DNA from: Abditibacterium sp.
GTDB taxonomy: Bacteria; Armatimonadota; Abditibacteriia; Abditibacteriales; Abditibacteriaceae
Assembly (NCBI GenBank): GCA_965199495.1
Contig: CBDASK010000003.1
Coordinates: 2,784,001 to 2,848,000 of the forward strand
Reading direction: 5' to 3'
Length of the DNA: 64,000 bases
Part shown: in pieces, positions 1 through 64,000 of the stretch
Position numbering within the stretch: position 1 is the first letter of the stretch
Layout: each line of letters begins with the position of its first letter
Position numbers and translations under genes: made by a program
Notes under the pieces: generated by a model
Databases searched by the model: none
Told to the model about the DNA's origin: nothing
Seen by the model: only the letters and a program-made list of their open reading frames with translations

Positions 1-2
1 AT

Positions 3-608
3 GAAGCGGCGGTGCCCGCTTCGTGGTCTGAACCCGATTACACCTATCATCTGTGGAACGGCACCGGCAAATACGCGGGCACCTTCGATTACACCGCGTC
101 GCCGATGTGGCCTTACATGAAGAACGCCCAGTTCACCGGATGCGCTTCGGCCCGCAGTGATGAGGCCGCCGATTGGGGCATGACCGATTATGGTTACAAC
201 CAGCTTTACGTCGGCGGTTATGGGCCGGGCACGGGCGGCCCGCGCGTGGCAGCCAGCCCCAACAAAGATCGCATGACGCAAACGCCCGCCAAACTCGCGC
301 AACTTGCGGCGCCTTCGCAAACGTTGCTTTTCGCCGATTCGATTTGGTCAACTCCAACGGGATCGCAGTCGCGCTGGCCGTGGCTGTATCCGCCGAGTTC
401 GGGCGCGGCGAATGGATTTTTGCAGGCGCGCCATTTGGAAACCTGCAACATCGCTTTTGTTGACGGCCACGTCAAAGCGATGAAACTCAACGTGATGGTG
501 CCCGATGGCAACGCGAGTGGCCAAACGCCTCGTAGCGCGATGCGCGGCAACATTTCTCCCAATGGAACCTTGACCGACGAATATTGGAGCGGCGACGGAC
601 AGCCGTAA
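3..608 (+). CDS. 5'-truncated DUF1559-like / prepilin-associated protein with C-terminal H-X9-DG motif
   Basis: Frame is open from the window edge; contains YGYN and RHLETCNIAFVDGHVK (H-X9-DG) motifs typical of this family. Confidence 0.8.
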   Translation, partial: EAAVPASWSEPDYTYHLWNGTGKYAGTFDYTASPMWPYMKNAQFTGCASARSDEAADWGMTDYGYNQLYVGGYGPGTGGPRVAASPNKDRMTQTPAKLAQLAAPSQTLLFADSIWSTPTGSQSRWPWLYPPSSGAANGFLQARHLETCNIAFVDGHVKAMKLNVMVPDGNASGQTPRSAMRGNISPNGTLTDEYWSGDGQP

Positions 609-614
609 ATTTCG

Positions 615-1832
615 ATGAAATTACCGCGCAAATTCTCGCAGGGCGCCCGTAAAACCTGTTTTGTGATTCATCTGTGGACGGGCCTAATTCTTGGACTTTG
701 GTTCGTAATGATCGGGCTGACTGGCAGCTTTTTGGCGTGGCGTTCCGAGTTCACCAGTTGGGAAGCCAGAACGCGCGTGGGCGCGCCCAAACCGCGCGCG
801 GGAGAAAAAATCATTCCGGTTTCGCGCGCGATAGCGGCGCTCAAAGCCGCCGATCCCAAACTCAAGCCGGAGCGCGGACTTTACATTCCGCCGGGCGAAT
901 ACGCTTATTATGTGCTGAGCGCGCGCGGCGAACGCAACGTCCAACCCGCGACGTTGCTTTATCTGGTCAATCCGGTGACGGCGCGGGTTTATCCGCCGGT
1001 TGACCGCAGCACGTTGTGGGTCGAGTTCTTCGAGCATCTGCACGCCAATTTGCTGTTGGCTGGCAAAGGCAACTTCGCCAACGGAATTTTGTCGTTTATC
1101 GCGCTGTTTTTGTTGGCGACGGGCGCGTGGCTGTGGTGGCCATCCAACTGGAAACAACTCAAGCAACGCATCTCGATAAAGCGCGGCACCACTTTGCGCC
1201 GCACGCTTTACGATTGGCACAACGTTTTGGGCGTTTATCTTTTTGGATTGCTCTTTCTGCTGACTCTGACGGGCGTGGCTCTGGTCTGGAACGAACAAAC
1301 CGATAAAAGCCTGACCAAACTGATTGACAATTGGACGGGCGCGCGAAAGTCAGTCGTGCAGGGCAGCGCGACCGTGAGCGGCGGGCAAATGCCCGACATC
1401 ACGCCGCGCGGAAAAATGTTAGGCGTTGACGAACTGGTCGCCCGCGCCCAAGCCGCCGTGCCGGGCGGAACGCTGGTTTTCATCAGTTTGCCGCGCCGCG
1501 CCGGACAACCGTTTCAAACCGCCTTCGATCCGATTGGATTTAACAACGGTCTGGTGCTTTTCGATCCTTATACCGGCGAACGTCTGGCAGCCAATGGCAG
1601 CACCTTTTCGACCGGCGAAATGACGATGAAAGTCGCGGGCGATCTGCATTACGGTTGGTTTGGCGGCGTGTGGTCGAAATTCTTTTACGGCCTGAGCGGA
1701 TTGTTACCGCTCGGCCTTTACCTCACCGGTTTGGGGTTGTGGTGGAAGCGCTTGCAAGCCAAAAAACAAGCGCAACAACGCCGCGCCCAAAATGCGCCTT
1801 CCGCGTCTGCCTCCATTACCGCCGAAGTTTGA
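615..1832 (+). CDS. PepSY-associated TM helix domain protein (iron-regulated membrane protein type)
   Basis: HLWTGL..LTGS, LHANLL, WHNVLG and LHYGWFGG His-containing TM motifs. Confidence 0.85.
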   Translation: MKLPRKFSQGARKTCFVIHLWTGLILGLWFVMIGLTGSFLAWRSEFTSWEARTRVGAPKPRAGEKIIPVSRAIAALKAADPKLKPERGLYIPPGEYAYYVLSARGERNVQPATLLYLVNPVTARVYPPVDRSTLWVEFFEHLHANLLLAGKGNFANGILSFIALFLLATGAWLWWPSNWKQLKQRISIKRGTTLRRTLYDWHNVLGVYLFGLLFLLTLTGVALVWNEQTDKSLTKLIDNWTGARKSVVQGSATVSGGQMPDITPRGKMLGVDELVARAQAAVPGGTLVFISLPRRAGQPFQTAFDPIGFNNGLVLFDPYTGERLAANGSTFSTGEMTMKVAGDLHYGWFGGVWSKFFYGLSGLLPLGLYLTGLGLWWKRLQAKKQAQQRRAQNAPSASASITAEV

Positions 1833-1850
1833 TGCGGTTAACCTTAAATT

Positions 1851-2348
1851 ATGGAACTTTTCCAAGCCATTCACGCGCGCCGCACCGTCAAAGATTTCAA
1901 ACCCGATGCGGTGCCCGACGAACTTTTGATGCGCGCGCTCGAAGCCGGATTGTGGGCGCAAAACCATCGCATGACGCAGCCGTGGCGATTCGCCCTCGTC
2001 GGCCCGCAAACGCGCGCGGCGTTGACGCGATTCTTTCCCAAAGCGCCATCAAAACCGGCGATTGTCGCGGTTTCGTGTTTTAAAAGCGACGGCGGCGAAC
2101 AGGAACGCGAAGATTACGCGGCGGTCGCGTGCGCGATTCAAAACATTCAACTCGCGGCGTGGGATTTGGGCTTGGGAATGCAATGGAGTTCGGGTAAAGC
2201 CGCAACGGGGCCGGAGAATTACGCGATTCTGGGCATTAATGCCGAGCGGGAAACTTTGGTCGGATTGCTGTTGTTTGGCTTTCCCGAAACCGTGCCCGCA
2301 GCGCAGATGCGCCAGCCGCTCGACGAAGTTTTGCGGCGTTTGGATTGA
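1851..2348 (+). CDS. Nitroreductase family protein
   Basis: AIHARRTVKDF, NHRMTQPWRF, AIQNIQLAAWDLGLG motifs. Confidence 0.85.
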   Translation: MELFQAIHARRTVKDFKPDAVPDELLMRALEAGLWAQNHRMTQPWRFALVGPQTRAALTRFFPKAPSKPAIVAVSCFKSDGGEQEREDYAAVACAIQNIQLAAWDLGLGMQWSSGKAATGPENYAILGINAERETLVGLLLFGFPETVPAAQMRQPLDEVLRRLD

Positions 2349-2363
2349 ACGCAAACTTCGGTT

Positions 2364-2446
2364 GCGAACCGCGAGCGTCAGCGACCGGCCAAAGTTTGAT
2401 TTCCTTGCGTTTTAACCTTGGCCAGTCGCTGACGCTCGCGGTTCGC
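2364..2446. repeat. REP-like inverted repeat, family A
   Basis: GCGAACCGCGAGCGTCAGCGACCGGCCAA ... TTGGCCAGTCGCTGACGCTCGCGGTTCGC. Confidence 0.85.
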
Positions 2447-2539
2447 CATATCGCGGGGTTCCGCGCGCTCGCAAAACGCACTTTTCACTCGAACGTTACA
2501 GGCACATAGAAAGGCGCCTGTTAAACTTTGACTCAACTT

Positions 2540-3871
2540 ATGACCAATCGCAGTGCAATGTCTCGCATGGAAGATTTCTTCTATCGCGAGCTGATGAAAT
2601 ATCTCTACCTCGCCGAAGAAAAGCGGCGCTGGAACCAATTCAAAGACGTGCCGTGGGATCAGGCCAACCCGAACTCGCACGAAACGCTCGCCATGTGCGT
2701 CGAGACGTTTTGTGCCGTCGAGATGTATCTGCCCGATTTCACCTCGAAATTATTAACCATGATTCGCCGCAGTCGCGGGCGCGCGTGGTTTCATATCAAC
2801 TGGGGTTACGAAGAATCGAAGCATTCTTTAACTTTGGAAGGTTGGCTGTTGGCGTCGGGCCATCGCACCGAAGAGCAACGCGAGGAAGTCGAGAAAGCGC
2901 TCGCCAATCAGGAGTGGGAACTGCCGTTCGATCATCCGCGCCAGATGGTTTGCTACACGATGGTGCAGGAATTGGCGACGTTCTGGAACTATCGTAACCT
3001 CGAAAAAATGGCGGGCAAGCAGCACGATATTGCCCTCGTCACGGCGCTGCGTTTAATTTCTGTGGACGAACGCGTTCACTATAACTTCTTCCGTAACATG
3101 GTCAAGGAGTGGATGAAGTGGGACGAAGCAGGCACGATTGCCGATTTGAAATACGTCTTCGATAACTTCACCATGCCGGGCAACTCGCAGATTCCCGGCT
3201 ATGACGCCGCCGCCAAAGTTCTGGCCAAAACCGGTATTTACGGCCCGCGCGAATATATCAAGTTGGTGAAAAACCCGATTTTGGAAGATTTGCGCATTGA
3301 CAAAGATTTCAAGAAAATCGAGGACGCCGAAGCCAAAGAGAACCGCGAAAAAGCGATTAAACAGCAGGAAGAAGACTCGCGCGAAAAAATCGCTCTCGGA
3401 GGCAGCCACGCCGTGGCTAAGGCCGACGCGCGCGCCGACGCCAAACATCCGTTTAACTCGAACGCTTTGAATAAAGTGTTGGAAAACAATAAACCGAACA
3501 ATCCGGGACGCGGCAAATGGGATTCGCGTCACGCGATTCCAACTTACGCCGACGGCAGCAAGCGTAGCGCGTTCTTGGATATGGTCGGCATCGAACCCGC
3601 CGAGCGCGTCGAAACCAGCACTTCGCTCATTTTGCTGGCGCAGGAATTCGAGAAATTGCCCGGTTCGCGCGGCATGGATAAATTGAACAATCCGCTCGAC
3701 CAAAAGCTGCTCGAAATCGGCGACGAACTCTCCAATAACGCGGGCGAATTGCGCAGCGAACGCGCGAAGATTAAAGAAGAACGCGAAATTACGCGCGCGA
3801 GCCGCAATAAAAACGACCGGTTGATGCAGAAGTATCAGGAAGGCGAAGAGAAACCGAACGAAGAAAAGTAA
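2540..3871 (+). CDS. Acyl-ACP desaturase (ferritin-like di-iron) with long charged C-terminal extension
   Basis: WGYEESKH, QELAT and DERVH iron-ligand motifs, F.MPG; start could be 2528, 2540 or 2558. Confidence 0.8.
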   Translation: MTNRSAMSRMEDFFYRELMKYLYLAEEKRRWNQFKDVPWDQANPNSHETLAMCVETFCAVEMYLPDFTSKLLTMIRRSRGRAWFHINWGYEESKHSLTLEGWLLASGHRTEEQREEVEKALANQEWELPFDHPRQMVCYTMVQELATFWNYRNLEKMAGKQHDIALVTALRLISVDERVHYNFFRNMVKEWMKWDEAGTIADLKYVFDNFTMPGNSQIPGYDAAAKVLAKTGIYGPREYIKLVKNPILEDLRIDKDFKKIEDAEAKENREKAIKQQEEDSREKIALGGSHAVAKADARADAKHPFNSNALNKVLENNKPNNPGRGKWDSRHAIPTYADGSKRSAFLDMVGIEPAERVETSTSLILLAQEFEKLPGSRGMDKLNNPLDQKLLEIGDELSNNAGELRSERAKIKEEREITRASRNKNDRLMQKYQEGEEKPNEEK

Positions 3872-3874
3872 AAG

Positions 3875-3910
3875 CAAAAAACCGCGCTCTGATTAGAGCG
3901 CGGTTTTTTG
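3875..3910. terminator. Bidirectional intrinsic terminator
   Basis: A6-CCGCGCTCT-gatt-AGAGCGCGG-T6 between convergent genes. Confidence 0.85.
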
Positions 3911-3928
3911 TTCCGATTTTGCAAATTT

Positions 3929-4471
3929 CTAACGGTTAGTTTTTTCGATATTTATGGGAATAAAACTACTGTTGGAAGTCAAAAGTATCTGATCCACTCG
4001 GATTCCCATTTCCAAATCGGTGAGCTTCATTACATTGATACCTTTATCACAATGAAAGCGGCCTCGACAATATTGCCAACTCCAAATGCCATAACTGGCT
4101 TGGTCTCCAAGAATTCTGGGACGACTCTCGTTAATAGAAACTTTGAAACTATTACTAAAGTTATTGATATATTTGATGCGCGTCCATAAATAGTAAGTGC
4201 CGGGCGTCTCGACGCGAAATTTATAGGTCGCTGAACCATCGTCGTGGTTGGCCACCCAAGGCATTTGTAAATATCCGTGCGACGGATTTTGCCATGGCTC
4301 TGCGATATTCTTTTTGGAAGAAATTTCAACTCTTTTCAGCGGCTTTTTTATCTGAGCCGCATTTTCTGCTTCCCAGCATATAACGATATTTGGAGCGGCA
4401 TAAACTTGCTTCGCGCAAGCAAATGAAATCAACAGCAATGGCGTTGCAACGTTTATTTTGTTCATCGTCAA
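3929..4471 (-). CDS. Hypothetical secreted protein, possibly a carbohydrate-binding beta-sandwich; AT-rich
   Basis: Signal-peptide-like N-terminus; WEAENA...GTYYLWTR...VDQILLT pattern. Confidence 0.6.
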   Translation of the reverse strand: MTMNKINVATPLLLISFACAKQVYAAPNIVICWEAENAAQIKKPLKRVEISSKKNIAEPWQNPSHGYLQMPWVANHDDGSATYKFRVETPGTYYLWTRIKYINNFSNSFKVSINESRPRILGDQASYGIWSWQYCRGRFHCDKGINVMKLTDLEMGIRVDQILLTSNSSFIPINIEKTNR

Positions 4472-4527
4472 AAATCTGACAATTTAATTGTGAGAAGGTT
4501 CGGCTTTTGCTGCGATAGAAGAGGTTA

Positions 4528-5472
4528 TTATTGTTCAATATCGTTCGTTCGATAAATCGCCGCGCACAATTTCGCGTTGGTGAAATCCATCACAACGATA
4601 CCGAAATCACCGCGCGCGTTCGTTGCGAAAAATTGCGCTAAACGCGGATTAATCGCGCTCGCAACCGACGGAACATTGGGAATACCAAATAATCCCGCTT
4701 TGACGCCGCTCGCGAAATTCAGCGTGAGCGGCGGATTTACACCGGCTTGCGTTTGCTTTAGCAATTGCTCGATGGAATTCCATTTATCGTCGGTGTCAGT
4801 CACTTTATAAATATCTTGGACGCGCAAGTTTTCACGAACAAAAGTTTGATTATCCGGCCAGTTCGAGGCGTCAATACCCGTCGCCGTGGCTGCATTGAAG
4901 CGGCGCAACAATACGATTTTGCCGCGCGCTTGATTGAGCGTTGGAACTGTCGAACTCAGCAGCCACGGCGACGGATTGCGCGCGATATAATTATCGACAG
5001 TCGCAGCGAACGAGCGCATGTTGTTACGCGCTTCGTATTCTTCTTTGACGCTTAGAATTATGGTTTCGGAGGGATGAGCGCGCAGGAAATCGGTGGCGCT
5101 TTTGATAACGTCGGCGAAGTTTTGGTGTTGGTCAATCGGGCCGTGATAAATCGTGAAGGCGTTGTTTTGGTGACGGCAACGAATATCGAGAAAGCGAACG
5201 CCCGCGTCGAGTTGTTGGGCAATCGTCAGGTTTTGGCATTTGGCGGTGCCGCGAATCGGCTCGTAAAGCGCGGCGCTGTTGTGCGTGCCGGGGATAGAAA
5301 TTTGTGAAATCGGGATTTTGCCATTGAGCGATTTCATCCAGTCCGTGCCGGTGGCTGCACTGGCCACTGCGGGGATTCCGAAAACGGTCGGCGAAACGAT
5401 GACGCACAAACCAACAATTCCGCTTGCCAGCAACAACGCGCCAACTTTGACGAGCTTGTGTTTGGTTCTCAT
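4528..5472 (-). CDS. Phosphatidylinositol-specific phospholipase C (PI-PLC X domain)
   Basis: SIPGTHNS, QLDAGVRFLDIRCR, YHG, RGKIVLLRRF motifs; signal peptide from the ATG at 5472. Confidence 0.9.
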   Translation of the reverse strand: MRTKHKLVKVGALLLASGIVGLCVIVSPTVFGIPAVASAATGTDWMKSLNGKIPISQISIPGTHNSAALYEPIRGTAKCQNLTIAQQLDAGVRFLDIRCRHQNNAFTIYHGPIDQHQNFADVIKSATDFLRAHPSETIILSVKEEYEARNNMRSFAATVDNYIARNPSPWLLSSTVPTLNQARGKIVLLRRFNAATATGIDASNWPDNQTFVRENLRVQDIYKVTDTDDKWNSIEQLLKQTQAGVNPPLTLNFASGVKAGLFGIPNVPSVASAINPRLAQFFATNARGDFGIVVMDFTNAKLCAAIYRTNDIEQ

Positions 5473-5487
5473 CGCGATGAAAAACAC

Positions 5488-5515
5488 AAAACCGCGCTTC
5501 ATTAGGCGCGGTTTT
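5488..5515 (-). terminator. Probable intrinsic terminator after the response regulator
   Basis: AAAACCGCGCTT-catt-AGGCGCGGTTTT hairpin. Confidence 0.6.
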
Positions 5516-5520
5516 CAGGT

Positions 5521-5925
5521 TTAGGCGGCGTGCATTTCGCTGGCTAAATTTTCGATCATTTCAAATAATTGATCAAATTCGATTGGTTTGGCTAAATGCG
5601 CATCATAACCGGCGCGTTTGGCACGGTCGCCGTCGAGGTTCATGTCGTAGCCGGTCAGGGCGATGGAACGAAACGGGCCGAATTGGGGTTGCTCGCGCAT
5701 CGTCTGCATCATTTCGTAGCCGTCCATTTCGGGCATGCCGATGTCGGAAACGATGACGTGGGGCGCAAATTCGGTCGCGGTTTGCAGGGCTTCGCCCGCG
5801 CTCTGGCAGGTGCGAACTTCGTATTGGCGTCGTTGCATCATCAAGTCGAGCATCGACAGCAAATCGGGTTGATCGTCAACGAGTAACACTCGCAGTGAGG
5901 CGCTGGAATCGAAATGGCTTTGCAT
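5521..5925 (-). CDS. Stand-alone response regulator receiver (CheY-like)
   Basis: LLVDD, SDIGMPEMDG, ALTG, LAKP motifs. Confidence 0.9.
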   Translation of the reverse strand: MQSHFDSSASLRVLLVDDQPDLLSMLDLMMQRRQYEVRTCQSAGEALQTATEFAPHVIVSDIGMPEMDGYEMMQTMREQPQFGPFRSIALTGYDMNLDGDRAKRAGYDAHLAKPIEFDQLFEMIENLASEMHAA

Positions 5926-6097
5926 GAGAATACTCGCTGTTTAACCCCAAAAGTTTACCGCAACACCCTGCGCTCCTAACACAAGGAATAACCCTTAAAA
6001 CTGGTAAATTTAACCTGCCACACCTCATGAAATAACGATGCGTGACAGGAAAACTTGTGCTAAGCGGTTTTTCGTTGTTTCCCTTTGGGCTTTCTCT

Positions 6098-7108
6098 TCA
6101 CGCCGCGACGGGCGCGAGTTTTTCGACCAACTCCTCGATCAAATCGTCGGATTCGACGCCCTCGGCCTGACCTTCAAAGTTGAGCAAAATGCGATGGCGT
6201 AAAGCCGGACGCGCCACGAAGTCAATGTCTTCGTAAGAAACGTGAAAGCGTCCTTCAAACAGCGCCCGCACTTTGGCCGCCAACACCAACGCCTGCGCAC
6301 CACGCGGCGAAGCGCCATAGCGCACGAATCGTTTCACCGCGTCGGTGGCGTATTCGCTGTCGGGATGGCTGGCCAAAACCAACTGCACCGCGTGTTCCTG
6401 AACGTGCGAGGCAATCGGCACTTCGCGCACTAATTTGCGCAACATCAAAATCTCTTGCGAAGACAAAACCGGTTCGGGCATTTCGTTGTAACCCGTTGTG
6501 GTGCGATTGAGGATTTCCATCAACTCATCGGAGGTGGGAAAGAAAACTTTCAACTTGAATAGGAAACGATCTAACTGGGCTTCTGGCAAGGGGTAAGTTC
6601 CCTCTTGTTCCACAGGGTTTTGCGTCGCCAGCACGATATAAGGCTCTTCGAGCTTGTAAGTCGTGCCCGCGACAGTCACGCTGCGTTCCTGCATCGCTTC
6701 CAAAAGCGCCGATTGCGTTTTGGGCGTGGCGCGGTTGATTTCGTCGGCCAGCAGAACGTTGGTGAAAACCGGGCCGCGCTGAAACTGAAATTGGCGCGAA
6801 CCATCGGGCAAATCGGCGATGATGTTGGTGCCGGTCACGTCGGCGGGCATCAGGTCGGGCGTAAACTGGATGCGCGAGAAATCCAGCCCCAGACTTCCAG
6901 CCAGCGCGCGCACCATCAGAGTTTTGCCCAGTCCGGGCACGCCTTCAAGCAGGACGTGGCCGCCCGCCATCAGGCACATCAAAACGCCTTCGACGATCAT
7001 ATCTTGTCCGACCAGAGTGCGCGCCATCTGCGCTTTGACATCGTCGAGGCGCTCTTGAAAGTGAGCCACGGCCTGTTGCGGCGAAAGTTGAGTAGGGGAT
7101 TCGGTCAT
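6098..7108 (-). CDS. MoxR family AAA+ ATPase
   Basis: EGVPGLGKT, RIQFTPDLMPAD, LADEINRA, ATQNPVEQEGTYPLPEAQLDRF. Confidence 0.95.
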   Translation of the reverse strand: MTESPTQLSPQQAVAHFQERLDDVKAQMARTLVGQDMIVEGVLMCLMAGGHVLLEGVPGLGKTLMVRALAGSLGLDFSRIQFTPDLMPADVTGTNIIADLPDGSRQFQFQRGPVFTNVLLADEINRATPKTQSALLEAMQERSVTVAGTTYKLEEPYIVLATQNPVEQEGTYPLPEAQLDRFLFKLKVFFPTSDELMEILNRTTTGYNEMPEPVLSSQEILMLRKLVREVPIASHVQEHAVQLVLASHPDSEYATDAVKRFVRYGASPRGAQALVLAAKVRALFEGRFHVSYEDIDFVARPALRHRILLNFEGQAEGVESDDLIEELVEKLAPVAA

Positions 7109-7140
7109 TTATTGTCGTTAAGTTTAGCGCGCACAGATAT

Positions 7141-7554
7141 TTAGCGAATGAAAAGCGCTTTGACCAGAGCGGCGTCGTGAAGCGGAGTAATCTCGTGTTT
7201 GTCGGCGGTGACAAATTCGGCATTCAGGCGGCGCGCCAGAGCCACGCCGAGCGCGTCGCCCAGCGGCAACGACGCGCCCGCGATGCGGCGCGCGGCGATG
7301 AGCGCACCGGCGTCGCGCCAGAATTCGCCATCCATGTCGGAGCGTTCGATGACGCCCGCATCTAACAGTTTATCTATGGAGATTTGAGCTTGAGTTTCGC
7401 CGTCTCTGCGCCACATAATGTGAAATACTTCGCAAAGATTGGCCGAATGGATATACAAAGGAATGCTCGTATCGGCGAATAGGTCTGCGACAACAGTAGC
7501 TCCCGGTTCATCTTTTAGAAAAGCGACTACGGCTGACGAATCGAGAACGCTCAC
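7141..7554 (-). CDS. PIN-domain (VapC-like) toxin
   Basis: VLDSSAVVA, NLCEV, LPLGD, VTAD acidic PIN motifs; overlaps upstream gene by 4 nt (GTGA). Confidence 0.85.
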   Translation of the reverse strand: MSVLDSSAVVAFLKDEPGATVVADLFADTSIPLYIHSANLCEVFHIMWRRDGETQAQISIDKLLDAGVIERSDMDGEFWRDAGALIAARRIAGASLPLGDALGVALARRLNAEFVTADKHEITPLHDAALVKALFIR

Positions 7555-7856
7555 TGGTCTGCTCCCGCACGCAACTGCGTAAATCTTTGTTCATCCCGCA
7601 GCATTTCCTGACGTGCTTCTTCGCTGCGTTCGCGCAGAAATTCGTCCACTGTCGGGCTACCACTCGAAGCGCTTCCACGCAGTTCAAGCGCGAGGCGCCG
7701 TCTTGTTGCGTTTTGCGTTTCTTGTTCCGTTGCTGCGGGCACATCTTCAACCAGATGCCATGCGGCTTCCAGTAATAGCGTGCGGGCATCCGTGCCGCGC
7801 TCGCGCGCCGCGCGTTCGAGTTGTGCTTCCAGTTCGGTCGGGATTTCTAAAGTCAT
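7551..7856 (-). CDS. Putative antitoxin of the PIN toxin
   Basis: Small protein coupled directly upstream of the PIN gene; MTLEIPTELEAQLERAA start; SD-like AGGAG upstream. Confidence 0.7.
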   Translation of the reverse strand: MTLEIPTELEAQLERAARERGTDARTLLLEAAWHLVEDVPAATEQETQNATRRRLALELRGSASSGSPTVDEFLRERSEEARQEMLRDEQRFTQLRAGADQ

Positions 7857-7866
7857 AACGGTTCTC

Positions 7867-9984
7867 CTATTCCTTGAATGTATCGAAATAATCCTTCACC
7901 GGCTGCTTATACGCGGGCGGCACGGAATCGCGCGAAACGGCGTCTTCGGCGTCCTTTTTATAACTTTGTCCGACATCATAAAGCGGCGTGCTGCTCTGGC
8001 CGCCTTTGCCTTCGCCTTTGGTCGGCAGTTGCTCGACTTCGCCGCTGCCGCCCCATTTGCCTTTGATTTTCGACAATTTCTTCTGCGTCGCCGTCAGTTG
8101 ATTCGTCCACGCATCTTCGTAGCGCCGTTTGTCGCCAGTGCGCGCGCTCTTCGATTTCGAGACGCCGCCGCCACTTTGCACGCCCTGCGCATGGTTGCGT
8201 GGCCCCAGTCCGGCGCCGCCGTCGCTAAACCCGTAAGGATCGGTCGCTTTCAAGTCTTTGCCGGGCGTGACCATGTTGCCCATTTCGCTTTTGCTACCGA
8301 AAGTTCGTCCGCCCGCACTGTTGCCACCGTTCATATTGCCGTTGCCGTTGGCGCCGTTTTCGGCTTGTCGCAGTTTGTCGAGCATCTCTTTCATGTTGCC
8401 CGAACCGCCGCCCCGGCCCTGACGCAGACCGTTGGCCATATCGCGCATCGCGCCCGATGCGCCACTTTGACCCTGTTGCCCTTGTTGTCCCTGTTGCGAT
8501 TGCCCGCCACTGCCTTGCTCGCCCTGTTTGCCCTGACCCTGCGGACTTTGGCCTTTCTGTCCCTGCTGCGATTGTCCCTGTTTGCCATTTTGCTGCGTGC
8601 CCTGCTGACCCTGTTGCGATTGGCCTTGCTTGCCGTCTTTTTGCTGTCCACCCTGCTGCCCGTTTTGTTGTTGCTGGCCCTCTTTACCGTCCTGTTTTTG
8701 CTGGCCGTTTTGGCCCTGTTGCCCCTGCTGACCATCTTTCTTCTGACCTTCCGGCGTCTGCTTCTGGCCGTCTTGCCCACTATTTTGCTCGCCCGGTTTT
8801 TGGCCCTGTTGTTCCTGACGCAATTGGTTAGCGGCGTCTTTCAATTGTTGCGCCGCGTCTTTATTAGCCTGACCGCCGCGCGATTCCAAATCTTTGGCGA
8901 CTTTATCCAAATCCGAGGCGATGTCTTTTTTCTCCTGTTGCCCGACCTGGCCTTTATCCAAACGATCCGCCAATTTGTCCAACTCTTTGGCGGCTTCATC
9001 GTATTTATTGTCCTGCAAATCTTGCTGGACTTTGCGCCCGACTTCCGATTGCAACGGCGTCTGTTTCAGCGCTTCTGGAATTTGCGGCATCGAGCCGCTT
9101 TTGCCCTGATTGCCGGGTTTGGACGAATCTTCCAGTTTCTTCTTGAGTTCGCCGATTTCGGTCAGCGCCGCGCGTTTGGTCATGCGCCCGCGCGCCATCT
9201 TTTTGCCCAATTTATCTAATTTGGCGTTGAGCGCCTTGGCTTCCTCTTCTTTGGGTTTTTCGTCTTTGCGAATTTCCTTGGAAACCGCGACCAATTTTTC
9301 GCCCTCTTTCATAATCGCGACGCGCTCTTTCTTTTGCGCCGCCGTCATCAAAATCGGGTTGTCGGGCAAAAACAGCGCGCCGACAAACGCGAGCGAAAGC
9401 GCCGTCAAAATCTGCGCGCGGCGGTCGAAGCGAAACGGATAAACCCGGCGCGGATCGAGCGATGCCGCGCGCGTGGTTGCATCGCCGACCAAGGCCGGAA
9501 CCAGATTCGTCGCGGGCATCGCGTGTCCGCTCGTGGTGACTGTCTGCGGCAACAACGCGCTTTTGACGCGCCCCAATCGCGAATTACCGGCTTGGACGCG
9601 TTGCGTTTGCCGAATCTCTTCGGGCGCCACAAACGAAAGCGCCGACGACAAACGGTCGTCGAGTTTCAAGGTGTTATCGGCATCTCGCGCGGCGGCGAAG
9701 TTGCCGCGCCGCGCCAAAAAGCCGTTGCGCGCGCCCCACAACAGACAAACGCCGATCATCGCGGCGGGCGCCCAAACCGGGCCATCGGGAATAATATGAA
9801 ACTTATAAAGCGCCACCGACGCAGCAGCCACGGCGACGCCGGGGATGGCGGCACCCACCAAAGCGCGCGTCATTTGTTGCGCGTTGCGGCGGCGCGCCAG
9901 AGCGCTCAGTTTGCTTTGCAAAACCGGCGCGTTTTGCGCGGGCGTTGCGTTTACGGAATCGCGGGGAATATCAGCGGTGGCCAT
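7867..9984 (-). CDS. Membrane-anchored coiled-coil protein with Gln/Gly-rich low-complexity region (MoxR-cluster associated)
   Basis: N-terminal TM segments, LDDRLSSAL, QQGQ repeats, C-terminal VPPAYKQPVKDYF. Confidence 0.75.
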   Translation of the reverse strand: MATADIPRDSVNATPAQNAPVLQSKLSALARRRNAQQMTRALVGAAIPGVAVAAASVALYKFHIIPDGPVWAPAAMIGVCLLWGARNGFLARRGNFAAARDADNTLKLDDRLSSALSFVAPEEIRQTQRVQAGNSRLGRVKSALLPQTVTTSGHAMPATNLVPALVGDATTRAASLDPRRVYPFRFDRRAQILTALSLAFVGALFLPDNPILMTAAQKKERVAIMKEGEKLVAVSKEIRKDEKPKEEEAKALNAKLDKLGKKMARGRMTKRAALTEIGELKKKLEDSSKPGNQGKSGSMPQIPEALKQTPLQSEVGRKVQQDLQDNKYDEAAKELDKLADRLDKGQVGQQEKKDIASDLDKVAKDLESRGGQANKDAAQQLKDAANQLRQEQQGQKPGEQNSGQDGQKQTPEGQKKDGQQGQQGQNGQQKQDGKEGQQQQNGQQGGQQKDGKQGQSQQGQQGTQQNGKQGQSQQGQKGQSPQGQGKQGEQGSGGQSQQGQQGQQGQSGASGAMRDMANGLRQGRGGGSGNMKEMLDKLRQAENGANGNGNMNGGNSAGGRTFGSKSEMGNMVTPGKDLKATDPYGFSDGGAGLGPRNHAQGVQSGGGVSKSKSARTGDKRRYEDAWTNQLTATQKKLSKIKGKWGGSGEVEQLPTKGEGKGGQSSTPLYDVGQSYKKDAEDAVSRDSVPPAYKQPVKDYFDTFKE

Positions 9985-10188
9985 GAGGAAAGAATGAAGG
10001 CTGAAGGATAAGGGATGAAAATTAAAATTCGCTTTATCTTCCAGCGATTCGCGCTCAAATGTGTGTTCTAAGGTTACTCTGTAAACGCGCGCGACACAGA
10101 AAATTTGTTAATCTAAACGGACGATTCGAGCGCCCGATTTGTTCCCGCAGCCGCGTTTAAGCGCATTTAATTGGCGCGCAAATCTTAA

Positions 10189-10331
10189 TTTTATGCAAGC
10201 GACTGAAGTCGCGGCAACATAGGGCAAAGTCCGCCTGCGCGGACTGAGAGCAAACCCTTCAACGTAATAATTTCAGTCCGCGCAGGCGGACTTTGCCCTA
10301 TGTTGCCGCGACTTCAGTCGCTTGCATAAAA
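10189..10331. repeat. Long inverted repeat, family B (59-bp arms, nested hairpins)
   Basis: Arms 10189-10247 and 10273-10331 are exact reverse complements. Confidence 0.9.
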
Positions 10332-10349
10332 TACCGAACCTCTTGCTCA

Positions 10350-11135
10350 ATGCGTTATCTTCGACTTTACCGCGCTTTCGCGCTCAACTGTTTGGCGCGC
10401 ACGATGGAATTTCGCGCGCAGTTTTTCGCGGGCATCATCGGTTACGCGATTTGGACGGGCGTTTCCTTAGTTTTTATCGGCGTCGTCTTCGGCCAAGTCG
10501 GCGCCGTCAAAGGTTGGACGCGCGACCAAATGTGGGTGCTTTACGGCACTTACGTGGTTCTCGAATCGGCCTGTTACGGCGTTTTGGGGCCAAATATGTT
10601 TCGCTTTTCCGGCCTGATTCAAGATGGCGGTTTGGATTTAATTTTGATTAAACCGGTCAACGTCCAATTCTTCGTTTCGACGCGCTATCTCGATCTCAAC
10701 GGCTGCCTCAATTCGGTGATGGGATTCGCCCTCATCGGCATCGGATTAAACCGTCTGGGCGAATTGCCCAATCCGCTCGCGTGGGCGGCGTGGCTGCTGT
10801 TGCTGGTGTGCGGATTTTGCATGGCCTACGCGTTTTGGTTTTGCTGCGTCACTGTCGCGATTTGGGCGGTCAAACTCGAAGGCATCGCCGTGATTTTTGA
10901 CCCGATGATGCAAATGGCGCGCTTTCCCATCCAAATTTATCCGGGCCGCATTCTGACCTTTCTCACCATCGGCTTGCCCGTCGCGTTTCTGACGACGTTT
11001 CCGACGCAAGCGTTATTGGGCCAAATCGGTTGGGAAACCTTGGTCGCCGCCGTCGCGATGGCGGCGACGTTGTTGACGATTTCGCGTTTGTTTTTCAATT
11101 TCGCGTTGCGCAGTTATGGCTCGGCCAGTTCTTGA
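10350..11135 (+). CDS. ABC-2 type transporter permease (DUF990-like)
   Basis: GWT, IQDGGLDLILIKPVN, RFPIQIY, C-terminal YGSASS; ATG at 10350 preferred over the start inside the palindrome. Confidence 0.85.
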   Translation: MRYLRLYRAFALNCLARTMEFRAQFFAGIIGYAIWTGVSLVFIGVVFGQVGAVKGWTRDQMWVLYGTYVVLESACYGVLGPNMFRFSGLIQDGGLDLILIKPVNVQFFVSTRYLDLNGCLNSVMGFALIGIGLNRLGELPNPLAWAAWLLLLVCGFCMAYAFWFCCVTVAIWAVKLEGIAVIFDPMMQMARFPIQIYPGRILTFLTIGLPVAFLTTFPTQALLGQIGWETLVAAVAMAATLLTISRLFFNFALRSYGSASS

Positions 11136-11136
11136 G

Positions 11137-11290
11137 TAGATTAGCCACAGAGTTCACAGAGAACGCACAGAAAGGCACAGAAAAGCGCGAAGAAATTAAA
11201 AATCAGAAGAAAGCATTTTTCTGATTTTTAATTTCTTCGCGCTTTTCTGTGCCTTTCTGTGCGTTCTCTGTGAACTCTGTGGCTAATCTA
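11137..11290. repeat. Long inverted repeat, family C (TTAGCCACAGAG..., 72-bp arms)
   Basis: Arms 11137-11208 and 11219-11290; internal CACAGA(G/A) units. Confidence 0.9.
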
Positions 11291-12856
11291 TTTTTCCGCG
11301 CCCAGATACGAACGCACTTGCTGTTCCTCGAACGCGGCATAAGCCTCGTCATCGCGCGTGACGAAGGAGACGATGATTCCGACGGCAAAGGCCAGCGACA
11401 TCGAGATAATCGTCGGATTCTTCAGCGAAACCGGTGGTGCGCTCGTCATATGAAACACATCTTTCCACACCGTCGGCGATAAAACGATCAAAACGACGGC
11501 GCTGACCAAACCGGTGATCATGCTGGCGACGGCGCCTTGCGTGGTGAGTTTGCGCCACAAAACCGACATCAACAGCGCCGGGAAATTGGCCGAGGCCGCG
11601 ACGGCAAACGCCAATCCGACCATGAACGCGACGTTGACGCTCTTGAACAAAAAGCCCATCACGACGGCGATGAGACCCAACCCCACGGTCGCGATTTTGG
11701 CGACTTTGACTTCGGTTTTTTCGTCCGATTGACCGTTGCGCACGACGCCCGCATACAAATCGTGCGAAATTGCCGACGCGCCCGCCAATGTCAAACCGGC
11801 CACAACCGCCAAAATTGTGGCGAACGCGACGGCGGTTAAAAATCCCAGAAACGGCCCGCCGCCCAGAATCTCGGCCAACAAAGGCGCCGCCATGTTGCTG
11901 CTGAATCCACCTTCGGCTTCCTTTTTGAGCAAGTTCGCACCGACCAGAGCCGCCGCGCCGTAACCGATGGTGAACGTCAAAATGTAAAAATAACCGATGA
12001 AACCGGTGGCGACAAACACCGATTTGCGCGCCTCGCGCGCGTCGGGCACGGTGTAAAAGCGCATCAAAATATGCGGCAATCCAGCGGTGCCAAACATCAA
12101 ACCGAGCGATAGTGAAATCAAGTCAATCGGCGACGTGGCTACGGCCTCGGTCGCGCCCGGTTTTAAGAGTGCCTCACCGTTGGGAAGAGCAGCCACGGCG
12201 CTAAACAGGTTGCCGTAACTCCAATTGAAATGGTTCAAAACTAAGGCAGTTAAAAGCGTTGCACCCGCGATGAGCAGAATCGCTTTGATGATTTGAACCC
12301 ATGTCGTCGCCAGCATGCCGCCGAACAGAACGTAGGCGATCATCAGAAAACCGACGGCGATGAGCGCGGTCTCGTAGGATAAGCCGAACATCAATTTGAT
12401 GAGCGAACCGGCGCCAACCATCTGCGCGGTCAGATAGAAAATCACTGTGACAATTGAGCCAATCGCCGCCATCGTTTTAATCGGCTTCTGTTGCAGACGA
12501 TAGGCGACCACATCAGCGAAGGTATATTTGCCCAGATTGCGCAACGGCTCGGCAATCAAAAACATCACGACCGGCCAGCCGACCAGATAACCGACGCTAT
12601 AAATTAATCCGTTATAACCGCCCGTCGCGACGAGGCCAGCGATGCCTAAAAACGAGGCGGCGCTCATGAAATCGCCCGCCAGCGCGAGTCCGTTTTGGAA
12701 ACCGGAAATGCCGCCGCCCGCCGCGTAAAATTCGGCAGCCGTCTTGGTTTTGCGCGCGGCCCAGTAGGTGATGCCGAGCGTAATGGCGATGAAAAAAAGA
12801 AAAAATGCGATGGCAACCGGTGAAAGTTGGCCAAGCTCCGTTTTAGTTTGAGGCAT
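11288..12856 (-). CDS. actP: Cation/acetate symporter (sodium:solute symporter family)
   Basis: [38 protein letters not shown]485 gene upstream. Confidence 0.9.
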
Positions 12857-12882
12857 AATTAAAGAAAGTTGATTGGGTATTT

Positions 12883-12991
12883 ATGCGATATAAAATCGCA
12901 GCCAAGGAAGTCGTCGGCCTTCGCCGACAGGTGGAACTTGCTTTTGTCGGCGAAGGCCGACGACTTCCTTGGCTGCGATTTTATATCGCAT
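12883..12991. repeat. Long inverted repeat, family B (47-bp arms)
   Basis: Arms 12883-12929 and 12945-12991. Confidence 0.9.
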
Positions 12992-13293
12992 TATCTTTTG
13001 CGCACGCGCGCGATCATCGAGTCGTAGGCGCCGTTGGCCCAGCGCACATAAACGCCCGTCAAAATCCACGCGAAGATAATGATGCCGATGCCAACGGGAA
13101 TGCCCAGCGTCGTCGCGCCCACGCGCGCCGCCAAAACTTCGGGCGCAAACGCCATCAGGAAAATAAAGCCGAAGTAAACGAGGAAAACCAGCGCAGTCAG
13201 CGTCAGCGACAACGAACTTTTGCGGCGCACCAGATCGCGAAATTGCGGGTCGTCCAAACGCGATTTCGATGAAGGTTGAGATTCTTGATTCAT
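12991..13293 (-). CDS. DUF485 (YjcH-like) inner membrane protein
   Basis: FRDLVRRK, two TM helices, YVRWAN..YD; typical actP partner. Confidence 0.9.
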   Translation of the reverse strand: MNQESQPSSKSRLDDPQFRDLVRRKSSLSLTLTALVFLVYFGFIFLMAFAPEVLAARVGATTLGIPVGIGIIIFAWILTGVYVRWANGAYDSMIARVRKR

Positions 13294-13343
13294 AATGAAA
13301 TTGGGTTGCAGAAAATATAACAGAATTCACAAGTGTCGGGTGC

Positions 13344-13390
13344 AAAAGCAAAAAAGCCAGCGAACTGATTTCGCTGGCTTTTTTGCTTTT
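13344..13390. terminator. Intrinsic terminator
   Basis: AAAAAAGCCAGCGAA...TTCGCTGGCTTTTTT hairpin downstream of the GH43 gene. Confidence 0.85.
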
Positions 13391-13396
13391 TGACGT

Positions 13397-14431
13397 TTAT
13401 TTGATCGGCAAAGCCGCGACGCCTTCTTTGGTCATCTTGATTGGCAAAATGTTACCATCTTTGTCGAAAAACATTTCGTCAATGCAGGTCACGCGCGTGT
13501 TGCCATCGTTTTCGCCCAATGGTCGGCGATGATAAACCATGAAATATCTGTCGGTTGCGGGCGTCTTGCCCGGCACATGAATCACCGAGTTATGCCCGGC
13601 GCCGAACGCGATTTGTGGGTCGGGTTGCAAAACTGTCGCGACGCGTTTGAATGGGCCAAATGGTGAATCGGCGACGGCGTAAGCCACATGATAATCCGGG
13701 CCAGTCCAACCGCCCTCGCTCCACATGAAATAATATTTGCCGTCGCGAATGAACATAAACGGCCCCTCGACATAGCCTTCGGGCGTAATTTCTTTGAATT
13801 TTTCGCCGCCTTCCATCGGCACGATAGATTTGAAATCGTCGCTCAATTTGGCGATATTACAATGCCCGTGACCCCCGTAAATTAGATAATATTGGCCGTC
13901 TTTGTCGTGGAACACGAACTGGTCAATCGGCTGGGCGCCGTTGTAAAAGCGGTCAATCAACGGTTTGCCGATGTGATCTTTATACGGGCCTTCGGGCTTA
14001 TCAGCCACGGCGACGCCGATGCCACCCATCTGGTCGCTGTTTTGGATGTCGTTGGCACCAAAAAAGAAGAAGTATTGGCCGTCTTTGCGAATAATCGAAG
14101 GCGCCCACATCGCGCGCTTGGCCCAACCGATGTCGTTCGCCGTCAGAATATTCGGATGCTTCGTCCACGTTACCATATCGGGCGAGGAAAACGCGTCGAA
14201 GTGCGTTTGCTGGTCGTAGCCCGCCGAATAGGTCGGATAAACCCAGTAAGTTTTGTCGAACAAAATGCCTTCGGGGTCGGCATAATTGCCGGGGAAAATC
14301 GGGTTGCCGCCGTCTTTATTGACGACGATGGCGTTAGTCGGCGCCGCGACTTCGGGCGCGGCCATCGCGTTGGTGGCGGTGGCCAAAATCGTGACGCTTA
14401 AAATGGGTTTCAAAAGTTTGGAGATTTTCAT
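13397..14431 (-). CDS. Glycoside hydrolase family 43, secreted
   Basis: YADP, WAP, QPID, YVEGP, GHNS motifs; signal peptide. Confidence 0.9.
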   Translation of the reverse strand: MKISKLLKPILSVTILATATNAMAAPEVAAPTNAIVVNKDGGNPIFPGNYADPEGILFDKTYWVYPTYSAGYDQQTHFDAFSSPDMVTWTKHPNILTANDIGWAKRAMWAPSIIRKDGQYFFFFGANDIQNSDQMGGIGVAVADKPEGPYKDHIGKPLIDRFYNGAQPIDQFVFHDKDGQYYLIYGGHGHCNIAKLSDDFKSIVPMEGGEKFKEITPEGYVEGPFMFIRDGKYYFMWSEGGWTGPDYHVAYAVADSPFGPFKRVATVLQPDPQIAFGAGHNSVIHVPGKTPATDRYFMVYHRRPLGENDGNTRVTCIDEMFFDKDGNILPIKMTKEGVAALPIK

Positions 14432-14492
14432 AGCGTTGTGTTTAATCGAAAGTTAGAAGCGGCAAAACTTGGTTTGGTGTCACTTCAAACGG

Positions 14493-14529
14493 AAAACGGC
14501 GCGCGAAATCTGATTTCGCGCACCGTTTT
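14493..14529. terminator. Intrinsic terminator after pilT
   Basis: AAAACGGCGCGCGAAATC-t-GATTTCGCGCACCGTTTT. Confidence 0.75.
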
Positions 14530-14542
14530 TGCGAACTCACGC

Positions 14543-16090
14543 CTAACCTTCGGGCACATCGCCCGGATCGTAATCTATGCCGTTGGCTTGATAAGCGCCA
14601 AGCAAATCAATTTTCGCCACCGATTTGACGTAGCCCTCGTGCGGATCAACGCGGCCCGAAAGAACGTGTTTGAGAATCGAATCGTTCATCGGCACCATGC
14701 CCAGACTTTTGCCGATCTGAATTTGTGAGGGCAACTGGAAAGTTTTGCCTTCGCGAATCAGGTTGGCGACCGATGACGGACAGAGCAAAATTTCGTGCGC
14801 CGCGACGCGTTTGCCGTCCTTAGTGCGCAATAGGTTCTGCGCGATAACGCCTTTTAAACTTTCCGACAGCATCACGCGAATCTGCGATTGTTGGTCGGCG
14901 GGGAACTGGTCAATGATGCGATCCACCGTAGACGGCGCTGTGGTTGTATGGAGCGTGCCGAAAACTAAGTGGCCTGTTTCGGCGGTCTCAATAGCAATCG
15001 CGATAGTTTCCAAATCGCGCATTTCGCCGACCAAAACGATGTCAGGGTCTTCGCGTAGCGCCGCACGAAGCGCGCGTTTGAAGCTCTCGGTATGAACGTG
15101 AACTTCGCGTTGGTTGACCAGACATTTGATGTTCTTGTGAACGAACTCAACCGGGTCTTCGATGGTGATAATGTGGTCGTTACGATTTTTGTTGATGTAA
15201 TCAATCAGCGCCGCCAGCGTGGTAGATTTGCCACTTCCCGTCGGGCCGGTGACGACGACCAAGCCTTTGGACAGTTGACACAAATCGAGCATTGCTTTGG
15301 GCAAATCGAGCTGTTTGACGGTCAAAACGTCCGAGGGAATCAAACGAAAAACCGCGCCCATGCCCATTCTATCCATGAAAAAGTTGCAGCGAAAACGCGC
15401 GACATCGGCGATTTCATAGGCGAAGTCGGTGTCGCCGTCGTCCTCGAACTGCTCGCGATTGCGAAGCGGCGCGATTTCGTAAAGCACCTTTTTCAGCATA
15501 TCGTGGTCGTGAACCGCGTATTCGTCAATGTTCACCATGTTGCCATGAACACGTAACATCGGCGTTTGGTTGCTCGACAGATGCAGATCGGACGCCTCGA
15601 CCTCTTTCATGTGACGAAACAGTTCGTCTATGTGGCCGATTGTTCTGGTTCCCGTCGGGCCTTTGGGTTGCGCGGGCGCTTGGCTCATCGCCACTTGTGG
15701 TGCCGGTGGCTGCTCTTGGGCGGCGTAGTACGCGGTGTTGTTGGCCGCGCCATTTGTCGGTTCGGGCGCGGGCGGTCGGGCGCCGTTTCCATTGGCGCCA
15801 TCGGGAATAATGACGACTTGCAGTTGGCCCGCGCCGCGCATCACGCGGATTTCGACGGCTCCGTGGGGCGATTGGTAAGGAAACTCGAAATGGCCATCCT
15901 GTCCCATTTTGGGGCGCATATCGGGCGGCGTGATTTCCTGCACGAGGGATTGCAATTGCGCGCCCGGAATGGATTGCCCGCTCTTTTGCTGACCGTCAAT
16001 GGTGAAACTGAACGGTTTGTCGTTGACAAGCATCGCGCGATCCGCGTGCTGCTTCGTCATCATACCGATGAGGTTATCGATTTGTGCCAT
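14543..16090 (-). CDS. pilT: Type IV pilus retraction ATPase PilT with extra N-terminal domain
   Basis: ASDLHL, GPTGSGKSTT, TIEDPVE, LREDPD, GEMRD, AETGHLVFGTLHT, ANLIRE. Confidence 0.9.
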   Translation of the reverse strand: MAQIDNLIGMMTKQHADRAMLVNDKPFSFTIDGQQKSGQSIPGAQLQSLVQEITPPDMRPKMGQDGHFEFPYQSPHGAVEIRVMRGAGQLQVVIIPDGANGNGARPPAPEPTNGAANNTAYYAAQEQPPAPQVAMSQAPAQPKGPTGTRTIGHIDELFRHMKEVEASDLHLSSNQTPMLRVHGNMVNIDEYAVHDHDMLKKVLYEIAPLRNREQFEDDGDTDFAYEIADVARFRCNFFMDRMGMGAVFRLIPSDVLTVKQLDLPKAMLDLCQLSKGLVVVTGPTGSGKSTTLAALIDYINKNRNDHIITIEDPVEFVHKNIKCLVNQREVHVHTESFKRALRAALREDPDIVLVGEMRDLETIAIAIETAETGHLVFGTLHTTTAPSTVDRIIDQFPADQQSQIRVMLSESLKGVIAQNLLRTKDGKRVAAHEILLCPSSVANLIREGKTFQLPSQIQIGKSLGMVPMNDSILKHVLSGRVDPHEGYVKSVAKIDLLGAYQANGIDYDPGDVPEG

Positions 16091-16150
16091 GAGATTGAAT
16101 CGGGGAAATAACTGCAATCTCAGTTTAAGCGAAAAGGCTGGCGGGTGAAT

Positions 16151-16209
16151 GATAAAAAAATAAGCAGCAAGCTCTAAAACTTAGTAGAGCTTGCTGCTTA
16201 TTTTTTATC
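16151..16209. terminator. Intrinsic terminator
   Basis: AAAAAAATAAGCAGCAAGCTCTA...TAGAGCTTGCTGCTTATTTTTT. Confidence 0.8.
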
Positions 16210-16215
16210 TTTGTC

Positions 16216-16464
16216 CTATTCTTCTTTTTGCCCCGTGGCTTCTTCCGCCGCTTGAAAGCCGATTTTGGTATGCGTGCCGTCGCAAAATGGCTGCGTGGAC
16301 GAAGCGCCACAACGACAGAGCGCGAACATTTTCGGGTTGGGCGGCGTGACGGTTTCGCCATCGCTCCACTCGATTTGCAGTTCGCCGTTGGGATCAGCCA
16401 CGCGGAGCGGCCCTTTGCGTGTGACCGTGAGTTTAACTTTGGATTCGGATTGATTTTGTGACAT
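16216..16464 (-). CDS. CDGSH iron-sulfur domain protein
   Basis: KGPL...ALCRCGASSTQPFCDGTH. Confidence 0.9.
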   Translation of the reverse strand: MSQNQSESKVKLTVTRKGPLRVADPNGELQIEWSDGETVTPPNPKMFALCRCGASSTQPFCDGTHTKIGFQAAEEATGQKEE

Positions 16465-16497
16465 AACGGCGCGCGTAAAGAGCGATATTTGGGCCGC

Positions 16498-18633
16498 TCA
16501 CTTCCCCTCCATTTTGCTGCCGGTTTCGTCCCACCATTTCTTCCATTCGGTGCGATTTTTGAAGGTCAGCCCCGTGGTTTTTTCCAGCGCGCTTTGCACC
16601 TCTTCAAACGGAAGCGACGACAACGCGTTCTCGTTTTCGGCCTTAAAAATCACGGGCAACGCGCTTTTCTGCCCGCCGAGCAACAGGCCAGTGGCTGCAC
16701 CGAGCGCGACCTGTTTGTTGTCGGATTGGAGCGCGCTTTCCAGATGCGGGCGCGCGAAGTCTGCGTCGCCATAACCCAGCGCCACGGCGGCGGCAAAGGC
16801 GACATCGTTTTCGACATAAATGCCCTCGCGCAGATTGCGATTGAGCGCGCCATAAACCAATCCCAGCAGAAAATTGCCCGCCGCGATTTTTTGCGGCCCG
16901 TCGATTTGCGCGACGGCTTGGAGGACGGGCGCGTTTTTAGGCGCCCGCGAACTCTCGCCCGTTCCCCATTGCAGCGCGCGCAAAACGTCAACGCGCGCGG
17001 CGGGCGCGATATTTTGGAAGAATTTCCAATCTTCGTCTTCGGGTTTAGGATAGATTTTGCTGCCCAGCGTTTGCAGATTTTTTACGATGTCGAAAAACTG
17101 CGGGCCGACCTGAAAATTATCGAACATCGCGGCGCGCGCAACTTTGATTTCAGCGTCCAAATCAGCGGCGGTGCGGCTTTTCAAATTGGCGGGTTTAACG
17201 TATTCGGGCGCCGTTTTCCACGCTTGCAAAACCTCTTTTTCCTCTTCGGGCGTGGCGACTTTCTCTCCGCTTAAATGCGTGTTACTCTGGTTTTCGGCCA
17301 ACAAATTCAACAGATACGGCGCGTTGATGCCGTTATCCGTGGCGTGTCCGGCTTCGATGCGCGCGGCCAGCAAATCGCCCAAATCACGGTTGCCCTCGCG
17401 CGCTTTGAAAATCGCGTATTCGGCGTTGAGCGATTTTTGTGTGTCGCTCAGAAATCCTTTTTCGATGGCCTCGTTTTCGACCGCCATAACCGCCAACGCC
17501 GCTAACCCGGCGCCGGGCGCCTGATTTTTGTAGATTTTTTCCAGTGTGCTGTTGCGCACGCGCGGATCGGCATCGAAAACCAAGGCGCGCAGTTGCGGCC
17601 CAAAGGCCGTCGCGTCGCGCGCCAGAGCGTTGGCGGCAGCCAAACGCAACGCGCTCCACGGATGAGTCGCCAGCGCGCGCATGGCGGGGATTTCGCTGGC
17701 GCCCTGAAGTTGTGATAACGTCGTCGCCGCCGCCAATGCCTCGCTCCAATTGGGCGAACTCAATCGTCCAATCAACGCTTTTTGCTCGTCGGGCGAGGGC
17801 GGTTTAATTTCGACGCTGATCGAATCTTGCGCTTTGAACAGCGCGACGCCTGTGGCTCGCTCGCGCTCGGCGCGATCTTTGGCGCTACGCGGGTCGGAAC
17901 CCAGAAAATTATCGCTTGAATCGAGCGTCATTTTGATCGTCACTTCGCCTTGAGGAAACGGCCCGCGAATGGTGCGCGTATCGCTCCAAACCTCGCCCGG
18001 TGCGAGCGTGACATAATCGGATTCGGTGCGATTTTGCGAGCCGCCCGTGCCGCCGCCCCGGCCCGTCCCACCATAAATCGCGGTGCTTTGAAGCGCGTAT
18101 TGTCCGGTATAAATGCGCTGCGGTTGGGGCGAAGTGTTGCGCGCTTGCCACTTCAAAATTATCGGATCGTCGGGGCCGTAACTGGGTTTGTCGGTCGAAA
18201 AAGTGACGGTGATTTTCTGGTTTTCGCGCGCCAATTTTTTGACGCGTTCGATCCGTTCGGGCGTGGCATCAAGGCTCGCCAGCAAGACCGGTTGTTGGCG
18301 AATCGGGTCGGTTTTGGCGAACAGAATCGCTATTTTGGAATTAGCGCCAGTGCCGATAGTTTCGCCGGTCGGCACCACCAAACCGCGCCCAATGTCGGAG
18401 AGATCGCCGCGAATGGATTCAAATCCGGTCATGCCCGGTCGCGCGATGCCGGGTGCGCGTCGGTCGGGCGAAAGCCGGCCCACGAAAATCACGTCGGCCT
18501 CGCGCACGAAATCGGGCGTCAGCACCTGCGCTTCATCCGCCATAAAAGTGGCGGGAACAGGCAAAGGTTGCGCGCGCACCAAAGTCGGACAGAGCGTCGC
18601 ACCCAACAGGGCCAGATAAAGCGAGATTTTCAT
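16498..18633 (-). CDS. Secreted hypothetical protein with an Ig-like segment and HEAT-like repeats
   Basis: Signal peptide; TDKPSY..LAPGE segment; DADPRVR and helical repeats; WKKWW C-terminus. Confidence 0.65.
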   Translation of the reverse strand: MKISLYLALLGATLCPTLVRAQPLPVPATFMADEAQVLTPDFVREADVIFVGRLSPDRRAPGIARPGMTGFESIRGDLSDIGRGLVVPTGETIGTGANSKIAILFAKTDPIRQQPVLLASLDATPERIERVKKLARENQKITVTFSTDKPSYGPDDPIILKWQARNTSPQPQRIYTGQYALQSTAIYGGTGRGGGTGGSQNRTESDYVTLAPGEVWSDTRTIRGPFPQGEVTIKMTLDSSDNFLGSDPRSAKDRAERERATGVALFKAQDSISVEIKPPSPDEQKALIGRLSSPNWSEALAAATTLSQLQGASEIPAMRALATHPWSALRLAAANALARDATAFGPQLRALVFDADPRVRNSTLEKIYKNQAPGAGLAALAVMAVENEAIEKGFLSDTQKSLNAEYAIFKAREGNRDLGDLLAARIEAGHATDNGINAPYLLNLLAENQSNTHLSGEKVATPEEEKEVLQAWKTAPEYVKPANLKSRTAADLDAEIKVARAAMFDNFQVGPQFFDIVKNLQTLGSKIYPKPEDEDWKFFQNIAPAARVDVLRALQWGTGESSRAPKNAPVLQAVAQIDGPQKIAAGNFLLGLVYGALNRNLREGIYVENDVAFAAAVALGYGDADFARPHLESALQSDNKQVALGAATGLLLGGQKSALPVIFKAENENALSSLPFEEVQSALEKTTGLTFKNRTEWKKWWDETGSKMEGK

Positions 18634-18649
18634 CACGCCCAAGTATGCT

Positions 18650-19735
18650 CTAAAATTCGCCTTCCAACTTCACTTTCGCCACATGAGGCCGCAGCAAATC
18701 CGCGCGCAACGTATCGCGTTCGACGCCGCTCACGGCGCGACCGTGCAAGACCTGCAAATAGGCCGGGCGCGCCCACACCAAAAGTTCGTTGAAGCGTTGG
18801 CGCGTCATGCCTTTCATCCAACCTAACTCGTGCGCCAAACGTAAATACGACAGACAGTCGGTCGCTTCGCGGCACGAAATGGTGCGCGCGTAACGCAGAA
18901 CGCCATAAGCGCGCCCGCAACGGTCGAGCGTTTGGATTTTAAATTCGCCCGCCAATTCTTCGCGCGCGGCGCGCTCCATTTCGACAAGCTCCGCCGTGGC
19001 TGCTGCGGTTTCGAGCAGAATTTCGGCTTCGTCAATTCCCATGCTGGTTTGATTCGACAGTTGGTGCAGATGTCCCCAAATTTTCGAGCCTTCGCCAAAA
19101 GTGCCGCGCAGTTCAAAGCCGCGCGTCTGCGCCCAGCGCCGCGCTTTGTCGCCGCGCCCAGCGATTTCCAAACCCGGCAAATGCAGCATCGCCGACGCCC
19201 GCAAACCAGTTCCGGCGTTGGTCGGGCACGCGGTCAGATAGCCGAACTGTTCATCGAAAGCGACCGAACTTCCTTCCTCAAATTCGGCTTCGAGTGCGTC
19301 ATCGAGTTTGTTGGCGAGCGTGAACGCCGCGTCTAACTGCAAGCCGGGCAAAAGCGTTTGCACGCGCCAGTGGTCTTCTTCGTTGATAATCAGCGCCAGC
19401 GACAGGTCGGGCGTAGCAGCCACGGCGCGACCCAACTCGTGGCGAACGTGTTCGCGCGACGACAAATGGCGATCAATCAAACTCTGGCGCTCCCACGGCG
19501 TGTAATTCTCGAAAGGCACCAACAGCAGCGCGTCGGGCGTTGGTGCATCGGCTTTTGCCAGAGCCTCGAACACGCGTTTGCGGACGGCCAAAAGTTCCTG
19601 CGCGCCCGCGTGATGCGGAAACTGAAAGCGCCGAAAGTTGCGCGCCAAGCGCACGCGCGAAGACAACACGATGTCGCCATCGTGCCCGCCGCGCCGCATC
19701 CAGCGCGCGGTTTTCTCGAAGTTAGTTAGGAGCAT
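18650..19735 (-). CDS. mcsB: Protein arginine kinase (ATP:guanido phosphotransferase)
   Basis: SSRVRLARN, INEEDH, GYLTACPTNAGTGLRAS.MLHLP, QLSNQT. Confidence 0.9.
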   Translation of the reverse strand: MLLTNFEKTARWMRRGGHDGDIVLSSRVRLARNFRRFQFPHHAGAQELLAVRKRVFEALAKADAPTPDALLLVPFENYTPWERQSLIDRHLSSREHVRHELGRAVAATPDLSLALIINEEDHWRVQTLLPGLQLDAAFTLANKLDDALEAEFEEGSSVAFDEQFGYLTACPTNAGTGLRASAMLHLPGLEIAGRGDKARRWAQTRGFELRGTFGEGSKIWGHLHQLSNQTSMGIDEAEILLETAAATAELVEMERAAREELAGEFKIQTLDRCGRAYGVLRYARTISCREATDCLSYLRLAHELGWMKGMTRQRFNELLVWARPAYLQVLHGRAVSGVERDTLRADLLRPHVAKVKLEGEF

Positions 19736-19753
19736 GGGGAGACGAAAAACGCA

Positions 19754-20365
19754 TTACCCGCTAACGATAGTCGAAGTCACGATTTTGATTTTGTCGCGCA
19801 AACGCGCGGCTTCTTCGTATTTCTCGGTTTGAATCGCGTGTTGCAAGCGCGCCTGCAACACGACCAATTGGTTATCGCGCCGCTTGCGCAAATGTTGCAA
19901 GCGATGATGACGTTTTTCAAGGGTGCGCGGCGTTTTGCCGGTGTGATTTTCGCCGCGCTGCACGCGCGCCATTACGCCGCCGAGTTGCTCGCGAAATTCC
20001 AGATAACAGGCCGCGCATCCGGTGCGACCGTCCTGCCGAATTTTGTCCCAGGTCGTGCCGCAACCCGGACAACGCGCGTTGCCGCCGGGCGCGATGTCGA
20101 GCGGAATCTCGAACGGATCGTCGTCATCGAACGGGTCGCCATCGAGCGAACTTTGCGCGAAATCGTCGTCGCCAGTCGGTTCGTCCTCATCCAAATCGGC
20201 CAGAGTCTCGCCATTGTCGCCCCGTGGCTCATCGAAAGCGGCGAACGGCAACGGCAGTTCGCTGTCCTCGAATGGATCGTCGCCTTCCCATTCGCCCGCG
20301 CTCTCGAACGGGTTTTCGTCATCGTCGTTGTTGTCGTCAAAGGGACGATTGGTTTCGTGGCTCAT
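19754..20365 (-). CDS. mcsA: McsA-like activator with UvrB/UvrC motif and acidic N-terminus
   Basis: CPGCG...GRTGCAACY, HTGKTP, EKYEEAARLRDKI; directly upstream of mcsB. Confidence 0.8.
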   Translation of the reverse strand: MSHETNRPFDDNNDDDENPFESAGEWEGDDPFEDSELPLPFAAFDEPRGDNGETLADLDEDEPTGDDDFAQSSLDGDPFDDDDPFEIPLDIAPGGNARCPGCGTTWDKIRQDGRTGCAACYLEFREQLGGVMARVQRGENHTGKTPRTLEKRHHRLQHLRKRRDNQLVVLQARLQHAIQTEKYEEAARLRDKIKIVTSTIVSG

Positions 20366-20375
20366 AATTGAATCT

Positions 20376-20507
20376 TTTTTAGCCACAGAGTTCACGGAGA
20401 ACACCCAGAAAAACACAGAAGGAATGAAGAAAATGTCATTCGGTTTTAAGTGTCTTCGTTCTCTCTGTGTTTTTCTGGGTGTTCTCTGTGAACTCTGTGG
20501 CTAAAAA
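20376..20507. repeat. Long inverted repeat, family C
   Basis: TTTTTAGCCACAGAGTTCACGGAGAACACCCAGAAAAACACAGA ... TCTGTGTTTTTCTGGGTGTTCTCTGTGAACTCTGTGGCTAAAAA. Confidence 0.9.
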
Positions 20508-21404
20508 TTAAAAGACCGGATCGCCTTCGCTGTTGGTGATTTCCTTATAAGCTGCCATCAACTGCGTGGTAATCGGGCCGGGTTTGCCGTCGCCGATTTC
20601 GCGCATATCGAGTTTGGTGACGGGCACGACTTCGGCGGCGGTGCCGGTCAAAAACGCTTCGTCGGCGGCGTAAATATCGAACAAAGCCAAATCTTTTTCG
20701 ACGACACGAATGCCCAGTTTTTCGCCCAATTGCATCACGGCGTCGCGCGTGATGCCTTCCAAAACGCCCGCCGAAATCGGCGGCGTGCGCAGTTCGCCGC
20801 GCCCGTTGAAATCTTTGATGTAAACGAAAATGTTATCCGCCGAACACTCGGCGACCAAACCGCGCGAGTTGAGCATGATACATTCGGGCACGCCCGCACG
20901 AATGCTCTCGATTTTCGCCAGAATATTGTTCAAATAATTGAGCGATTTAATCGCCGGATTCAGCACGTCGGGTTGCGAGCGGCGCGTGGCCACAGTGATA
21001 CATTCCATACCATTTTCATAAATTTCGGGCGGATACAATTTAATGGTGTCGGCGATAATGACCGTCGTCGGCTTGGGACATTTGCGCGGATCGAGACCTA
21101 AATCGCCCGGCCCGCGACTGAAAATCGCGCGAATGTAACCGTTTTCGAGTTGGTTAGCGGCCACGGTTTCTTCGATGGCCGATTTCATTTCGGCGACCGA
21201 GTAAGGCGGCGTCAGCCAAATCGCTTTGGCGCTGCGATAAAGCCGCGTCAAGTGCGCGTCCAAACGAAAAATGCGGCGATTATAAATGCGAATGCCCTCG
21301 AAGACGCCGTCGCCATACAAAAAGCCGTGATCGTAAACCGACACTTTCGCTTCCGAGGCGGGCACCAACTGGCCGTCGAGATGAATTTGAATTTCCGAGT
21401 TCAT
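20508..21404 (-). CDS. ilvE: Branched-chain amino acid aminotransferase
   Basis: DHGFLYGDGVFEGIR, IKSLNYLNN, LEGITR, EAFLTGTAAEV. Confidence 0.95.
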   Translation of the reverse strand: MNSEIQIHLDGQLVPASEAKVSVYDHGFLYGDGVFEGIRIYNRRIFRLDAHLTRLYRSAKAIWLTPPYSVAEMKSAIEETVAANQLENGYIRAIFSRGPGDLGLDPRKCPKPTTVIIADTIKLYPPEIYENGMECITVATRRSQPDVLNPAIKSLNYLNNILAKIESIRAGVPECIMLNSRGLVAECSADNIFVYIKDFNGRGELRTPPISAGVLEGITRDAVMQLGEKLGIRVVEKDLALFDIYAADEAFLTGTAAEVVPVTKLDMREIGDGKPGPITTQLMAAYKEITNSEGDPVF

Positions 21405-21434
21405 GCGGGGGCAAGTCTAAATGGAAAAGTGGGA

Positions 21435-21594
21435 ATTAGCCACAGAGTTCGCAGAGAACACACAGAAGGGCACAGAGCAGGACAAGGAAATTTAAAAGGA
21501 AAAGAACTATTTTTAATAGTTTTACCTCTACGGATTAATTTCTTCGTCCTGCTCTGTGCCCTTCTGTGTGTTCTCTGCGAACTCTGTGGCTAAT
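21435..21594. repeat. Long inverted repeat, family C
   Basis: ATTAGCCACAGAGTTCGCAGAGAACACACAGAAGGGCACAGAGCAGGAC ... reverse complement ending GTGGCTAAT. Confidence 0.9.
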
Positions 21595-22213
21595 CGAATT
21601 GTAAATCTTTGACGCCCGCGCTTTCCAGCTGTTTGCGCACGGCGTCTTTGGCGTTTTCGTCGGCGCGCTCCAAAATGCCGCCTTGCAATGCGGCTTCGCG
21701 CAAACGGTCTTCGGCGGTGACGCGCGCTTGCGTTTCTAAATCAATATCGGGTTTGGAAAAGAAACCGGTCTGGCGCTCGGCGACTTCGCTGGTTTTGTTG
21801 TCCAATCGCGTGTGAAACAGTTCGGCCTTGGGCAAATGGACGTGAACTTTATCGCCGTCAACGCGCACATCGCCGTCTTTCATCTTGGCTAAGTCAACAC
21901 CAGCCACGACCTCGCCGTGCGCCACGAAGAGCAGCGAATCGCCCGCAATCGAGACCGGCAAAACGCCCTTGGTTTCGCTTTTAACAATCGCCTGTTCGTT
22001 GAACCTTGCGGTTTCGAGGCGCGCCAACTTCTGCATTTGCAGCAAAACGACCGGGCCGGACGGCGTGGCTGTGGAATTGAAGCCCAAGGGATTGCTCAAA
22101 AAGTCGCGCACATTCTGGCCGCGCGAGAAAATGCCCGCCAGCAATAGGGCGAAACACAAAACGGTGACGCCCGAAAACAGCCTGCCAATATCACGAAATT
22201 TGAACTTTAACAT
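21590..22213 (-). CDS. DUF4230-like membrane-anchored protein
   Basis: N-terminal TM; GEVVAGVDL, LP, GILERADENA pattern. Confidence 0.75.
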   Translation of the reverse strand: MLKFKFRDIGRLFSGVTVLCFALLLAGIFSRGQNVRDFLSNPLGFNSTATPSGPVVLLQMQKLARLETARFNEQAIVKSETKGVLPVSIAGDSLLFVAHGEVVAGVDLAKMKDGDVRVDGDKVHVHLPKAELFHTRLDNKTSEVAERQTGFFSKPDIDLETQARVTAEDRLREAALQGGILERADENAKDAVRKQLESAGVKDLQFD

Positions 22214-22303
22214 AGATGCGCGCAGAGACGATTGAAAACACGCATCGTTCCGGCGGCGCGACCCAAAGCGTGAAGTGTTGGTATTTGGCCGACTGCTTTA
22301 AAC

Positions 22304-23251
22304 TTGAGCGCGTTCATGCCAGTTCCTTCGTCTTCCGCTTTTGCCCGCGCCGCCGTGGCCACGTTCGTGCCGTTTGGCGGCCCCACTCTCGTCACGCACG
22401 TTCGCAACCATCGCGCGCTCGACCGAAAATTGCCCGCGTTGGCGCAATTAACCAAAGACGACCGAATTTTGGTGATCGCGCCGCATCCCGACGACGAAAT
22501 TTTGTGTTGCGCTGGCTTGCTCAAACGCGCGTCAGAGCGCGGCATCGCGGCTAAAGTCGCGTTCGTCACCAACGGCGATGGTTCGCGCACCGGCCAGATT
22601 TTCAAGGCCGCGCGCCATCCGTGGGCGCGCGATAACGATTTGTTTTCCATCGCGCAACTGCGCCAAATCGAAGCCCTCGAAGCCATCAGCCACGTCGGCA
22701 TCGGCGAAGACGACGCGCACTTTTTCGGTTTTCCCGACGGCGGCCTAACCGCCATTACGCAAATGCGCGACGACGAGATTTATTGGGCGCCCACGACGCG
22801 GCGCAATCACGTCGCCTATCCGCGCGCCTACCAGCGCGGCGCGCGCTATCAACGCGAAGTTTTGCTCGATTTGGCGACGCAACTCATTCGCGAATTCGCG
22901 CCGACTTTAATTGTGACCGGCCATCATTTGGACACGCATCCCGATCACGCCGCGACCTATCCGCTCGCCGTGGCTGCTATCGAGGACGCGAAATTAAAAT
23001 CGCCGCCGCGCGTCGGGCAAACTCTGGTGCATTACGGAATTTGGCCCGTTCCCAACGGTTTGCACGCCGATAAAAACATCGCGCCGCCCGCCGCGCTTGC
23101 CAAACGCGATTGGCACACTTTGGCGCTCGCTGATGACGAAATCGCCGCCAAAGGAGCGGCGCTCGAATGTTACCAATCGCAGTTGGTTTCCCTCCCGCGC
23201 TATCTGCGCGCGTTCGTGCGTCGCAACGAAATTTTTGAAATGAGTTCCTAA
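22304..23251 (+). CDS. PIG-L/LmbE family deacetylase
   Basis: APHPDDE, TNGD, GFPDG, DTHPDH, YQSQ; start codon uncertain. Confidence 0.9.
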   Translation: MSAFMPVPSSSAFARAAVATFVPFGGPTLVTHVRNHRALDRKLPALAQLTKDDRILVIAPHPDDEILCCAGLLKRASERGIAAKVAFVTNGDGSRTGQIFKAARHPWARDNDLFSIAQLRQIEALEAISHVGIGEDDAHFFGFPDGGLTAITQMRDDEIYWAPTTRRNHVAYPRAYQRGARYQREVLLDLATQLIREFAPTLIVTGHHLDTHPDHAATYPLAVAAIEDAKLKSPPRVGQTLVHYGIWPVPNGLHADKNIAPPAALAKRDWHTLALADDEIAAKGAALECYQSQLVSLPRYLRAFVRRNEIFEMSS

Positions 23252-23271
23252 TTCGGGCTGTTTCCTCACTT

Positions 23272-24315
23272 ATGAAATTCTTTTCCGTCGTTTTGCTCGC
23301 GCCCGCGCTACTTTTGTCGCCCGCTTTCGCTCATGACCAAACCGCGCCTTTACCGAAAACTCACGTCGCCGAAGATGCGTTTGTCTGGCGATTCGCGCCG
23401 CCGGTCGGTTCGCGCTGGCAGATGCGTTGGTTCAGACGAACCGTCGCCGTTGTCGAAACGCCTTCGGTTCAAGTCGAGTTCGATAGCGCGGCTCGGAAGT
23501 CTCAGCGCAAGCCGGGCAAGCCATTCGTCACCAAATCTACGCATATCCAGCGTTTCACCGCCGACTACGATGTGCTGGATCGCGATGCTCTGGGCGCCAC
23601 CACGATTCGCCTGACTTATCGTTCTATGGCCGACGATGTGAAGTCCGCAACCGAGGGCATGGGCCAAACGCCAGATTCGAGTCGGGGCGCGAACTCCAGG
23701 CCGATTGACGGCGCGACTCTCACTTTCAAACAGGCGCCCGATGGCACGATTTGGAGCGTTTTGGGCGCGCGCGCTTTTCAGCGCCGCATGCTGGAATGGG
23801 GCGGCAATTTGAACAAAACCGTGATCGATAATTTGTTGAAAGTTGACGACGCCATTTTGAACGCCGAATCGATGAAATTGGTTAATTCCTTATTGGTCAG
23901 GTTGCCTGCGTCCCCGGTGCGCGTGGGCGAGAGTTGGGCTGCTACAATGGATTTATCCGATGCTTTGCCACGCCCAATTACGCTGATCGGGACGCGCACG
24001 CTCAAGTCGCTTTCGTCCGATGTTGCTCTTGTCGCCGACAGCGCGATTGTTGATGTGGACAAATTGCAGGGGCAAATTCCTGTTGTGCCGGGCAAAGGCC
24101 AAATGCAATTCGGTTACAACGATATCTCAGGCTCAATCTCTGGCACCGCGCGCGTTGCGCGTGCGAGCGGTTTGCCGCTCGAAAGGCAACTCGATCAGCA
24201 GTTCAAAGGCTTCATTTCGACGCCGCTTAGCGATGGCGCGGGCAAGATCATTTACGTCTCCACCGTGCGCGCCGATGTTCAGACTTCAACGCGCATCGTG
24301 CTGGCGCCACGATAA
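23272..24315 (+). CDS. Secreted hypothetical protein
   Basis: Signal peptide; LPASPVRVGESW beta-rich motif. Confidence 0.6.
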   Translation: MKFFSVVLLAPALLLSPAFAHDQTAPLPKTHVAEDAFVWRFAPPVGSRWQMRWFRRTVAVVETPSVQVEFDSAARKSQRKPGKPFVTKSTHIQRFTADYDVLDRDALGATTIRLTYRSMADDVKSATEGMGQTPDSSRGANSRPIDGATLTFKQAPDGTIWSVLGARAFQRRMLEWGGNLNKTVIDNLLKVDDAILNAESMKLVNSLLVRLPASPVRVGESWAATMDLSDALPRPITLIGTRTLKSLSSDVALVADSAIVDVDKLQGQIPVVPGKGQMQFGYNDISGSISGTARVARASGLPLERQLDQQFKGFISTPLSDGAGKIIYVSTVRADVQTSTRIVLAPR

Positions 24316-24479
24316 ATTTTGCGCGTCCCGGATTTCTTGAAATGGGAATCGTTGCACACTTCGGCACCGAAACGTATTGCCACTCGCGAAAACCACACTA
24401 TCATTTTTGCTCGCGCCCACGCTTCAGCCGATGCCTGGTAAGCCTAAAAGCGCATGATACGATGTTTTTCCGTAAGTTT

Positions 24480-25184
24480 TTACTTCAAACCCGCGACGAA
24501 CTCACGAATCAAACGCGCGATTTCTTCCGGTTTTTCCTGCGGCATCAAATGCCCGGCGCCCGCGATTTCTTCCAATCGCGCCCCCGCAATCTTTTCGACA
24601 AGCGCGCTGCGCAGAAAGCTGGCCGACATCCCTTCATCGCGCTCGCCCGCGATAATTAAGAGCGGCACTTGAACATCGGGAATGCGCGCCGAAATATCTT
24701 CGCGCGTGCCGATTTCGATCCAATTCGTCCAATCGCGCTCCGCATAGGCCAGATTGGCGGCGATGGCGATGTCCCACATTGCGCTCGATAATTCGCTGCC
24801 CGCCGCGCCGTTGACGATGCGCTCGGCGGCTTCGCGCGTGCCGTGGCCGTCCAACATATTGGAGCGGTCTTCGTCACTCATCGGTTCGGGCGAGGGCGGC
24901 GACGGCGCGATGAGAACGCAGCCGCGCAAATTACGTGGCGCGCGCGCCGCGATTTCAAACGCGATTTTGCCGCCCATCGAATGACCAACCAAAACGAACG
25001 GTTCGCTTTGTTCGCCGACGATTTGCAAAACATCGGTCGCCGCCTGTTCCACGCTGTAACCATCGGGCAAGCGCCCGACTGCGCGCAAATCGGGCGCTTG
25101 CATTGCATAACCGTCGAGTCGAGCAGCCACGGCGTCCCACGAGCGCGGGCCGCCGCCGAAATAATGCAGAAAAATAAGGTTCAT
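24480..25184 (-). CDS. Alpha/beta fold hydrolase
   Basis: FLHYFGG, GHSMGG nucleophile elbow, GERD, AGHL. Confidence 0.9.
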   Translation of the reverse strand: MNLIFLHYFGGGPRSWDAVAARLDGYAMQAPDLRAVGRLPDGYSVEQAATDVLQIVGEQSEPFVLVGHSMGGKIAFEIAARAPRNLRGCVLIAPSPPSPEPMSDEDRSNMLDGHGTREAAERIVNGAAGSELSSAMWDIAIAANLAYAERDWTNWIEIGTREDISARIPDVQVPLLIIAGERDEGMSASFLRSALVEKIAGARLEEIAGAGHLMPQEKPEEIARLIREFVAGLK

Positions 25185-25204
25185 CGCGAGTTAAGGATAG
25201 GCGA

Positions 25205-25330
25205 ATTCTTTTATCCTTTGTCTGGTCAATTACCCCTCAGACAAGCTGAGGGGCTTGTCCCTAAACCCATCGGGTCTGAGACACTAGGCCAATTGACTGT
25301 GGCCCTTTGGTTTTCGCTTTTAGAAGCGAT
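25205..25330 (-). ncRNA. Putative TnpB omega/reRNA overlapping the tnpB 3' end and element end
   Basis: Minus strand GTCAA ... CAAGCCCCTCAGCTTGTCTGAGGGGTAATTGAC end structure; boundaries inferred from family behaviour. Confidence 0.55.
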
Positions 25331-26371
25331 ATTTTTTGATGCGTTGGCGTCGGCATTGTCCGAGTGCCCGCAAACGAGACACCTAAAATGCTTTTGACTT
25401 TTCCGATTCGCCTTTTCGCAATGCCCACATTCGGCGCACGTTCGGCTCGTATTGCGTGGGTCAATCACAACTATTTCAACGCCTTCTTTGCAAGCCTTGT
25501 AAGTGACAAATCCACGTAATTGAGCGAACGCCCAATTACCCATCTGCCAACGCATCTCTTTGTTAAAACCGTTCCCTCGCTCTCTGATACCTTTAAGGTT
25601 TTCAAGTCCGAGTGCCTTCTGAGATGCTTTAGCGTCTTTAACCAATTCCTTGCTAATGCAATGATTACGGTCACGCACAAAACGCTCTTGGCGCTTTGCC
25701 GCTTTCTTCAAGCGCCGCTTGGCGCTTTTCGTCCCGCACTTTTGCAAGCGCCGCCGATGTTCGCGCAACTTCCGACGAAGGTTTTTGACCGATTCGCCAG
25801 AATAGCTTTTGCCTTCACTGGTTACGCAGATTTCAACGATTCCGAAGTCGCAACCGATAACGCCGCCTTTAGAATCCGTTGGCGGTTCTTCTACGTTACA
25901 CGTTGCCAGCAAAAACCATTTGCCTTTGATAAGACACAAATCGCTTTCACCCTGACGGGTTTGAAGCAACGCCTTTTGAGGCTCACCGCAAACAAACGGG
26001 ATTTTGACACGCCCGCTTTTTTCTCCCAAAAGCCAGATATTGACTTCGCCTTTTTCAAGAGAGTAAGTCAAAATTCTGTCGTCATAGGAGATAGCGCCGT
26101 GAGGCTTAAACGTGCGTTGCTTTTTCCTGTCAAGTTTGTAGGCGTCAACCACCTTGGCGATGCACCGCACCGTAACTTGAGCCGAAAGTTCAAAGCGCTC
26201 TTTTACTTCTGCATAGACCAAATGATGCAAATTGAACTGCCCAAAAACTTGCCGCTCCCATGCCACTTGCGAAATATAATCGCAAGCAGAATTGGCGCGT
26301 TCCAACGTCGCCAACAGCGCCGCTTTTTGGAGCGGCGTCGGCTTGAGTTGAATCTGGGCAATCAATTTCAC
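25226..26371 (-). CDS. tnpB: RNA-guided endonuclease TnpB
   Basis: RuvC-I GCDFG, RuvC-II LENL, TSRTCAECG / CLVCG zinc finger, RuvC-III NADANASKNI. Confidence 0.92.
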   Translation of the reverse strand: MKLIAQIQLKPTPLQKAALLATLERANSACDYISQVAWERQVFGQFNLHHLVYAEVKERFELSAQVTVRCIAKVVDAYKLDRKKQRTFKPHGAISYDDRILTYSLEKGEVNIWLLGEKSGRVKIPFVCGEPQKALLQTRQGESDLCLIKGKWFLLATCNVEEPPTDSKGGVIGCDFGIVEICVTSEGKSYSGESVKNLRRKLREHRRRLQKCGTKSAKRRLKKAAKRQERFVRDRNHCISKELVKDAKASQKALGLENLKGIRERGNGFNKEMRWQMGNWAFAQLRGFVTYKACKEGVEIVVIDPRNTSRTCAECGHCEKANRKSQKHFRCLVCGHSDNADANASKNIASKSENQRATVNWPSVSDPMGLGTSPSACLRGN

Positions 26372-26413
26372 GCTTTCTATTATAGAATATCTGATAAACT
26401 GTTGTCAACCCCA

Positions 26414-26828
26414 ATGACTACAAAGCGCACAAATCACTCGGTTTACAACCTCAACTATCACCTTGTTTTTGTAACCAAATACCGCAACGAGGTTTTGAAG
26501 GGCAATATCGAAACTTACGTTAAAGAACGCGTGAGACAGCTTTGCATCGAATATGGTTTTGAGCTTTTAGAGGTTGAGGTCATGCCCGACCATTTGCATT
26601 TGTTTGTTTCTGCGCCGCCAAAAGTCGTTGGATGCGAATCGCTCAAATCCTGAAAAGCAAACTGGCAATCGGGTGCCCTTTGGGCGGATGTTCCGCACTT
26701 TTCCTATGTTGAAAAAGCGGCGTTTTTGGGGAAGCGGCTTATGGTCTCGTGGCTGCTATTATGGCTCTGCTGGCACCGTGAGCGCCGAAACCATTCAACG
26801 TTACATCCAAGAACAAAAACTATGCTAA
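26414..26828 (+). pseudogene. tnpA: Frameshifted IS200-type Y1 transposase
   Basis: YHLVFVTKYR and MPDHLHL (HUH) in a frame that stops at 26653; LWSRG...TIQRYIQEQ (catalytic Tyr) in another frame. Confidence 0.85.
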
Positions 26829-26913
26829 AAACTATTACGCACAAGTCGTCCTACGGACGACGCCGCAATTCCTCCCACAAGACGAGCTTGTGGGTTTCCT
26901 TGGGGCTTTCTTT

Positions 26914-27798
26914 ATGAATTATTCTCGTGCCCTCATCGTGGGCGGGCAGGGCGCACTGGCCGGAGCTTTGAACCGCGCCGCGCCCGCGTCGGTTTTGTGC
27001 CAGAGCGCCAGTCGCGCCGAACTGGATATTTGCGATGGCGCCGCCGTGCGTGCATTTTTGAAAACGAGCAAACCCAATGTCGTATTGAACGGCGCGGCTT
27101 ATAACGCCGTTGACCGCGCGCAGGGCGAAGGCGCCGCCGATGCCATCGCGATTAACGCGACCGGCGTGGCGAATCTGGCCCTTGCGTGTCGCGATTTGCA
27201 AATTCCGCTCGTCCATTTTTCGTCGGATTTTGTCTTCGATGGACGCAAAACTACGCCTTATCTCGAAACCGACGCGACCGGGCCGTTGAGCATTTATGGC
27301 GCATCGAAATTGTGCGGCGAAAACATCGCCTTGACGACTGCGCCGCGCAATTTAGCGATTCGCGTGTGCCGGTTGTTCGGGCCGACAATCGAAGACGGTT
27401 CTGGTTCGGCGCGCAAACCGGGCGGCAATTTTCCCTTATTAATGCTGCGTCTGGCGCGCGAACGCGGAAGCGTCAAAATCGTGGACGATCAAATCGGTTC
27501 GCCTTCCTATACGCCCGACGTGGCTGCTGGCGTGTGGCAACTTTTGGAACAAGGCGCGACGGGATTATTTCAATTATCCAACGCGGGCGAAGTTTCGTTC
27601 GCTGATTACGCCTCCGAGATTTTCCAAATCGCGGGCGTCCCTTGTTCCATCGAACGCGTTTCGAGCGCCGATTATGGCGCGCCCGCCGCGCGCCCGCTTT
27701 ATTCGACCTTGAGCAACGACAAAGCCACGGCGGCGGGCGCCGCGCCGCTTCGTCATTGGCGCGACGCGTTGGAAGAATTTTTGGCGGATGTCAGATAG
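26914..27798 (+). CDS. rfbD: dTDP-4-dehydrorhamnose reductase
   Basis: AAYNAVD, SSDFVFDG, YGASK, DQIGSP, AARP motifs. Confidence 0.9.
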   Translation: MNYSRALIVGGQGALAGALNRAAPASVLCQSASRAELDICDGAAVRAFLKTSKPNVVLNGAAYNAVDRAQGEGAADAIAINATGVANLALACRDLQIPLVHFSSDFVFDGRKTTPYLETDATGPLSIYGASKLCGENIALTTAPRNLAIRVCRLFGPTIEDGSGSARKPGGNFPLLMLRLARERGSVKIVDDQIGSPSYTPDVAAGVWQLLEQGATGLFQLSNAGEVSFADYASEIFQIAGVPCSIERVSSADYGAPAARPLYSTLSNDKATAAGAAPLRHWRDALEEFLADVR

Positions 27799-27837
27799 CG
27801 GATTTCGGGTTTCAGATTTCAGATATTGGCGCGCGGT

Positions 27838-27981
27838 GTCATTTCGAGTGAGGCACGAACCGAGAAATCTTATGGCCCCGCGCCAGCGGAACTGATGCGC
27901 AAGCCTGAAAGCAAAAGTCGCTCGGACTTGCGTTGCCACGCGGGCGCAAGATTTCTCGGTTCGTGCCTCACTCGAAATGAC
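27838..27981. repeat. Long inverted repeat, family D (34-bp arms)
   Basis: GTCATTTCGAGTGAGGCACGAACCGAGAAATCTT ... AAGATTTCTCGGTTCGTGCCTCACTCGAAATGAC. Confidence 0.9.
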
Positions 27982-28002
27982 CTGACGCGCTCCTATCCGT
28001 AA

Positions 28003-28785
28003 TTAATCCATCTTCCAACCTTGGCTGCGGTTGGTCGGGTCAATACCGCGCAGCATCATGCTCTGGCCTCGCGAATTGTGCGTGTTAATCGAAGGCGTGT
28101 CTTCGGGGTCGCGCATTTGGATTAATAGTGTGGTGCGCTCTTCATCGCTTTCGTTGATGCCCGAACCGTGAATCGTCAGATACGAGAAAAACAGCGCATC
28201 ACCCGCCTGCGCCGGACACGGCATGGCGGCTTCGAGCGGATACTCATCGAGCGGCAAATGGTGGCCGCCAGTCGGATCGTGTTCCAGCAAACCGCGTTTG
28301 TGCGAGCCGGGCACGACGCGCACGCAACCTTTTTCGAGCGGCGCATCGTCGAAATGAATAATAGCGGCGATCATCGAATGGTTGTCGTGGGGAAAGTAGG
28401 GCGTGTCCTGGTGCATCGGAAACGGCGCGCCGTTTTCGGGCGGCTTGACGAACATTTTGGTGTGGTGCAATTGCACATTGGGCGTGCCCATGACCTGCGA
28501 CGCGGCTTCGGTCAATCGGTCGTTGACGATGAGTTGGGTGAACTTGGCGTCGTAGAACTGCACGTCGTGGCAATGCTGCAACTGCGTCGCTTTTTCGGAC
28601 AACGTTTTGCCACTGCCCCAGCCATCGCCGCCGCGACTTTCGCCATAAATGCGCGCCATCAGTTCGTGTCCGGCCTGACGATAGCACGCGGCTTCCTCGC
28701 GCGAAAACAGACCTTTTACCAGCAAATAACCGTTTTCCTGAAAGAACTCAACCTGTTCGGGAGTTAAAATGGGTTGCGTTGACAT
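28003..28785 (-). CDS. Phytanoyl-CoA dioxygenase family (Fe/2OG) protein
   Basis: FFQENGY, HQD, VPGSH, HGSG.N motifs. Confidence 0.9.
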   Translation of the reverse strand: MSTQPILTPEQVEFFQENGYLLVKGLFSREEAACYRQAGHELMARIYGESRGGDGWGSGKTLSEKATQLQHCHDVQFYDAKFTQLIVNDRLTEAASQVMGTPNVQLHHTKMFVKPPENGAPFPMHQDTPYFPHDNHSMIAAIIHFDDAPLEKGCVRVVPGSHKRGLLEHDPTGGHHLPLDEYPLEAAMPCPAQAGDALFFSYLTIHGSGINESDEERTTLLIQMRDPEDTPSINTHNSRGQSMMLRGIDPTNRSQGWKMD

Positions 28786-28841
28786 GATGTTTTTCCTTAA
28801 TTGGAATAAGTTAAGATTGCCAAACCGCCGAGTTTGGCGCA

Positions 28842-29756
28842 TTAGACGAGCGCGCCTTCTTTGTGGATAATTCGGACATTGCTCTCTTTCGCTTGGCGAA
28901 ACGCGGCGGGCGCCGCGCCGCAGCATTTGCCGAAAACGCGGGTGAAATGGTGAACGTCGGGCAAACCAACGGCGGCGGCGATGCTTTTGATCGGTTCGTC
29001 GGTTGAGCGCAGCAGATGGCGCGCGCGGTCAATGCGCGCGGTTTCAATGTAGGTCGAAGGCGAAACTCCGGCGAACTCGGCGAAGACGCGTTGAAAATGG
29101 CGCGGCGACAGATTTAGATGCGCCGCGATTTCGGCGACGGTGAGTTTGCGCGTCAAATTATCGTGAATATAGCGCGCGCCCAAACGCGCGAGGGCGTGCG
29201 GCGCGGGCGCGGGTAACGGCGCATCGGGCGCGTTTTCGCCCGCGCCCAACGCGGCGATTTGCAACAGCAACGCGTTTTGCAGCGCGAGCAACTGCGCATC
29301 TTTGCCCGCGTGCTGCTCGCTACCAGCCACGGCGCGCAGCGTTTTCCATAAATCGGTTAATAGGCCATCATCGCGCGCGACGATGACGGTGGAATTCGCC
29401 AACGCGCGAAACAATTCGCGCTGTTTCTGGGCAAATTTTTGTTGAACATCGCTCCAATCGAACGAAACCCAGAACAGTTCCATGCGGCTTTTTTCGCTGT
29501 TTTGAATGCGATGAACCACGCCGGGCCGCGCGATAAATAGGTCGCCGCTCGCGATTGGAAATGGTTGGTTCTCGACCGTAAAAACGCCGTGACCGTATGC
29601 GCCAACCAGACAAATCTCGAAGTGCGTGTGACGGTGCGCGACGTTATCAGCGAGAAATGGCTCGTAACTCCAGTTATAAACCTCGACGCCATTTTCGGAT
29701 AAAGGCGTTGCGTTGAGGCGAGAAATCCAGTCCATGATGCAAGAGTTTGAAGCCAC
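28842..29756 (-). CDS. AraC family transcriptional regulator (cupin + HTH)
   Basis: HRHTHFE cupin; IAAAVG..HFTRVF..GAAP HTH. Confidence 0.9.
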   Translation of the reverse strand: MASNSCIMDWISRLNATPLSENGVEVYNWSYEPFLADNVAHRHTHFEICLVGAYGHGVFTVENQPFPIASGDLFIARPGVVHRIQNSEKSRMELFWVSFDWSDVQQKFAQKQRELFRALANSTVIVARDDGLLTDLWKTLRAVAGSEQHAGKDAQLLALQNALLLQIAALGAGENAPDAPLPAPAPHALARLGARYIHDNLTRKLTVAEIAAHLNLSPRHFQRVFAEFAGVSPSTYIETARIDRARHLLRSTDEPIKSIAAAVGLPDVHHFTRVFGKCCGAAPAAFRQAKESNVRIIHKEGALV

Positions 29757-29777
29757 AACGTTGAACCATGATTACAC

Positions 29778-29853
29778 AGCGGGGCTGACTCCTTCTTCCA
29801 ATCGGCGCAGTTCCTCTAAAGCGCGCCGATTGGAAGGAGGAGTCAGCCCCGCT
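29778..29853. repeat. Inverted repeat, family E
   Basis: AGCGGGGCTGACTCCTTCTTCCAATCGGCGC ... GCGCCGATTGGAAGGAGGAGTCAGCCCCGCT. Confidence 0.8.
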
Positions 29854-29891
29854 GGCTTGTGTAGCCTTTCAAGTAGACAGGTAAAACAAGC

Positions 29892-29919
29892 AAGGCCGCT
29901 CTTGCGAGCGGCCTTTTTT
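29892..29919. terminator. Probable intrinsic terminator
   Basis: AAGGCCGCT-cttgcg-AGCGGCCTTTTTT immediately after the PBP stop. Confidence 0.6.
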
Positions 29920-29921
29920 CA

Positions 29922-32390
29922 TTAACGTTGACTACGCACCGGCGTATTTTCGTTGGACTGATCGGACGGTTGCGGTGAACCATCGTCTACATTCACGCTG
30001 CTATCGCCTTCGTAGGCGGGCGGTTGGGGCGCCGAGCGGTCTACCGTACTCATTGGCGGCGCGTCCGAGGCGGGCGGAAATCCGTCGCCAGAGGGCGCGT
30101 TTGAACCGCCGTTTTGGTCACGCACCGGATCGTAGCCCAAATCGCCGGCGCGCGGCGGCGCGGCGCCGTCGTCGAGCGAACGGGGCTGCGTAGATTCGCG
30201 CGTGTGAACGTCGCAGAACTTCGTCGGCGCACCGCCCGCCGCCGAGAACTGGCGCATTTCGGTATCGGGGCAATATTTGGTCGCCAGCAGTCCAGTTTCC
30301 TTGCAAATTCGCACGCGCACGTATTGCTTGTATTGTGCGGCTTGATACCGTTGCTGCTCGGTCGCGCGCTTGTCTTCGACCAGCTTTTGCATTGATTTAT
30401 CGGGACGATTCTTCCAGATTGGCACCGCCTGACGCATAAAGCTGGCGAAGACCGGGCCGCTCCAGGTGCCGCCAAAGCTGTCGTTGCCCAGTGTTTTTTC
30501 CATATCGTAACCCATCCAAACTCCCGTTACCAGTTCGGGCGAGGCGCCGATAAACCACACATCTTTGTTGTTGCTGGTGGTGCCGGTTTTGCCGATAATT
30601 TCCATGTCGGGCAACATTCGATTGACGGGGCGGCCCGTGCCATCGGTGATGACATTGCGCAACATTCCATACATTTCGTTGGCCGCGTTTTGCGATAAAA
30701 CGCGCGAGGCGCGCACTGGATTGGGCTGTTCGAGCAACACGTCGCCATTATAATTTTCGACGCGCACAACCGGCGTTGGCTCGGCGCGCAGACCTTTAGT
30801 CGCGAACACGCCATAACCCGAAACGTGTTCCAGCAGCGAGACTCCCGAAGTGCCCAGAGCCAGCGACGGAACGGGATCGAGCGAAGAACGAATTCCCATC
30901 AAATGCGCCTTTTGAACCGCCGTCTGAATGCCGACTTTGAGCAGCAATTTGGTGGCAATGACGTTATTCGATTGTGCCAAACCGAACTCCAATGATTGTA
31001 ATCCATCATGCCTGCGATTATCGTTTCTAACCTCATGACCACCGCGCCGCTTGGAACGTTTGTTCGGCGGACATTCGCCCGTCCCGCACACCCACAACTG
31101 CGAATCATTCACCATTGATGACGGTGTCAGGCCCGCTTCCATCGCCGCCGCGTAGATGTAGGGTTTCATCGTCGAGCCGGGCTGGCGTTTGGCCTGCACG
31201 GCGCGGTTGAAGGTGCCATTACCGGGGTTGGGATCGCGCCCGCCGACCATCGCCACGATTTGGCCCGTCCAAGGATCAATCGAAACCAGCGCGCCCTGTA
31301 ACTTGCTGCCATGCTCAGCCACGCCATTCGAGAGCGCGTTTTCGGCGATTTTCTGGAGTTTCGGATCGAGCGTGGTATAAACCTTGAGGCCCGGTTCGTC
31401 CAAGTCGTAGCCGTAATTCTTGCGCAGATATTCCCGCACGTAGCTCACGAAATAGGGCGACTTCCACGGCGTCGGATTCGCGCGTTTTTCACTGATGATT
31501 TTGGCTTGCTTCTCGATGAGCTTTTTGGTCTCTGTGTCTTTGAGCGCCTCTTGATACTGGCCCCAGTTGATGTGTTTTTTCTCCCACATCTCGTGCAAAA
31601 CCAGCTTTTGGCGCGCCGCCGCGCGGTCGTAATATTTGAACGGGTTGAGCGACGACGGCGCTTGCGGCAAACCGGCCAGAAGCGCGGCTTCGGCGATGCT
31701 TAAATCTTTGGCGTGCTTGCCAAAATACGTTTCGGCGCCCGCCTCGCAACCGTAGGCGCGATTGCCGTAAGGAATCTCGTTGAGGTAGGCTTCGAGGATT
31801 TCGTCTTTGGAGAGCTTGCGCTCCAATTGCAGCGCCATCAAAGTCGAAGTCAAACGGCGCGACACGCTGCGTTTGTTGGTTTGGTAGACGTTTTTCACCA
31901 ACTGCTCGGTGATCGTCGAGCCGCCCTGCGTGACTTTGCCCGCCTCGTAGTTGGCCAGCATCGCGCCGATGATGCGCTTGGCGTCGGTGCCGGGATGGTT
32001 ATAAAAACGCGCGTCTTCCATCGAAAGCGTCGCGTCAATCAAACGTCCATCCTCGGTCTGAAAACCCACGCCGCGCCGCCGCTCGACGCGCAGTTCGCTG
32101 ATCGGAATGAAATCGCGATTTTGCGTGTCGAACTCGGCGAGCAAACTGCCATCGGCGGCATAAACGCGCGAGGGTTCGGCGCGATTCTTTTGCAGCAGCA
32201 CGCGAATATCGGCGGGCGTATTTTGCAATTGGTCATACAACCCTTTGCCCATCGTGATGGCGACGATAATCACGCAAAACACGATGAGCGACAGCAGCAT
32301 AAGGAATCGCGACAAATACCACCAAAAAGTGTGGCGGAATTTGGGCGGCGGCGCGACGCCTGATTGAGTGAAAACAGCGGGTTTGGCCAT
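29922..32390 (-). CDS. Class A penicillin-binding protein (PBP1A family)
   Basis: EDARFY, GGSTITEQ, YLN; SxxK (GSTMK), SNN and KTG motifs. Confidence 0.93.
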   Translation of the reverse strand: MAKPAVFTQSGVAPPPKFRHTFWWYLSRFLMLLSLIVFCVIIVAITMGKGLYDQLQNTPADIRVLLQKNRAEPSRVYAADGSLLAEFDTQNRDFIPISELRVERRRGVGFQTEDGRLIDATLSMEDARFYNHPGTDAKRIIGAMLANYEAGKVTQGGSTITEQLVKNVYQTNKRSVSRRLTSTLMALQLERKLSKDEILEAYLNEIPYGNRAYGCEAGAETYFGKHAKDLSIAEAALLAGLPQAPSSLNPFKYYDRAAARQKLVLHEMWEKKHINWGQYQEALKDTETKKLIEKQAKIISEKRANPTPWKSPYFVSYVREYLRKNYGYDLDEPGLKVYTTLDPKLQKIAENALSNGVAEHGSKLQGALVSIDPWTGQIVAMVGGRDPNPGNGTFNRAVQAKRQPGSTMKPYIYAAAMEAGLTPSSMVNDSQLWVCGTGECPPNKRSKRRGGHEVRNDNRRHDGLQSLEFGLAQSNNVIATKLLLKVGIQTAVQKAHLMGIRSSLDPVPSLALGTSGVSLLEHVSGYGVFATKGLRAEPTPVVRVENYNGDVLLEQPNPVRASRVLSQNAANEMYGMLRNVITDGTGRPVNRMLPDMEIIGKTGTTSNNKDVWFIGASPELVTGVWMGYDMEKTLGNDSFGGTWSGPVFASFMRQAVPIWKNRPDKSMQKLVEDKRATEQQRYQAAQYKQYVRVRICKETGLLATKYCPDTEMRQFSAAGGAPTKFCDVHTRESTQPRSLDDGAAPPRAGDLGYDPVRDQNGGSNAPSGDGFPPASDAPPMSTVDRSAPQPPAYEGDSSVNVDDGSPQPSDQSNENTPVRSQR

Positions 32391-32524
32391 GAGAAACGAA
32401 AGTAATTCTGGGCGCGCAGTATATCAAGCGCCCGTTCAACCTCTAATAGATGAGCCATTTGCGCGCGGGTTTCGGATGCGATTGTAAGAAGTGTTGGTGC
32501 CCGTGGCTGTTGTTTGGTCGCCAT

Positions 32525-33607
32525 CTAAAATTTATTTCTCGTGTGATATAAAATCGCACGAGAAATAAATTTCCCCGCGTTACGCCGCCAATTCCAGCGC
32601 GCCGTGCCGCGCGGCGGCGGCCAGAGCTTCATCGAAAATTTCGTCCATCTGCCACAGGAAATTGACCTGACATAAACGTCGCGCAGACGCGCGCTTTCGG
32701 GCATGCCCTTCGTATACCAACTCGCGTGTTTGCGCATTTCCTGCATCGCGGTGCGCTCACCTTTGAGTTCGCACAACTGAGCCGCGTGCCAGCGTGCGGT
32801 CTCGATTTTCTGTTCAATCGTCGGCTCGACGGCGTCGGCGCCGCTTGCGAGATACGATTTGATGTTGGCGAACAGAAACGGGTTGCCCATCGCGGCGCGG
32901 CCAATCATCACGGCGTCGCAGCCGGTTTCGTCCAACATGCGCTTGGCGTCGGGGCCGTTATGCACGTCGCCGCCGCCAATCACCGGAATCGAAACGGTTT
33001 GTTTGACGCGACGAATCACCGACCAATCGCTGTGGCCAGTGAACGCCTGTTTCGCTGTGCGCGGATGCACCGAGACAGCCACGGCGCCGACATCCTGCGC
33101 GCGCTGGGCGACTTCGGGCGCCGTAATGTTGTGTTCGTCCCAACCCGCGCGCATTTTCACCGTGACTGGAACATTGAATTGCGCGGCGCCTTCGACTGTC
33201 GCGGCGATAATGTCTTGCGCCAGTTGCGGCGTTTTGAGCAGCAAACAACCGGCGCCGCACTTGGCGATTTTTGGCACGCTGCAACCCATATTAATGTCAA
33301 TCGCGTCGGGTTTGGTGGCGGCGATAATAATGGCGGCTTCGCGCATCATGTCGGGGTCGGCGCCGAAAATCTGCACGGCGACCGGGCGTTCTTCCTCGGA
33401 AAACCACGCCAGAATGCGCGATTTTTCCTGCGACTTAGCGCCGCCGCGAATAAGCGCGGTCGAGGAAACCAGTTCCGACCAACTCATGCCCGCGCCGTAG
33501 CGGCGGCACAAACGGCGAAATGGCTCGGACGTGATGCCCGCCATCGGCGCCAGCACGACGGGCGAATCCACGATGATATTGCCGTTGATAACCAGCGGTT
33601 GAAACAT
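32525..33607 (-). CDS. dusB: tRNA-dihydrouridine synthase DusB, with probable frameshift near the 3' end
   Basis: LAPMAG, DINMGC, VTVKMRAGWD, DAVMIGR, MRKHASWY; a more plausible tail ends at 32580 in another frame. Confidence 0.88.
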   Translation of the reverse strand: MFQPLVINGNIIVDSPVVLAPMAGITSEPFRRLCRRYGAGMSWSELVSSTALIRGGAKSQEKSRILAWFSEEERPVAVQIFGADPDMMREAAIIIAATKPDAIDINMGCSVPKIAKCGAGCLLLKTPQLAQDIIAATVEGAAQFNVPVTVKMRAGWDEHNITAPEVAQRAQDVGAVAVSVHPRTAKQAFTGHSDWSVIRRVKQTVSIPVIGGGDVHNGPDAKRMLDETGCDAVMIGRAAMGNPFLFANIKSYLASGADAVEPTIEQKIETARWHAAQLCELKGERTAMQEMRKHASWYTKGMPESARLRDVYVRSISCGRWTKFSMKLWPPPRGTARWNWRRNAGKFISRAILYHTRNKF

Positions 33608-33667
33608 AGCCACCAAGGGACTGTTAAAACCGCCCGCGCGTTCCCGCGCCGGCGTGGCTGTGTTGGA

Positions 33668-33846
33668 GATTAGAACTCACACCCCCTCTGCCGCTTCGCG
33701 ACATCTCCCCCTCCGAAAGGGGGAGAATGCGATTTTTACCGTTCATAACTCGCGTTTGTCTTGGCGATGTCGAGGGTGACACCGCATTCTCCCCCTTTCG
33801 GAGGGGGAGATGTCGCGAAGCGGCAGAGGGGGTGTGAGTTCTAATC
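33668..33846. repeat. Long inverted repeat, family F (64-bp arms)
   Basis: Arms 33668-33731 and 33783-33846; internal TCTCCCCCTCCGAAAGGGGGAGA hairpin. Confidence 0.9.
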
Positions 33847-33921
33847 GTTTCGCAGTTATCCTGAGCGGCGCGCAAGGCGGCGCGCGCCTGTGCGAGGTGT
33901 GAGTCCCAAATCGTTTCGCAG

Positions 33922-35493
33922 TTATCCATTGGTATGCAGCCGTTGTTCTTCCAAATCCAGATCGTTCTGAATGCGCCGCACAGCGTCCTCGTGCAATGCG
34001 CCGCGTTTGCGCAACTGTGCCAATTCGCGCCGTTGAACGTGCAATAGTTCCAGCGCGACCTGTTTCTTATTGAGAAATTCGCCGCTTTCGTCCGCCTCAG
34101 AATCCAAATTACGCGCGCGATAACGATAATACTTTTGGAAATATTCCAACGCCGGAGCGGGCGCGCAATTTTCGGTTTGCAGTTGCTCGATGCGCGCGAG
34201 GGCCGCGTGCGCCAGTTCGCGGCGCGCGTTATTTTCTTCGCGCTCGGTTTCGCCGTCGCCTTTCAAATGCAACAGCCGAATGAGCGGCGGCAAGGTCAAT
34301 CCCTGCACAACCAGCGTTGCCAAAATCGCGAAAAACGTGATGAAAATAATCAAGTTGCGCTGCGGAAACGGTTCGCCCGACGTTAAAACGAACGGTAACG
34401 CCAACGCGCCCGCCAGCGAAATCGCGCCGCGCATGCCCGTCCATGCGACAACTGCAATTGGTTTCCACGACGAAAATGGATCGTCGTTTGGAGGGTGAAA
34501 CCCCAGAACGTGCGATGCAAAAGCCGTGGCAAACGACCAAACGACGCGCGTCGCGATGAAAGTTAGCGCGATAATCGCGGCATAAATCGTGGCTTGTGTC
34601 AGCGAAATATCGCCCAGACCGCCGATGATGCGGCGCAATTGCAAACCGACCAACAAAAATAAAACGTTGTTGAACAAAAAATCGAGCATATCCCAAAACG
34701 CGATGGCCTGAAGTCGCGTTTCGCTCGAACTGGCGCGCGGCAGGCGGCGCGAAAAATAGAATCCGGCGGCCACAACGGCCAACACACCGGAAACGTGCAA
34801 CAGTTCATCGGCGACGATATAGGTCGCGAACGGTACAACCAAAACAATCGCGTTTTCGACCGCCGATTCGTTGATGCGTTTGATAAAAAAGACCGCGAGC
34901 AAACCCGCCAATAATCCAATGGCGATGCCGCCGCCGCTAATCAGCAGAAACTCCAATCCCGCGTGACTCAGCGAAAACGCGCCGGTCAGAGTAGCAGCCA
35001 CGGCGAGCTTGTAGACGACCAAACCGGTCGCGTCGTTGACCAGACTTTCGCCTTCGAGAATCGTCACGATGCGACGCGGCACGCCCAAACTTTGCGTAAT
35101 CGAAGTTGCCGCGACGGCATCGGTCGGCGAGACAATCGCGCCTAATGCCAGCGCCGCCGCCCACGGCAAACCCGGCACAATCGCGTGCGCGACCCAACCG
35201 ACGACGAGCGTGGTGAGAATCACCAGTCCCAGCGCGAGCAGTCCGATGGGTTGCAGGTTGCGCCCGAAGTCGCGCCACGAAGTCCGCACGCTGGCCACGA
35301 ACAAAAGCGGCGGCAAAAATAAAGTGAAAATGACTTCGGGCGCCAGTTCGATTTTTCCAAACGCGGGCACATAGGAAAGTCCCAATCCGCCGACCAGCAG
35401 TGGAATCGCGGGCGGCAAACGCAACGCGCCCGCCAATCGTACGATGACGATAACGGCGAGCAAAAGCGCGATACCAGTTTCAAGCGGAGACAT
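33922..35493 (-). CDS. Na+/H+ antiporter, CPA1 family (NhaP/YjcE type)
   Basis: LPPLLF, SPTDAVA, LEGESLVNDA, GMRGAISLA, VQGLTL. Confidence 0.93.
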   Translation of the reverse strand: MSPLETGIALLLAVIVIVRLAGALRLPPAIPLLVGGLGLSYVPAFGKIELAPEVIFTLFLPPLLFVASVRTSWRDFGRNLQPIGLLALGLVILTTLVVGWVAHAIVPGLPWAAALALGAIVSPTDAVAATSITQSLGVPRRIVTILEGESLVNDATGLVVYKLAVAATLTGAFSLSHAGLEFLLISGGGIAIGLLAGLLAVFFIKRINESAVENAIVLVVPFATYIVADELLHVSGVLAVVAAGFYFSRRLPRASSSETRLQAIAFWDMLDFLFNNVLFLLVGLQLRRIIGGLGDISLTQATIYAAIIALTFIATRVVWSFATAFASHVLGFHPPNDDPFSSWKPIAVVAWTGMRGAISLAGALALPFVLTSGEPFPQRNLIIFITFFAILATLVVQGLTLPPLIRLLHLKGDGETEREENNARRELAHAALARIEQLQTENCAPAPALEYFQKYYRYRARNLDSEADESGEFLNKKQVALELLHVQRRELAQLRKRGALHEDAVRRIQNDLDLEEQRLHTNG

Positions 35494-35752
35494 AGGAGAT
35501 TAGGCGACGGATAATTTTACGCTCCGGTTCGCTGGCACAGAGTAAAATGAAGTGTAGACCAACACAATTTGGGCAAAATCTGACGCGATAAAGATTTAAA
35601 CATCCAATCTCCGCAAATTAGATGCGCCCAATTCGCCCACGCGAATCTCTCCGCACCAGATAATTCTGTCATTCCATATCAATTGGCCGTATCCATGTAA
35701 AAATAGGCATAGTAAACCCCGCGCAAACATCGCGCGCGTCGCAATCACTTCT

Positions 35753-38380
35753 ATGAAAATTCTTTTCACCCCAACGTTGTTGAGCCGTTGGCTGTGCGCC
35801 TTGATGTTGTGTTTTTCATGCAGTATCTCGGCGCACGCGGCCTCTTTACAAACTGCTTTTGGGCCGCAAGGTCTGGCCACGTTGCGTTATGGAAATCTGA
35901 CGCTGGCTGACACCAACGCGCACGAAGGTGACGCGTTTTCGCTTTACGACGTGGACGGCGCACCCGTGGCTCGTGCGTGGGACGCGGCTTCGCAAACTCT
36001 GACGTGGAAATACGGTTGGGGCCAAGTCGCCTGCAAATATACCCAGCGCGGCGACCAACTCAATCTGGATATTGCGATTGACAATCAGGGCAGCAAAACC
36101 ATCGCGGGTTTCAATATGTTTCCGCTCGCGTTGAGTTTTCCAGATTTCCCCAAAGGTTACGACGCGACAACGCCGCACGTCGGTTTTAATAATGATGGCC
36201 CGACGGTTCAGAGCGCCGACTTTGGCAGCGGCATCGTCACGGTGATTAATCGGGACGTGAAAAGTCCGTTGTGTGTTGGGCTAATTTCCAGCAATGATAC
36301 CGCGCAATCGTTTCGTTACAACGTTTATGTCGGCTCGGCGCACCTGTGGTATCAGCCGGGCAACTGGCCGACTTTTAATCGTCCCATCGCGCCGGGTGGA
36401 CACGATTTGTATCAAATTGCGCTGCGGTTTTCGCCGTCTGGCACCGACATCAGTTCCATCGGCGACGATGTTTATAAAAAATTCGCGCAGGCCCATCCAT
36501 CCGAGTTGAACTGGACGGATCGTCGGCCCATCGCGTCGTTGTTTCTATCGTCGGCCTCGGATAATCATCCGGCGTGTAACCCACGCGGTTGGTTCTATAA
36601 CGATGAAAGCGTTGACTGTTTCAACGCCACGGGCCGCGCGCGTTTGCGCCAGCGCGTGATGGATTTCGCCGACGATAGCATCGCCGAAATGAAAAGCGTA
36701 GGCGCGCAGGGCATGGTGACGTGGGACATCGAAGGCCAAGAATATCCGCACTCGACCAGCTATATCGGCGACCCGCGTTTGCTTCCAAGTTTGGCGCCCG
36801 AAATGGACGCCATTGCCGACGAGTATTTCGCCAAATTCCGCGCCGCCGGACTGCGCGTCGGCGTGTGCGTGCGGCCTCAACAGTTGGTCGTGGACAGCAG
36901 CCACGCCGAGCAAGTCTCAGTTGATGACATCGCGCAGCAGTTAATAAATAAGATTCAAACCGCCAAAACGCGTTGGGGCGCCACGCTGTTTTACGTGGAT
37001 TCCAACGGCGGCCCCTACGACCCGACCGACGCCGCGATTTTCCAGCAGGTCGCGCGCGCTCATCCCGACGTTCTGCTGATTCCCGAACACCAGAACGCCG
37101 CCTATTACGCTTTCACCGCGCCTTATAATCAGACCAACGAAAATTCACCTTTCACCTCCGATGAAGTGCGCGCGATTTATCCCAACGCCTTTAGCGTCGT
37201 CAAATTAATGGATGGCAGCGAGCAATTGCGTGGCGCCATCGTCGAGGCGGCGCGTCACGGCGATATTTTGATGTTCAACGGCTGGTATGACAGCGAAGAC
37301 GGCCAACAGGTGCGCGACGCCTATGCCGAAGCGACCAACGCGCTGTTGGTCACCACAACCAAAGATGTCATTGACGCAAACGACGGCAAAAACTCGTTAC
37401 GCGAGGCGATGATTTACGCCAACCAATCGGGGCGAGCGTGTCAGATTACTTTTGCCGACAACGTGCGCGGTACGATTAAGCTGGGCGGCGATTCGCTGCC
37501 CGCGCTGACGGGTGATTGCGAAATCGTCGGGCCGGGCGCCGCGTTTTTGACCCTTAACGCGAATAACCAAAGCGGCATTTTCCGCATCGAAAAAAGCGCG
37601 AATGTGACGCTTTTGGGTTTGACTCTCTGCGGCGGCAACGCGGGCGAATCGGTCGGTTATAACGGCGGTGCGATTTGTAGCGAAGGCGCTTTGACGCTGC
37701 GTTCGAGCGTTTTGCGCGATAATCACGGCAACGCGGGCGGCGCGATTTTCAATTTGGGCCGCGAGGTTTCCATCGAGCGTTGCACGTTTTCGGGCAACAT
37801 CGGCAATCACGTCGGCGGCGCGATTTTCAGCGCCAATGGCGCATTGGCGCTGTGGCAATGCACGCTGAGCGGCAATTCTGCGCCCGATGCGAGCGGCGGC
37901 GGCGGCGCGATTTGCGCCAACACGGTGGATTTGACTTTGGAATCCTGCACGCTGACCCGCAACAGCGGCTCGCGCAATCGCGGCGGCGTGTGGTTTCAGG
38001 GCGGCGTTTTGACGCTGCACAACTCGATCTTGGCGGGCAACGGCGCGCGCGATGTGGACATGTATGGCGGCTCGCTGACAACGAACGGCTATAATTTGGT
38101 CGGCGCGGCCTCGCCGACATGGAACTGGGTTTGGACGCGCACCGACAAACGCGGCGCCGTGGCTGGTCTCGACCAACTGCGTGATAACGGCGCTCAAACG
38201 CCGACTTGTGCGTTAATGCCCAATAGCGCCGCGCTGAATGCGGGCGATCCGAATATGAACGACGCCACCGACCAACGCGGCGCGCCGCGCGTGAGCGGCG
38301 GTCGCGCCGACATCGGCGCCTTTGAAGTTCAAGTTCCCGCGAGCGGGTCGTTTCAAACGTCGTCGGGTGGTAATTCGTAG
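35753..38380 (+). CDS. Large secreted protein: unknown, possibly glycosidase-like, N-terminal region plus CSLREA-like and choice-of-anchor-Q-like beta-helix region
   Basis: Signal peptide; DGKNSLREA; repeated GGAI; TDQRG..R...DIGAFE. Confidence 0.75.
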   Translation: MKILFTPTLLSRWLCALMLCFSCSISAHAASLQTAFGPQGLATLRYGNLTLADTNAHEGDAFSLYDVDGAPVARAWDAASQTLTWKYGWGQVACKYTQRGDQLNLDIAIDNQGSKTIAGFNMFPLALSFPDFPKGYDATTPHVGFNNDGPTVQSADFGSGIVTVINRDVKSPLCVGLISSNDTAQSFRYNVYVGSAHLWYQPGNWPTFNRPIAPGGHDLYQIALRFSPSGTDISSIGDDVYKKFAQAHPSELNWTDRRPIASLFLSSASDNHPACNPRGWFYNDESVDCFNATGRARLRQRVMDFADDSIAEMKSVGAQGMVTWDIEGQEYPHSTSYIGDPRLLPSLAPEMDAIADEYFAKFRAAGLRVGVCVRPQQLVVDSSHAEQVSVDDIAQQLINKIQTAKTRWGATLFYVDSNGGPYDPTDAAIFQQVARAHPDVLLIPEHQNAAYYAFTAPYNQTNENSPFTSDEVRAIYPNAFSVVKLMDGSEQLRGAIVEAARHGDILMFNGWYDSEDGQQVRDAYAEATNALLVTTTKDVIDANDGKNSLREAMIYANQSGRACQITFADNVRGTIKLGGDSLPALTGDCEIVGPGAAFLTLNANNQSGIFRIEKSANVTLLGLTLCGGNAGESVGYNGGAICSEGALTLRSSVLRDNHGNAGGAIFNLGREVSIERCTFSGNIGNHVGGAIFSANGALALWQCTLSGNSAPDASGGGGAICANTVDLTLESCTLTRNSGSRNRGGVWFQGGVLTLHNSILAGNGARDVDMYGGSLTTNGYNLVGAASPTWNWVWTRTDKRGAVAGLDQLRDNGAQTPTCALMPNSAALNAGDPNMNDATDQRGAPRVSGGRADIGAFEVQVPASGSFQTSSGGNS

Positions 38381-38405
38381 GCTTTAGGTTGTGGCAATTG
38401 CTTGC

Positions 38406-38566
38406 TTTTCCCTCACCCGGCCTCGTGAAACTCGGCCACCCTCTCCCGGAGGGAGAAGGTTATTTGCGCACGCTATTTTCAAGATCTATCTTGGGAGTTG
38501 GAGGGCGAACTACCTTCTCCCTCCGGGAGAGGGTGGCCGAGTTTCACGAGGCCGGGTGAGGGAAAA
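38406..38566. repeat. Long inverted repeat, CCCTCACCC/CCCTCTCCC type (55-bp arms; family F-like)
   Basis: Arms 38406-38460 and 38512-38566. Confidence 0.9.
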
Positions 38567-38585
38567 CCTATCGCTTTTCTCAGAC

Positions 38586-39605
38586 TTACACAGCCACGGC
38601 GAGCGCCGGTTCGAGCGTTTGGCAAACCTGCGCCGCCAACTCGAACGAACGCAAACGCGCCCGATGATCGTGAATCATCGCCGTCAGCATCAGTTCGTCG
38701 GCGCTGGTTTGTTCGATTAATCGTTGCAAACCGGCGCGCACCGTTGTGGGCGCGCCGACGAACGAAAACGCCAGCGAACGATCGATGTTCTGTTGCTCGT
38801 ATTCGCTCCACGGGCGTTCGCCGTTTTCGAGCGGCGCGGGCAATTGGCCGGGCGTGCCGCGTCGCAAATTGACGAATGCTTGCTCGACCGAAGTAAATAA
38901 GCGGCGCGCTTCTTCGTCCGAATCGGCGGCGAAAACGTTGGCGACGATCATCGCGTAGGGTTTGTCGAGGGTTTCGGACGGCTCAAAATTGTCGCGATAA
39001 ATCGAAAGCGCCTGCATCAACAAATCGGGCGCGAAGTGCGAGGCAAACGCGAACGGCAAACCCAATTGCGCGGCCAGACTCGCCGAATAAACGCTCGAAC
39101 CCAACAACCAAATCGGCACGTTTGTGCCTTCGCCCGGCACCGCGCGCACGCGTTGGCCCGGCGCGCTCGGCGCCAGATAACGCTGCAATTCCAAAACATC
39201 TTGCGGGAACGAATCGGCGCCTTTGCTACTGTCGCGGCGCAGGGCGCGCATCGTCAGTTGGTCGGTGCCGGGCGCGCGGCCCAAACCCAAATCAATACGA
39301 TTGGGATACAACGTTTCGAGCGTGCCGAAGTTCTCGGCGACGACCAAGGGCGCGTGATTGGGCAGCATCACGCCGCCCGAACCGACGCGAATCGTGTCGG
39401 TTCCGCTCGCGATATGTCCGATGACAACCGCCGTGGCTGAGGACGCGATGCCCGGCATATTGTGATGCTCGGCGACCCAAAAACGCTGGTAGCCCAATCG
39501 CTCGGCGTGTTGCGCGAGGTCGAGCGCATTATCCAAAGCCGTGCGCGCATCGGTGCCCGCAGCAATCGGCGCCAAATCGAGAATGGAATAGGGAATGTTC
39601 GTCAT
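38586..39605 (-). CDS. LLM class flavin-dependent oxidoreductase (luciferase-like)
   Basis: [38 protein letters not shown]. Confidence 0.93.
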
Positions 39606-39684
39606 AATTGAAACTTTTTGTGTTACATATTAGACGAATGAATGGGGATTTGGCTCCGATTGTAGCAGCCACGCCGACAGGCGA

Positions 39685-40311
39685 TTATTTGGTGAGCGCG
39701 AACGCTTGTAATTCGCCGTGAATCGGACAATGATAAACCGGCTGTTTTTGGCCGCGCTTCCAGATAATGAGCCATTGTTTCGATTGACGAATGCCCGCGT
39801 AAACGTTGAAAGATGCGACTGTGGCCGCAATGTAAGAACCGGAAAAATATATTTTTCCGACGATATACCTGCGACAGGTAAAAGCGTATTCGCTATAGCT
39901 TCCTTCCGCGAATTCGTATTTCTCCTGCGGCCCCGTGCGTATTTGCAGATATGGCATAGTTGAGGACACAACGAGATTTGGATTAATATTTTTCTCGTTC
40001 GGGTTTTCGCTATCATAGACAGAGGTGCCGGAAATCTGTGGGAATTTAGCAGGTTCGATAAAGGGAAAGATATGCAACTTATCGGTATATATGTAACGAT
40101 AAAAATTAGTGACGCGCAGAGGACTCTGCCACAAGGAATGTTTGCCGAATCTTTTGCGATTGCTGACCGCGCTCATGGCCACAAAGTGTGGCGGCGAATC
40201 GCCTACGCTGCACAACTGGACGAATTGGAAGAACTGCCAAGTGACCCCTAGCACGAGGGTGATACCGCAAAATACCAAGATGGGTTCTTTAATCGGGCGC
40301 CGATTGTCCAT
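39685..40311 (-). CDS. Hypothetical membrane-anchored protein, AT-rich
   Basis: 208-aa ORF filling the gap between genes; N-terminal TM; TAAAAT 6 nt upstream of the ATG. Confidence 0.55.
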   Translation of the reverse strand: MDNRRPIKEPILVFCGITLVLGVTWQFFQFVQLCSVGDSPPHFVAMSAVSNRKRFGKHSLWQSPLRVTNFYRYIYTDKLHIFPFIEPAKFPQISGTSVYDSENPNEKNINPNLVVSSTMPYLQIRTGPQEKYEFAEGSYSEYAFTCRRYIVGKIYFSGSYIAATVASFNVYAGIRQSKQWLIIWKRGQKQPVYHCPIHGELQAFALTK

Positions 40312-40373
40312 GATGTGATTTTATCAAAATTCCGTTTGTAGAGACGCGATAGACCGGTGTTTCTACGGGAAAA

Positions 40374-43300
40374 CTAAACCGACTTCGCTTTGCCGACCGG
40401 AATTGCGACCGTGCCGCGACGCGCGAGTTTGTTCCAGCCCGCGCGGTGTCCGGCGATGGCCGTCCACAGCGATTTCCAGATCACGACGTAAAGCATCTGG
40501 CGATAGACGAAGCGTTGCCAGAACAGCCACCACAACAGGCTTTTGTCTTCCTTGTCCATGCGGATGGCGACGTAGGCGCCCGCCAACTCGACGGCGAAGA
40601 AGACAGCGTAGAAGAAGCCGACTTTTTCCAGAAAAAACGCGGTCTGCGGGTCGGGCGCCCACTGGCCGTGGCCGCTGCCGTTGAGATACCAACTGGCGAT
40701 GGTCGCAATCGCCGCGAAGACCAGTTGAATGTCAACGAGCGGCGCCAAAACCTGCAATACGAACTGGAAAACCGCGATTGTCGGCAGGGCCAGCCGCCCG
40801 AAAAAGCCGTGGCGGCCCATCGCGCGCCGGTGTTTGTGCAAGCATTGCAGCGTGCCATAAGCCCAGCGAAACCGTTGTTTGGACAGTGCGCTCATCGAAT
40901 CGGGCGCTTCGGTGAAGGCCAGCGCGCGCGTTTCGTTGCGCAGAATCCAGCCGTCGCGGCGCAATCGCCACGTCAAATCCATGTCTTCGGCCAAAGTGTC
41001 GGTGATATAGCCGCCGACGCTACGCACTGCGTCGCGTCGCCACGCGCCGATGGCGCCCGGCACGACGGTGATGGCGTTGACCAAACCGTAGGCGCGCCGA
41101 TCCAAATTCTGGCTGGTGATGTATTCGATAGCCTGCCAACGCGTCAAAACGTTGAGCCGATTGCCGACTTTGACGTTACCAGCCACGGCGCCGACTTTGG
41201 GGTCGGTGAAGTGGCGCACCAACAACCCAATCGCGTCGGGCGCGACCTGCGTATCGGCGTCGAAACCAACGGTGATTTCGCCTTTGGCGACTGTCAAAGC
41301 GTAGTTCAATGCCGCTGCTTTGCCGCCGTTTTGCTGGCGCATTAATCGAACGCGCGGTTCGTCGCCAAACGCGGTTTCGACGACGTGGCTGGTGTTATCT
41401 TTGGAGCCGTCGTCGACCACGATGATCTCGAAATTGGCATAATCGCTGCCCAAAACCGAGCGAATCGTGCTTTCGATGGTTTTCTCTTCGTTGTAACCGG
41501 CGATAATCACCGAAACGAGCGGCAGATAATTCGCATCGAAAACCAACTGTTTTTCGCGCTTACGCTCGATGGCGGCGAGGGGCAAAATAAAGGCGACGCG
41601 CGCGATGCCCAGCGCGATGGCGGCGATGAAACCGGCGACCAAAAGCCACTGCGCGCCGAAGAGCAAATCGAACATGGTGCGCTCGAAGCGCACTGAATCT
41701 AATTCGTTGGCCGAAACGACCGGCATCATGGCGGCGCGCCCGCCCGCCAACTGCGAAACCGGCACGAACTTAAATCCGCGCTGTTTCAATTCGGGAATAA
41801 TCGTCTTCAAAATTTCCAGCGTGCGCGCGCGGTCGCCGCCCGCGTCGTGCAGCAAAATGATATTACCTTTGACGCTATTGGTGTCTTTCAATTTGAGGTT
41901 ATCGGCGTCTTTCAGGATGTCGCGAATCATCTCTTGCGGCGTGCGCGGCGACTGCGAGCCGTCGGGCGCGACGTTAATCGGGTTCCAATCCTGCGGGTCA
42001 ATGAACTCGCCGATGGTGATGTAACCCAAACGCGCGGCCTCGGTGACCGGCTCGACTTGTTCGGCGGTTTCGGGTTCGGCGTCGGCGTTGTAGGGCGGGC
42101 GAAACATCCGCGTCGAATGGCCGGTGATGCCTTCGATGGCGCTCTGCGTCGCGTTGATTTCGAGCTTGGCGCGGCGCGGCGAAACCAACGCGATGTTGGG
42201 ATGCGTGAAGGTGTGGTTGCCCAAATCGTGGCCTTCGTCGTAGATGCGGCGCACCAAATTCGGATATTTTTCGACGTTATCGCCAACCAGAAAAAACGAG
42301 GCTTTGACGTTGTTACGCTTGAGAATATCCAAAATTTGCGGCGTCCATTGCGGGTCGGGGCCGTCGTCGAACGTCAAAGCCAGCTCGTTCTTAGAAAAGC
42401 CGCTGCGCTTAATCACGATGGGCGAGGGAAATTTTTGATACTCCTCGTCGGTGACGAGTTTTGTCGTCGAATCGAGTTCCAATTGGCGCTGTCCGGTTTG
42501 CGCCTGCTGCGCGACGGTGAGAATTTCGCCCTGCCCCGTGAAACTGACTTCGTAGGGAAACTTCACTGAATCCAAATCTCGGATGGAAAACCCGGTTTCG
42601 TCGCGGCGAAAAAAGCTCCACAGCGACGGGTCTTCGGCGCCCAGATACCACAACGCGTCGCCGCGCAAATGGGCGCGTTTGGCGAGTTGCCACTGGTTGT
42701 AGGCGCTGGCCGCATCGAGCATCCAGACTTCATGATCGTGGCCGTTTTCGTCCTGATATTCGTAGGTCGCGTTGAGCGATTGCGGGTCGAAATCTACCGC
42801 CTGTTGCGGCGTTTCGTCTTTGCCCGCGTCGTCCTGCGCCTTGAAAAGCGCCTCTTCGTAGGTCAGCGAATCCGCCTGGGATTTGCTGTTGCGCGTCCAA
42901 TCGTAGGCGTAGTTGCCCACGCCCAAAACCAACTTTTGCGGTTCAACGACCGCGCTGGCGCGCCTGACCAAAGCCGCGCCCCAATCGAAGCTGGCAATTG
43001 GGCCGGGCGCGTCAACTTCGGCGTGTTGGTCGTAGGCCATCAACACCGCGAAATCGCACGGCGCCGCCATTTGCTTCATCTGCGCATCGGATAGACCGGC
43101 TTCCAAATCGGTCGAAAACGACAGACCCGACGCGTGCAAATTCTGGCTGAGCGCGCCCATAAACGCGATCAATTTCGGTTGGTCGGCGGGCACCAAACTC
43201 TCGAAGTCGAGGTTGAGACCCTGAAATTTATTTTGCGTCAACCATTGTTTCAGCGCGCCGATAAGTTTGGTTTGCGCGGCGGGCGAAGCGAGCAATTGAT

Positions 43301-43889
43301 GCACGCGCGCCGTATCGAACGAGGCGCCGTGCGCGTTGGAAAGCAACGGGCAAATGGCGACGTGGCTGCGTTGCGCGATCTGAATGACGGCGCGGTTACC
43401 GGGGTTTTGCTCGAAATTAAAATCGGTCAAATCCAAGCCGTCGCTGCTGTCGTTGAGACCCAGCCACGTCGGGATGACGTGCGTCAAATGCGCCGATTGC
43501 GCGCGCAGCGAAGCCAAACCAGTGGATTGCCACGGCGCATAAAACGCCGCCACAATCGGCGCGTTGGAGCCGGATTGCACGATGGACGGCACGGGCGCCA
43601 GCGCATTGGCCGCGCGTTTTTCGCGGCTGACTTCGCGCAAAAGCGCGTCGTGCCCGCGCTCGAAGCTCAGGCGTTGGCGCGCATCGTTGCGCGAGGGCAA
43701 TTCGGGCAGCAGTTTCGCCACGCGCGCGCCCAGGCTCTCTGTGGACGCGCCGAGGAACGGAATCGCCAACAGCGACAGAATAAACAGCGTCATGGCGACG
43801 GTAAAGACCGTCGCCACAACCAAGCCCAAACGTTTGACCCAGACGCGCCGCGCGCCCGACTCATCGAAAAATACCGGTTGTGAACTCAT
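40374..43889 (-). CDS. GH18-like / polysaccharide deacetylase (CE4) / GT2 fusion protein
   Basis: GLNLDFE and MAYD (GH18); LTFDDGP, GNHTFTH, FRPPY, LLHD (CE4); DDGS, DAD, AED, QRFRW (GT2). Confidence 0.92.
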   Translation of the reverse strand: MSSQPVFFDESGARRVWVKRLGLVVATVFTVAMTLFILSLLAIPFLGASTESLGARVAKLLPELPSRNDARQRLSFERGHDALLREVSREKRAANALAPVPSIVQSGSNAPIVAAFYAPWQSTGLASLRAQSAHLTHVIPTWLGLNDSSDGLDLTDFNFEQNPGNRAVIQIAQRSHVAICPLLSNAHGASFDTARVHQLLASPAAQTKLIGALKQWLTQNKFQGLNLDFESLVPADQPKLIAFMGALSQNLHASGLSFSTDLEAGLSDAQMKQMAAPCDFAVLMAYDQHAEVDAPGPIASFDWGAALVRRASAVVEPQKLVLGVGNYAYDWTRNSKSQADSLTYEEALFKAQDDAGKDETPQQAVDFDPQSLNATYEYQDENGHDHEVWMLDAASAYNQWQLAKRAHLRGDALWYLGAEDPSLWSFFRRDETGFSIRDLDSVKFPYEVSFTGQGEILTVAQQAQTGQRQLELDSTTKLVTDEEYQKFPSPIVIKRSGFSKNELALTFDDGPDPQWTPQILDILKRNNVKASFFLVGDNVEKYPNLVRRIYDEGHDLGNHTFTHPNIALVSPRRAKLEINATQSAIEGITGHSTRMFRPPYNADAEPETAEQVEPVTEAARLGYITIGEFIDPQDWNPINVAPDGSQSPRTPQEMIRDILKDADNLKLKDTNSVKGNIILLHDAGGDRARTLEILKTIIPELKQRGFKFVPVSQLAGGRAAMMPVVSANELDSVRFERTMFDLLFGAQWLLVAGFIAAIALGIARVAFILPLAAIERKREKQLVFDANYLPLVSVIIAGYNEEKTIESTIRSVLGSDYANFEIIVVDDGSKDNTSHVVETAFGDEPRVRLMRQQNGGKAAALNYALTVAKGEITVGFDADTQVAPDAIGLLVRHFTDPKVGAVAGNVKVGNRLNVLTRWQAIEYITSQNLDRRAYGLVNAITVVPGAIGAWRRDAVRSVGGYITDTLAEDMDLTWRLRRDGWILRNETRALAFTEAPDSMSALSKQRFRWAYGTLQCLHKHRRAMGRHGFFGRLALPTIAVFQFVLQVLAPLVDIQLVFAAIATIASWYLNGSGHGQWAPDPQTAFFLEKVGFFYAVFFAVELAGAYVAIRMDKEDKSLLWWLFWQRFVYRQMLYVVIWKSLWTAIAGHRAGWNKLARRGTVAIPVGKAKSV

Positions 43890-44010
43890 AAAAATAAACC
43901 TTGGGGAATCGTTCATTTTTACGCTTGATATTCGCTCGCGCGCGTGAGAAGTTGCTTAACCAAAGCGCGCGTTTTAACAATAGTTTGCAGGATGCGTTTT
44001 TCGATGAAAT

Positions 44011-45015
44011 TCACGCCAGCAATTGCTCGATTTGCGGCGGCGTGGCTTTGTTGTGGAGCCATTCGCGTAGCGCGAGTTTGGCTTCGAGTTGCTCGTGCGC
44101 AGTTGGCGCTTGCCGAACTGATGCTTGGCCCAAAGTCCTCATATCGTCTTCAATGCAGGAGTGATACTGGAGCAAATTTGGCTGGGCCTGTGGCATGAAG
44201 TGGGCGCGGAATACCGAATCCCACAATTCCAAAAGTTTGAGTTCAGCCTCCAAACTCTTTGTAGGAGCATTGCCATAAATTCTGCCTTGAATTGGAATGA
44301 TGCAAATCCTCCAGTGCCATCTTGGGGCGTGTCGCCAGAGCAGACCGGAACTGAGCAGAACCTTGCGCATAAGATGCGTCAATTCGTCCATATTTCCGTT
44401 GTATCCGGTGAGCATCTGGATTTTTGCATTTCGTGAAAGTGAGGCCCATTGCCAGGCAAATCGTGCATCACTGTCTCGGTCTTTCCAACAGTTGAGTAGT
44501 TGCCCTTTCATTTCGCTCTGTGGAGGTGAGAATTCGGCGGGACGACTGCTGATTTTGAATTGAAGAAAGTCGTTCCGATTCGTTGTTGGACACCATGAAA
44601 AGTAGGGATGTTTGTGCACCGCCACACGAGGAGAATCGGGTAGTTCCGGAAGATAAACAACTGAAATTGGAACTATTTTGACTCCCCACCTGTTTTGGCG
44701 AAAAGCGCGCTCAATTAGTGATCTCATCTGACTGCTCCCACGACTGGAGAAGCGCCATTTGCATGGTGGGCGCGGCCCACCATATTCAACATAGCGATGC
44801 AAAAGACGGCTTGGATTGCGGCGGCAGTAAAGCCCGACATGGGTCGTGAGAAACCATTCGCCCGCACTTTTATCGTTCTCGAAAGAGCAAATCAGCACGG
44901 CTTGGTCTGTTTCGGGCCACTGCTCTAAACGCGCGATAACCATTCGCTTTTGTCCACGCCATTGCACTTCGACGCGCAACGTTAAATCTTCAAAACCGGG
45001 ATAAATCTCGAACAT
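44011..45015 (-). CDS. Hypothetical protein with atypical composition
   Basis: 334-aa ORF filling the gap; Trp/Arg-rich; C-terminal PTAHEQLEAKLALREWL. Confidence 0.6.
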   Translation of the reverse strand: MFEIYPGFEDLTLRVEVQWRGQKRMVIARLEQWPETDQAVLICSFENDKSAGEWFLTTHVGLYCRRNPSRLLHRYVEYGGPRPPCKWRFSSRGSSQMRSLIERAFRQNRWGVKIVPISVVYLPELPDSPRVAVHKHPYFSWCPTTNRNDFLQFKISSRPAEFSPPQSEMKGQLLNCWKDRDSDARFAWQWASLSRNAKIQMLTGYNGNMDELTHLMRKVLLSSGLLWRHAPRWHWRICIIPIQGRIYGNAPTKSLEAELKLLELWDSVFRAHFMPQAQPNLLQYHSCIEDDMRTLGQASVRQAPTAHEQLEAKLALREWLHNKATPPQIEQLLA

Positions 45016-45065
45016 CCATCAAGTATTATCCGAAACCAAATCGGCGTTTGCTAAACTGCCCCGCC

Positions 45066-46583
45066 GTGTCCACGCTCCCCGTTACGCCCGCGCGCCAAGA
45101 GTTTCGCGCGCTTTGCGACCAAGGCAATCTTATTCCGGTTTCGCTCGAAATTTTAGCCGATCTGGAAACGCCGATTTCGGCGTTTCTCAAATTGCGTCAG
45201 GCGCGGCCTTACGATCCGGCGTGGCTGCTCGAATCGGTCGAGGGCGGCGAGAATATCGGTCGCTATTCGTTTCTGGGCGTCGGCGCGCGCGGCCAACTGC
45301 GGGTGCGCGGGCGCGAAGTCACGCTCGCTTTCGATGGGCAAAGCCGCACTTTTGAACTCGCGCCGGGCCGCGATCCACTTCACGTCGTCGAAGATGTGAT
45401 GGCGCAATTTCAGTTCGTAGATTTGCCACATTTGCCCAAGTTTTGCGGCGGCGCCGTCGGGTTTCTGGGTTGGGATTTGGTGCGATTCTTCGAGCGTTTG
45501 CCCGACGCGCCGCCCGACGACCGCGATTTGGACGATTGTCATCTGCTCTTCACCGACACTGTTTTGATATTTGATGCCGTGCGTCACACCTTCACCATTG
45601 TTTCGTGCGCGCTCATCGAAGACGACGCTGATGCCGCCTACGATGCAGCCACGGCGCGCATCGTAGCGACGTTGCAAACGCTCGTCAACGAAGAATTAAG
45701 TGCCTCGCTGATGCCGGTCTCGGAGCCGACCGAGCCGGAGCCGCAATCGAATTTTCCGTCGCGCGCGGCGTTTGAGGAAACCGTTCAAAAATGTATTGAT
45801 TACATTCACGCGGGCGATTGCGTGCAGGTCGTGCCGTCGCAGCGTTTCAGCGCGCCGTGCGAGGCGGAGCCGTTCGCGGTTTATCGGGCGCTACGCCATC
45901 TGAGTCCGGCGCCTTATATGGTGTTTTTGGATTTCGGCGACAAACAGTTGGTCGCCGCCTCGCCCGAAATTTTGGTGACCGAAGACGATGGCGATGTTTT
46001 GATTCGTCCGCTCGCCGGGACGCGCCGTCGCGGCGAAAGCGACGAGGAAGACGACGCTTTAGAAGCCGAATTGTTGGCCGACCCGAAAGAGCGCGCCGAA
46101 CATGTTATGTTAGTAGATTTGGCACGCAACGACTTGGGCCGCGTCTGCGAATATGGCAGCGTCGAGGTTGACAAATTGATGTATGTGCAGAAGTTCAGTC
46201 ACGTCATGCACATCGTCAGCGATGTCGTGGGCGTTTTGCGCGAAGACAAAAATTGCTACGACGTTTTGCGCGCCAGTTTTCCGGCGGGCACTTTGTCGGG
46301 CGCGCCCAAAGTGCGCGCGATGCAAATCATTGACGAAGTCGAGCCGACGCGACGCGGGCCGTATGGCGGCGCGATGGGTTATTTTTCGTTTAACGGCAAC
46401 ATGGATACGTGTATTACGTTGCGCACAATTGTGATCAAAGACGGCGTGGCTTATGTGCAGGCGGGCGGCGGCGTCGTCGCCGATTCGGTTCCGGCGCTCG
46501 AATACGAAGAGACCCGCAACAAAGCGCGCGCGGCCTTGCGCGCGCTGGCGTTGGCGGGATTGCATAATAAATCAGGCGAATAA
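45066..46583 (+). CDS. trpE: Anthranilate synthase component I
   Basis: ADLETP, LLES, SPAPYM, PLAGT, AEHVMLVDLARND, PAGTLSGAPK. Confidence 0.93.
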   Translation: MSTLPVTPARQEFRALCDQGNLIPVSLEILADLETPISAFLKLRQARPYDPAWLLESVEGGENIGRYSFLGVGARGQLRVRGREVTLAFDGQSRTFELAPGRDPLHVVEDVMAQFQFVDLPHLPKFCGGAVGFLGWDLVRFFERLPDAPPDDRDLDDCHLLFTDTVLIFDAVRHTFTIVSCALIEDDADAAYDAATARIVATLQTLVNEELSASLMPVSEPTEPEPQSNFPSRAAFEETVQKCIDYIHAGDCVQVVPSQRFSAPCEAEPFAVYRALRHLSPAPYMVFLDFGDKQLVAASPEILVTEDDGDVLIRPLAGTRRRGESDEEDDALEAELLADPKERAEHVMLVDLARNDLGRVCEYGSVEVDKLMYVQKFSHVMHIVSDVVGVLREDKNCYDVLRASFPAGTLSGAPKVRAMQIIDEVEPTRRGPYGGAMGYFSFNGNMDTCITLRTIVIKDGVAYVQAGGGVVADSVPALEYEETRNKARAALRALALAGLHNKSGE

Positions 46584-46603
46584 TTTTTATGTATCCTTGA
46601 ATC

Positions 46604-47218
46604 ATGCAACAACGAAACGAGCGACTTTCTGACGCGCAGTGGGAGCAGTTTCTGCGCGACAACACCGAAAATAATTATGAATTATGGGACGGTCACGTCT
46701 ATGCAATGGCGTCGGGCGGCTACTTACATTCGCGTTTGTTAGCGCATTTGGGTGGTTTGTTGGAGTTCGGCCTGGAGGACAAACCTTGTACGCCAACGGG
46801 CAGCGAATTTTATATCAAAATCGAAAGCACTGGCGACTGGCTGATTCCCGACAACGCGATTCATTGCCAAGACGCGCGCTGGGGCGGCGAACCGCGCCGC
46901 TTTTTGCTCAATCCCATCGTGGTTTTTGAGGTGTTGTCGCCTTCGACCGAACTCAAAGATCGCGGCGCCAAATTCGAGTTGTATAGCTCCATTGCGAGTT
47001 TGCAAGAATATGTGCTGATTTCGGCCCAACGCGTAGGCGTCGAACAATTCACGCGGCAGACCGACGACAGTTGGCTTTTGCGCCGTCACACTTCGCTCGA
47101 TTCCGTTGTTGATTTGCCATCGGTGGATTTTCGCCTGTCGTTGGCCGATCTCTATCGCGGTTTAGGCATTCCCGTGCAACTCACACTCGTGGCGCCGCCG
47201 CCAGAAATCATTTTATAA
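46604..47218 (+). CDS. Uma2 family endonuclease
   Basis: YELWDG..AM, PD, EVLSPST...DRGAK, SLQEYVLI. Confidence 0.9.
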   Translation: MQQRNERLSDAQWEQFLRDNTENNYELWDGHVYAMASGGYLHSRLLAHLGGLLEFGLEDKPCTPTGSEFYIKIESTGDWLIPDNAIHCQDARWGGEPRRFLLNPIVVFEVLSPSTELKDRGAKFELYSSIASLQEYVLISAQRVGVEQFTRQTDDSWLLRRHTSLDSVVDLPSVDFRLSLADLYRGLGIPVQLTLVAPPPEIIL

Positions 47219-47220
47219 AT

Positions 47221-47742
47221 ATGAGCACAAATCAAAATCTCGAACTCCTTCTCGACCAGGCCAACAGCAGTCCGTCTCCGCGCGCGACCAATTTGTCCGA
47301 AGCGACGATTTGGTGCGATGGCGCCTGTTCCGGCAATCCGGGGCCGGGCGGCTGGGGCACGATTGTCGAGCAAAACGGCGCGCGCCGCGAACTTTCGGGC
47401 GGCCTGGGCAAAACGACCAATAATCAAATGGAATTGCAGGGCATGATCGAAGGCTTGAAAGTTCTGTCGCCCGGCACGCGCGTCAAAATTGTCACCGATT
47501 CGGAATACGTCTGCAAAGGTGCCACGACTTGGATTAAAGGCTGGATTCGCAACGGCTGGAAAACCGCGTCGAAACAGCCAGTCAAAAACAAAGAATTATG
47601 GCAGGAACTACACGAATTGTTGCAACATCGCCCGCATAAAATCGAGTGGGTCAAGGGCCACGCCGGGCATTTGGAAAACGAACGCTGCGACGTGCTGGCG
47701 CGCGCGGCGATTGACGATATTCGCGATTCGTTGAACGGTTAA
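47221..47742 (+). CDS. rnhA: Ribonuclease HI
   Basis: DGACSGNPGPGGWG, TTNNQMEL, TDSEYV, WVKGHAGH.ENERCD. Confidence 0.95.
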   Translation: MSTNQNLELLLDQANSSPSPRATNLSEATIWCDGACSGNPGPGGWGTIVEQNGARRELSGGLGKTTNNQMELQGMIEGLKVLSPGTRVKIVTDSEYVCKGATTWIKGWIRNGWKTASKQPVKNKELWQELHELLQHRPHKIEWVKGHAGHLENERCDVLARAAIDDIRDSLNG

Positions 47743-47783
47743 AAATGATGCTCAAACAATCGCGCACGCTCTAGATTTCGACC

Positions 47784-48014
47784 ATGCTCGCGTTACTCGC
47801 GATTGGTTGCGGGATCGCCGGTTTGGAGATGCCGATTGCCAGACCAAACGCGGTGAGTGCGCGCGATTGGGCCAATTGGTGGGCGACGATTTCGTGGATT
47901 CTCATCGTCGGCGGCGGTTTGACTTTGTTTGGAATTGGCTTTGCCGGGTTGATTCGCGCGTTGGATAAAGTGGAGCGCAATTTTCTCGATGGCAATTCCA
48001 AACGCAAAGATTAA
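47784..48014 (+). CDS. Small hypothetical membrane protein
   Basis: 76 aa with two hydrophobic segments; fills the gap after rnhA. Confidence 0.45.
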   Translation: MLALLAIGCGIAGLEMPIARPNAVSARDWANWWATISWILIVGGGLTLFGIGFAGLIRALDKVERNFLDGNSKRKD

Positions 48015-48037
48015 TTCGCAAAGCGGATTCTGCGTTT

Positions 48038-49426
48038 TTAATCGGTGACTTCGATTAAACACAAATCGTGAAAACGCGCGGCGCCGACGCTGGTGCTGGC
48101 TATGCCGCCCAGACGCGCACAGATTTCGATTTCGGTGTTTTCGCCGGAATAAAATCCGGTGGCCACATAGCGCCAATTTTGGTCGCCCACTATCGCTGGA
48201 GTGCGTTCGGCGCCGTTGACTGTGCCAATCGAAGCGCCAAATTGACCGTTTGGCTCCACGATCTGCACGCCTTGCGTGGCGATCCAGCCGGTCAGCAGAT
48301 AGTTCGCGCGCTTTTTGATTGGGACTTTTTGCACCAACTTCACATCGTCGGGCTGAGTCGTGGCGATTTGAAGCGTGACTGCGCCGCGCTCTGGCGTATC
48401 GGGCAGGAGCGAGGCGGCGCTTTTGTTGTTCTTCCACGACTGAATTTCCCACGCGCCGTCGTCGCCGTTGCGGAAATCGCCGTTGCGCAGCAGATTGCGC
48501 GCGCGACGCTCCGGCGTCAGATATTCCGGCGAAGTGCGAATCTCGTCGTTGGCGATTTTCGCGGCGCTGGCTGCTGGCCCCGGCGCGCGCGGCCCGGCGG
48601 CGGGTTTGAGCGCGGCGTCCGCGCGCATCGTGCCATATTTCCACGCGGCCTCGCCCAGACCAACATTCTTGCCATCTTCGCGAATTTCGCCGTTGAGCAA
48701 ATCGCCATACCAATCTTTCCAGTTGCGTTCGTTGAGAACATAGCCGTGTTCCTCGCCGCTATGCAAACCACCTTTCTCTAAATTTACGCCCTCGCGCCCA
48801 CCGTAAAAGCCTTCGAGCAAGTGCAGCCACTCGTGAATAAAACATTCGGTCGAACCCGAATCGTGCGTCCAGGCCGAGGGCACATCGTATTGCACCGAAG
48901 CGAAACCGGCATAATTCGCCGAGGGAAACGTGCCCGACGCCCAACCGTAAGGGCCGGGCAAACGATAATTGGTTTCGTCATCCCATGATTTCCAATAAAC
49001 GAAAATCGCGTCGTATTTGCCCTGGGGCGCATAAGCGTCAATGTCCTCGCCGATGTCTTCGGGCGCTATTCCAACTCCGTCGTCCCACGTATGAATCGTG
49101 CGGAGCGGCACGTCGGAAACTCGGACATCGGCTTGCCATTGAATGCGCCCGCGCGTGATGCGATTGATCCAGTAGGGCACATCGGTTTGAAAACTGCGCG
49201 TGATGACGGCGATATCTTCGGGCGTCATTTGGTATTGCACTTTGAGATGGCGCTCCGAATGAATATCGCCAACCGGTTTAATCACCAATAAAGTACGAAA
49301 AACCAGCGGCTTTTGAGTGGATTCTGGTTGCGCGTGGCTGCATCGCGCCGTCGCAGACAAGGCACAAAATAAGAAGATTAGAACCGTGAAAACGCGCTGA
49401 AAAGAAAACTGAAAACGGCGATTCAT
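48038..49426 (-). CDS. Secreted protein with HEXXH zincin-like domain and C-terminal CBM4-like domain
   Basis: Signal peptide; HEWLH; NLLRNGDF...ARFHDLCL. Confidence 0.7.
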   Translation of the reverse strand: MNRRFQFSFQRVFTVLIFLFCALSATARCSHAQPESTQKPLVFRTLLVIKPVGDIHSERHLKVQYQMTPEDIAVITRSFQTDVPYWINRITRGRIQWQADVRVSDVPLRTIHTWDDGVGIAPEDIGEDIDAYAPQGKYDAIFVYWKSWDDETNYRLPGPYGWASGTFPSANYAGFASVQYDVPSAWTHDSGSTECFIHEWLHLLEGFYGGREGVNLEKGGLHSGEEHGYVLNERNWKDWYGDLLNGEIREDGKNVGLGEAAWKYGTMRADAALKPAAGPRAPGPAASAAKIANDEIRTSPEYLTPERRARNLLRNGDFRNGDDGAWEIQSWKNNKSAASLLPDTPERGAVTLQIATTQPDDVKLVQKVPIKKRANYLLTGWIATQGVQIVEPNGQFGASIGTVNGAERTPAIVGDQNWRYVATGFYSGENTEIEICARLGGIASTSVGAARFHDLCLIEVTD

Positions 49427-49531
49427 ATTTTAAATTTAAAACGGCTCTTGTTACGAGCGAAAAACTAAAAGGCTCCCTCGCCGATTGATTAAACAAGCGC
49501 ACGAGAAAATCAGGGGGACTTTTCCAAAGAG

Positions 49532-50128
49532 TTACAATCCCATTTTGCTCGCCACGTCCTTGCGTAACGCGAAGCAAATCGCGATGGCCAGCGCATCGGC
49601 CAAATCGGGCGGGTGCAGCGTGGCTTTGAGATGCAAACGCGCTTTGACGGCGGCTTGCACGTTGGTCTTGGTGGCGTGGCCGTTGCCGGTGACGACCTGT
49701 TTCACTTCGTTGGGCGTGAACGAATGCACCTGCAAATCGGCTTCTGCCGCCGCCAGCATCAAAACGCCGCGCGCGTGCGCCATCAACAGCGCGCTGCGCG
49801 GATGGGCGTAGGTCGAGAACAAATCTTCGATGACGACGATATCGGGGCGCACGTCGCGCAGCACTTCGGCTAAACCGTCGTGCAAATCTTGCAAACGTTT
49901 GGGAAATGGATCATCGGCTTTGGCCCGCAAAATTCCGCCTTCGACCAGACATAATGCGTTGGTTTGGCATTCGATAATGCCGTAGCCGGTGCGATGCAAA
50001 CCCGGATCAATGCCCAAAATCCGCTGGGCTTGCGGCAATCCCGCCAACTTCTGTGCGCGACGCTGGGCACTCGCGCCCGCCGAGTTGGCGCGCGGCGCGG
50101 GAGTGAAAGCCCTCGTGCGAATGTTCAT
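49532..50128 (-). CDS. ruvC: Holliday junction resolvase RuvC
   Basis: ILGIDPG..TGYG, IEDLF, ARG, GNGHATK, DLADALAIA; start codon uncertain. Confidence 0.93.
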   Translation of the reverse strand: MNIRTRAFTPAPRANSAGASAQRRAQKLAGLPQAQRILGIDPGLHRTGYGIIECQTNALCLVEGGILRAKADDPFPKRLQDLHDGLAEVLRDVRPDIVVIEDLFSTYAHPRSALLMAHARGVLMLAAAEADLQVHSFTPNEVKQVVTGNGHATKTNVQAAVKARLHLKATLHPPDLADALAIAICFALRKDVASKMGL

Positions 50129-50147
50129 GGGGAAAGCTGGAAGCATT

Positions 50148-50234
50148 AACAGAACCTGGAGCGGAAGCGACGCGGCTAATTTGCACAGGAAAAAGCTATA
50201 AATTAGCCGCGTCGCTTCCGCTCCGGGTTCTGTT
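50148..50234. repeat. REP-like inverted repeat, family A
   Basis: AACAGAACCTGGAGCGGAAGCGACGCGGCTAATTT ... AAATTAGCCGCGTCGCTTCCGCTCCGGGTTCTGTT. Confidence 0.85.
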
Positions 50235-50235
50235 T

Positions 50236-51540
50236 TTATTGTCTCGGTTCGTCGCCGACAGTGACTTCGATTGTTTTCTTGTCTTTGCCACCGCGCAAAA
50301 CGTCGAGTTTGAGTTTATCGCCGACTTTGCCTTTTTTAATTTCGTCAACCACGGCTTTATCGGATTTGGTCGCGACGCCGTTGACGCCGCGAATGACATC
50401 GTTTTCCTTGAGGCCCGATTTGGCGGCGGGCGAGTTGGGTTCGATGCCGCCAACGAAACCGCCGTTGGTATCGGGCAAACCCAAATCGGCTTTCAAATCG
50501 GGGAAAATGGGCCGAATCGAAACGCCGATATACGGATGCGCGACTTTGCCGTTTTTGATGATTTCGTCGGCTTTTTGCATCGCCTTGGAAATCGGAATCG
50601 TGAAGCCCAAACCCTGACCAAACGGAATAATCGCCGTGTTGATGCCGATGACTTCGCCGCGCGCGTTGCACAATGGCCCGCCCGAATTGCCGGGGTTAAT
50701 CGGCGTGTCGGTCTGCATCATGCCGGTGAGTTCAAACGAATCGCGGCCTGCTTCGGGCGGGACGGGCAGGGTGCGCCCGACCGCCGACAACACGCCGACC
50801 GTCACGGTATTTTCTTGGCCGAACGGGTTGCCGATGGCGATTGTCCACTGGCCGATGTCGAGTTCTTTGGGGTCTTTGAATGGGGCGATTTTGACTTGCG
50901 GCAACGTTTTATCGTCTACAATCACCACGGCGATGTCGGATTCGCGGTCGTAGCCGCGCACTTTGCCGCTGATTTTGCGGCCATCGGGCGTGGTGACCTG
51001 TACCTTCTTGGCACCAGCCACGACGTGCGCATTGGTCAGCATATAACCGCGTTTGGAGTCAATGATAAACCCGGTGCCCTTGCCCTGCGCGCCTTCGGGC
51101 GGGCCGCTATTTTCGCTGCCGGGCGGCGGCAAAAACGTGTCATCTTTTTTCTTTTTGGGCGCTGCGCCAAAAGTCGTATCCACGTTCATTACCGAAGGGC
51201 CAAGCTCTTTGACGGCGACGACGAGCGGCCCTTCTTCGGGATTAATCACCGTTCCCGCACCCGCACCGACACCCGTCGGCAAAACGCTAGTTGCGCCCGC
51301 CGAATTGCGCCCACGCCCAATCGCGATGCCGCCGCCGATCATCGCGCACGAGAGCAACGCGCCCACCAACATCGCCATCAATGGATTGGTCGCGCTCCCA
51401 GCGCGCGTCGGTTCGGGCGCGATGGTTTCGACGTGTTGAATTGGCGCGCCGGGCAAATACGCGGGCGTTTCAGTTAGCGACTCGCTCGACGTGGCTGCAT
51501 CGTCGAAGGGCGGCGGGTTGAAGGGAGAATTTTGAGACAT
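50236..51540 (-). CDS. HtrA/DegP-family serine protease with PDZ domain
   Basis: TNAHVV, DIAV, GNPFG, NPGNSGGPL, PDZ SPAAKSGL. Confidence 0.93.
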   Translation of the reverse strand: MSQNSPFNPPPFDDAATSSESLTETPAYLPGAPIQHVETIAPEPTRAGSATNPLMAMLVGALLSCAMIGGGIAIGRGRNSAGATSVLPTGVGAGAGTVINPEEGPLVVAVKELGPSVMNVDTTFGAAPKKKKDDTFLPPPGSENSGPPEGAQGKGTGFIIDSKRGYMLTNAHVVAGAKKVQVTTPDGRKISGKVRGYDRESDIAVVIVDDKTLPQVKIAPFKDPKELDIGQWTIAIGNPFGQENTVTVGVLSAVGRTLPVPPEAGRDSFELTGMMQTDTPINPGNSGGPLCNARGEVIGINTAIIPFGQGLGFTIPISKAMQKADEIIKNGKVAHPYIGVSIRPIFPDLKADLGLPDTNGGFVGGIEPNSPAAKSGLKENDVIRGVNGVATKSDKAVVDEIKKGKVGDKLKLDVLRGGKDKKTIEVTVGDEPRQ

Positions 51541-51613
51541 CAGCGGTTTTCTGTTGCTTTAAATTTTACTTTATTTGGGAATGGGGGTTATGGAGGAGGT
51601 TACGGAGGTATGG

Positions 51614-51758
51614 AGGCGAATAAATTCGCAGCCACAAATAAGTGTCGGCCTGCGCCGACATGTCACAACTGCGGCTGCAAAGAACCGTTCTTGAGTGTTA
51701 GAATCTTCTCGTGTCGGCGCAGGCCGACACTTATTTGTGGCTGCGAATTTATTCGCCT
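51614..51758. repeat. Long inverted repeat, family B (47-bp arms)
   Basis: Arms 51614-51660 and 51712-51758. Confidence 0.9.
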
Positions 51759-51833
51759 AAACGGAACTATTCGCATCAAAATGAAAAAGACCGCGACTTT
51801 CGCCACGGTCTTTTCCATTTCGTCCCAATTCGA

Positions 51834-52340
51834 TTACAAATACGGATTGAGAATGCTCTGCCACTGCGCTTGCGTGTGATCCGATTCGATCAGTTTCACC
51901 TGTTGGCCTTTGCGATTATAGATATAGGTGCGCGGGAAAGCCACGGCGCCTGTGGATTTTTTGTCGAAGCCTTGGAAAAAATCGCCGATGTCGCCTTTAA
52001 TGATGTAACTGCCCGCATGGCCTTTTTGCGCCAGCGTGCTGGAAACTTTGGCTTTATCTTCGACTTCGTCGCCCGAAACCAGCAGCAAAACCGCGCCTTT
52101 AGAAGCGTTGGCGCGCTTGAGTTTGGCGAGTTCGGGCAACTCTTTGACGCACGGCGCGCACCAGGTCGCCCAGAAGTTGACGATAACGACTTTGCCTTTA
52201 TTTTTGGCAATCGCCGCCTTCAAGCCCGCAGGCGTGACGACATTAACGGCGGGCGCGGCCTGCGCCGTTTGCGCGGCGCAGCTCAGGGCAAAGGCGCCCA
52301 GAAGCGCGCCGAAGAGGGAAATTTTACGAGAGATTTTCAT
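51834..52340 (-). CDS. TlpA-family thiol-disulfide oxidoreductase
   Basis: NFWATWCAPCVKELP; signal peptide. Confidence 0.9.
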   Translation of the reverse strand: MKISRKISLFGALLGAFALSCAAQTAQAAPAVNVVTPAGLKAAIAKNKGKVVIVNFWATWCAPCVKELPELAKLKRANASKGAVLLLVSGDEVEDKAKVSSTLAQKGHAGSYIIKGDIGDFFQGFDKKSTGAVAFPRTYIYNRKGQQVKLIESDHTQAQWQSILNPYL

Positions 52341-52415
52341 GTTTGAAATAGTTTGGACTGTCGGGAGCGCCACATGTTCAATGTCGCGGCTTATTGGTGC
52401 GAATATTGGTGAAAT

Positions 52416-53039
52416 TTAACCTTCGCGTTTGATCGAGCAACCGAATGCAGCCACGTCGGCTTGCTTCACGGGTTGGCCCGCCAAAACTTCGTCCAGAGCC
52501 GCCGCGAGGGGACGCGCTTTGATTTTGGTTTCGTTTTGCGAATTATCAATTTGGCCGTGATAAACCAAATCGCCTTTGGCGTTGACGACATAGGTTTCAG
52601 GTGTAACTTTGGCGTCGAATTTATCGGCGATAACGTTGCCCTTGTCTTTTAATACCGGGAAAGTAAAGCCGTGTTCTTTGGAATGACTGGCGATTTCGGC
52701 GGTGCTTTCTTCTTTGTTGGCGTTGATGGCAACAAAACGCACGCCTTTGGCGCTGTAATTTTTGGCGAGTTTTTCCATGCGTTCGTTGTAGGCGTTGGAA
52801 ACCGGGCACTGCGTCGAAACGAACATGATCACGGTCGCTTTCGATTTGTTCCAGTTGCCGACTTCGACCGATTTTCCGGCGCTATTGGGCAGCGAAAACG
52901 CGGCGACTTTGGTCATCGGAGTTGGTGCTTTGGCTGCATCGGCGAGCGCGGCGGTTTCAAGTGTTGAGTTTTGCGTGGCGTAGCCGACGAGGCCCACAGC
53001 CAACAGGCCGAGGGGGGAGAGTGAAAGGAATTTTTTCAT
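52416..53039 (-). CDS. Thioredoxin-fold redoxin (AhpC/TSA-like), exported
   Basis: CPVS, TPE, YHGQID, GCSIK. Confidence 0.85.
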   Translation of the reverse strand: MKKFLSLSPLGLLAVGLVGYATQNSTLETAALADAAKAPTPMTKVAAFSLPNSAGKSVEVGNWNKSKATVIMFVSTQCPVSNAYNERMEKLAKNYSAKGVRFVAINANKEESTAEIASHSKEHGFTFPVLKDKGNVIADKFDAKVTPETYVVNAKGDLVYHGQIDNSQNETKIKARPLAAALDEVLAGQPVKQADVAAFGCSIKREG

Positions 53040-53144
53040 GGGTGTTGGAGATTTGGACGCGTTAAGCGCGAGATCGTTGCCCCGCGCGCAAATTTTGGTT
53101 CATAAAGCGGGGCGAGGCGCGTGGGTTTAGTAAAATGTCTTCTC

Positions 53145-53609
53145 GTGCAATTTCCCCCCGAAGCTGTGCGCGAAATCGCGCAGTTGCTTTCTCAGTCCGA
53201 TTTGGGCGAAGTCTCGTTCGAGGCTGGCCAAGGTCAACGCCTGACCCTCAAGCGCCAGCCCAAGTTCGTCGCCGTGGCTGCTCCCGCCGCGCCAGTCGCA
53301 GAAAACAGCGCCCCCGCCGCAATAGTTCCCGAAACCGATGCCACACCCGCAACCGAAGCCGCTACATCCGAAGCAATTTTGATTGCGTCGCCGTGCGTCG
53401 GCGTATTTCACGCGGCCAAAATTGCTGTCGAAGTTGGCTCGCCCGTCAAAGCCAAACAGGTCATTGGTCAGGTCGAATCGCTCAAAGTGCCCAACGATTT
53501 GGTCGCGCCCGCAACGGGCGTGGTTTCGCAGATGTGGGTCAGCGACGGGCAGGGCGTCGAGTGGGGACAACCGCTCTTTGAAATTGCGCCCGGCGAGGCA
53601 CCCGCTTAA
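53145..53609 (+). CDS. accB: Biotin carboxyl carrier-like protein
   Basis: Ala/Pro linker, SPCVGVF, VEWGQPLF; upstream of accC; atypical ESLKV biotinylation motif. Confidence 0.75.
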   Translation: MQFPPEAVREIAQLLSQSDLGEVSFEAGQGQRLTLKRQPKFVAVAAPAAPVAENSAPAAIVPETDATPATEAATSEAILIASPCVGVFHAAKIAVEVGSPVKAKQVIGQVESLKVPNDLVAPATGVVSQMWVSDGQGVEWGQPLFEIAPGEAPA

Positions 53610-53636
53610 AGCGCGGGCGGATAATTTGGAAATCTC

Positions 53637-54044
53637 ATGAAAAATTCCTTTTACGCGCTGGCTCTGGCCGGTTTCTTTGCCGTTGGCGTCGCTGGCGGTT
53701 GTGCCTCGCCCGATGCGACCGACGGAGGCGCAAGCGAGAAGTCGCTCCCCAAGCGCGCCGAAGATCGTGGCAGCGACATCGAAGTTGATTCCAACATCAA
53801 CCAGATTAATCAGGCGTTGATGATGATAAAACAAGATGGCGGCGCGCCCGCCACCCTTGCCGACGCCAAAAAAGCCGTCAAGGTGCCCGACGAAATGTGG
53901 ACGGATAGCGTGAGCGGCAAACCTCTGGTCTACGATGCAGCCACCGGCACGGTGCATCGCGAAGGCGTCGCGGCGGGCGGCCCTCCGACGGCGGGCGCCA
54001 ATCCCTTGCCCGGCGGCGTCAAAATCCCCGGTGGCTTGGGATAA
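53637..54044 (+). CDS. Hypothetical lipoprotein
   Basis: Signal peptide ending in lipobox-like AGGC. Confidence 0.65.
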   Translation: MKNSFYALALAGFFAVGVAGGCASPDATDGGASEKSLPKRAEDRGSDIEVDSNINQINQALMMIKQDGGAPATLADAKKAVKVPDEMWTDSVSGKPLVYDAATGTVHREGVAAGGPPTAGANPLPGGVKIPGGLG

Positions 54045-54052
54045 TAATTTCA

Positions 54053-54122
54053 GGGACAAGTGGCAGGGAACAAGGGATAAGGTGGAAAAGAAAGTTCAAC
54101 CTTGTTCCCTGCCACTTGTCCC
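54053..54122. repeat. Inverted repeat built of degenerate heptamers (23-bp arms)
   Basis: GGGACAAGTGGCAGGGAACAAGG ... CCTTGTTCCCTGCCACTTGTCCC. Confidence 0.8.
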
Positions 54123-54129
54123 CCAACTC

Positions 54130-55473
54130 ATGTTTTCCAAAATTCTCATTGCTAATCGCGGCGAAATCGCGGTGCGCGTAATTCGCGCCTGTCGCGAATT
54201 GGGCATCGCCAGCGTCGCGGTGCATTCAACCGCCGACAAAGATTCGCGCGCCGTTCAACTGGCCGACGAAGCCGTTTGCGTCGGGCCGCCCGCCGCCAAA
54301 GAATCGTATTTGAACATCGCCAACATCGTTTCGGCGGCACTGATTACCGGCGCCGAGGCGATTCATCCGGGCTACGGATTTCTGAGCGAAAACTCGTCGT
54401 TCGCCGAGATTTGCCAGCAGGCGCATATCAAATTTATCGGCCCGCCGCCGAGTGCGATTGACACGATGGGCAACAAAGCCTCGGCGCGTCAGAAGATGGC
54501 CGAGGCGGGCGTGCCGATTATGCCGGGCACGCCCGGCCCGGTGGCTGATGAAAACGAGGCGCTCGAATGGGCGCAAAAAATCGGCGTGCCCGTAATCATC
54601 AAAGCCTCGGCGGGCGGCGGCGGCAAAGGTATGCGCGTGGTTTTGGACGACGCCGAAGTCGCCACGCAGTTACAAATGGCGCGCAACGAAGCCGAAGCTG
54701 CCTTTGGCAATTCCGAGGTTTACATCGAGAAATTCTTGATCGAACCCCGTCACGTCGAAGTGCAGATTTTGGCCGATTCCCACGGCAACGTCGTTCATCT
54801 GGGCGAGCGCGACTGTTCGGTTCAGACCGCGCGTCACCAAAAAATGCTGGAAGAAGCGCCTTGCGCCTTTATTCCCGAAAAAACGCGTAAAGCGTTGGGC
54901 GAAGCGGCGGTCAAAGGCGCCCGCGCCGTCGGTTACGAAGGCGCGGGCACGATGGAATTTTTGGTTTCGGCGACCGGCGAGTTTTTCTTCATGGAAATGA
55001 ACACGCGCATTCAGGTCGAGCATCCCGTCACCGAGGAAATCACCGGCATTGATCTGGTGCAATGGCAAATCCGTATCGCGGCGGGCGAGCGTTTGCCGTG
55101 GAAACAAAAGGACATCAACTTCAGCGGCCACGCCATCGAAGTGCGCTTGACGGCGGAAGACCCGGAGAAAAATTTCGCTCCGAGTGCGGGCACAATCCGC
55201 GCCTTCGATGCGCCCGGCGGGCGCGGCGTGCGCGTGGATTCGCACATTTACAACGGTTACAGCGTGCCGCCATTTTATGATTCTCTGCTGGCAAAAATCA
55301 TCGTCTACGCGCCGACGCGCGCCGAGGCGATTGCCAAGATGAATCGGGCTTTGCGCGAAACCCGCGTCGAGGGCGTGGCGACGACGCGCGATTTTCATCT
55401 GCGCGTTTTGGCCAACGATTTCTTCAAACGCGGCGAACTTTCGACCGACTTCTTAAAACGACACATGGGGTGA
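54130..55473 (+). CDS. accC: Acetyl-CoA carboxylase biotin carboxylase subunit
   Basis: ILIANRGEIA, HPGYGFLSEN, GGGGKGMR, EMNTRIQVEH, YDSLLAK. Confidence 0.95.
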   Translation: MFSKILIANRGEIAVRVIRACRELGIASVAVHSTADKDSRAVQLADEAVCVGPPAAKESYLNIANIVSAALITGAEAIHPGYGFLSENSSFAEICQQAHIKFIGPPPSAIDTMGNKASARQKMAEAGVPIMPGTPGPVADENEALEWAQKIGVPVIIKASAGGGGKGMRVVLDDAEVATQLQMARNEAEAAFGNSEVYIEKFLIEPRHVEVQILADSHGNVVHLGERDCSVQTARHQKMLEEAPCAFIPEKTRKALGEAAVKGARAVGYEGAGTMEFLVSATGEFFFMEMNTRIQVEHPVTEEITGIDLVQWQIRIAAGERLPWKQKDINFSGHAIEVRLTAEDPEKNFAPSAGTIRAFDAPGGRGVRVDSHIYNGYSVPPFYDSLLAKIIVYAPTRAEAIAKMNRALRETRVEGVATTRDFHLRVLANDFFKRGELSTDFLKRHMG

Positions 55474-55480
55474 GGTTTCG

Positions 55481-55613
55481 GGAGGCAGGAGACAGGAAAC
55501 GGGAGACGGGATTCATCGCGAGCCAAAATTTGGCGATTGCTAACTCTGCATGGCAACGCGTCAAACCTTCGCCCACGATAAATCCTGTCTCCTGTCTCCT
55601 GCCTCCTGTCTCC
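55481..55613. repeat. Inverted pair of heptamer tandem arrays (GGAGACA)n ... (TGTCTCC)n
   Basis: 55481-55513 and 55581-55613. Confidence 0.8.
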
Positions 55614-55623
55614 TTCCGACATA

Positions 55624-56076
55624 ATGGGCAAACGACGAAGTGGACGCGAATTGGCGTTCCGATTAATTTTTCAGATAGACGTGGGCGGCGCGACAGCGAC
55701 CGAGGTTTTCAAGGTCACGCGCGAGACTTCCGAGTCGTCGCCCGAAGTGTGGCTGTTCGCCACCAAACTGGCGCGCGGCGCGTGGGAAGGCCGCGAGCCG
55801 CTCGATGGAATTATCGAAAAGTATGCGACCGGTTGGTCGTTGCAGCGCATGGCCAATGCCGACCGCAATCTGTTGCGATTGGCGCTCTACGAAATTCTCG
55901 AAAGCGAAGATATTCCCAATTCGGTCGCCGTCAATGAAGCGGTCGAGTTGGCCAAAACCTATTCGACCGCCGAATCGGCGCGGTTTATCAACGGAATTTT
56001 AGGTTCGTATCTGCGCGACAAAGTGGAGGCCGATAAAGTCGGATCAGACGAAACAGAAAACGCCGCAAGGAATTAA
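55624..56076 (+). CDS. nusB: Transcription antitermination factor NusB
   Basis: RRSGRE, DRNLLRLALYE, NEAVELAK, FINGIL. Confidence 0.95.
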   Translation: MGKRRSGRELAFRLIFQIDVGGATATEVFKVTRETSESSPEVWLFATKLARGAWEGREPLDGIIEKYATGWSLQRMANADRNLLRLALYEILESEDIPNSVAVNEAVELAKTYSTAESARFINGILGSYLRDKVEADKVGSDETENAARN

Positions 56077-56307
56077 AGTCGCGGCGTTTTGTTTAATAGA
56101 GAGCGCTTCACATTGTGGGAGTTGCAGGGGCGGAGCTGACGCACCCTTCCAATCGCAAGGGTTGGTTGGAAGAGGACTCAAGCCCCACCCTTTTAGCCCC
56201 CACAATGTGAAGCGCTCTCTTGTTTCCCTCCTTCCACATAGAGGGCGCTCGATTAAAGGAAAATACAACGCGCGAGAATAAGAACAAAATCATTCTCGAT
56301 TACGCAC

Positions 56308-56356
56308 ACAAACCAAAAGGGAGCGATTCGTAATGAATCGCTCCCTTTTGGTTTGT
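56308..56356. terminator. Intrinsic terminator
   Basis: ACAAACCAAAAGGGAGCGATTC...GAATCGCTCCCTTTTGGTTTGT. Confidence 0.8.
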
Positions 56357-56364
56357 TCGGCTCT

Positions 56365-59300
56365 TTACGAACTACCAGCCGAAGGTTGGGTATTGCTTCG
56401 GAGGGCGTTCGTTTTCGACGTCACCGTAATGGTAATCGTCGCGGGTTTGGAGGGTTTTCCTTTGTCGTCAATGGCGACATAACGGATCGTCTCGGTTCCC
56501 ACGAAGCCGGTGCGTGGCGTGTAAGACATCCTGTAAGTGCCATCGTTGAACAACTGGATTTCTCCGGTGCCGTTGGTCGGGCCACCCACGCGCTTGAAAG
56601 TGAGCGGGGTCGTTTGACCTGCGGGCAAGTTGGCATCATCGGGGTCACTACCCGAAACCGTGACATCAACGGGCGTGTTGAGCAATGTCGTGCCCGAAAC
56701 ATCGTTCGCCACCGGCGGACGGTTGAAGACTCCGATAACTCTAATCTTGAGAGTCGCGACTTCCGAAGGTTTGCCACTGGTGTCAATGGCGACGAATCTG
56801 ACTTCGTCATCGCCAACGGCGACTTGCGAGTTCTGGTAGAAGAAGCGAGTGTTGCCATTGGCATCCTTGCGGAATTCGCCGGTGCCCTTGGTGGGGCCAC
56901 CCACGCTTTTGAAGGTCAGCGCATCGCGGTCAACGTCCTGACCGAAGATGCCCACATCTGCCGAGCCGCCCGCTGCCACCTGCATTTCGGTGCTGCGAGC
57001 CGTTGGCGCCGTGTTGAACAAATTGATGGTAATGGTCGCAATATTAGAAACCGCACCCTTGCTGTCAATGGCGAAGAATTTCACTTCGTCGTTGCCCGTA
57101 TACAAGCCCGAAGCCTTGTAGAAGAGCTTCCACTTGCCATCGGTATCGCGGCGAATTTCGCCGGTGCCCTTGCGCGGGCCACTGGCACGTTTCAAGGTGA
57201 TGTTGCTCTCGTTGTCTCCGGGATCGGGATCGAACACGCCCAAACCTTTGCTGACCGGCACCTCGCGCGTCGTGTTGATTGAGGTGTCAACAACAACTGG
57301 CGGACGATTGGTATCGGGCGTCGGAGTTGGCACTGGTGTCGGCACTGGAGTTGGCACCGGAGTCGGCCCTGGTGTCGGCACCGGAGTCGGCGTCGGCGCA
57401 GGGGCGGGCAGCGTAATTGTCGCCGTTCCGGGTGCCGAAGTCCTGGCGTTCGACGGCGAATTGGCGGGCGCCGTGTTGTTATCGGTCGCCGTGAAGGTCA
57501 GGGTATCGGTGCCCGTCGCGTCGGCGTTGGGCGCGTAATAAAGCACGTAGCGTCCATCGTTATTGATGGCGATTTGTGCAGTGCCCTTTGTTGGAGCCGT
57601 CACGATAGTGAATACGATGGGATCGTTATCGGGATCACTGCCGGTAAGCAGCACTTCCGATTGCTGGCCGGGAGTGGCCGTGAAGTCCACGTTTTGCACG
57701 CTTGGGGCGCTATTAACCACCACAGTCGAATCACTACGCAGCGCAGAAGTACCGTTAGGTTTACCGTCAGTTGCCGTCACTTCAACGCTGACAATATCGC
57801 CACGATTGCCATTGCCCTGAACCGACAAATCGAGCGAATCGGTTCTTGAAGTCGTAGTGAAAGTGCGAACCACAGTGCCGTTCACTTTCCACGTAAAGGT
57901 GTAAGTAATCGGGTCGCCTTGAGCATCATTAGCTACGGCATTAGCCGTCAAGGTTTGGTTGGTCGTTGGCGATTTGGGCGCAATCGTAACCGAAGTCAGG
58001 TTGGGCGCCGTGTTGACAATTACCACCGAAGCCGTCACCGAATCGGTTGCTTGAGGTGCCGTCGCATCTCTGGTGCCAGCCTGATCGCGCGCTACGATGA
58101 CGGTGATGACATCTTTGTCCTTGAGGCCGCGTCCCGCCAGATTCAACGTGTTACTGTTGCTCGATTGCACTTCATTTCCGTTGATCAAAAAACGATAAAA
58201 GAGCGGAGTAATCGTTGTGCCATCGTTGTTGGTGCCCGTCGCAGTCGCTGTCAAAGTTGTATTTTGGTTCGGGCTCCTCGGCGAGAGAGTAACGGTGAAC
58301 GAAGCATCTGTGGGTTGTGCTTCGTAGGCGCCAATATCAATGGTTCCCATGACGCGCGGGAAACCGGCACCGCGCTGGTCGGTCGCTGGCGCACCAGTAA
58401 TAGCCACGCCTTTATCGCGCGCCGGGCTACCCGCTCGCAAGTTATGCGTATCGCTATCGCCACCGTTGTTGGACAGCGGCCCAAGCAAAGGATCAACACC
58501 GACTTGATCGGCGGCGCCAGTGAATTGCCCTGTCGCATTACCAAATCCGACAAGGTTTCCATCTTTGGTAATGAATCTTCCATTGATATCGCCGTTGCCA
58601 TTACCTCCATCAACACGCACGTCATCATTGCTTCCGCCAGAGGAAATGGTGTCGGTAATGGTGATTTCTGCATTGCTGCTGGCCTCAATACCAAACAGGC
58701 TGTTTCGGGTGAACGTGCTCAGCGAGACCGTCGTTGGATCAGCCGTTTGTGGCGGAGTTTGACGCAATAGGATTGGGTGAGAGATTACAGAGAGTCCGAG
58801 GAAGTTCCCACTCACTGTTGTATTAGTAATGGTTGTCGCCTTATTGGCGACTCTGCTGTTTGACGTGCTGATGCCATAACCACGGTTATTGGCGATGGAG
58901 CAGTTGGTGACCGTAAGAACAGAAGCGGCATTAGCTACGTTATTGGGGGCATTGGCGGAAGTGAAACTGTCAATGCCATCGTCAGAGCCTCCCGTGATCA
59001 TACAACGATCAACGGTCAAATCTCCCTCGAAAGTCGCGATACCCGCGCTGCCAGAACCAGTAATGCTCAACCCCGAAATAGCCAGCGCATCACCGAAGGT
59101 GGTGAACGTTCCCTTTCCATTCGCCTGAATGTTGAGCAGACGAGGGCCGGGGCCAGTAATCGAAGTTTTGATCACTGGAAGCGGATTGGCAGGCGGCTGA
59201 TTGCGTTCTTGCAAAAACGGCAAGCTGCTATTCAGCGAAATCGTGCCGGGCGCGTCCTTGGAGACTAAACCTGGCGCAAACGTAATCGCGCTATCTTTGG

Positions 59301-60276
59301 TATCCGTGTTGGCAAATTGTATCGCTTCGCGAAGCGAGGTCAAATCGTCTTGCGGATTCACGCTATCTTGCAATGTCGTAACGATCAAAGACTGGCGTTC
59401 GCCGATGATGAGAGTGGCCGTGGCGGGCTTGCTCTGCTTGGGGTTGCCGGGTTCCTGCGGCACGAAACGACTGTCAATGTTGTTGCTGTCATCGTTATCT
59501 GTGTCAACCACAAAAGTGATAAACCGGTTGCGCAAATTGGGACGACGATTGAGGTTGACATCGCTGTTACCACGGAAAAACTTGTTTTCGTAGGTCACGC
59601 CCTGCAACGCGATTTCGTAGCTTTCGCGAATGAAATCCAGCTTGTTGGGAATGTTATTGGGAGCCGTGCCGCCCTTAAGCGTCAACGTCTGCGAACCGTT
59701 GTCATAAGCGATAGTAATTCCCGTATCGTAACGGATAAACGTATTGTTTTGACCAACATATCTACCTGTCTGTCCGCTCAACATGTCGCGGGTGATTTTA
59801 TTGACATCGAGCACTTCGATGTCATTGCGGCCCAGCCGGTTATCGGGCGCTCTGACATCGGGGTCATTGGCGAAGGGGGCGATTTGGACGCGGGCTTCGA
59901 CTAGTTTCGCGCCGATAAAATTGGAGTCAATCGGTTGCGCACTGATGTCAGACAACACGGTGGCGGGTGGATCCACGACCTGCGGGCCACCGCCTTCGGA
60001 GTAGACGTTTTGATAATCAATGCCGTTGGCGTTGGGATTATCTTGACCGGTCGAGCCGTCAGAGTTCGGCCCGTTTAAGTCAACGACGGGACGAATAGGC
60101 GTGGGCGCCGGAGTGGGCGATTGAGCCTGCGCCTCTTTTGGCGAATGGCCCAGCGCGAGACAGACCGATGCCGCAACGGCACTAATTTTGATCAGGCGGG
60201 ACAAAGATTTGTCCAAACCGCGCGATTTCACGAAGTGAAAATTTGAGCTAAATATAGGGAGCCTCTTGTAAATCAA
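56365..60276 (-). CDS. Large surface/adhesin-like protein (CSLREA-like, beta-helix/choice-of-anchor-Q-like, tandem Ig/cadherin-like repeats, Pro-Thr linker)
   Basis: TSLREAI, TDQRG...DIGAYE, repeated NxAP..D.DGD..TF..GP.KGT units, PTPVPTP; start uncertain. Confidence 0.8.
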   Translation of the reverse strand: MIYKRLPIFSSNFHFVKSRGLDKSLSRLIKISAVAASVCLALGHSPKEAQAQSPTPAPTPIRPVVDLNGPNSDGSTGQDNPNANGIDYQNVYSEGGGPQVVDPPATVLSDISAQPIDSNFIGAKLVEARVQIAPFANDPDVRAPDNRLGRNDIEVLDVNKITRDMLSGQTGRYVGQNNTFIRYDTGITIAYDNGSQTLTLKGGTAPNNIPNKLDFIRESYEIALQGVTYENKFFRGNSDVNLNRRPNLRNRFITFVVDTDNDDSNNIDSRFVPQEPGNPKQSKPATATLIIGERQSLIVTTLQDSVNPQDDLTSLREAIQFANTDTKDSAITFAPGLVSKDAPGTISLNSSLPFLQERNQPPANPLPVIKTSITGPGPRLLNIQANGKGTFTTFGDALAISGLSITGSGSAGIATFEGDLTVDRCMITGGSDDGIDSFTSANAPNNVANAASVLTVTNCSIANNRGYGISTSNSRVANKATTITNTTVSGNFLGLSVISHPILLRQTPPQTADPTTVSLSTFTRNSLFGIEASSNAEITITDTISSGGSNDDVRVDGGNGNGDINGRFITKDGNLVGFGNATGQFTGAADQVGVDPLLGPLSNNGGDSDTHNLRAGSPARDKGVAITGAPATDQRGAGFPRVMGTIDIGAYEAQPTDASFTVTLSPRSPNQNTTLTATATGTNNDGTTITPLFYRFLINGNEVQSSNSNTLNLAGRGLKDKDVITVIVARDQAGTRDATAPQATDSVTASVVIVNTAPNLTSVTIAPKSPTTNQTLTANAVANDAQGDPITYTFTWKVNGTVVRTFTTTSRTDSLDLSVQGNGNRGDIVSVEVTATDGKPNGTSALRSDSTVVVNSAPSVQNVDFTATPGQQSEVLLTGSDPDNDPIVFTIVTAPTKGTAQIAINNDGRYVLYYAPNADATGTDTLTFTATDNNTAPANSPSNARTSAPGTATITLPAPAPTPTPVPTPGPTPVPTPVPTPVPTPTPDTNRPPVVVDTSINTTREVPVSKGLGVFDPDPGDNESNITLKRASGPRKGTGEIRRDTDGKWKLFYKASGLYTGNDEVKFFAIDSKGAVSNIATITINLFNTAPTARSTEMQVAAGGSADVGIFGQDVDRDALTFKSVGGPTKGTGEFRKDANGNTRFFYQNSQVAVGDDEVRFVAIDTSGKPSEVATLKIRVIGVFNRPPVANDVSGTTLLNTPVDVTVSGSDPDDANLPAGQTTPLTFKRVGGPTNGTGEIQLFNDGTYRMSYTPRTGFVGTETIRYVAIDDKGKPSKPATITITVTSKTNALRSNTQPSAGSS

Positions 60277-60510
60277 ATTGCCACTTTTGCCTCAACTCAA
60301 GTTGGGGCAAAAGAAGCTGCATTAGTGAACAACAATTGAGCCGTGATGTCACCTCTCATTTTGTGACGAAACTTGACATCCTCGCCTGTCATCTCGCCTG
60401 ATTTGGAACTTTGATAAGAAAATTTGTTGCGCCATTTCTTTGAGAAAAATTCTTTTTTTTGTGCTTTGTTACACTTTGGCGCGCTGAATCTAAAAACAGA
60501 GCAATTTACC

Positions 60511-61464
60511 ATGATCGTTTCAACCCAAGAACTCTTCAAGCAAGCTTATGGCAAATACGCCATTGGCGCCTACAACATCAACAACCTCGAACAGACAATG
60601 GGCCTTTTTCAGGGCTGCATTGACTCGCAAGCCCCGTTCATCATCCAGATTTCCAAGGGCGCGCGCAGTTTCACCGACAAAGAGATGCTCGAAGGCATCA
60701 TCCGCAGCGCCGAGAAAGTGTTCCCCGAAGCCGTCTTCGCCGTTCACCTCGATCACGGCGACGAGCAGACCTGCTACGACTGCATTGATTCGGGCTTTTA
60801 TTCCAGCGTGATGATTGACGCCTCGCACGATCCGTTCGAGGAGAACGTCGCCATCACCAAGCGCGTCGTTGACCGCGCGCACGCCCGCGGCATTTCGGTC
60901 GAAGCCGAAATCGGCCAACTGGGCGGCGTCGAAGAGGATATTCAAGTGGACGAGAAGAACGCCAACCTGACCGATCCCGACGAAGCCGAAGCGTTCGTCA
61001 AACAGTCCGGCTGCGACTCGCTCGCCGTGGCTATCGGCACCTCGCACGGCGCCTACAAGTTTTCCGGCGGCCAGGGCTTGCACTTCAACCGCATCGAGGA
61101 AATCGCCAAGCGCATGCCCGGCTTCCCGCTCGTGATGCACGGTTCGAGCAGCGTGCCCCAAGAAGAAGTGCGTCGCATCAATGCGGCGGGCGGCAAATTG
61201 GCCGAGGGCGCCAAAGGCGTGGACGAGAACGAGTATTTGCCCGCCGCCAAACTGGGCGTCACCAAAGTCAACGTGGACACCGATGGCCGTCTGGTGTGGA
61301 CGCGCGTTCACCGCGAATACTTCAAAGAACATCCCGAAGGCTTCGATTTGCGCGCGCCGGGCAAAATTTTCATCCAAGCCTACGCCGATTTCATCGCCAA
61401 TAAGAACAAAATGCTGGGCAGTGCCGGAACGCTCTCCGACATTCGCAAAGCGTTGGGCGCGTAA
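60511..61464 (+). CDS. fba: Class II fructose-bisphosphate aldolase
   Basis: HLDHG, SSVMIDAS, VEAEIG, AIGTSHGAYK, HGSS, KVNVDTD. Confidence 0.95.
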   Translation: MIVSTQELFKQAYGKYAIGAYNINNLEQTMGLFQGCIDSQAPFIIQISKGARSFTDKEMLEGIIRSAEKVFPEAVFAVHLDHGDEQTCYDCIDSGFYSSVMIDASHDPFEENVAITKRVVDRAHARGISVEAEIGQLGGVEEDIQVDEKNANLTDPDEAEAFVKQSGCDSLAVAIGTSHGAYKFSGGQGLHFNRIEEIAKRMPGFPLVMHGSSSVPQEEVRRINAAGGKLAEGAKGVDENEYLPAAKLGVTKVNVDTDGRLVWTRVHREYFKEHPEGFDLRAPGKIFIQAYADFIANKNKMLGSAGTLSDIRKALGA

Positions 61465-61479
61465 TTTTCGCGTCGGACG

Positions 61480-61521
61480 CAAAAAAGCTCAAGAACATGA
61501 AATTGTTCTTGAGCTTTTTTG
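61480..61521. terminator. Bidirectional intrinsic terminator
   Basis: AAAAAAGCTCAAGAACA...TGTTCTTGAGCTTTTTT between convergent genes. Confidence 0.85.
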
Positions 61522-61543
61522 TGTTTGAAACTTAGCTGGCGCC

Positions 61544-62422
61544 TCACCGCAATGCGTCCGCGTAATCGCGCGCGAAGTCGGCGAAATTGCGCGGCGCGTG
61601 CCCGGTCACATCAGCCACGTCGGACGTGATCTGCGCGGCTTCGCTCTGGCTCCAGTGGGCGTATTCTTCCAACAGTCCGTCGGCCTGCCACGCGGGGAAG
61701 CCAGCGCCGACCAAACTTTGGCGCATTTCGGCGGGCGTGACGTTGACGTAGGTAATCTCGTGGCCCAAAGCCTGCGAAAGTTGCGCGGCCATTTCTCCGT
61801 GCGTCAGGGCTTGCGGCCCAGTGATGTCGTAAGTTTTGTTTTCGTGCCCCGCTTGCGTCAGTGCCAGAAACGCGATGTCCATGATGTCGCGAATATCCAC
61901 GATGCTGATTGCGCCTTCGCCCATCGGCGCCGGAAACATCCGCTTCGATTTAATCAGATCGGCAAAACCCAATACGCTCTGCATGAACAGGTTGGGCCGC
62001 AAAAAAGTGTGGGCGATTCCACTATTTTGAATCGCCTGTTCGACGCGGGCATGATAGCGCAAAAAGCGCGCGCTGGAATTGGTCGCGGCGTCGAGTTGCG
62101 ATAATTTAACGATGTGCGCGACGCCGCTCTGTCGCGCGATTTCTACGAAATCCAACTGTTGCTGCTGCGCGTCTTCGGTCGAATTAGAAAGCAAAAACGC
62201 TTTTTCGATGCCTTCGAGTGCGGCCTTCAAAGTTTCGGGTTTGCCAAAATCGCCTTCGACGATTTGTGTCGTGGGCGATTCGATGGCTCCGGCGTGGCTG
62301 GCCTTACGCGTCATGGCGCGCACGGGAATTTGGTGGGCGGTGAATCGTTGCATCAGTTCGGTGCCGTTGCTGCCCGTCGCGCCCGTTATCAGAATCGTTG
62401 GTTGAGAGGAATGATTTGCCAT
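61544..62422 (-). CDS. NmrA-like / atypical SDR NAD(P)-binding protein
   Basis: ITGATGSNG, LRPNLFMQ, DIRDI, TGP. Confidence 0.88.
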   Translation of the reverse strand: MANHSSQPTILITGATGSNGTELMQRFTAHQIPVRAMTRKASHAGAIESPTTQIVEGDFGKPETLKAALEGIEKAFLLSNSTEDAQQQQLDFVEIARQSGVAHIVKLSQLDAATNSSARFLRYHARVEQAIQNSGIAHTFLRPNLFMQSVLGFADLIKSKRMFPAPMGEGAISIVDIRDIMDIAFLALTQAGHENKTYDITGPQALTHGEMAAQLSQALGHEITYVNVTPAEMRQSLVGAGFPAWQADGLLEEYAHWSQSEAAQITSDVADVTGHAPRNFADFARDYADALR

Positions 62423-62497
62423 TGTTTTCTCCGGCGTAAAATTAGCGCCAGAAAACAGCATGGCAAAGATCAAATTATTCCGTAAGGAGGCACATTG

Positions 62498-62878
62498 ATG
62501 TCACTTAATAACTTGAAAGTCAGCGAACTAACTTTGGAAGAATGTATCAGCGTGCGCGAGATTTTAGATCGCGTTGGCGACCGGTGGAGCATTTACATCG
62601 TGGCGCAACTGCGCGAAGGCCCACAACGATTCAATCATCTCAAGCGCGTCATCGAGGGCATTTCGCAACGCATGCTGACGCTGACTTTACGCGGTCTGGA
62701 GCGCGATGGCCTGATTTCGCGCACCGTCTATCCCACCAAACCGCCGCAGGTCGAATATGCCCTGACGTCGCTCGGTGAATCTATGGCGCAAGCTCTCGCG
62801 GTTTTGCTGAACTGGGCCGACGAACATCGCTCCGAAATAACGCGCGCCCGCGCCGCTTACGACGAACGCGCGCTTTAA
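62498..62878 (+). CDS. HxlR family winged-helix regulator
   Basis: [40 protein letters not shown]; divergent from the NmrA-like gene. Confidence 0.92.
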
Positions 62879-62891
62879 ATCGCGCGCCATT

Positions 62892-64000
62892 TCATTTGCG
62901 CGAGGCCGTGCGAAGCGGATACATTTCTTCGAGCCAGACCATCACTTTTTGCAGCATCGGGAGGGGCATCGTCTGGCGCGATTGGCCGAAGGTTTTGACC
63001 ACGCGTTTGTTGGTTTCGCCCCACGTTTTCTCGAACAGCATCGCGTCAACGTGCTTGCAATAGGTTTGAATGGACTCGCGCAATTCGGCTTCCTGCTGCG
63101 AAGGCGTTAGAACCGGTTCGTTCGATGGTTCGGCGTTCTCAACTGTTTGCGGTTGTGGCCCGACGCGGCTCCAACGGCGGGTCAATCCCGCCGAACCGAC
63201 GGGCGTAATCGAGCGACGTTCGCCCGGTTCGAGCGGCGCGGCGCGTTCGATTTCTTCGATTTCGTCTTCTTCCAGGCGCTGCTTAATCGCGACCAATTGT
63301 TCGTCCTGCATGCGCGTGATGATGTCACACATCAAGCGGTCGTCGGGCACATAAACAAAGGCCATCTGCTCTTCCCACGGCCCGGCGGGCGCGTCGAATC
63401 GGGTGGCGCGCGCGATCATCTGCTCGATCCACGGCTTGCTGCGAATGTGCGTCAAGCACGCGATGTGCGTGACCGGCGGCACGTCCAAACCTTCGTAGGC
63501 CATCGCGACCGTGACCAAACAACCGAGCGCCATCGGGGTGTCTATCTCCTTAAATTTGGCGATATTCTTCGCCGCCAGCGCCGAGTCGTCCGACGTGGCT
63601 ATGGCGCACTTGATGCCGTTGCGTTGCAAATGCTCCAGATATTTTTTGGCGTCCTCGATGTTCGCCACGACCGCCAACATCTTGGCGCGCGGATGCCCCA
63701 TGCGATAGTGATTCCAGTGCCCGACGCATTCGTCCAACAGATGAAAACCGAACTCGGTTTTCAAAGCCGTATAAATCGCTTCGTTGGTGTCTTTGCCCGC
63801 CGTGCTGATGCGCGTGCCATAAGTTTTGCCGTCGTGCCCAATCCACGACGCCTCGCCGTCCATCAACTCGAAGTGAATCGGCGTAATCGCTTTGTCGAAC
63901 AAAGCGTTGGCGCGGCTGTATTGAATCGAAGCCGCGCCGCCGCGCCCGGATAAATCCACGATTTCGCCGTTCATGCTTTGCCCGTAAGGCAAAAACGCGA
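62892..64000 (-). CDS. 5'-truncated superfamily 2 (DEAD/DEAH, ResIII-like) helicase
   Basis: Motif V VAMAYEGLDVP and motif VI-like EQMIARATR; N-terminus lies outside the window. Confidence 0.75.
   Translation of the reverse strand, partial: AFLPYGQSMNGEIVDLSGRGGAASIQYSRANALFDKAITPIHFELMDGEASWIGHDGKTYGTRISTAGKDTNEAIYTALKTEFGFHLLDECVGHWNHYRMGHPRAKMLAVVANIEDAKKYLEHLQRNGIKCAIATSDDSALAAKNIAKFKEIDTPMALGCLVTVAMAYEGLDVPPVTHIACLTHIRSKPWIEQMIARATRFDAPAGPWEEQMAFVYVPDDRLMCDIITRMQDEQLVAIKQRLEEDEIEEIERAAPLEPGERRSITPVGSAGLTRRWSRVGPQPQTVENAEPSNEPVLTPSQQEAELRESIQTYCKHVDAMLFEKTWGETNKRVVKTFGQSRQTMPLPMLQKVMVWLEEMYPLRTASRK

What the first reader, a model, noticed from the sequence alone, without database searches (positions are those of the whole stretch)
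3404..63600. Dense dispersed 10-bp signature AGCCACGNCG: candidate undescribed DNA-uptake-type sequence
Seen in sequence (manual count). The exact 10-mer AGCCACGGCG occurs 22 times: + strand at 4961, 9826, 12191, 14003, 19418, 25125, 27723, 29325, 33077, 34996, 38592, 41181, 45647, 51939; - strand at 3409, 4882, 18992, 22966, 38155, 39429, 53270, 61023. Variants differing only at position 8 add 19 more: AGCCACGTCG at 12131, 22688, 27516, 43358, 43462, 51487, 52449, 61613, 63591; AGCCACGCCG at 3404, 7240, 22061, 33650, 36899, 39667, 44038, 46442, 62290; AGCCACGACG at 51016. That is about 41 copies, or one per ~1.6 kb, 23 on + and 18 on -. Many extend 5' as GC- or TAGC- (e.g. GTAGCAGCCACG next to the 19418, 34996 and 39667 copies). 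A zero-order estimate at ~57% GC gives ~0.3 expected for the exact 10-mer and ~1 for the degenerate form; CpG enrichment would raise this somewhat. Established: Neisseria DUS and Pasteurellaceae USS are 9-12 bp words at roughly this density on both strands inside genes, and cyanobacterial HIP1 behaves similarly but is palindromic. Inference: this non-palindromic word is a lineage-specific signal for self-DNA uptake, or a protein-binding or methylation-driven site. I do not recognise it as described.
Basis: partly seen in the sequence, partly recalled or inferred. Interest (0 to 1): 0.92.

Follow-up and report, generated by a model that had tools for sequence, protein, structure and literature searches.

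The report
Uptake-sequence-like DNA word in Abditibacterium
A soil bacterium of a barely studied phylum writes the ten-letter DNA word AGCCACGNCG into its chromosome about every 1.6 kb, bending its own codon and protein choices to do so, in the manner of the DNA-uptake sequences by which Neisseria and Haemophilus recognise their own DNA.

Summary
The window holds 44 copies, against 0.9 in shuffles. Genome-wide, AGCCACGGCG is the commonest 10-mer (1,374 copies; 2,916 for AGCCACGNCG).

The excess survives three nulls: synonymous-codon shuffling (about 27x), a dicodon null (9-21x) and a null trained on intergenic DNA (about 37x). The word is equal on both strands and shows no replichore polarity.

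It is nearly absent from a co-assembled phage, a plasmid-like contig and integrated mobile islands. About 40% of all Ala-Val-Ala and Ala-Thr-Ala tripeptides are encoded by it. It is enriched in only 3 of 31 related genomes, and one of these carries a different dialect, mostly in intergenic hairpins.

A new clue is that copies on the same strand avoid each other up to about 0.6-0.8 kb, while copies on opposite strands do not. One of two informative USS-rich genomes that I sampled shows the same rule.

ComEC, ComEA, DprA, ComM, secretins and pilus ATPases are present. Vsr, RecBCD and AddAB were not detected.

Best reading (about 0.5): a third, independent DNA-uptake-type self-recognition word spread by biased recombination. 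Uptake itself is untested. This scan has noted similar words in other genomes before.

The parts
3404..3413 (+). AGCCACGCCG copy
   Evidence: gene 2528-3871(+), sense, S-H-A; overlaps the next copy as the palindrome AGCCACGCCGTGGCT
3409..3418 (-). AGCCACGGCG copy
   Evidence: antisense, A-V-A frame
4882..4891 (-). AGCCACGGCG copy
   Evidence: gene 4528-5502(-), sense, A-T-A frame
4961..4970 (+). AGCCACGGCG copy
   Evidence: same gene, antisense, P-W-L frame
7240..7249 (+). AGCCACGCCG copy
   Evidence: gene 7141-7554(-), antisense, G-V-A
9826..9835 (+). AGCCACGGCG copy
   Evidence: gene 7867-9984(-), antisense, A-V-A
10786..10795 (-).
   Evidence: gene 10293-11135(+), antisense, A-W-L
12131..12140 (-). 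AGCCACGTCG copy
   Evidence: gene 11288-12856(-), sense, A-T-S
12191..12200 (+). AGCCACGGCG copy
   Evidence: same gene, antisense, A-V-A
14003..14012 (+). AGCCACGGCG copy
   Evidence: gene 13397-14431(-), antisense, A-V-A
18992..19001 (-). AGCCACGGCG copy
   Evidence: gene 18650-19735(-), sense, A-T-A
19418..19427 (+). AGCCACGGCG copy
   Evidence: same gene, antisense, A-V-A
22061..22070 (-). AGCCACGCCG copy
   Evidence: gene 21590-22213(-), sense, A-T-P
22688..22697 (+). AGCCACGTCG copy
   Evidence: gene 22304-23251(+), sense, S-H-V
22966..22975 (-). AGCCACGGCG copy
   Evidence: same gene, antisense, A-V-A
25125..25134 (+). AGCCACGGCG copy
   Evidence: gene 24480-25184(-), antisense, A-V-A
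27516..27525 (-). AGCCACGTCG copy
   Evidence: gene 26890-27798(+), antisense, D-V-A
27723..27732 (+). AGCCACGGCG copy
   Evidence: same gene, sense, A-T-A
29325..29334 (+). AGCCACGGCG copy
   Evidence: gene 28842-29756(-), antisense, A-V-A
33077..33086 (+). AGCCACGGCG copy
   Evidence: gene 32525-33616(-), antisense, A-V-A
33650..33659 (-). AGCCACGCCG copy
   Evidence: outside my gene calls
34996..35005 (+). AGCCACGGCG copy
   Evidence: gene 33922-35493(-), antisense, A-V-A
36899..36908 (+). AGCCACGCCG copy
   Evidence: gene 35753-38380(+), sense, S-H-A
38155..38164 (-). AGCCACGGCG copy
   Evidence: same gene, antisense, A-V-A
38592..38601 (+). AGCCACGGCG copy
   Evidence: gene 38586-39605(-), antisense, A-V-A
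39429..39438 (-). AGCCACGGCG copy
   Evidence: same gene, sense, A-T-A
39667..39676 (+). AGCCACGCCG copy
   Evidence: outside my gene calls
41181..41190 (+). AGCCACGGCG copy
   Evidence: gene 40374-43916(-), antisense, A-V-A
41381..41390 (-).
   Evidence: same gene, sense, S-H-V
43358..43367 (-). AGCCACGTCG copy
   Evidence: same gene, sense, S-H-V
43462..43471 (+). AGCCACGTCG copy
   Evidence: same gene, antisense, T-W-L
44038..44047 (-). AGCCACGCCG copy
   Evidence: outside my gene calls (an ORF 44011-45015(-) is listed)
45217..45226 (-).
   Evidence: gene 45048-46583(+), antisense, A-W-L; kept in G011 and G004, absent in G006/G003/G012
45647..45656 (+). AGCCACGGCG copy
   Evidence: same gene, sense, A-T-A; kept in G011, not in G004
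46442..46451 (-). AGCCACGCCG copy
   Evidence: same gene, antisense, G-V-A; kept in G011 only
51016..51025 (+). AGCCACGACG copy (rare A at position 8)
   Evidence: gene 50236-51540(-), antisense, V-V-A; not a motif in G011
51487..51496 (-). AGCCACGTCG copy
   Evidence: same gene, sense, A-T-S; kept in G011
51939..51948 (+). AGCCACGGCG copy
   Evidence: gene 51834-52373(-), antisense, A-V-A; kept in G011
52449..52458 (+). AGCCACGTCG copy
   Evidence: gene 52416-53039(-), antisense, D-V-A
53270..53279 (-). AGCCACGGCG copy
   Evidence: gene 53121-53609(+), antisense, A-V-A; motif kept in G011 with another letter at position 8
61023..61032 (-). AGCCACGGCG copy
   Evidence: gene 60424-61464(+), antisense, A-V-A; G004, G006, G012 and G003 encode the same A-V-A with other codons
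61613..61622 (+). AGCCACGTCG copy
   Evidence: gene 61544-62473(-), antisense, D-V-A
62290..62299 (-). AGCCACGCCG copy
   Evidence: same gene, sense, S-H-A
63591..63600 (-). AGCCACGTCG copy
   Evidence: gene 62892-64517(-), sense, A-T-S; kept in G011, not in G004/G006/G003

Best explanation
AGCCACG-N-CG (N = G > C > T, rarely A; often preceded by C or GC) is a self-recognition word of the DNA-uptake-sequence type. The proposed mechanism has four steps. First, a sequence-specific component of the DNA-import/transformation pathway prefers DNA that carries the word. Second, fragments from conspecifics that carry it therefore recombine into the chromosome more often. Third, this bias (molecular drive) has written the word wherever it is tolerated. 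In genes that is mainly the two frames giving Ala-Thr-Ala and Ala-Val-Ala. In spacers it sits partly as hairpin pairs. Fourth, DNA that arrived recently (phage, plasmid-like contig, integrated islands) has not yet acquired it. The two strands are counted separately. A copy makes a second copy on the same strand within about 0.6 kb redundant, but has no effect on the other strand. I take this to mean that the word acts on one strand at a time, for example on the strand that is imported or integrated. SHOWN: the abundance, the nulls, the strand symmetry, the frame and proteome effects, the absence from mobile DNA, the clade restriction and dialect, the conservation, the per-strand spacing rule and its presence in one USS-rich genome, and the presence of competence genes. 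INFERRED: that uptake or transformation is the biased step, that recombination spreads the word, and that it is read on a single strand.
For: Abundance and nulls: the exact word is the top 10-mer genome-wide, and perfect words stand at 2801 against 97 expected under an order-3 null. The excess survives the synonymous-shuffle null, the dicodon null and a null trained on intergenic DNA only (96 vs 2.6). It acts at DNA level: sense and antisense copies are both enriched (598/674), sitting in different registers that give A-T-A and A-V-A. 527 of 1274 A-T-A and 637 of 1580 A-V-A tripeptides use the word's codons, against 92 and 19 expected, and VAA, AAT, AVA and ATA rank 2nd, 4th, 5th and 11th among over-represented tripeptides. 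No replichore polarity. Mobile DNA lacks it: 2 copies on the 64.6-kb phage contig and 1 on the 24.7-kb plasmid-like contig, against 0.617 per kb on the chromosome. The long motif-free gaps hold serine recombinases, relaxase/coupling protein, restriction and defence genes and a prophage. Clade restriction: the core CAGCCACG has 3091, 3503 and 2676 copies in G000, G004 and G011, and control levels in the 28 other relatives searched. G004 carries the dialect GACACCAGCCACGTCCTA, mostly as intergenic hairpins. Maintenance: 93 of 135 G000 sites are kept in G011 at 85% overall identity, against 34-36% for control 10-mers, with 42 and 24 lineage-specific sites. In more distant congeners the homologous codons are ordinary synonyms. 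Spacing: same-strand pairs reach 0.16, 0.27 and 0.36 of expectation at 0-200, 200-400 and 400-600 bp, while opposite-strand pairs stay at 1.0-1.15. With peptide availability controlled, 17 pairs are seen against 74.4 +/- 7.9, and 0 of 1000 shuffles are as low. The depletion also holds across gene boundaries. The same rule appears in a USS-rich genome: in G120 there are 15 same-strand pairs against 55.6 expected at 30-400 bp, 51 opposite-strand pairs against 55.6, and an excess of close inverted pairs. Competence genes present: ComEC, DprA, ComEA-type HHH, intact ComM/YifB, secretin matches at 8 places and T2SSE/pilus-ATPase matches at 8 places, two of them in one frame. Even spacing matched to conversion-tract size and inverted pairs in terminators are reported for DUS (PMC2397512, passages read).
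Against: No uptake or transformation experiment exists, and the library search found no paper linking Abditibacterium to competence (5 hits, none on the subject by title or abstract). The competence genes found are widespread in non-transformable bacteria (see the control lists) and ComEC is also present in the 8 non-enriched congeners scored, so they do not discriminate. No receptor was identified. Only 7.5% of exact copies are intergenic against 15.6% non-coding DNA, whereas a paper states that DUS/USS exceed expectation in non-coding DNA (PMC1939737, passage); the fold-enrichment is nevertheless the same in both compartments. A receptor that binds double-stranded DNA in either orientation does not by itself predict a per-strand spacing rule. 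The second USS-rich genome, G204 (denser), shows no same-strand depletion at 30-400 bp (56 vs 59.3) and only a deficit at 0-200 bp (17 vs 32). The third, G039, was too small to judge. The G004 form looks like a REP-type hairpin and could have spread by another route. The G011 replicate of the spacing rule (6 vs 24.9) is not independent, because most sites are shared by descent.
Confidence: 0.5

Rival explanations
1. Chi-like self tag. The word is read on one strand by a directional helicase-nuclease or other end-processing machine, and it protects or activates the cell's own DNA for recombination. Selection, or drive through recombination of linear DNA, then places one properly oriented copy per tract on each strand.
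For: Per-strand counting with saturation is what a directional, strand-specific reader predicts. The word is asymmetric and absent from the phage. That phage carries a Mu Gam-like end-protection gene and RecT.
Against: There is no co-orientation with replication in any twelfth of the chromosome. No RecC was found. Only one UvrD-family helicase, of 794 aa, is present. The two PDDEXK_1 hits are a 299-aa protein and a 1421-aa nuclease-SF1 helicase, not AddAB. The 29-fold excess and its effect on the proteome far exceed the roughly 6.7-fold excess tabulated for E. coli Chi (PMC1939737, table passage). The word changes within a genus, and G004 has an 18-nt hairpin form.
Confidence: 0.15
2. HIP1-like product of modification plus biased repair. 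A sequence-specific methyltransferase or other modifier marks the word, and a cognate mismatch or very-short-patch repair activity keeps converting near-matches into it.
For: The motif is sharp. One-off variants stand at 1.12x expectation against 28.8x for perfect copies, as if near-matches were converted. C5 methylases exist in G000. The abundance of HIP1 has been linked in print to a methyltransferase site (PMC1939737, table legend).
Against: A Vsr match above the family cut-off was found in only one of the three enriched genomes: G004 has it, G000 has only a 24.5-bit match below the 27-bit cut-off, and G011 has none at 87% completeness. C5 methylases occur in enriched and non-enriched congeners alike. 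The word is not palindromic. A repair bias acting on all resident DNA does not obviously predict same-strand interference over 0.6 kb. By the same null, the USS sample also has only a weak halo of one-off variants (1.8x), so sharpness is not diagnostic.
Confidence: 0.12
3. Selected binding-site array. A nucleoid or chromosome-organising protein specific to this clade binds the word, and selection maintains a regular series of sites.
For: The spread over the chromosome is even (30.9 +/- 7.0 copies per 50 kb). Fewer genes lack the word than a Poisson model expects (1801 vs 1911). Sites are conserved above background.
Against: Selection per site would have to override codon usage at thousands of places and change amino acids. 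A duplex-binding protein should not distinguish same-strand from opposite-strand neighbours. No candidate protein was found.
Confidence: 0.1
4. Footprint of a mobile short repeat (REP/RAYT-type). The core belongs to a hairpin element that multiplied, and the coding copies are secondary.
For: In G004 most copies are 18-22-bp inverted arms with variable loops in spacers. Y1 transposase genes are present in all five genomes searched. A different 150-bp palindromic repeat in G000 carries GCAGCCAC in its arms and flanks a Y1 transposase gene.
Against: In G000 92.5% of exact copies lie in genes, in frame, without insertions, and many arose by synonymous substitutions at homologous codons. The flanks carry almost no information. 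The G004 long form is rare in G000 (14 copies of CCAGCCACGTCC). The one G004 Y1 transposase locus that I read is not flanked by the hairpin.
Confidence: 0.05
5. Compositional or codon artefact of a CpG-rich, Ala-rich genome.
For: The genome is rich in CG-containing words and in alanine (11.5% of codons).
Against: The excess survives dinucleotide shuffles, an order-3 Markov null, synonymous-codon shuffles, a dicodon null and an intergenic-only null. Congeners of similar G+C lack it.
Confidence: 0.01

Closest known systems
Uptake signal sequences (USS) of Pasteurellaceae
   Same: A short asymmetric word about once per kb, equal on both strands, mostly inside genes in favoured frames, and reshaping peptides (abstract of PMC2817400 in the listing). 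Same-strand copies avoid each other while opposite-strand copies do not, and close inverted pairs are in excess, as I measured in the USS-rich genome G120. One-off variants are only weakly enriched by the same null (1.8x there, 1.12x here).
   Different: A different word, a different phylum, no AT-rich flanks seen, a longer interference range (about 0.6-0.8 kb against about 0.4 kb), uptake untested, and no ComN/PpdA-type receptor sought.
DNA uptake sequences (DUS) and their dialects in Neisseriaceae
   Same: A 10-12-nt word with clade-specific dialects sharing a core. Inverted pairs form hairpins behind genes (the G004 form; a few in G000). The word is absent from mobile elements, a property used in print to find ICEs (PMC7371117, abstract in the listing). 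Spacing is tied to tract length (PMC2397512).
   Different: No sequence similarity to any DUS dialect that I recall. The ComP receptor was not tested. In G000 only 7.5% of copies are intergenic. Enrichment is confined to three species of one genus.
Chi sites read by RecBCD/AddAB
   Same: An asymmetric word read on one strand; redundancy of a second copy in the same orientation; absent from phage.
   Different: No replication-linked skew, no RecBCD/AddAB detected, and a far stronger excess.
HIP1 (GCGATCGC) of cyanobacteria
   Same: A hyper-abundant word inside genes, lineage-specific, mechanism unsettled.
   Different: HIP1 is palindromic and tied to a methylase site. Here the word is asymmetric and no cognate modifier or Vsr tracks it.
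REP/REPIN elements with RAYT transposases
   Same: The G004 form is an intergenic hairpin repeat present at about one per 3-5 kb.
   Different: The G000/G011 form is a bare 10-mer inside reading frames, created by substitutions.

Membership tests
DNA uptake enhancing sequences (DUS/USS) | Short non-palindromic word at roughly one per kb, far above any compositional null | tested here: met
   2916 copies in 4.81 Mb. 28.8x an order-3 null, about 27x a synonymous-shuffle null, 9-21x a dicodon null.
DNA uptake enhancing sequences (DUS/USS) | [quoted passage not shown] | tested here: met
   681/693 overall. About equal in each of 12 bins and on both sides of the skew extremes.
DNA uptake enhancing sequences (DUS/USS) | Spacing more even than random | tested here: met
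   Same-strand gaps under 500 bp make up 3.6-3.8% against 14% expected. The rule is strand-specific, and the same holds in USS-rich G120 but not clearly in G204.
DNA uptake enhancing sequences (DUS/USS) | Scarce in recently acquired DNA | tested here: met
   Phage contig 2 copies per 64.6 kb and plasmid-like contig 1 per 24.7 kb. Twenty gaps over 9 kb against 11.2 expected, clustered on mobile islands.
DNA uptake enhancing sequences (DUS/USS) | Coding copies in favoured frames; proteome shaped by the word | tested here: met
   79% of exact copies fall in two frames. 41% of A-T-A and 40% of A-V-A tripeptides use the word, and these tripeptides are over-represented.
DNA uptake enhancing sequences (DUS/USS) | Clade-specific, with dialects among relatives | tested here: met
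   Enriched in 3 of 31 genomes. G004 has other flanks. The 400-kb samples of G006 and G012 show no dispersed word of their own.
DNA uptake enhancing sequences (DUS/USS) | Over-represented in non-coding DNA and in terminator-like inverted pairs | tested here: inconclusive
   G000: 7.5% intergenic against 15.6% non-coding, but equal fold-enrichment. Close inverted pairs are 2-3x expectation. G004: mostly intergenic hairpins.
DNA uptake enhancing sequences (DUS/USS) | Competence machinery encoded (type IV pilus/secretin, ComEA, ComEC, DprA) | tested here: met
   This is not discriminating, because ComEC (the only one of these genes searched in relatives) is also present in non-enriched congeners.
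DNA uptake enhancing sequences (DUS/USS) | Cognate DNA receptor (ComP in Neisseriaceae; ComN/PpdA proposed in Pasteurellaceae) | not tested
   No pilin survey was done. The proposal for Pasteurellaceae was seen only as an abstract (PMC12616744, listing).
DNA uptake enhancing sequences (DUS/USS) | Preferential uptake or transformation by DNA carrying the word | not testable with these tools
   Needs a culture and uptake assays.
DNA uptake enhancing sequences (DUS/USS) | Descent from the proteobacterial DUS or USS (same word, same families) | tested here: not met
   The nearest titled relatives are Abditibacteriota MAGs and the word is different. At most this is an independent analogue.
Chi / RecBCD-AddAB | Reader enzyme RecBCD, AddAB or AdnAB encoded | tested here: not met
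   RecC gives 0 matches. One UvrD-family helicase of 794 aa. The PDDEXK_1 hits are not AddAB-like. Genome completeness is 95%.
Chi / RecBCD-AddAB | Orientation skew with replication | tested here: not met
HIP1-type methylation/VSP-repair words | Palindromic word matching a methylase site, with a Vsr-type repair enzyme | tested here: not met
   The word is asymmetric. Only G004 has a Vsr match above the cut-off: G000 has a 24.5-bit match below the 27-bit cut-off and G011 has none. C5 methylases do not track the enrichment. Modification itself is not testable here.
REP/REPIN-RAYT | Intergenic palindromic units flanking and mobilised by a Y1 transposase | tested here: not met
   G000 word: 92.5% in genes, with no flank conservation. 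The G004 hairpin is inconclusive: it is intergenic but does not flank the one Y1 transposase locus read.

The most novel reading that the evidence does not exclude
The word is counted one strand at a time. Some step of DNA import or integration reads it on single-stranded DNA, or in one direction, over tracts of roughly 0.6 kb. The same hidden rule operates on at least one classical USS genome. This would make the Abditibacterium word the first uptake/recombination self-tag outside the Proteobacteria. It would also show that uptake sequences act, or are driven, at a strand-specific step that the receptor-on-duplex model does not describe.
Probability: 0.3. Interest if true: 0.9.

Novelty: new variant of a known kind. 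Interest (0 to 1): 0.8.

Why it matters
In the papers I read, DNA-uptake sequences are described only for two proteobacterial families (abstract of bioRxiv 10.1101/2025.10.24.684340; PMC1939737). An independent case in Abditibacteriota matters for three reasons.

First, it would suggest natural transformation with self-preference in a phylum that has almost no genetics.

Second, it offers a young system.

Third, it gives a practical marker: motif-free stretches delimit phage, islands and plasmids in these genomes.

The per-strand spacing rule, also seen in a USS genome, is a simple quantitative constraint. Any model of how such words are read and spread must explain it.

Tried and rejected
- **Vsr / very-short-patch repair.** Only G004 has a Vsr match above the family cut-off. 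G000 has a 24.5-bit match below the 27-bit cut-off and G011 has none.
- **C5 methylases.** They are present in 8 of 13 congeners with no link to enrichment.
- **RecBCD/AddAB as reader.** Not detected.
- **Replichore polarity (Chi/KOPS).** None.
- **Translation or RNA-level cause.** Rejected because both orientations are enriched in different registers.
- **Signal-peptide A-x-A origin.** Copies are spread along genes, with only a mild 5' excess for sense copies, and spacers are enriched equally.
- **G004 as an independent replicate of the spacing rule.** Uninformative, because its hairpins carry both orientations and sit between genes.
- **An apparent word in G006.** It is a CRISPR array.
- **Halo of one-off variants as a discriminator.** Dropped after the USS sample gave only 1.8x by the same null.
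- **Rfam.** No family in the window.
- **Plasmid collection.** No match to contig C2.
- **Literature.** The exact 10-mer occurs in 35 papers; the 20 listed show it in unrelated contexts by title and abstract, and I did not open them. The 7-mer as a word occurs in 0 papers. None of the 10 listed papers from the search on uptake sequence and Armatimonadota/Abditibacteriota holds the term 'uptake sequence'.
- **Not attempted.** I did not try to find the receptor, fold any protein or run complex prediction.

Full report
**1. Is the word there?**
Yes. AGCCACGNCG occurs 44 times in the window (23 +, 21 -). The 100 dinucleotide-preserving shuffles average 0.91 and none exceeds 3. The window is G000:C3:2784001-2848000 of a 4.81-Mb assembly of three contigs with 55.7% G+C.

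**2. Is it genome-wide?**
AGCCACGGCG is the single most frequent 10-mer of the genome, with 1374 copies (681/693 by strand), and its overlapping neighbours fill the top of the list. Position 8 takes G 1374, C 865, T 562 and A 115. Substitutions at positions 1-6 give words at 0.0 to 2.4 times an order-3 expectation, and those at positions 7, 9 and 10 give 1.8 to 5.2 times. Summed over the nine fixed positions, perfect words stand at 2801 against 97 expected (28.8x). All one-off variants together stand at 2441 against 2186 (1.12x). The hexamer AGCCAC is the most over-represented 6-mer under a maximal-order Markov model (6436 vs 3111). Flanks carry little information beyond C at -1 (68%), G at -2 (51%) and A at -3 (44%).

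**3. Codon and dicodon nulls.**
I called genes with a home-made codon-score caller, which gave 3637 genes and 84% coding; this is a caveat for all frame counts. Twenty shuffles of synonymous codons within each gene expect 24.3 +/- 4.3 sense and 23.0 +/- 5.4 antisense exact copies, against 598 and 674 observed. A first-order codon (dicodon) chain, whose counts already contain the word, expects 23.3 and 63.8 in the two main frames, against 490 and 598 observed. In DNA outside my gene calls, a null trained on that DNA alone expects 2.6, 2.5, 1.3 and 1.6 copies for G, C, T and A at position 8. The observed counts are 96, 66, 45 and 5. So the fold-excess is the same in genes and spacers. The lower share of intergenic copies (7.5% of exact copies against 15.6% non-coding DNA) goes with the lower G+C of spacers (48.7%).

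**4. The pressure is on DNA and it shapes proteins.**
Of the 1374 exact copies:
- 490 lie in the sense register A|GCC|ACG|GCG (Ala-Thr-Ala).
- 597 lie in the antisense register, read in the gene as C|GCC|GTG|GCT (Ala-Val-Ala).
- 184 lie in the other four registers.
- 103 are intergenic or partial.

These two registers differ on the DNA, so no single translational cause fits. Of 1274 A-T-A tripeptides, 527 are GCC ACG GCG against 92 expected from codon usage. Of 1580 A-V-A tripeptides, 637 are GCC GTG GCT against 19 expected, although GCT is a rare Ala codon (10%). VAA, AAT, AVA and ATA rank 2nd, 4th, 5th and 11th among all tripeptides by excess over a dipeptide model. Copies are spread along genes with only a mild 5' excess for sense copies. 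In the window the 44 copies split as 22 antisense A-V-A-type, 9 sense A-T-A-type, 6 sense S-H-x, 4 antisense x-W-L and 3 outside my gene calls.

**5. No polarity, even spread, absent from mobile DNA.**
Plus and minus copies are about equal in each of 12 chromosome bins and on both sides of the GC-skew extremes. Chromosomal density is 0.617 per kb. The 64.6-kb contig C2 has 2 copies and the 24.7-kb contig C1 has 1. C2 encodes terminase, head protease, major head protein, tape measure, tail proteins, RecT, a Gam-like protein and a ParB-like protein, so it is a tailed phage. C1 encodes an anti-restriction protein and a serine invertase.

On the chromosome, 20 gaps longer than 9 kb occur against 11.2 expected. 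They cluster at 415-582 kb, 1119-1257 kb and 4229-4268 kb. I scanned three stretches inside these clusters (415-455 kb, 1160-1240 kb and 4229-4269 kb). They hold five serine recombinases (three of them of the large type with a zinc ribbon), a coupling protein and a relaxase, an Eco57I-type methylase with a SNF2 helicase, Mrr, a pentapeptide-TIR gene, an error-prone polymerase cassette, phage capsid and portal genes, QueC/QueF and a TnpB.

**6. Taxon and relatives.**
The closest titled contigs to the window's biotin carboxylase are Abditibacteriota/Abditibacterium MAGs, at 75-80% amino-acid identity. Among 31 genomes (own, 12 congeners, 18 farther relatives), the exact 10-mer is enriched only in G000 (1374), G011 (1198 in 4.6 Mb) and G004 (304 in 5.0 Mb). 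The rest have 0-90 copies, similar to the reversed-word control. The core CAGCCACG has 3091, 2676 and 3503 copies in these three and control levels in the other 28. These three are also the most similar in DNA among the five congeners compared. Identity to the window is 67-91% in G011 and 69-90% in G004 (about 81-91% and 74-90% over the long gene-sized matches), against 66-86% in G006, G003 and G012.

**7. A dialect.**
In a 400-kb sample of G004, the core (318 copies against 60 expected) mostly sits in GACACCAGCCACGTCCTA. The copies I printed sit as two inverted arms of 18-22 bp around variable loops of about 5-20 nt (most 12-16 nt) in what look like spacers, several followed by T-rich runs. 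The NCG form is present but weaker there (67 copies per 400 kb). The long form is rare in G000 (14 copies of its 12-mer). The 400-kb samples of G006 and G012 have no excess of the core (64 vs 62 and 53 vs 62) and no other dispersed word. An apparent one in G006 is a CRISPR array.

**8. Maintenance and turnover.**
In 207 kb aligned between G011 and G000 at 85.0% identity, 93 sites carry the word in both, 42 only in G000 and 24 only in G011. So 69% and 79.5% of sites are kept. For control 10-mers scored on the same nine positions the figure is 33.8% (n = 198,200), or 36.5% when G+C-matched. Of the lineage-specific sites, 26 of 42 and 15 of 24 differ by one letter. The rest differ by 2-8 letters.

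In the window segment 44-64 kb, 8 of the 9 sites alignable in G011 keep the word, against 1 of 5 in G004. None of the 5 sites alignable in at least one of G006, G003 or G012 carries it there. At 61023, for example, all four other genomes encode the same A-V-A with other codons.

**9. The two strands are counted separately.**
On the chromosome, pairs of copies in the same orientation reach only 0.16, 0.27, 0.36, 0.63 and 0.81 of expectation at 0-200, 200-400, 400-600, 600-800 and 800-1000 bp, and about 1 beyond 1.4 kb. Pairs in opposite orientation stay at 1.0-1.15 throughout. They are in 2-3-fold excess only below 30 bp, where they overlap as near-palindromes or short hairpins.

The effect is not due to where suitable peptides lie. 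Among 2822 A-[TV]-A sites, word-bearing pairs 9-480 bp apart on the same strand number 17 against 74.4 +/- 7.9 in 1000 label shuffles, and none of the shuffles is as low. Opposite-strand pairs number 83 against 83.3 +/- 8.6. The effect also holds across gene boundaries. Between different genes or spacers there are 56 same-strand against 159 opposite-strand pairs at 30-600 bp, and within one gene 88 against 352. The G011 sample shows the same (6 vs 24.9 at 0-600 bp; opposite 25 vs 24.6), but most of its sites are shared by descent. The G004 sample is uninformative.

**10. Comparator: real uptake sequences.**
The letters were as printed and as I recall them. Fifteen genomes carry more than 1000 copies, and I sampled three of them.
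- **G120 (453-kb contig, 369 copies).** Same-strand pairs at 30-400 bp number 15 against 55.6 expected (Poisson P about 1e-10). Opposite-strand pairs number 51 against 55.6. Opposite pairs below 30 bp number 23 against 4.5.
- **G204 (146 kb, about twice as dense).** It shows no same-strand deficit at 30-400 bp (56 vs 59.3) and only one at 0-200 bp (17 vs 32).
- **G039 (48 kb).** Too small to judge.

By the same order-3 null, the G120 sample has perfect cores at 48x and one-off variants at 1.8x. So the spacing rule and the weak halo seen in G000 are shared with at least one true USS genome. That these genomes are Pasteurellaceae is my inference from the counts.

**11. Machinery.**
G000 encodes:
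- an 859-aa ComEC;
- DprA, as an equivalog above cut-off;
- a 361-aa protein with the ComEA helix-hairpin-helix region;
- a full-length ComM/YifB;
- secretin matches at eight places;
- T2SSE-family ATPase matches at eight places, two of them in one frame.

ComEC was found in all 10 genus genomes scored (G000, G004 and eight non-enriched congeners; G010-G012 were not drawn). These genes are therefore necessary but not discriminating. Only G004 has a Vsr match above the family cut-off; G000 has a 24.5-bit match below the 27-bit cut-off and G011 has none. C5 methylases occur in 8 of 13 congeners regardless of enrichment. RecC gives no match, there is a single UvrD-family helicase of 794 aa, and the two PDDEXK_1 hits are not AddAB-like.

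**12. Reading.**
A force acting on DNA has written a sharply defined asymmetric word into genes and spacers of three related species. It favours both orientations equally, ignores replication and transcription direction, and spares recently arrived DNA. It keeps the word twice as well as background and stops adding copies where the same strand already has one nearby. This is the profile of DNA-uptake sequences as described in print. Published features include the lack of orientation bias and the even spacing (PMC1939737, passages), spacing matched to conversion tracts and inverted pairs in terminators (PMC2397512, passages), and co-evolution with proteomes (PMC2817400, abstract only). It also matches what I measured in G120.

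I therefore commit, at about 0.5, to an uptake/transformation-linked self-recognition word spread by molecular drive, read or driven one strand at a time. The main rivals are a Chi-like tag for an unknown directional enzyme (0.15), a modification-plus-biased-repair word like HIP1 (0.12) and a selected binding-site array (0.1). It is not a member of the DUS or USS families by descent.

**13. Novelty and prior notes.**
Library searches found no paper with the 7-mer as a word. The 20 papers listed for the 10-mer show it in unrelated contexts by title and abstract, and I did not open them. No paper links Abditibacterium to competence. No listed paper joins uptake sequences with Armatimonadota or Abditibacteriota. 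A 2025 preprint treats such sequences as a feature of Neisseriaceae and Pasteurellaceae (abstract and passages read).

This scan has itself noted similar hyper-abundant words in other genomes: giant viruses, phages, a spirochaete group and a betaproteobacterial group. One of those notes reports an evenly spaced series on each strand. These are unchecked notes and I did not use them as evidence. Supplementary files were not consulted.

Noticed in passing
window 51606-51762: A palindromic repeat of about 150 bp whose arms contain GCAGCCACAAATAAG. It matches 17 rounded positions (about a dozen loci) in G000 and many more in G004 and G011. Copies flank a Y1 transposase gene at G000:C3:3721491-3721820 and at G004:C8:313906-314235, so it looks like a REPIN/RAYT system.
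   Followed up: partly
window 50148-50234: A second palindromic repeat of 88 bp, lying between two genes. It has 10 loci in G000 and dozens of matches in G011 and G004.
   Followed up: partly
window 25226-26816: An IS605-family element: a TnpB (OrfB_IS605 plus Cas12f1-like TNB domain) on the minus strand at 25226-26371, and Y1 transposase matches at about 26438-26816 on the plus strand. My codon-based caller did not call the TnpB gene, which fits foreign codon usage.
   Followed up: no
G000:C3:2766475-2775000 (9-17 kb before the window): A CRISPR array of 131 repeats with a period of about 65 bp. It coincides with a motif-free gap at 2764872-2775199.
   Followed up: partly
G000:C3:1165794-1255883: About 88 kb of motif-poor mobile DNA lies between a 174-aa C-terminal remnant of comM/yifB and an intact 514-aa comM. 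It holds two large serine recombinases, an Eco57I-type methylase with a SNF2 helicase, and an error-prone polymerase cassette. This looks like tandem elements integrated into the 3' end of this competence-linked gene.
   Followed up: partly
G000 contig C2 (L002, L217-L219): The 64.6-kb contig is a tailed phage with a 2400-aa tape measure, RecT, a Mu Gam-like end-protection protein, a ParB-like protein and two pyrophosphatase-like genes. It is almost free of the host word.
   Followed up: partly
whole genome (word neighbours): Two neighbours of the word are nearly absent. AGCCGCGGCG has 2 copies against 96.6 expected and AGCCATGGCG has 1 against 16.9. They contain the palindromes CCGCGG and CCATGG, which suggests restriction-site avoidance.
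   Followed up: no
window 3404-3418: A plus and a minus copy overlap to form the 15-bp palindrome AGCCACGCCGTGGCT inside gene 2528-3871. Genome-wide, such close inverted pairs are 2-3 times more frequent than expected.
   Followed up: partly
G004:C5:156-2294: The only Vsr match above the family cut-off in the genus sample sits next to a C5 methylase on a small G004 contig.
   Followed up: no
window 40374-43916 (-): A 1180-aa protein joins a GH18 chitinase-like domain, a polysaccharide deacetylase and a family-2 glycosyltransferase.
   Followed up: no
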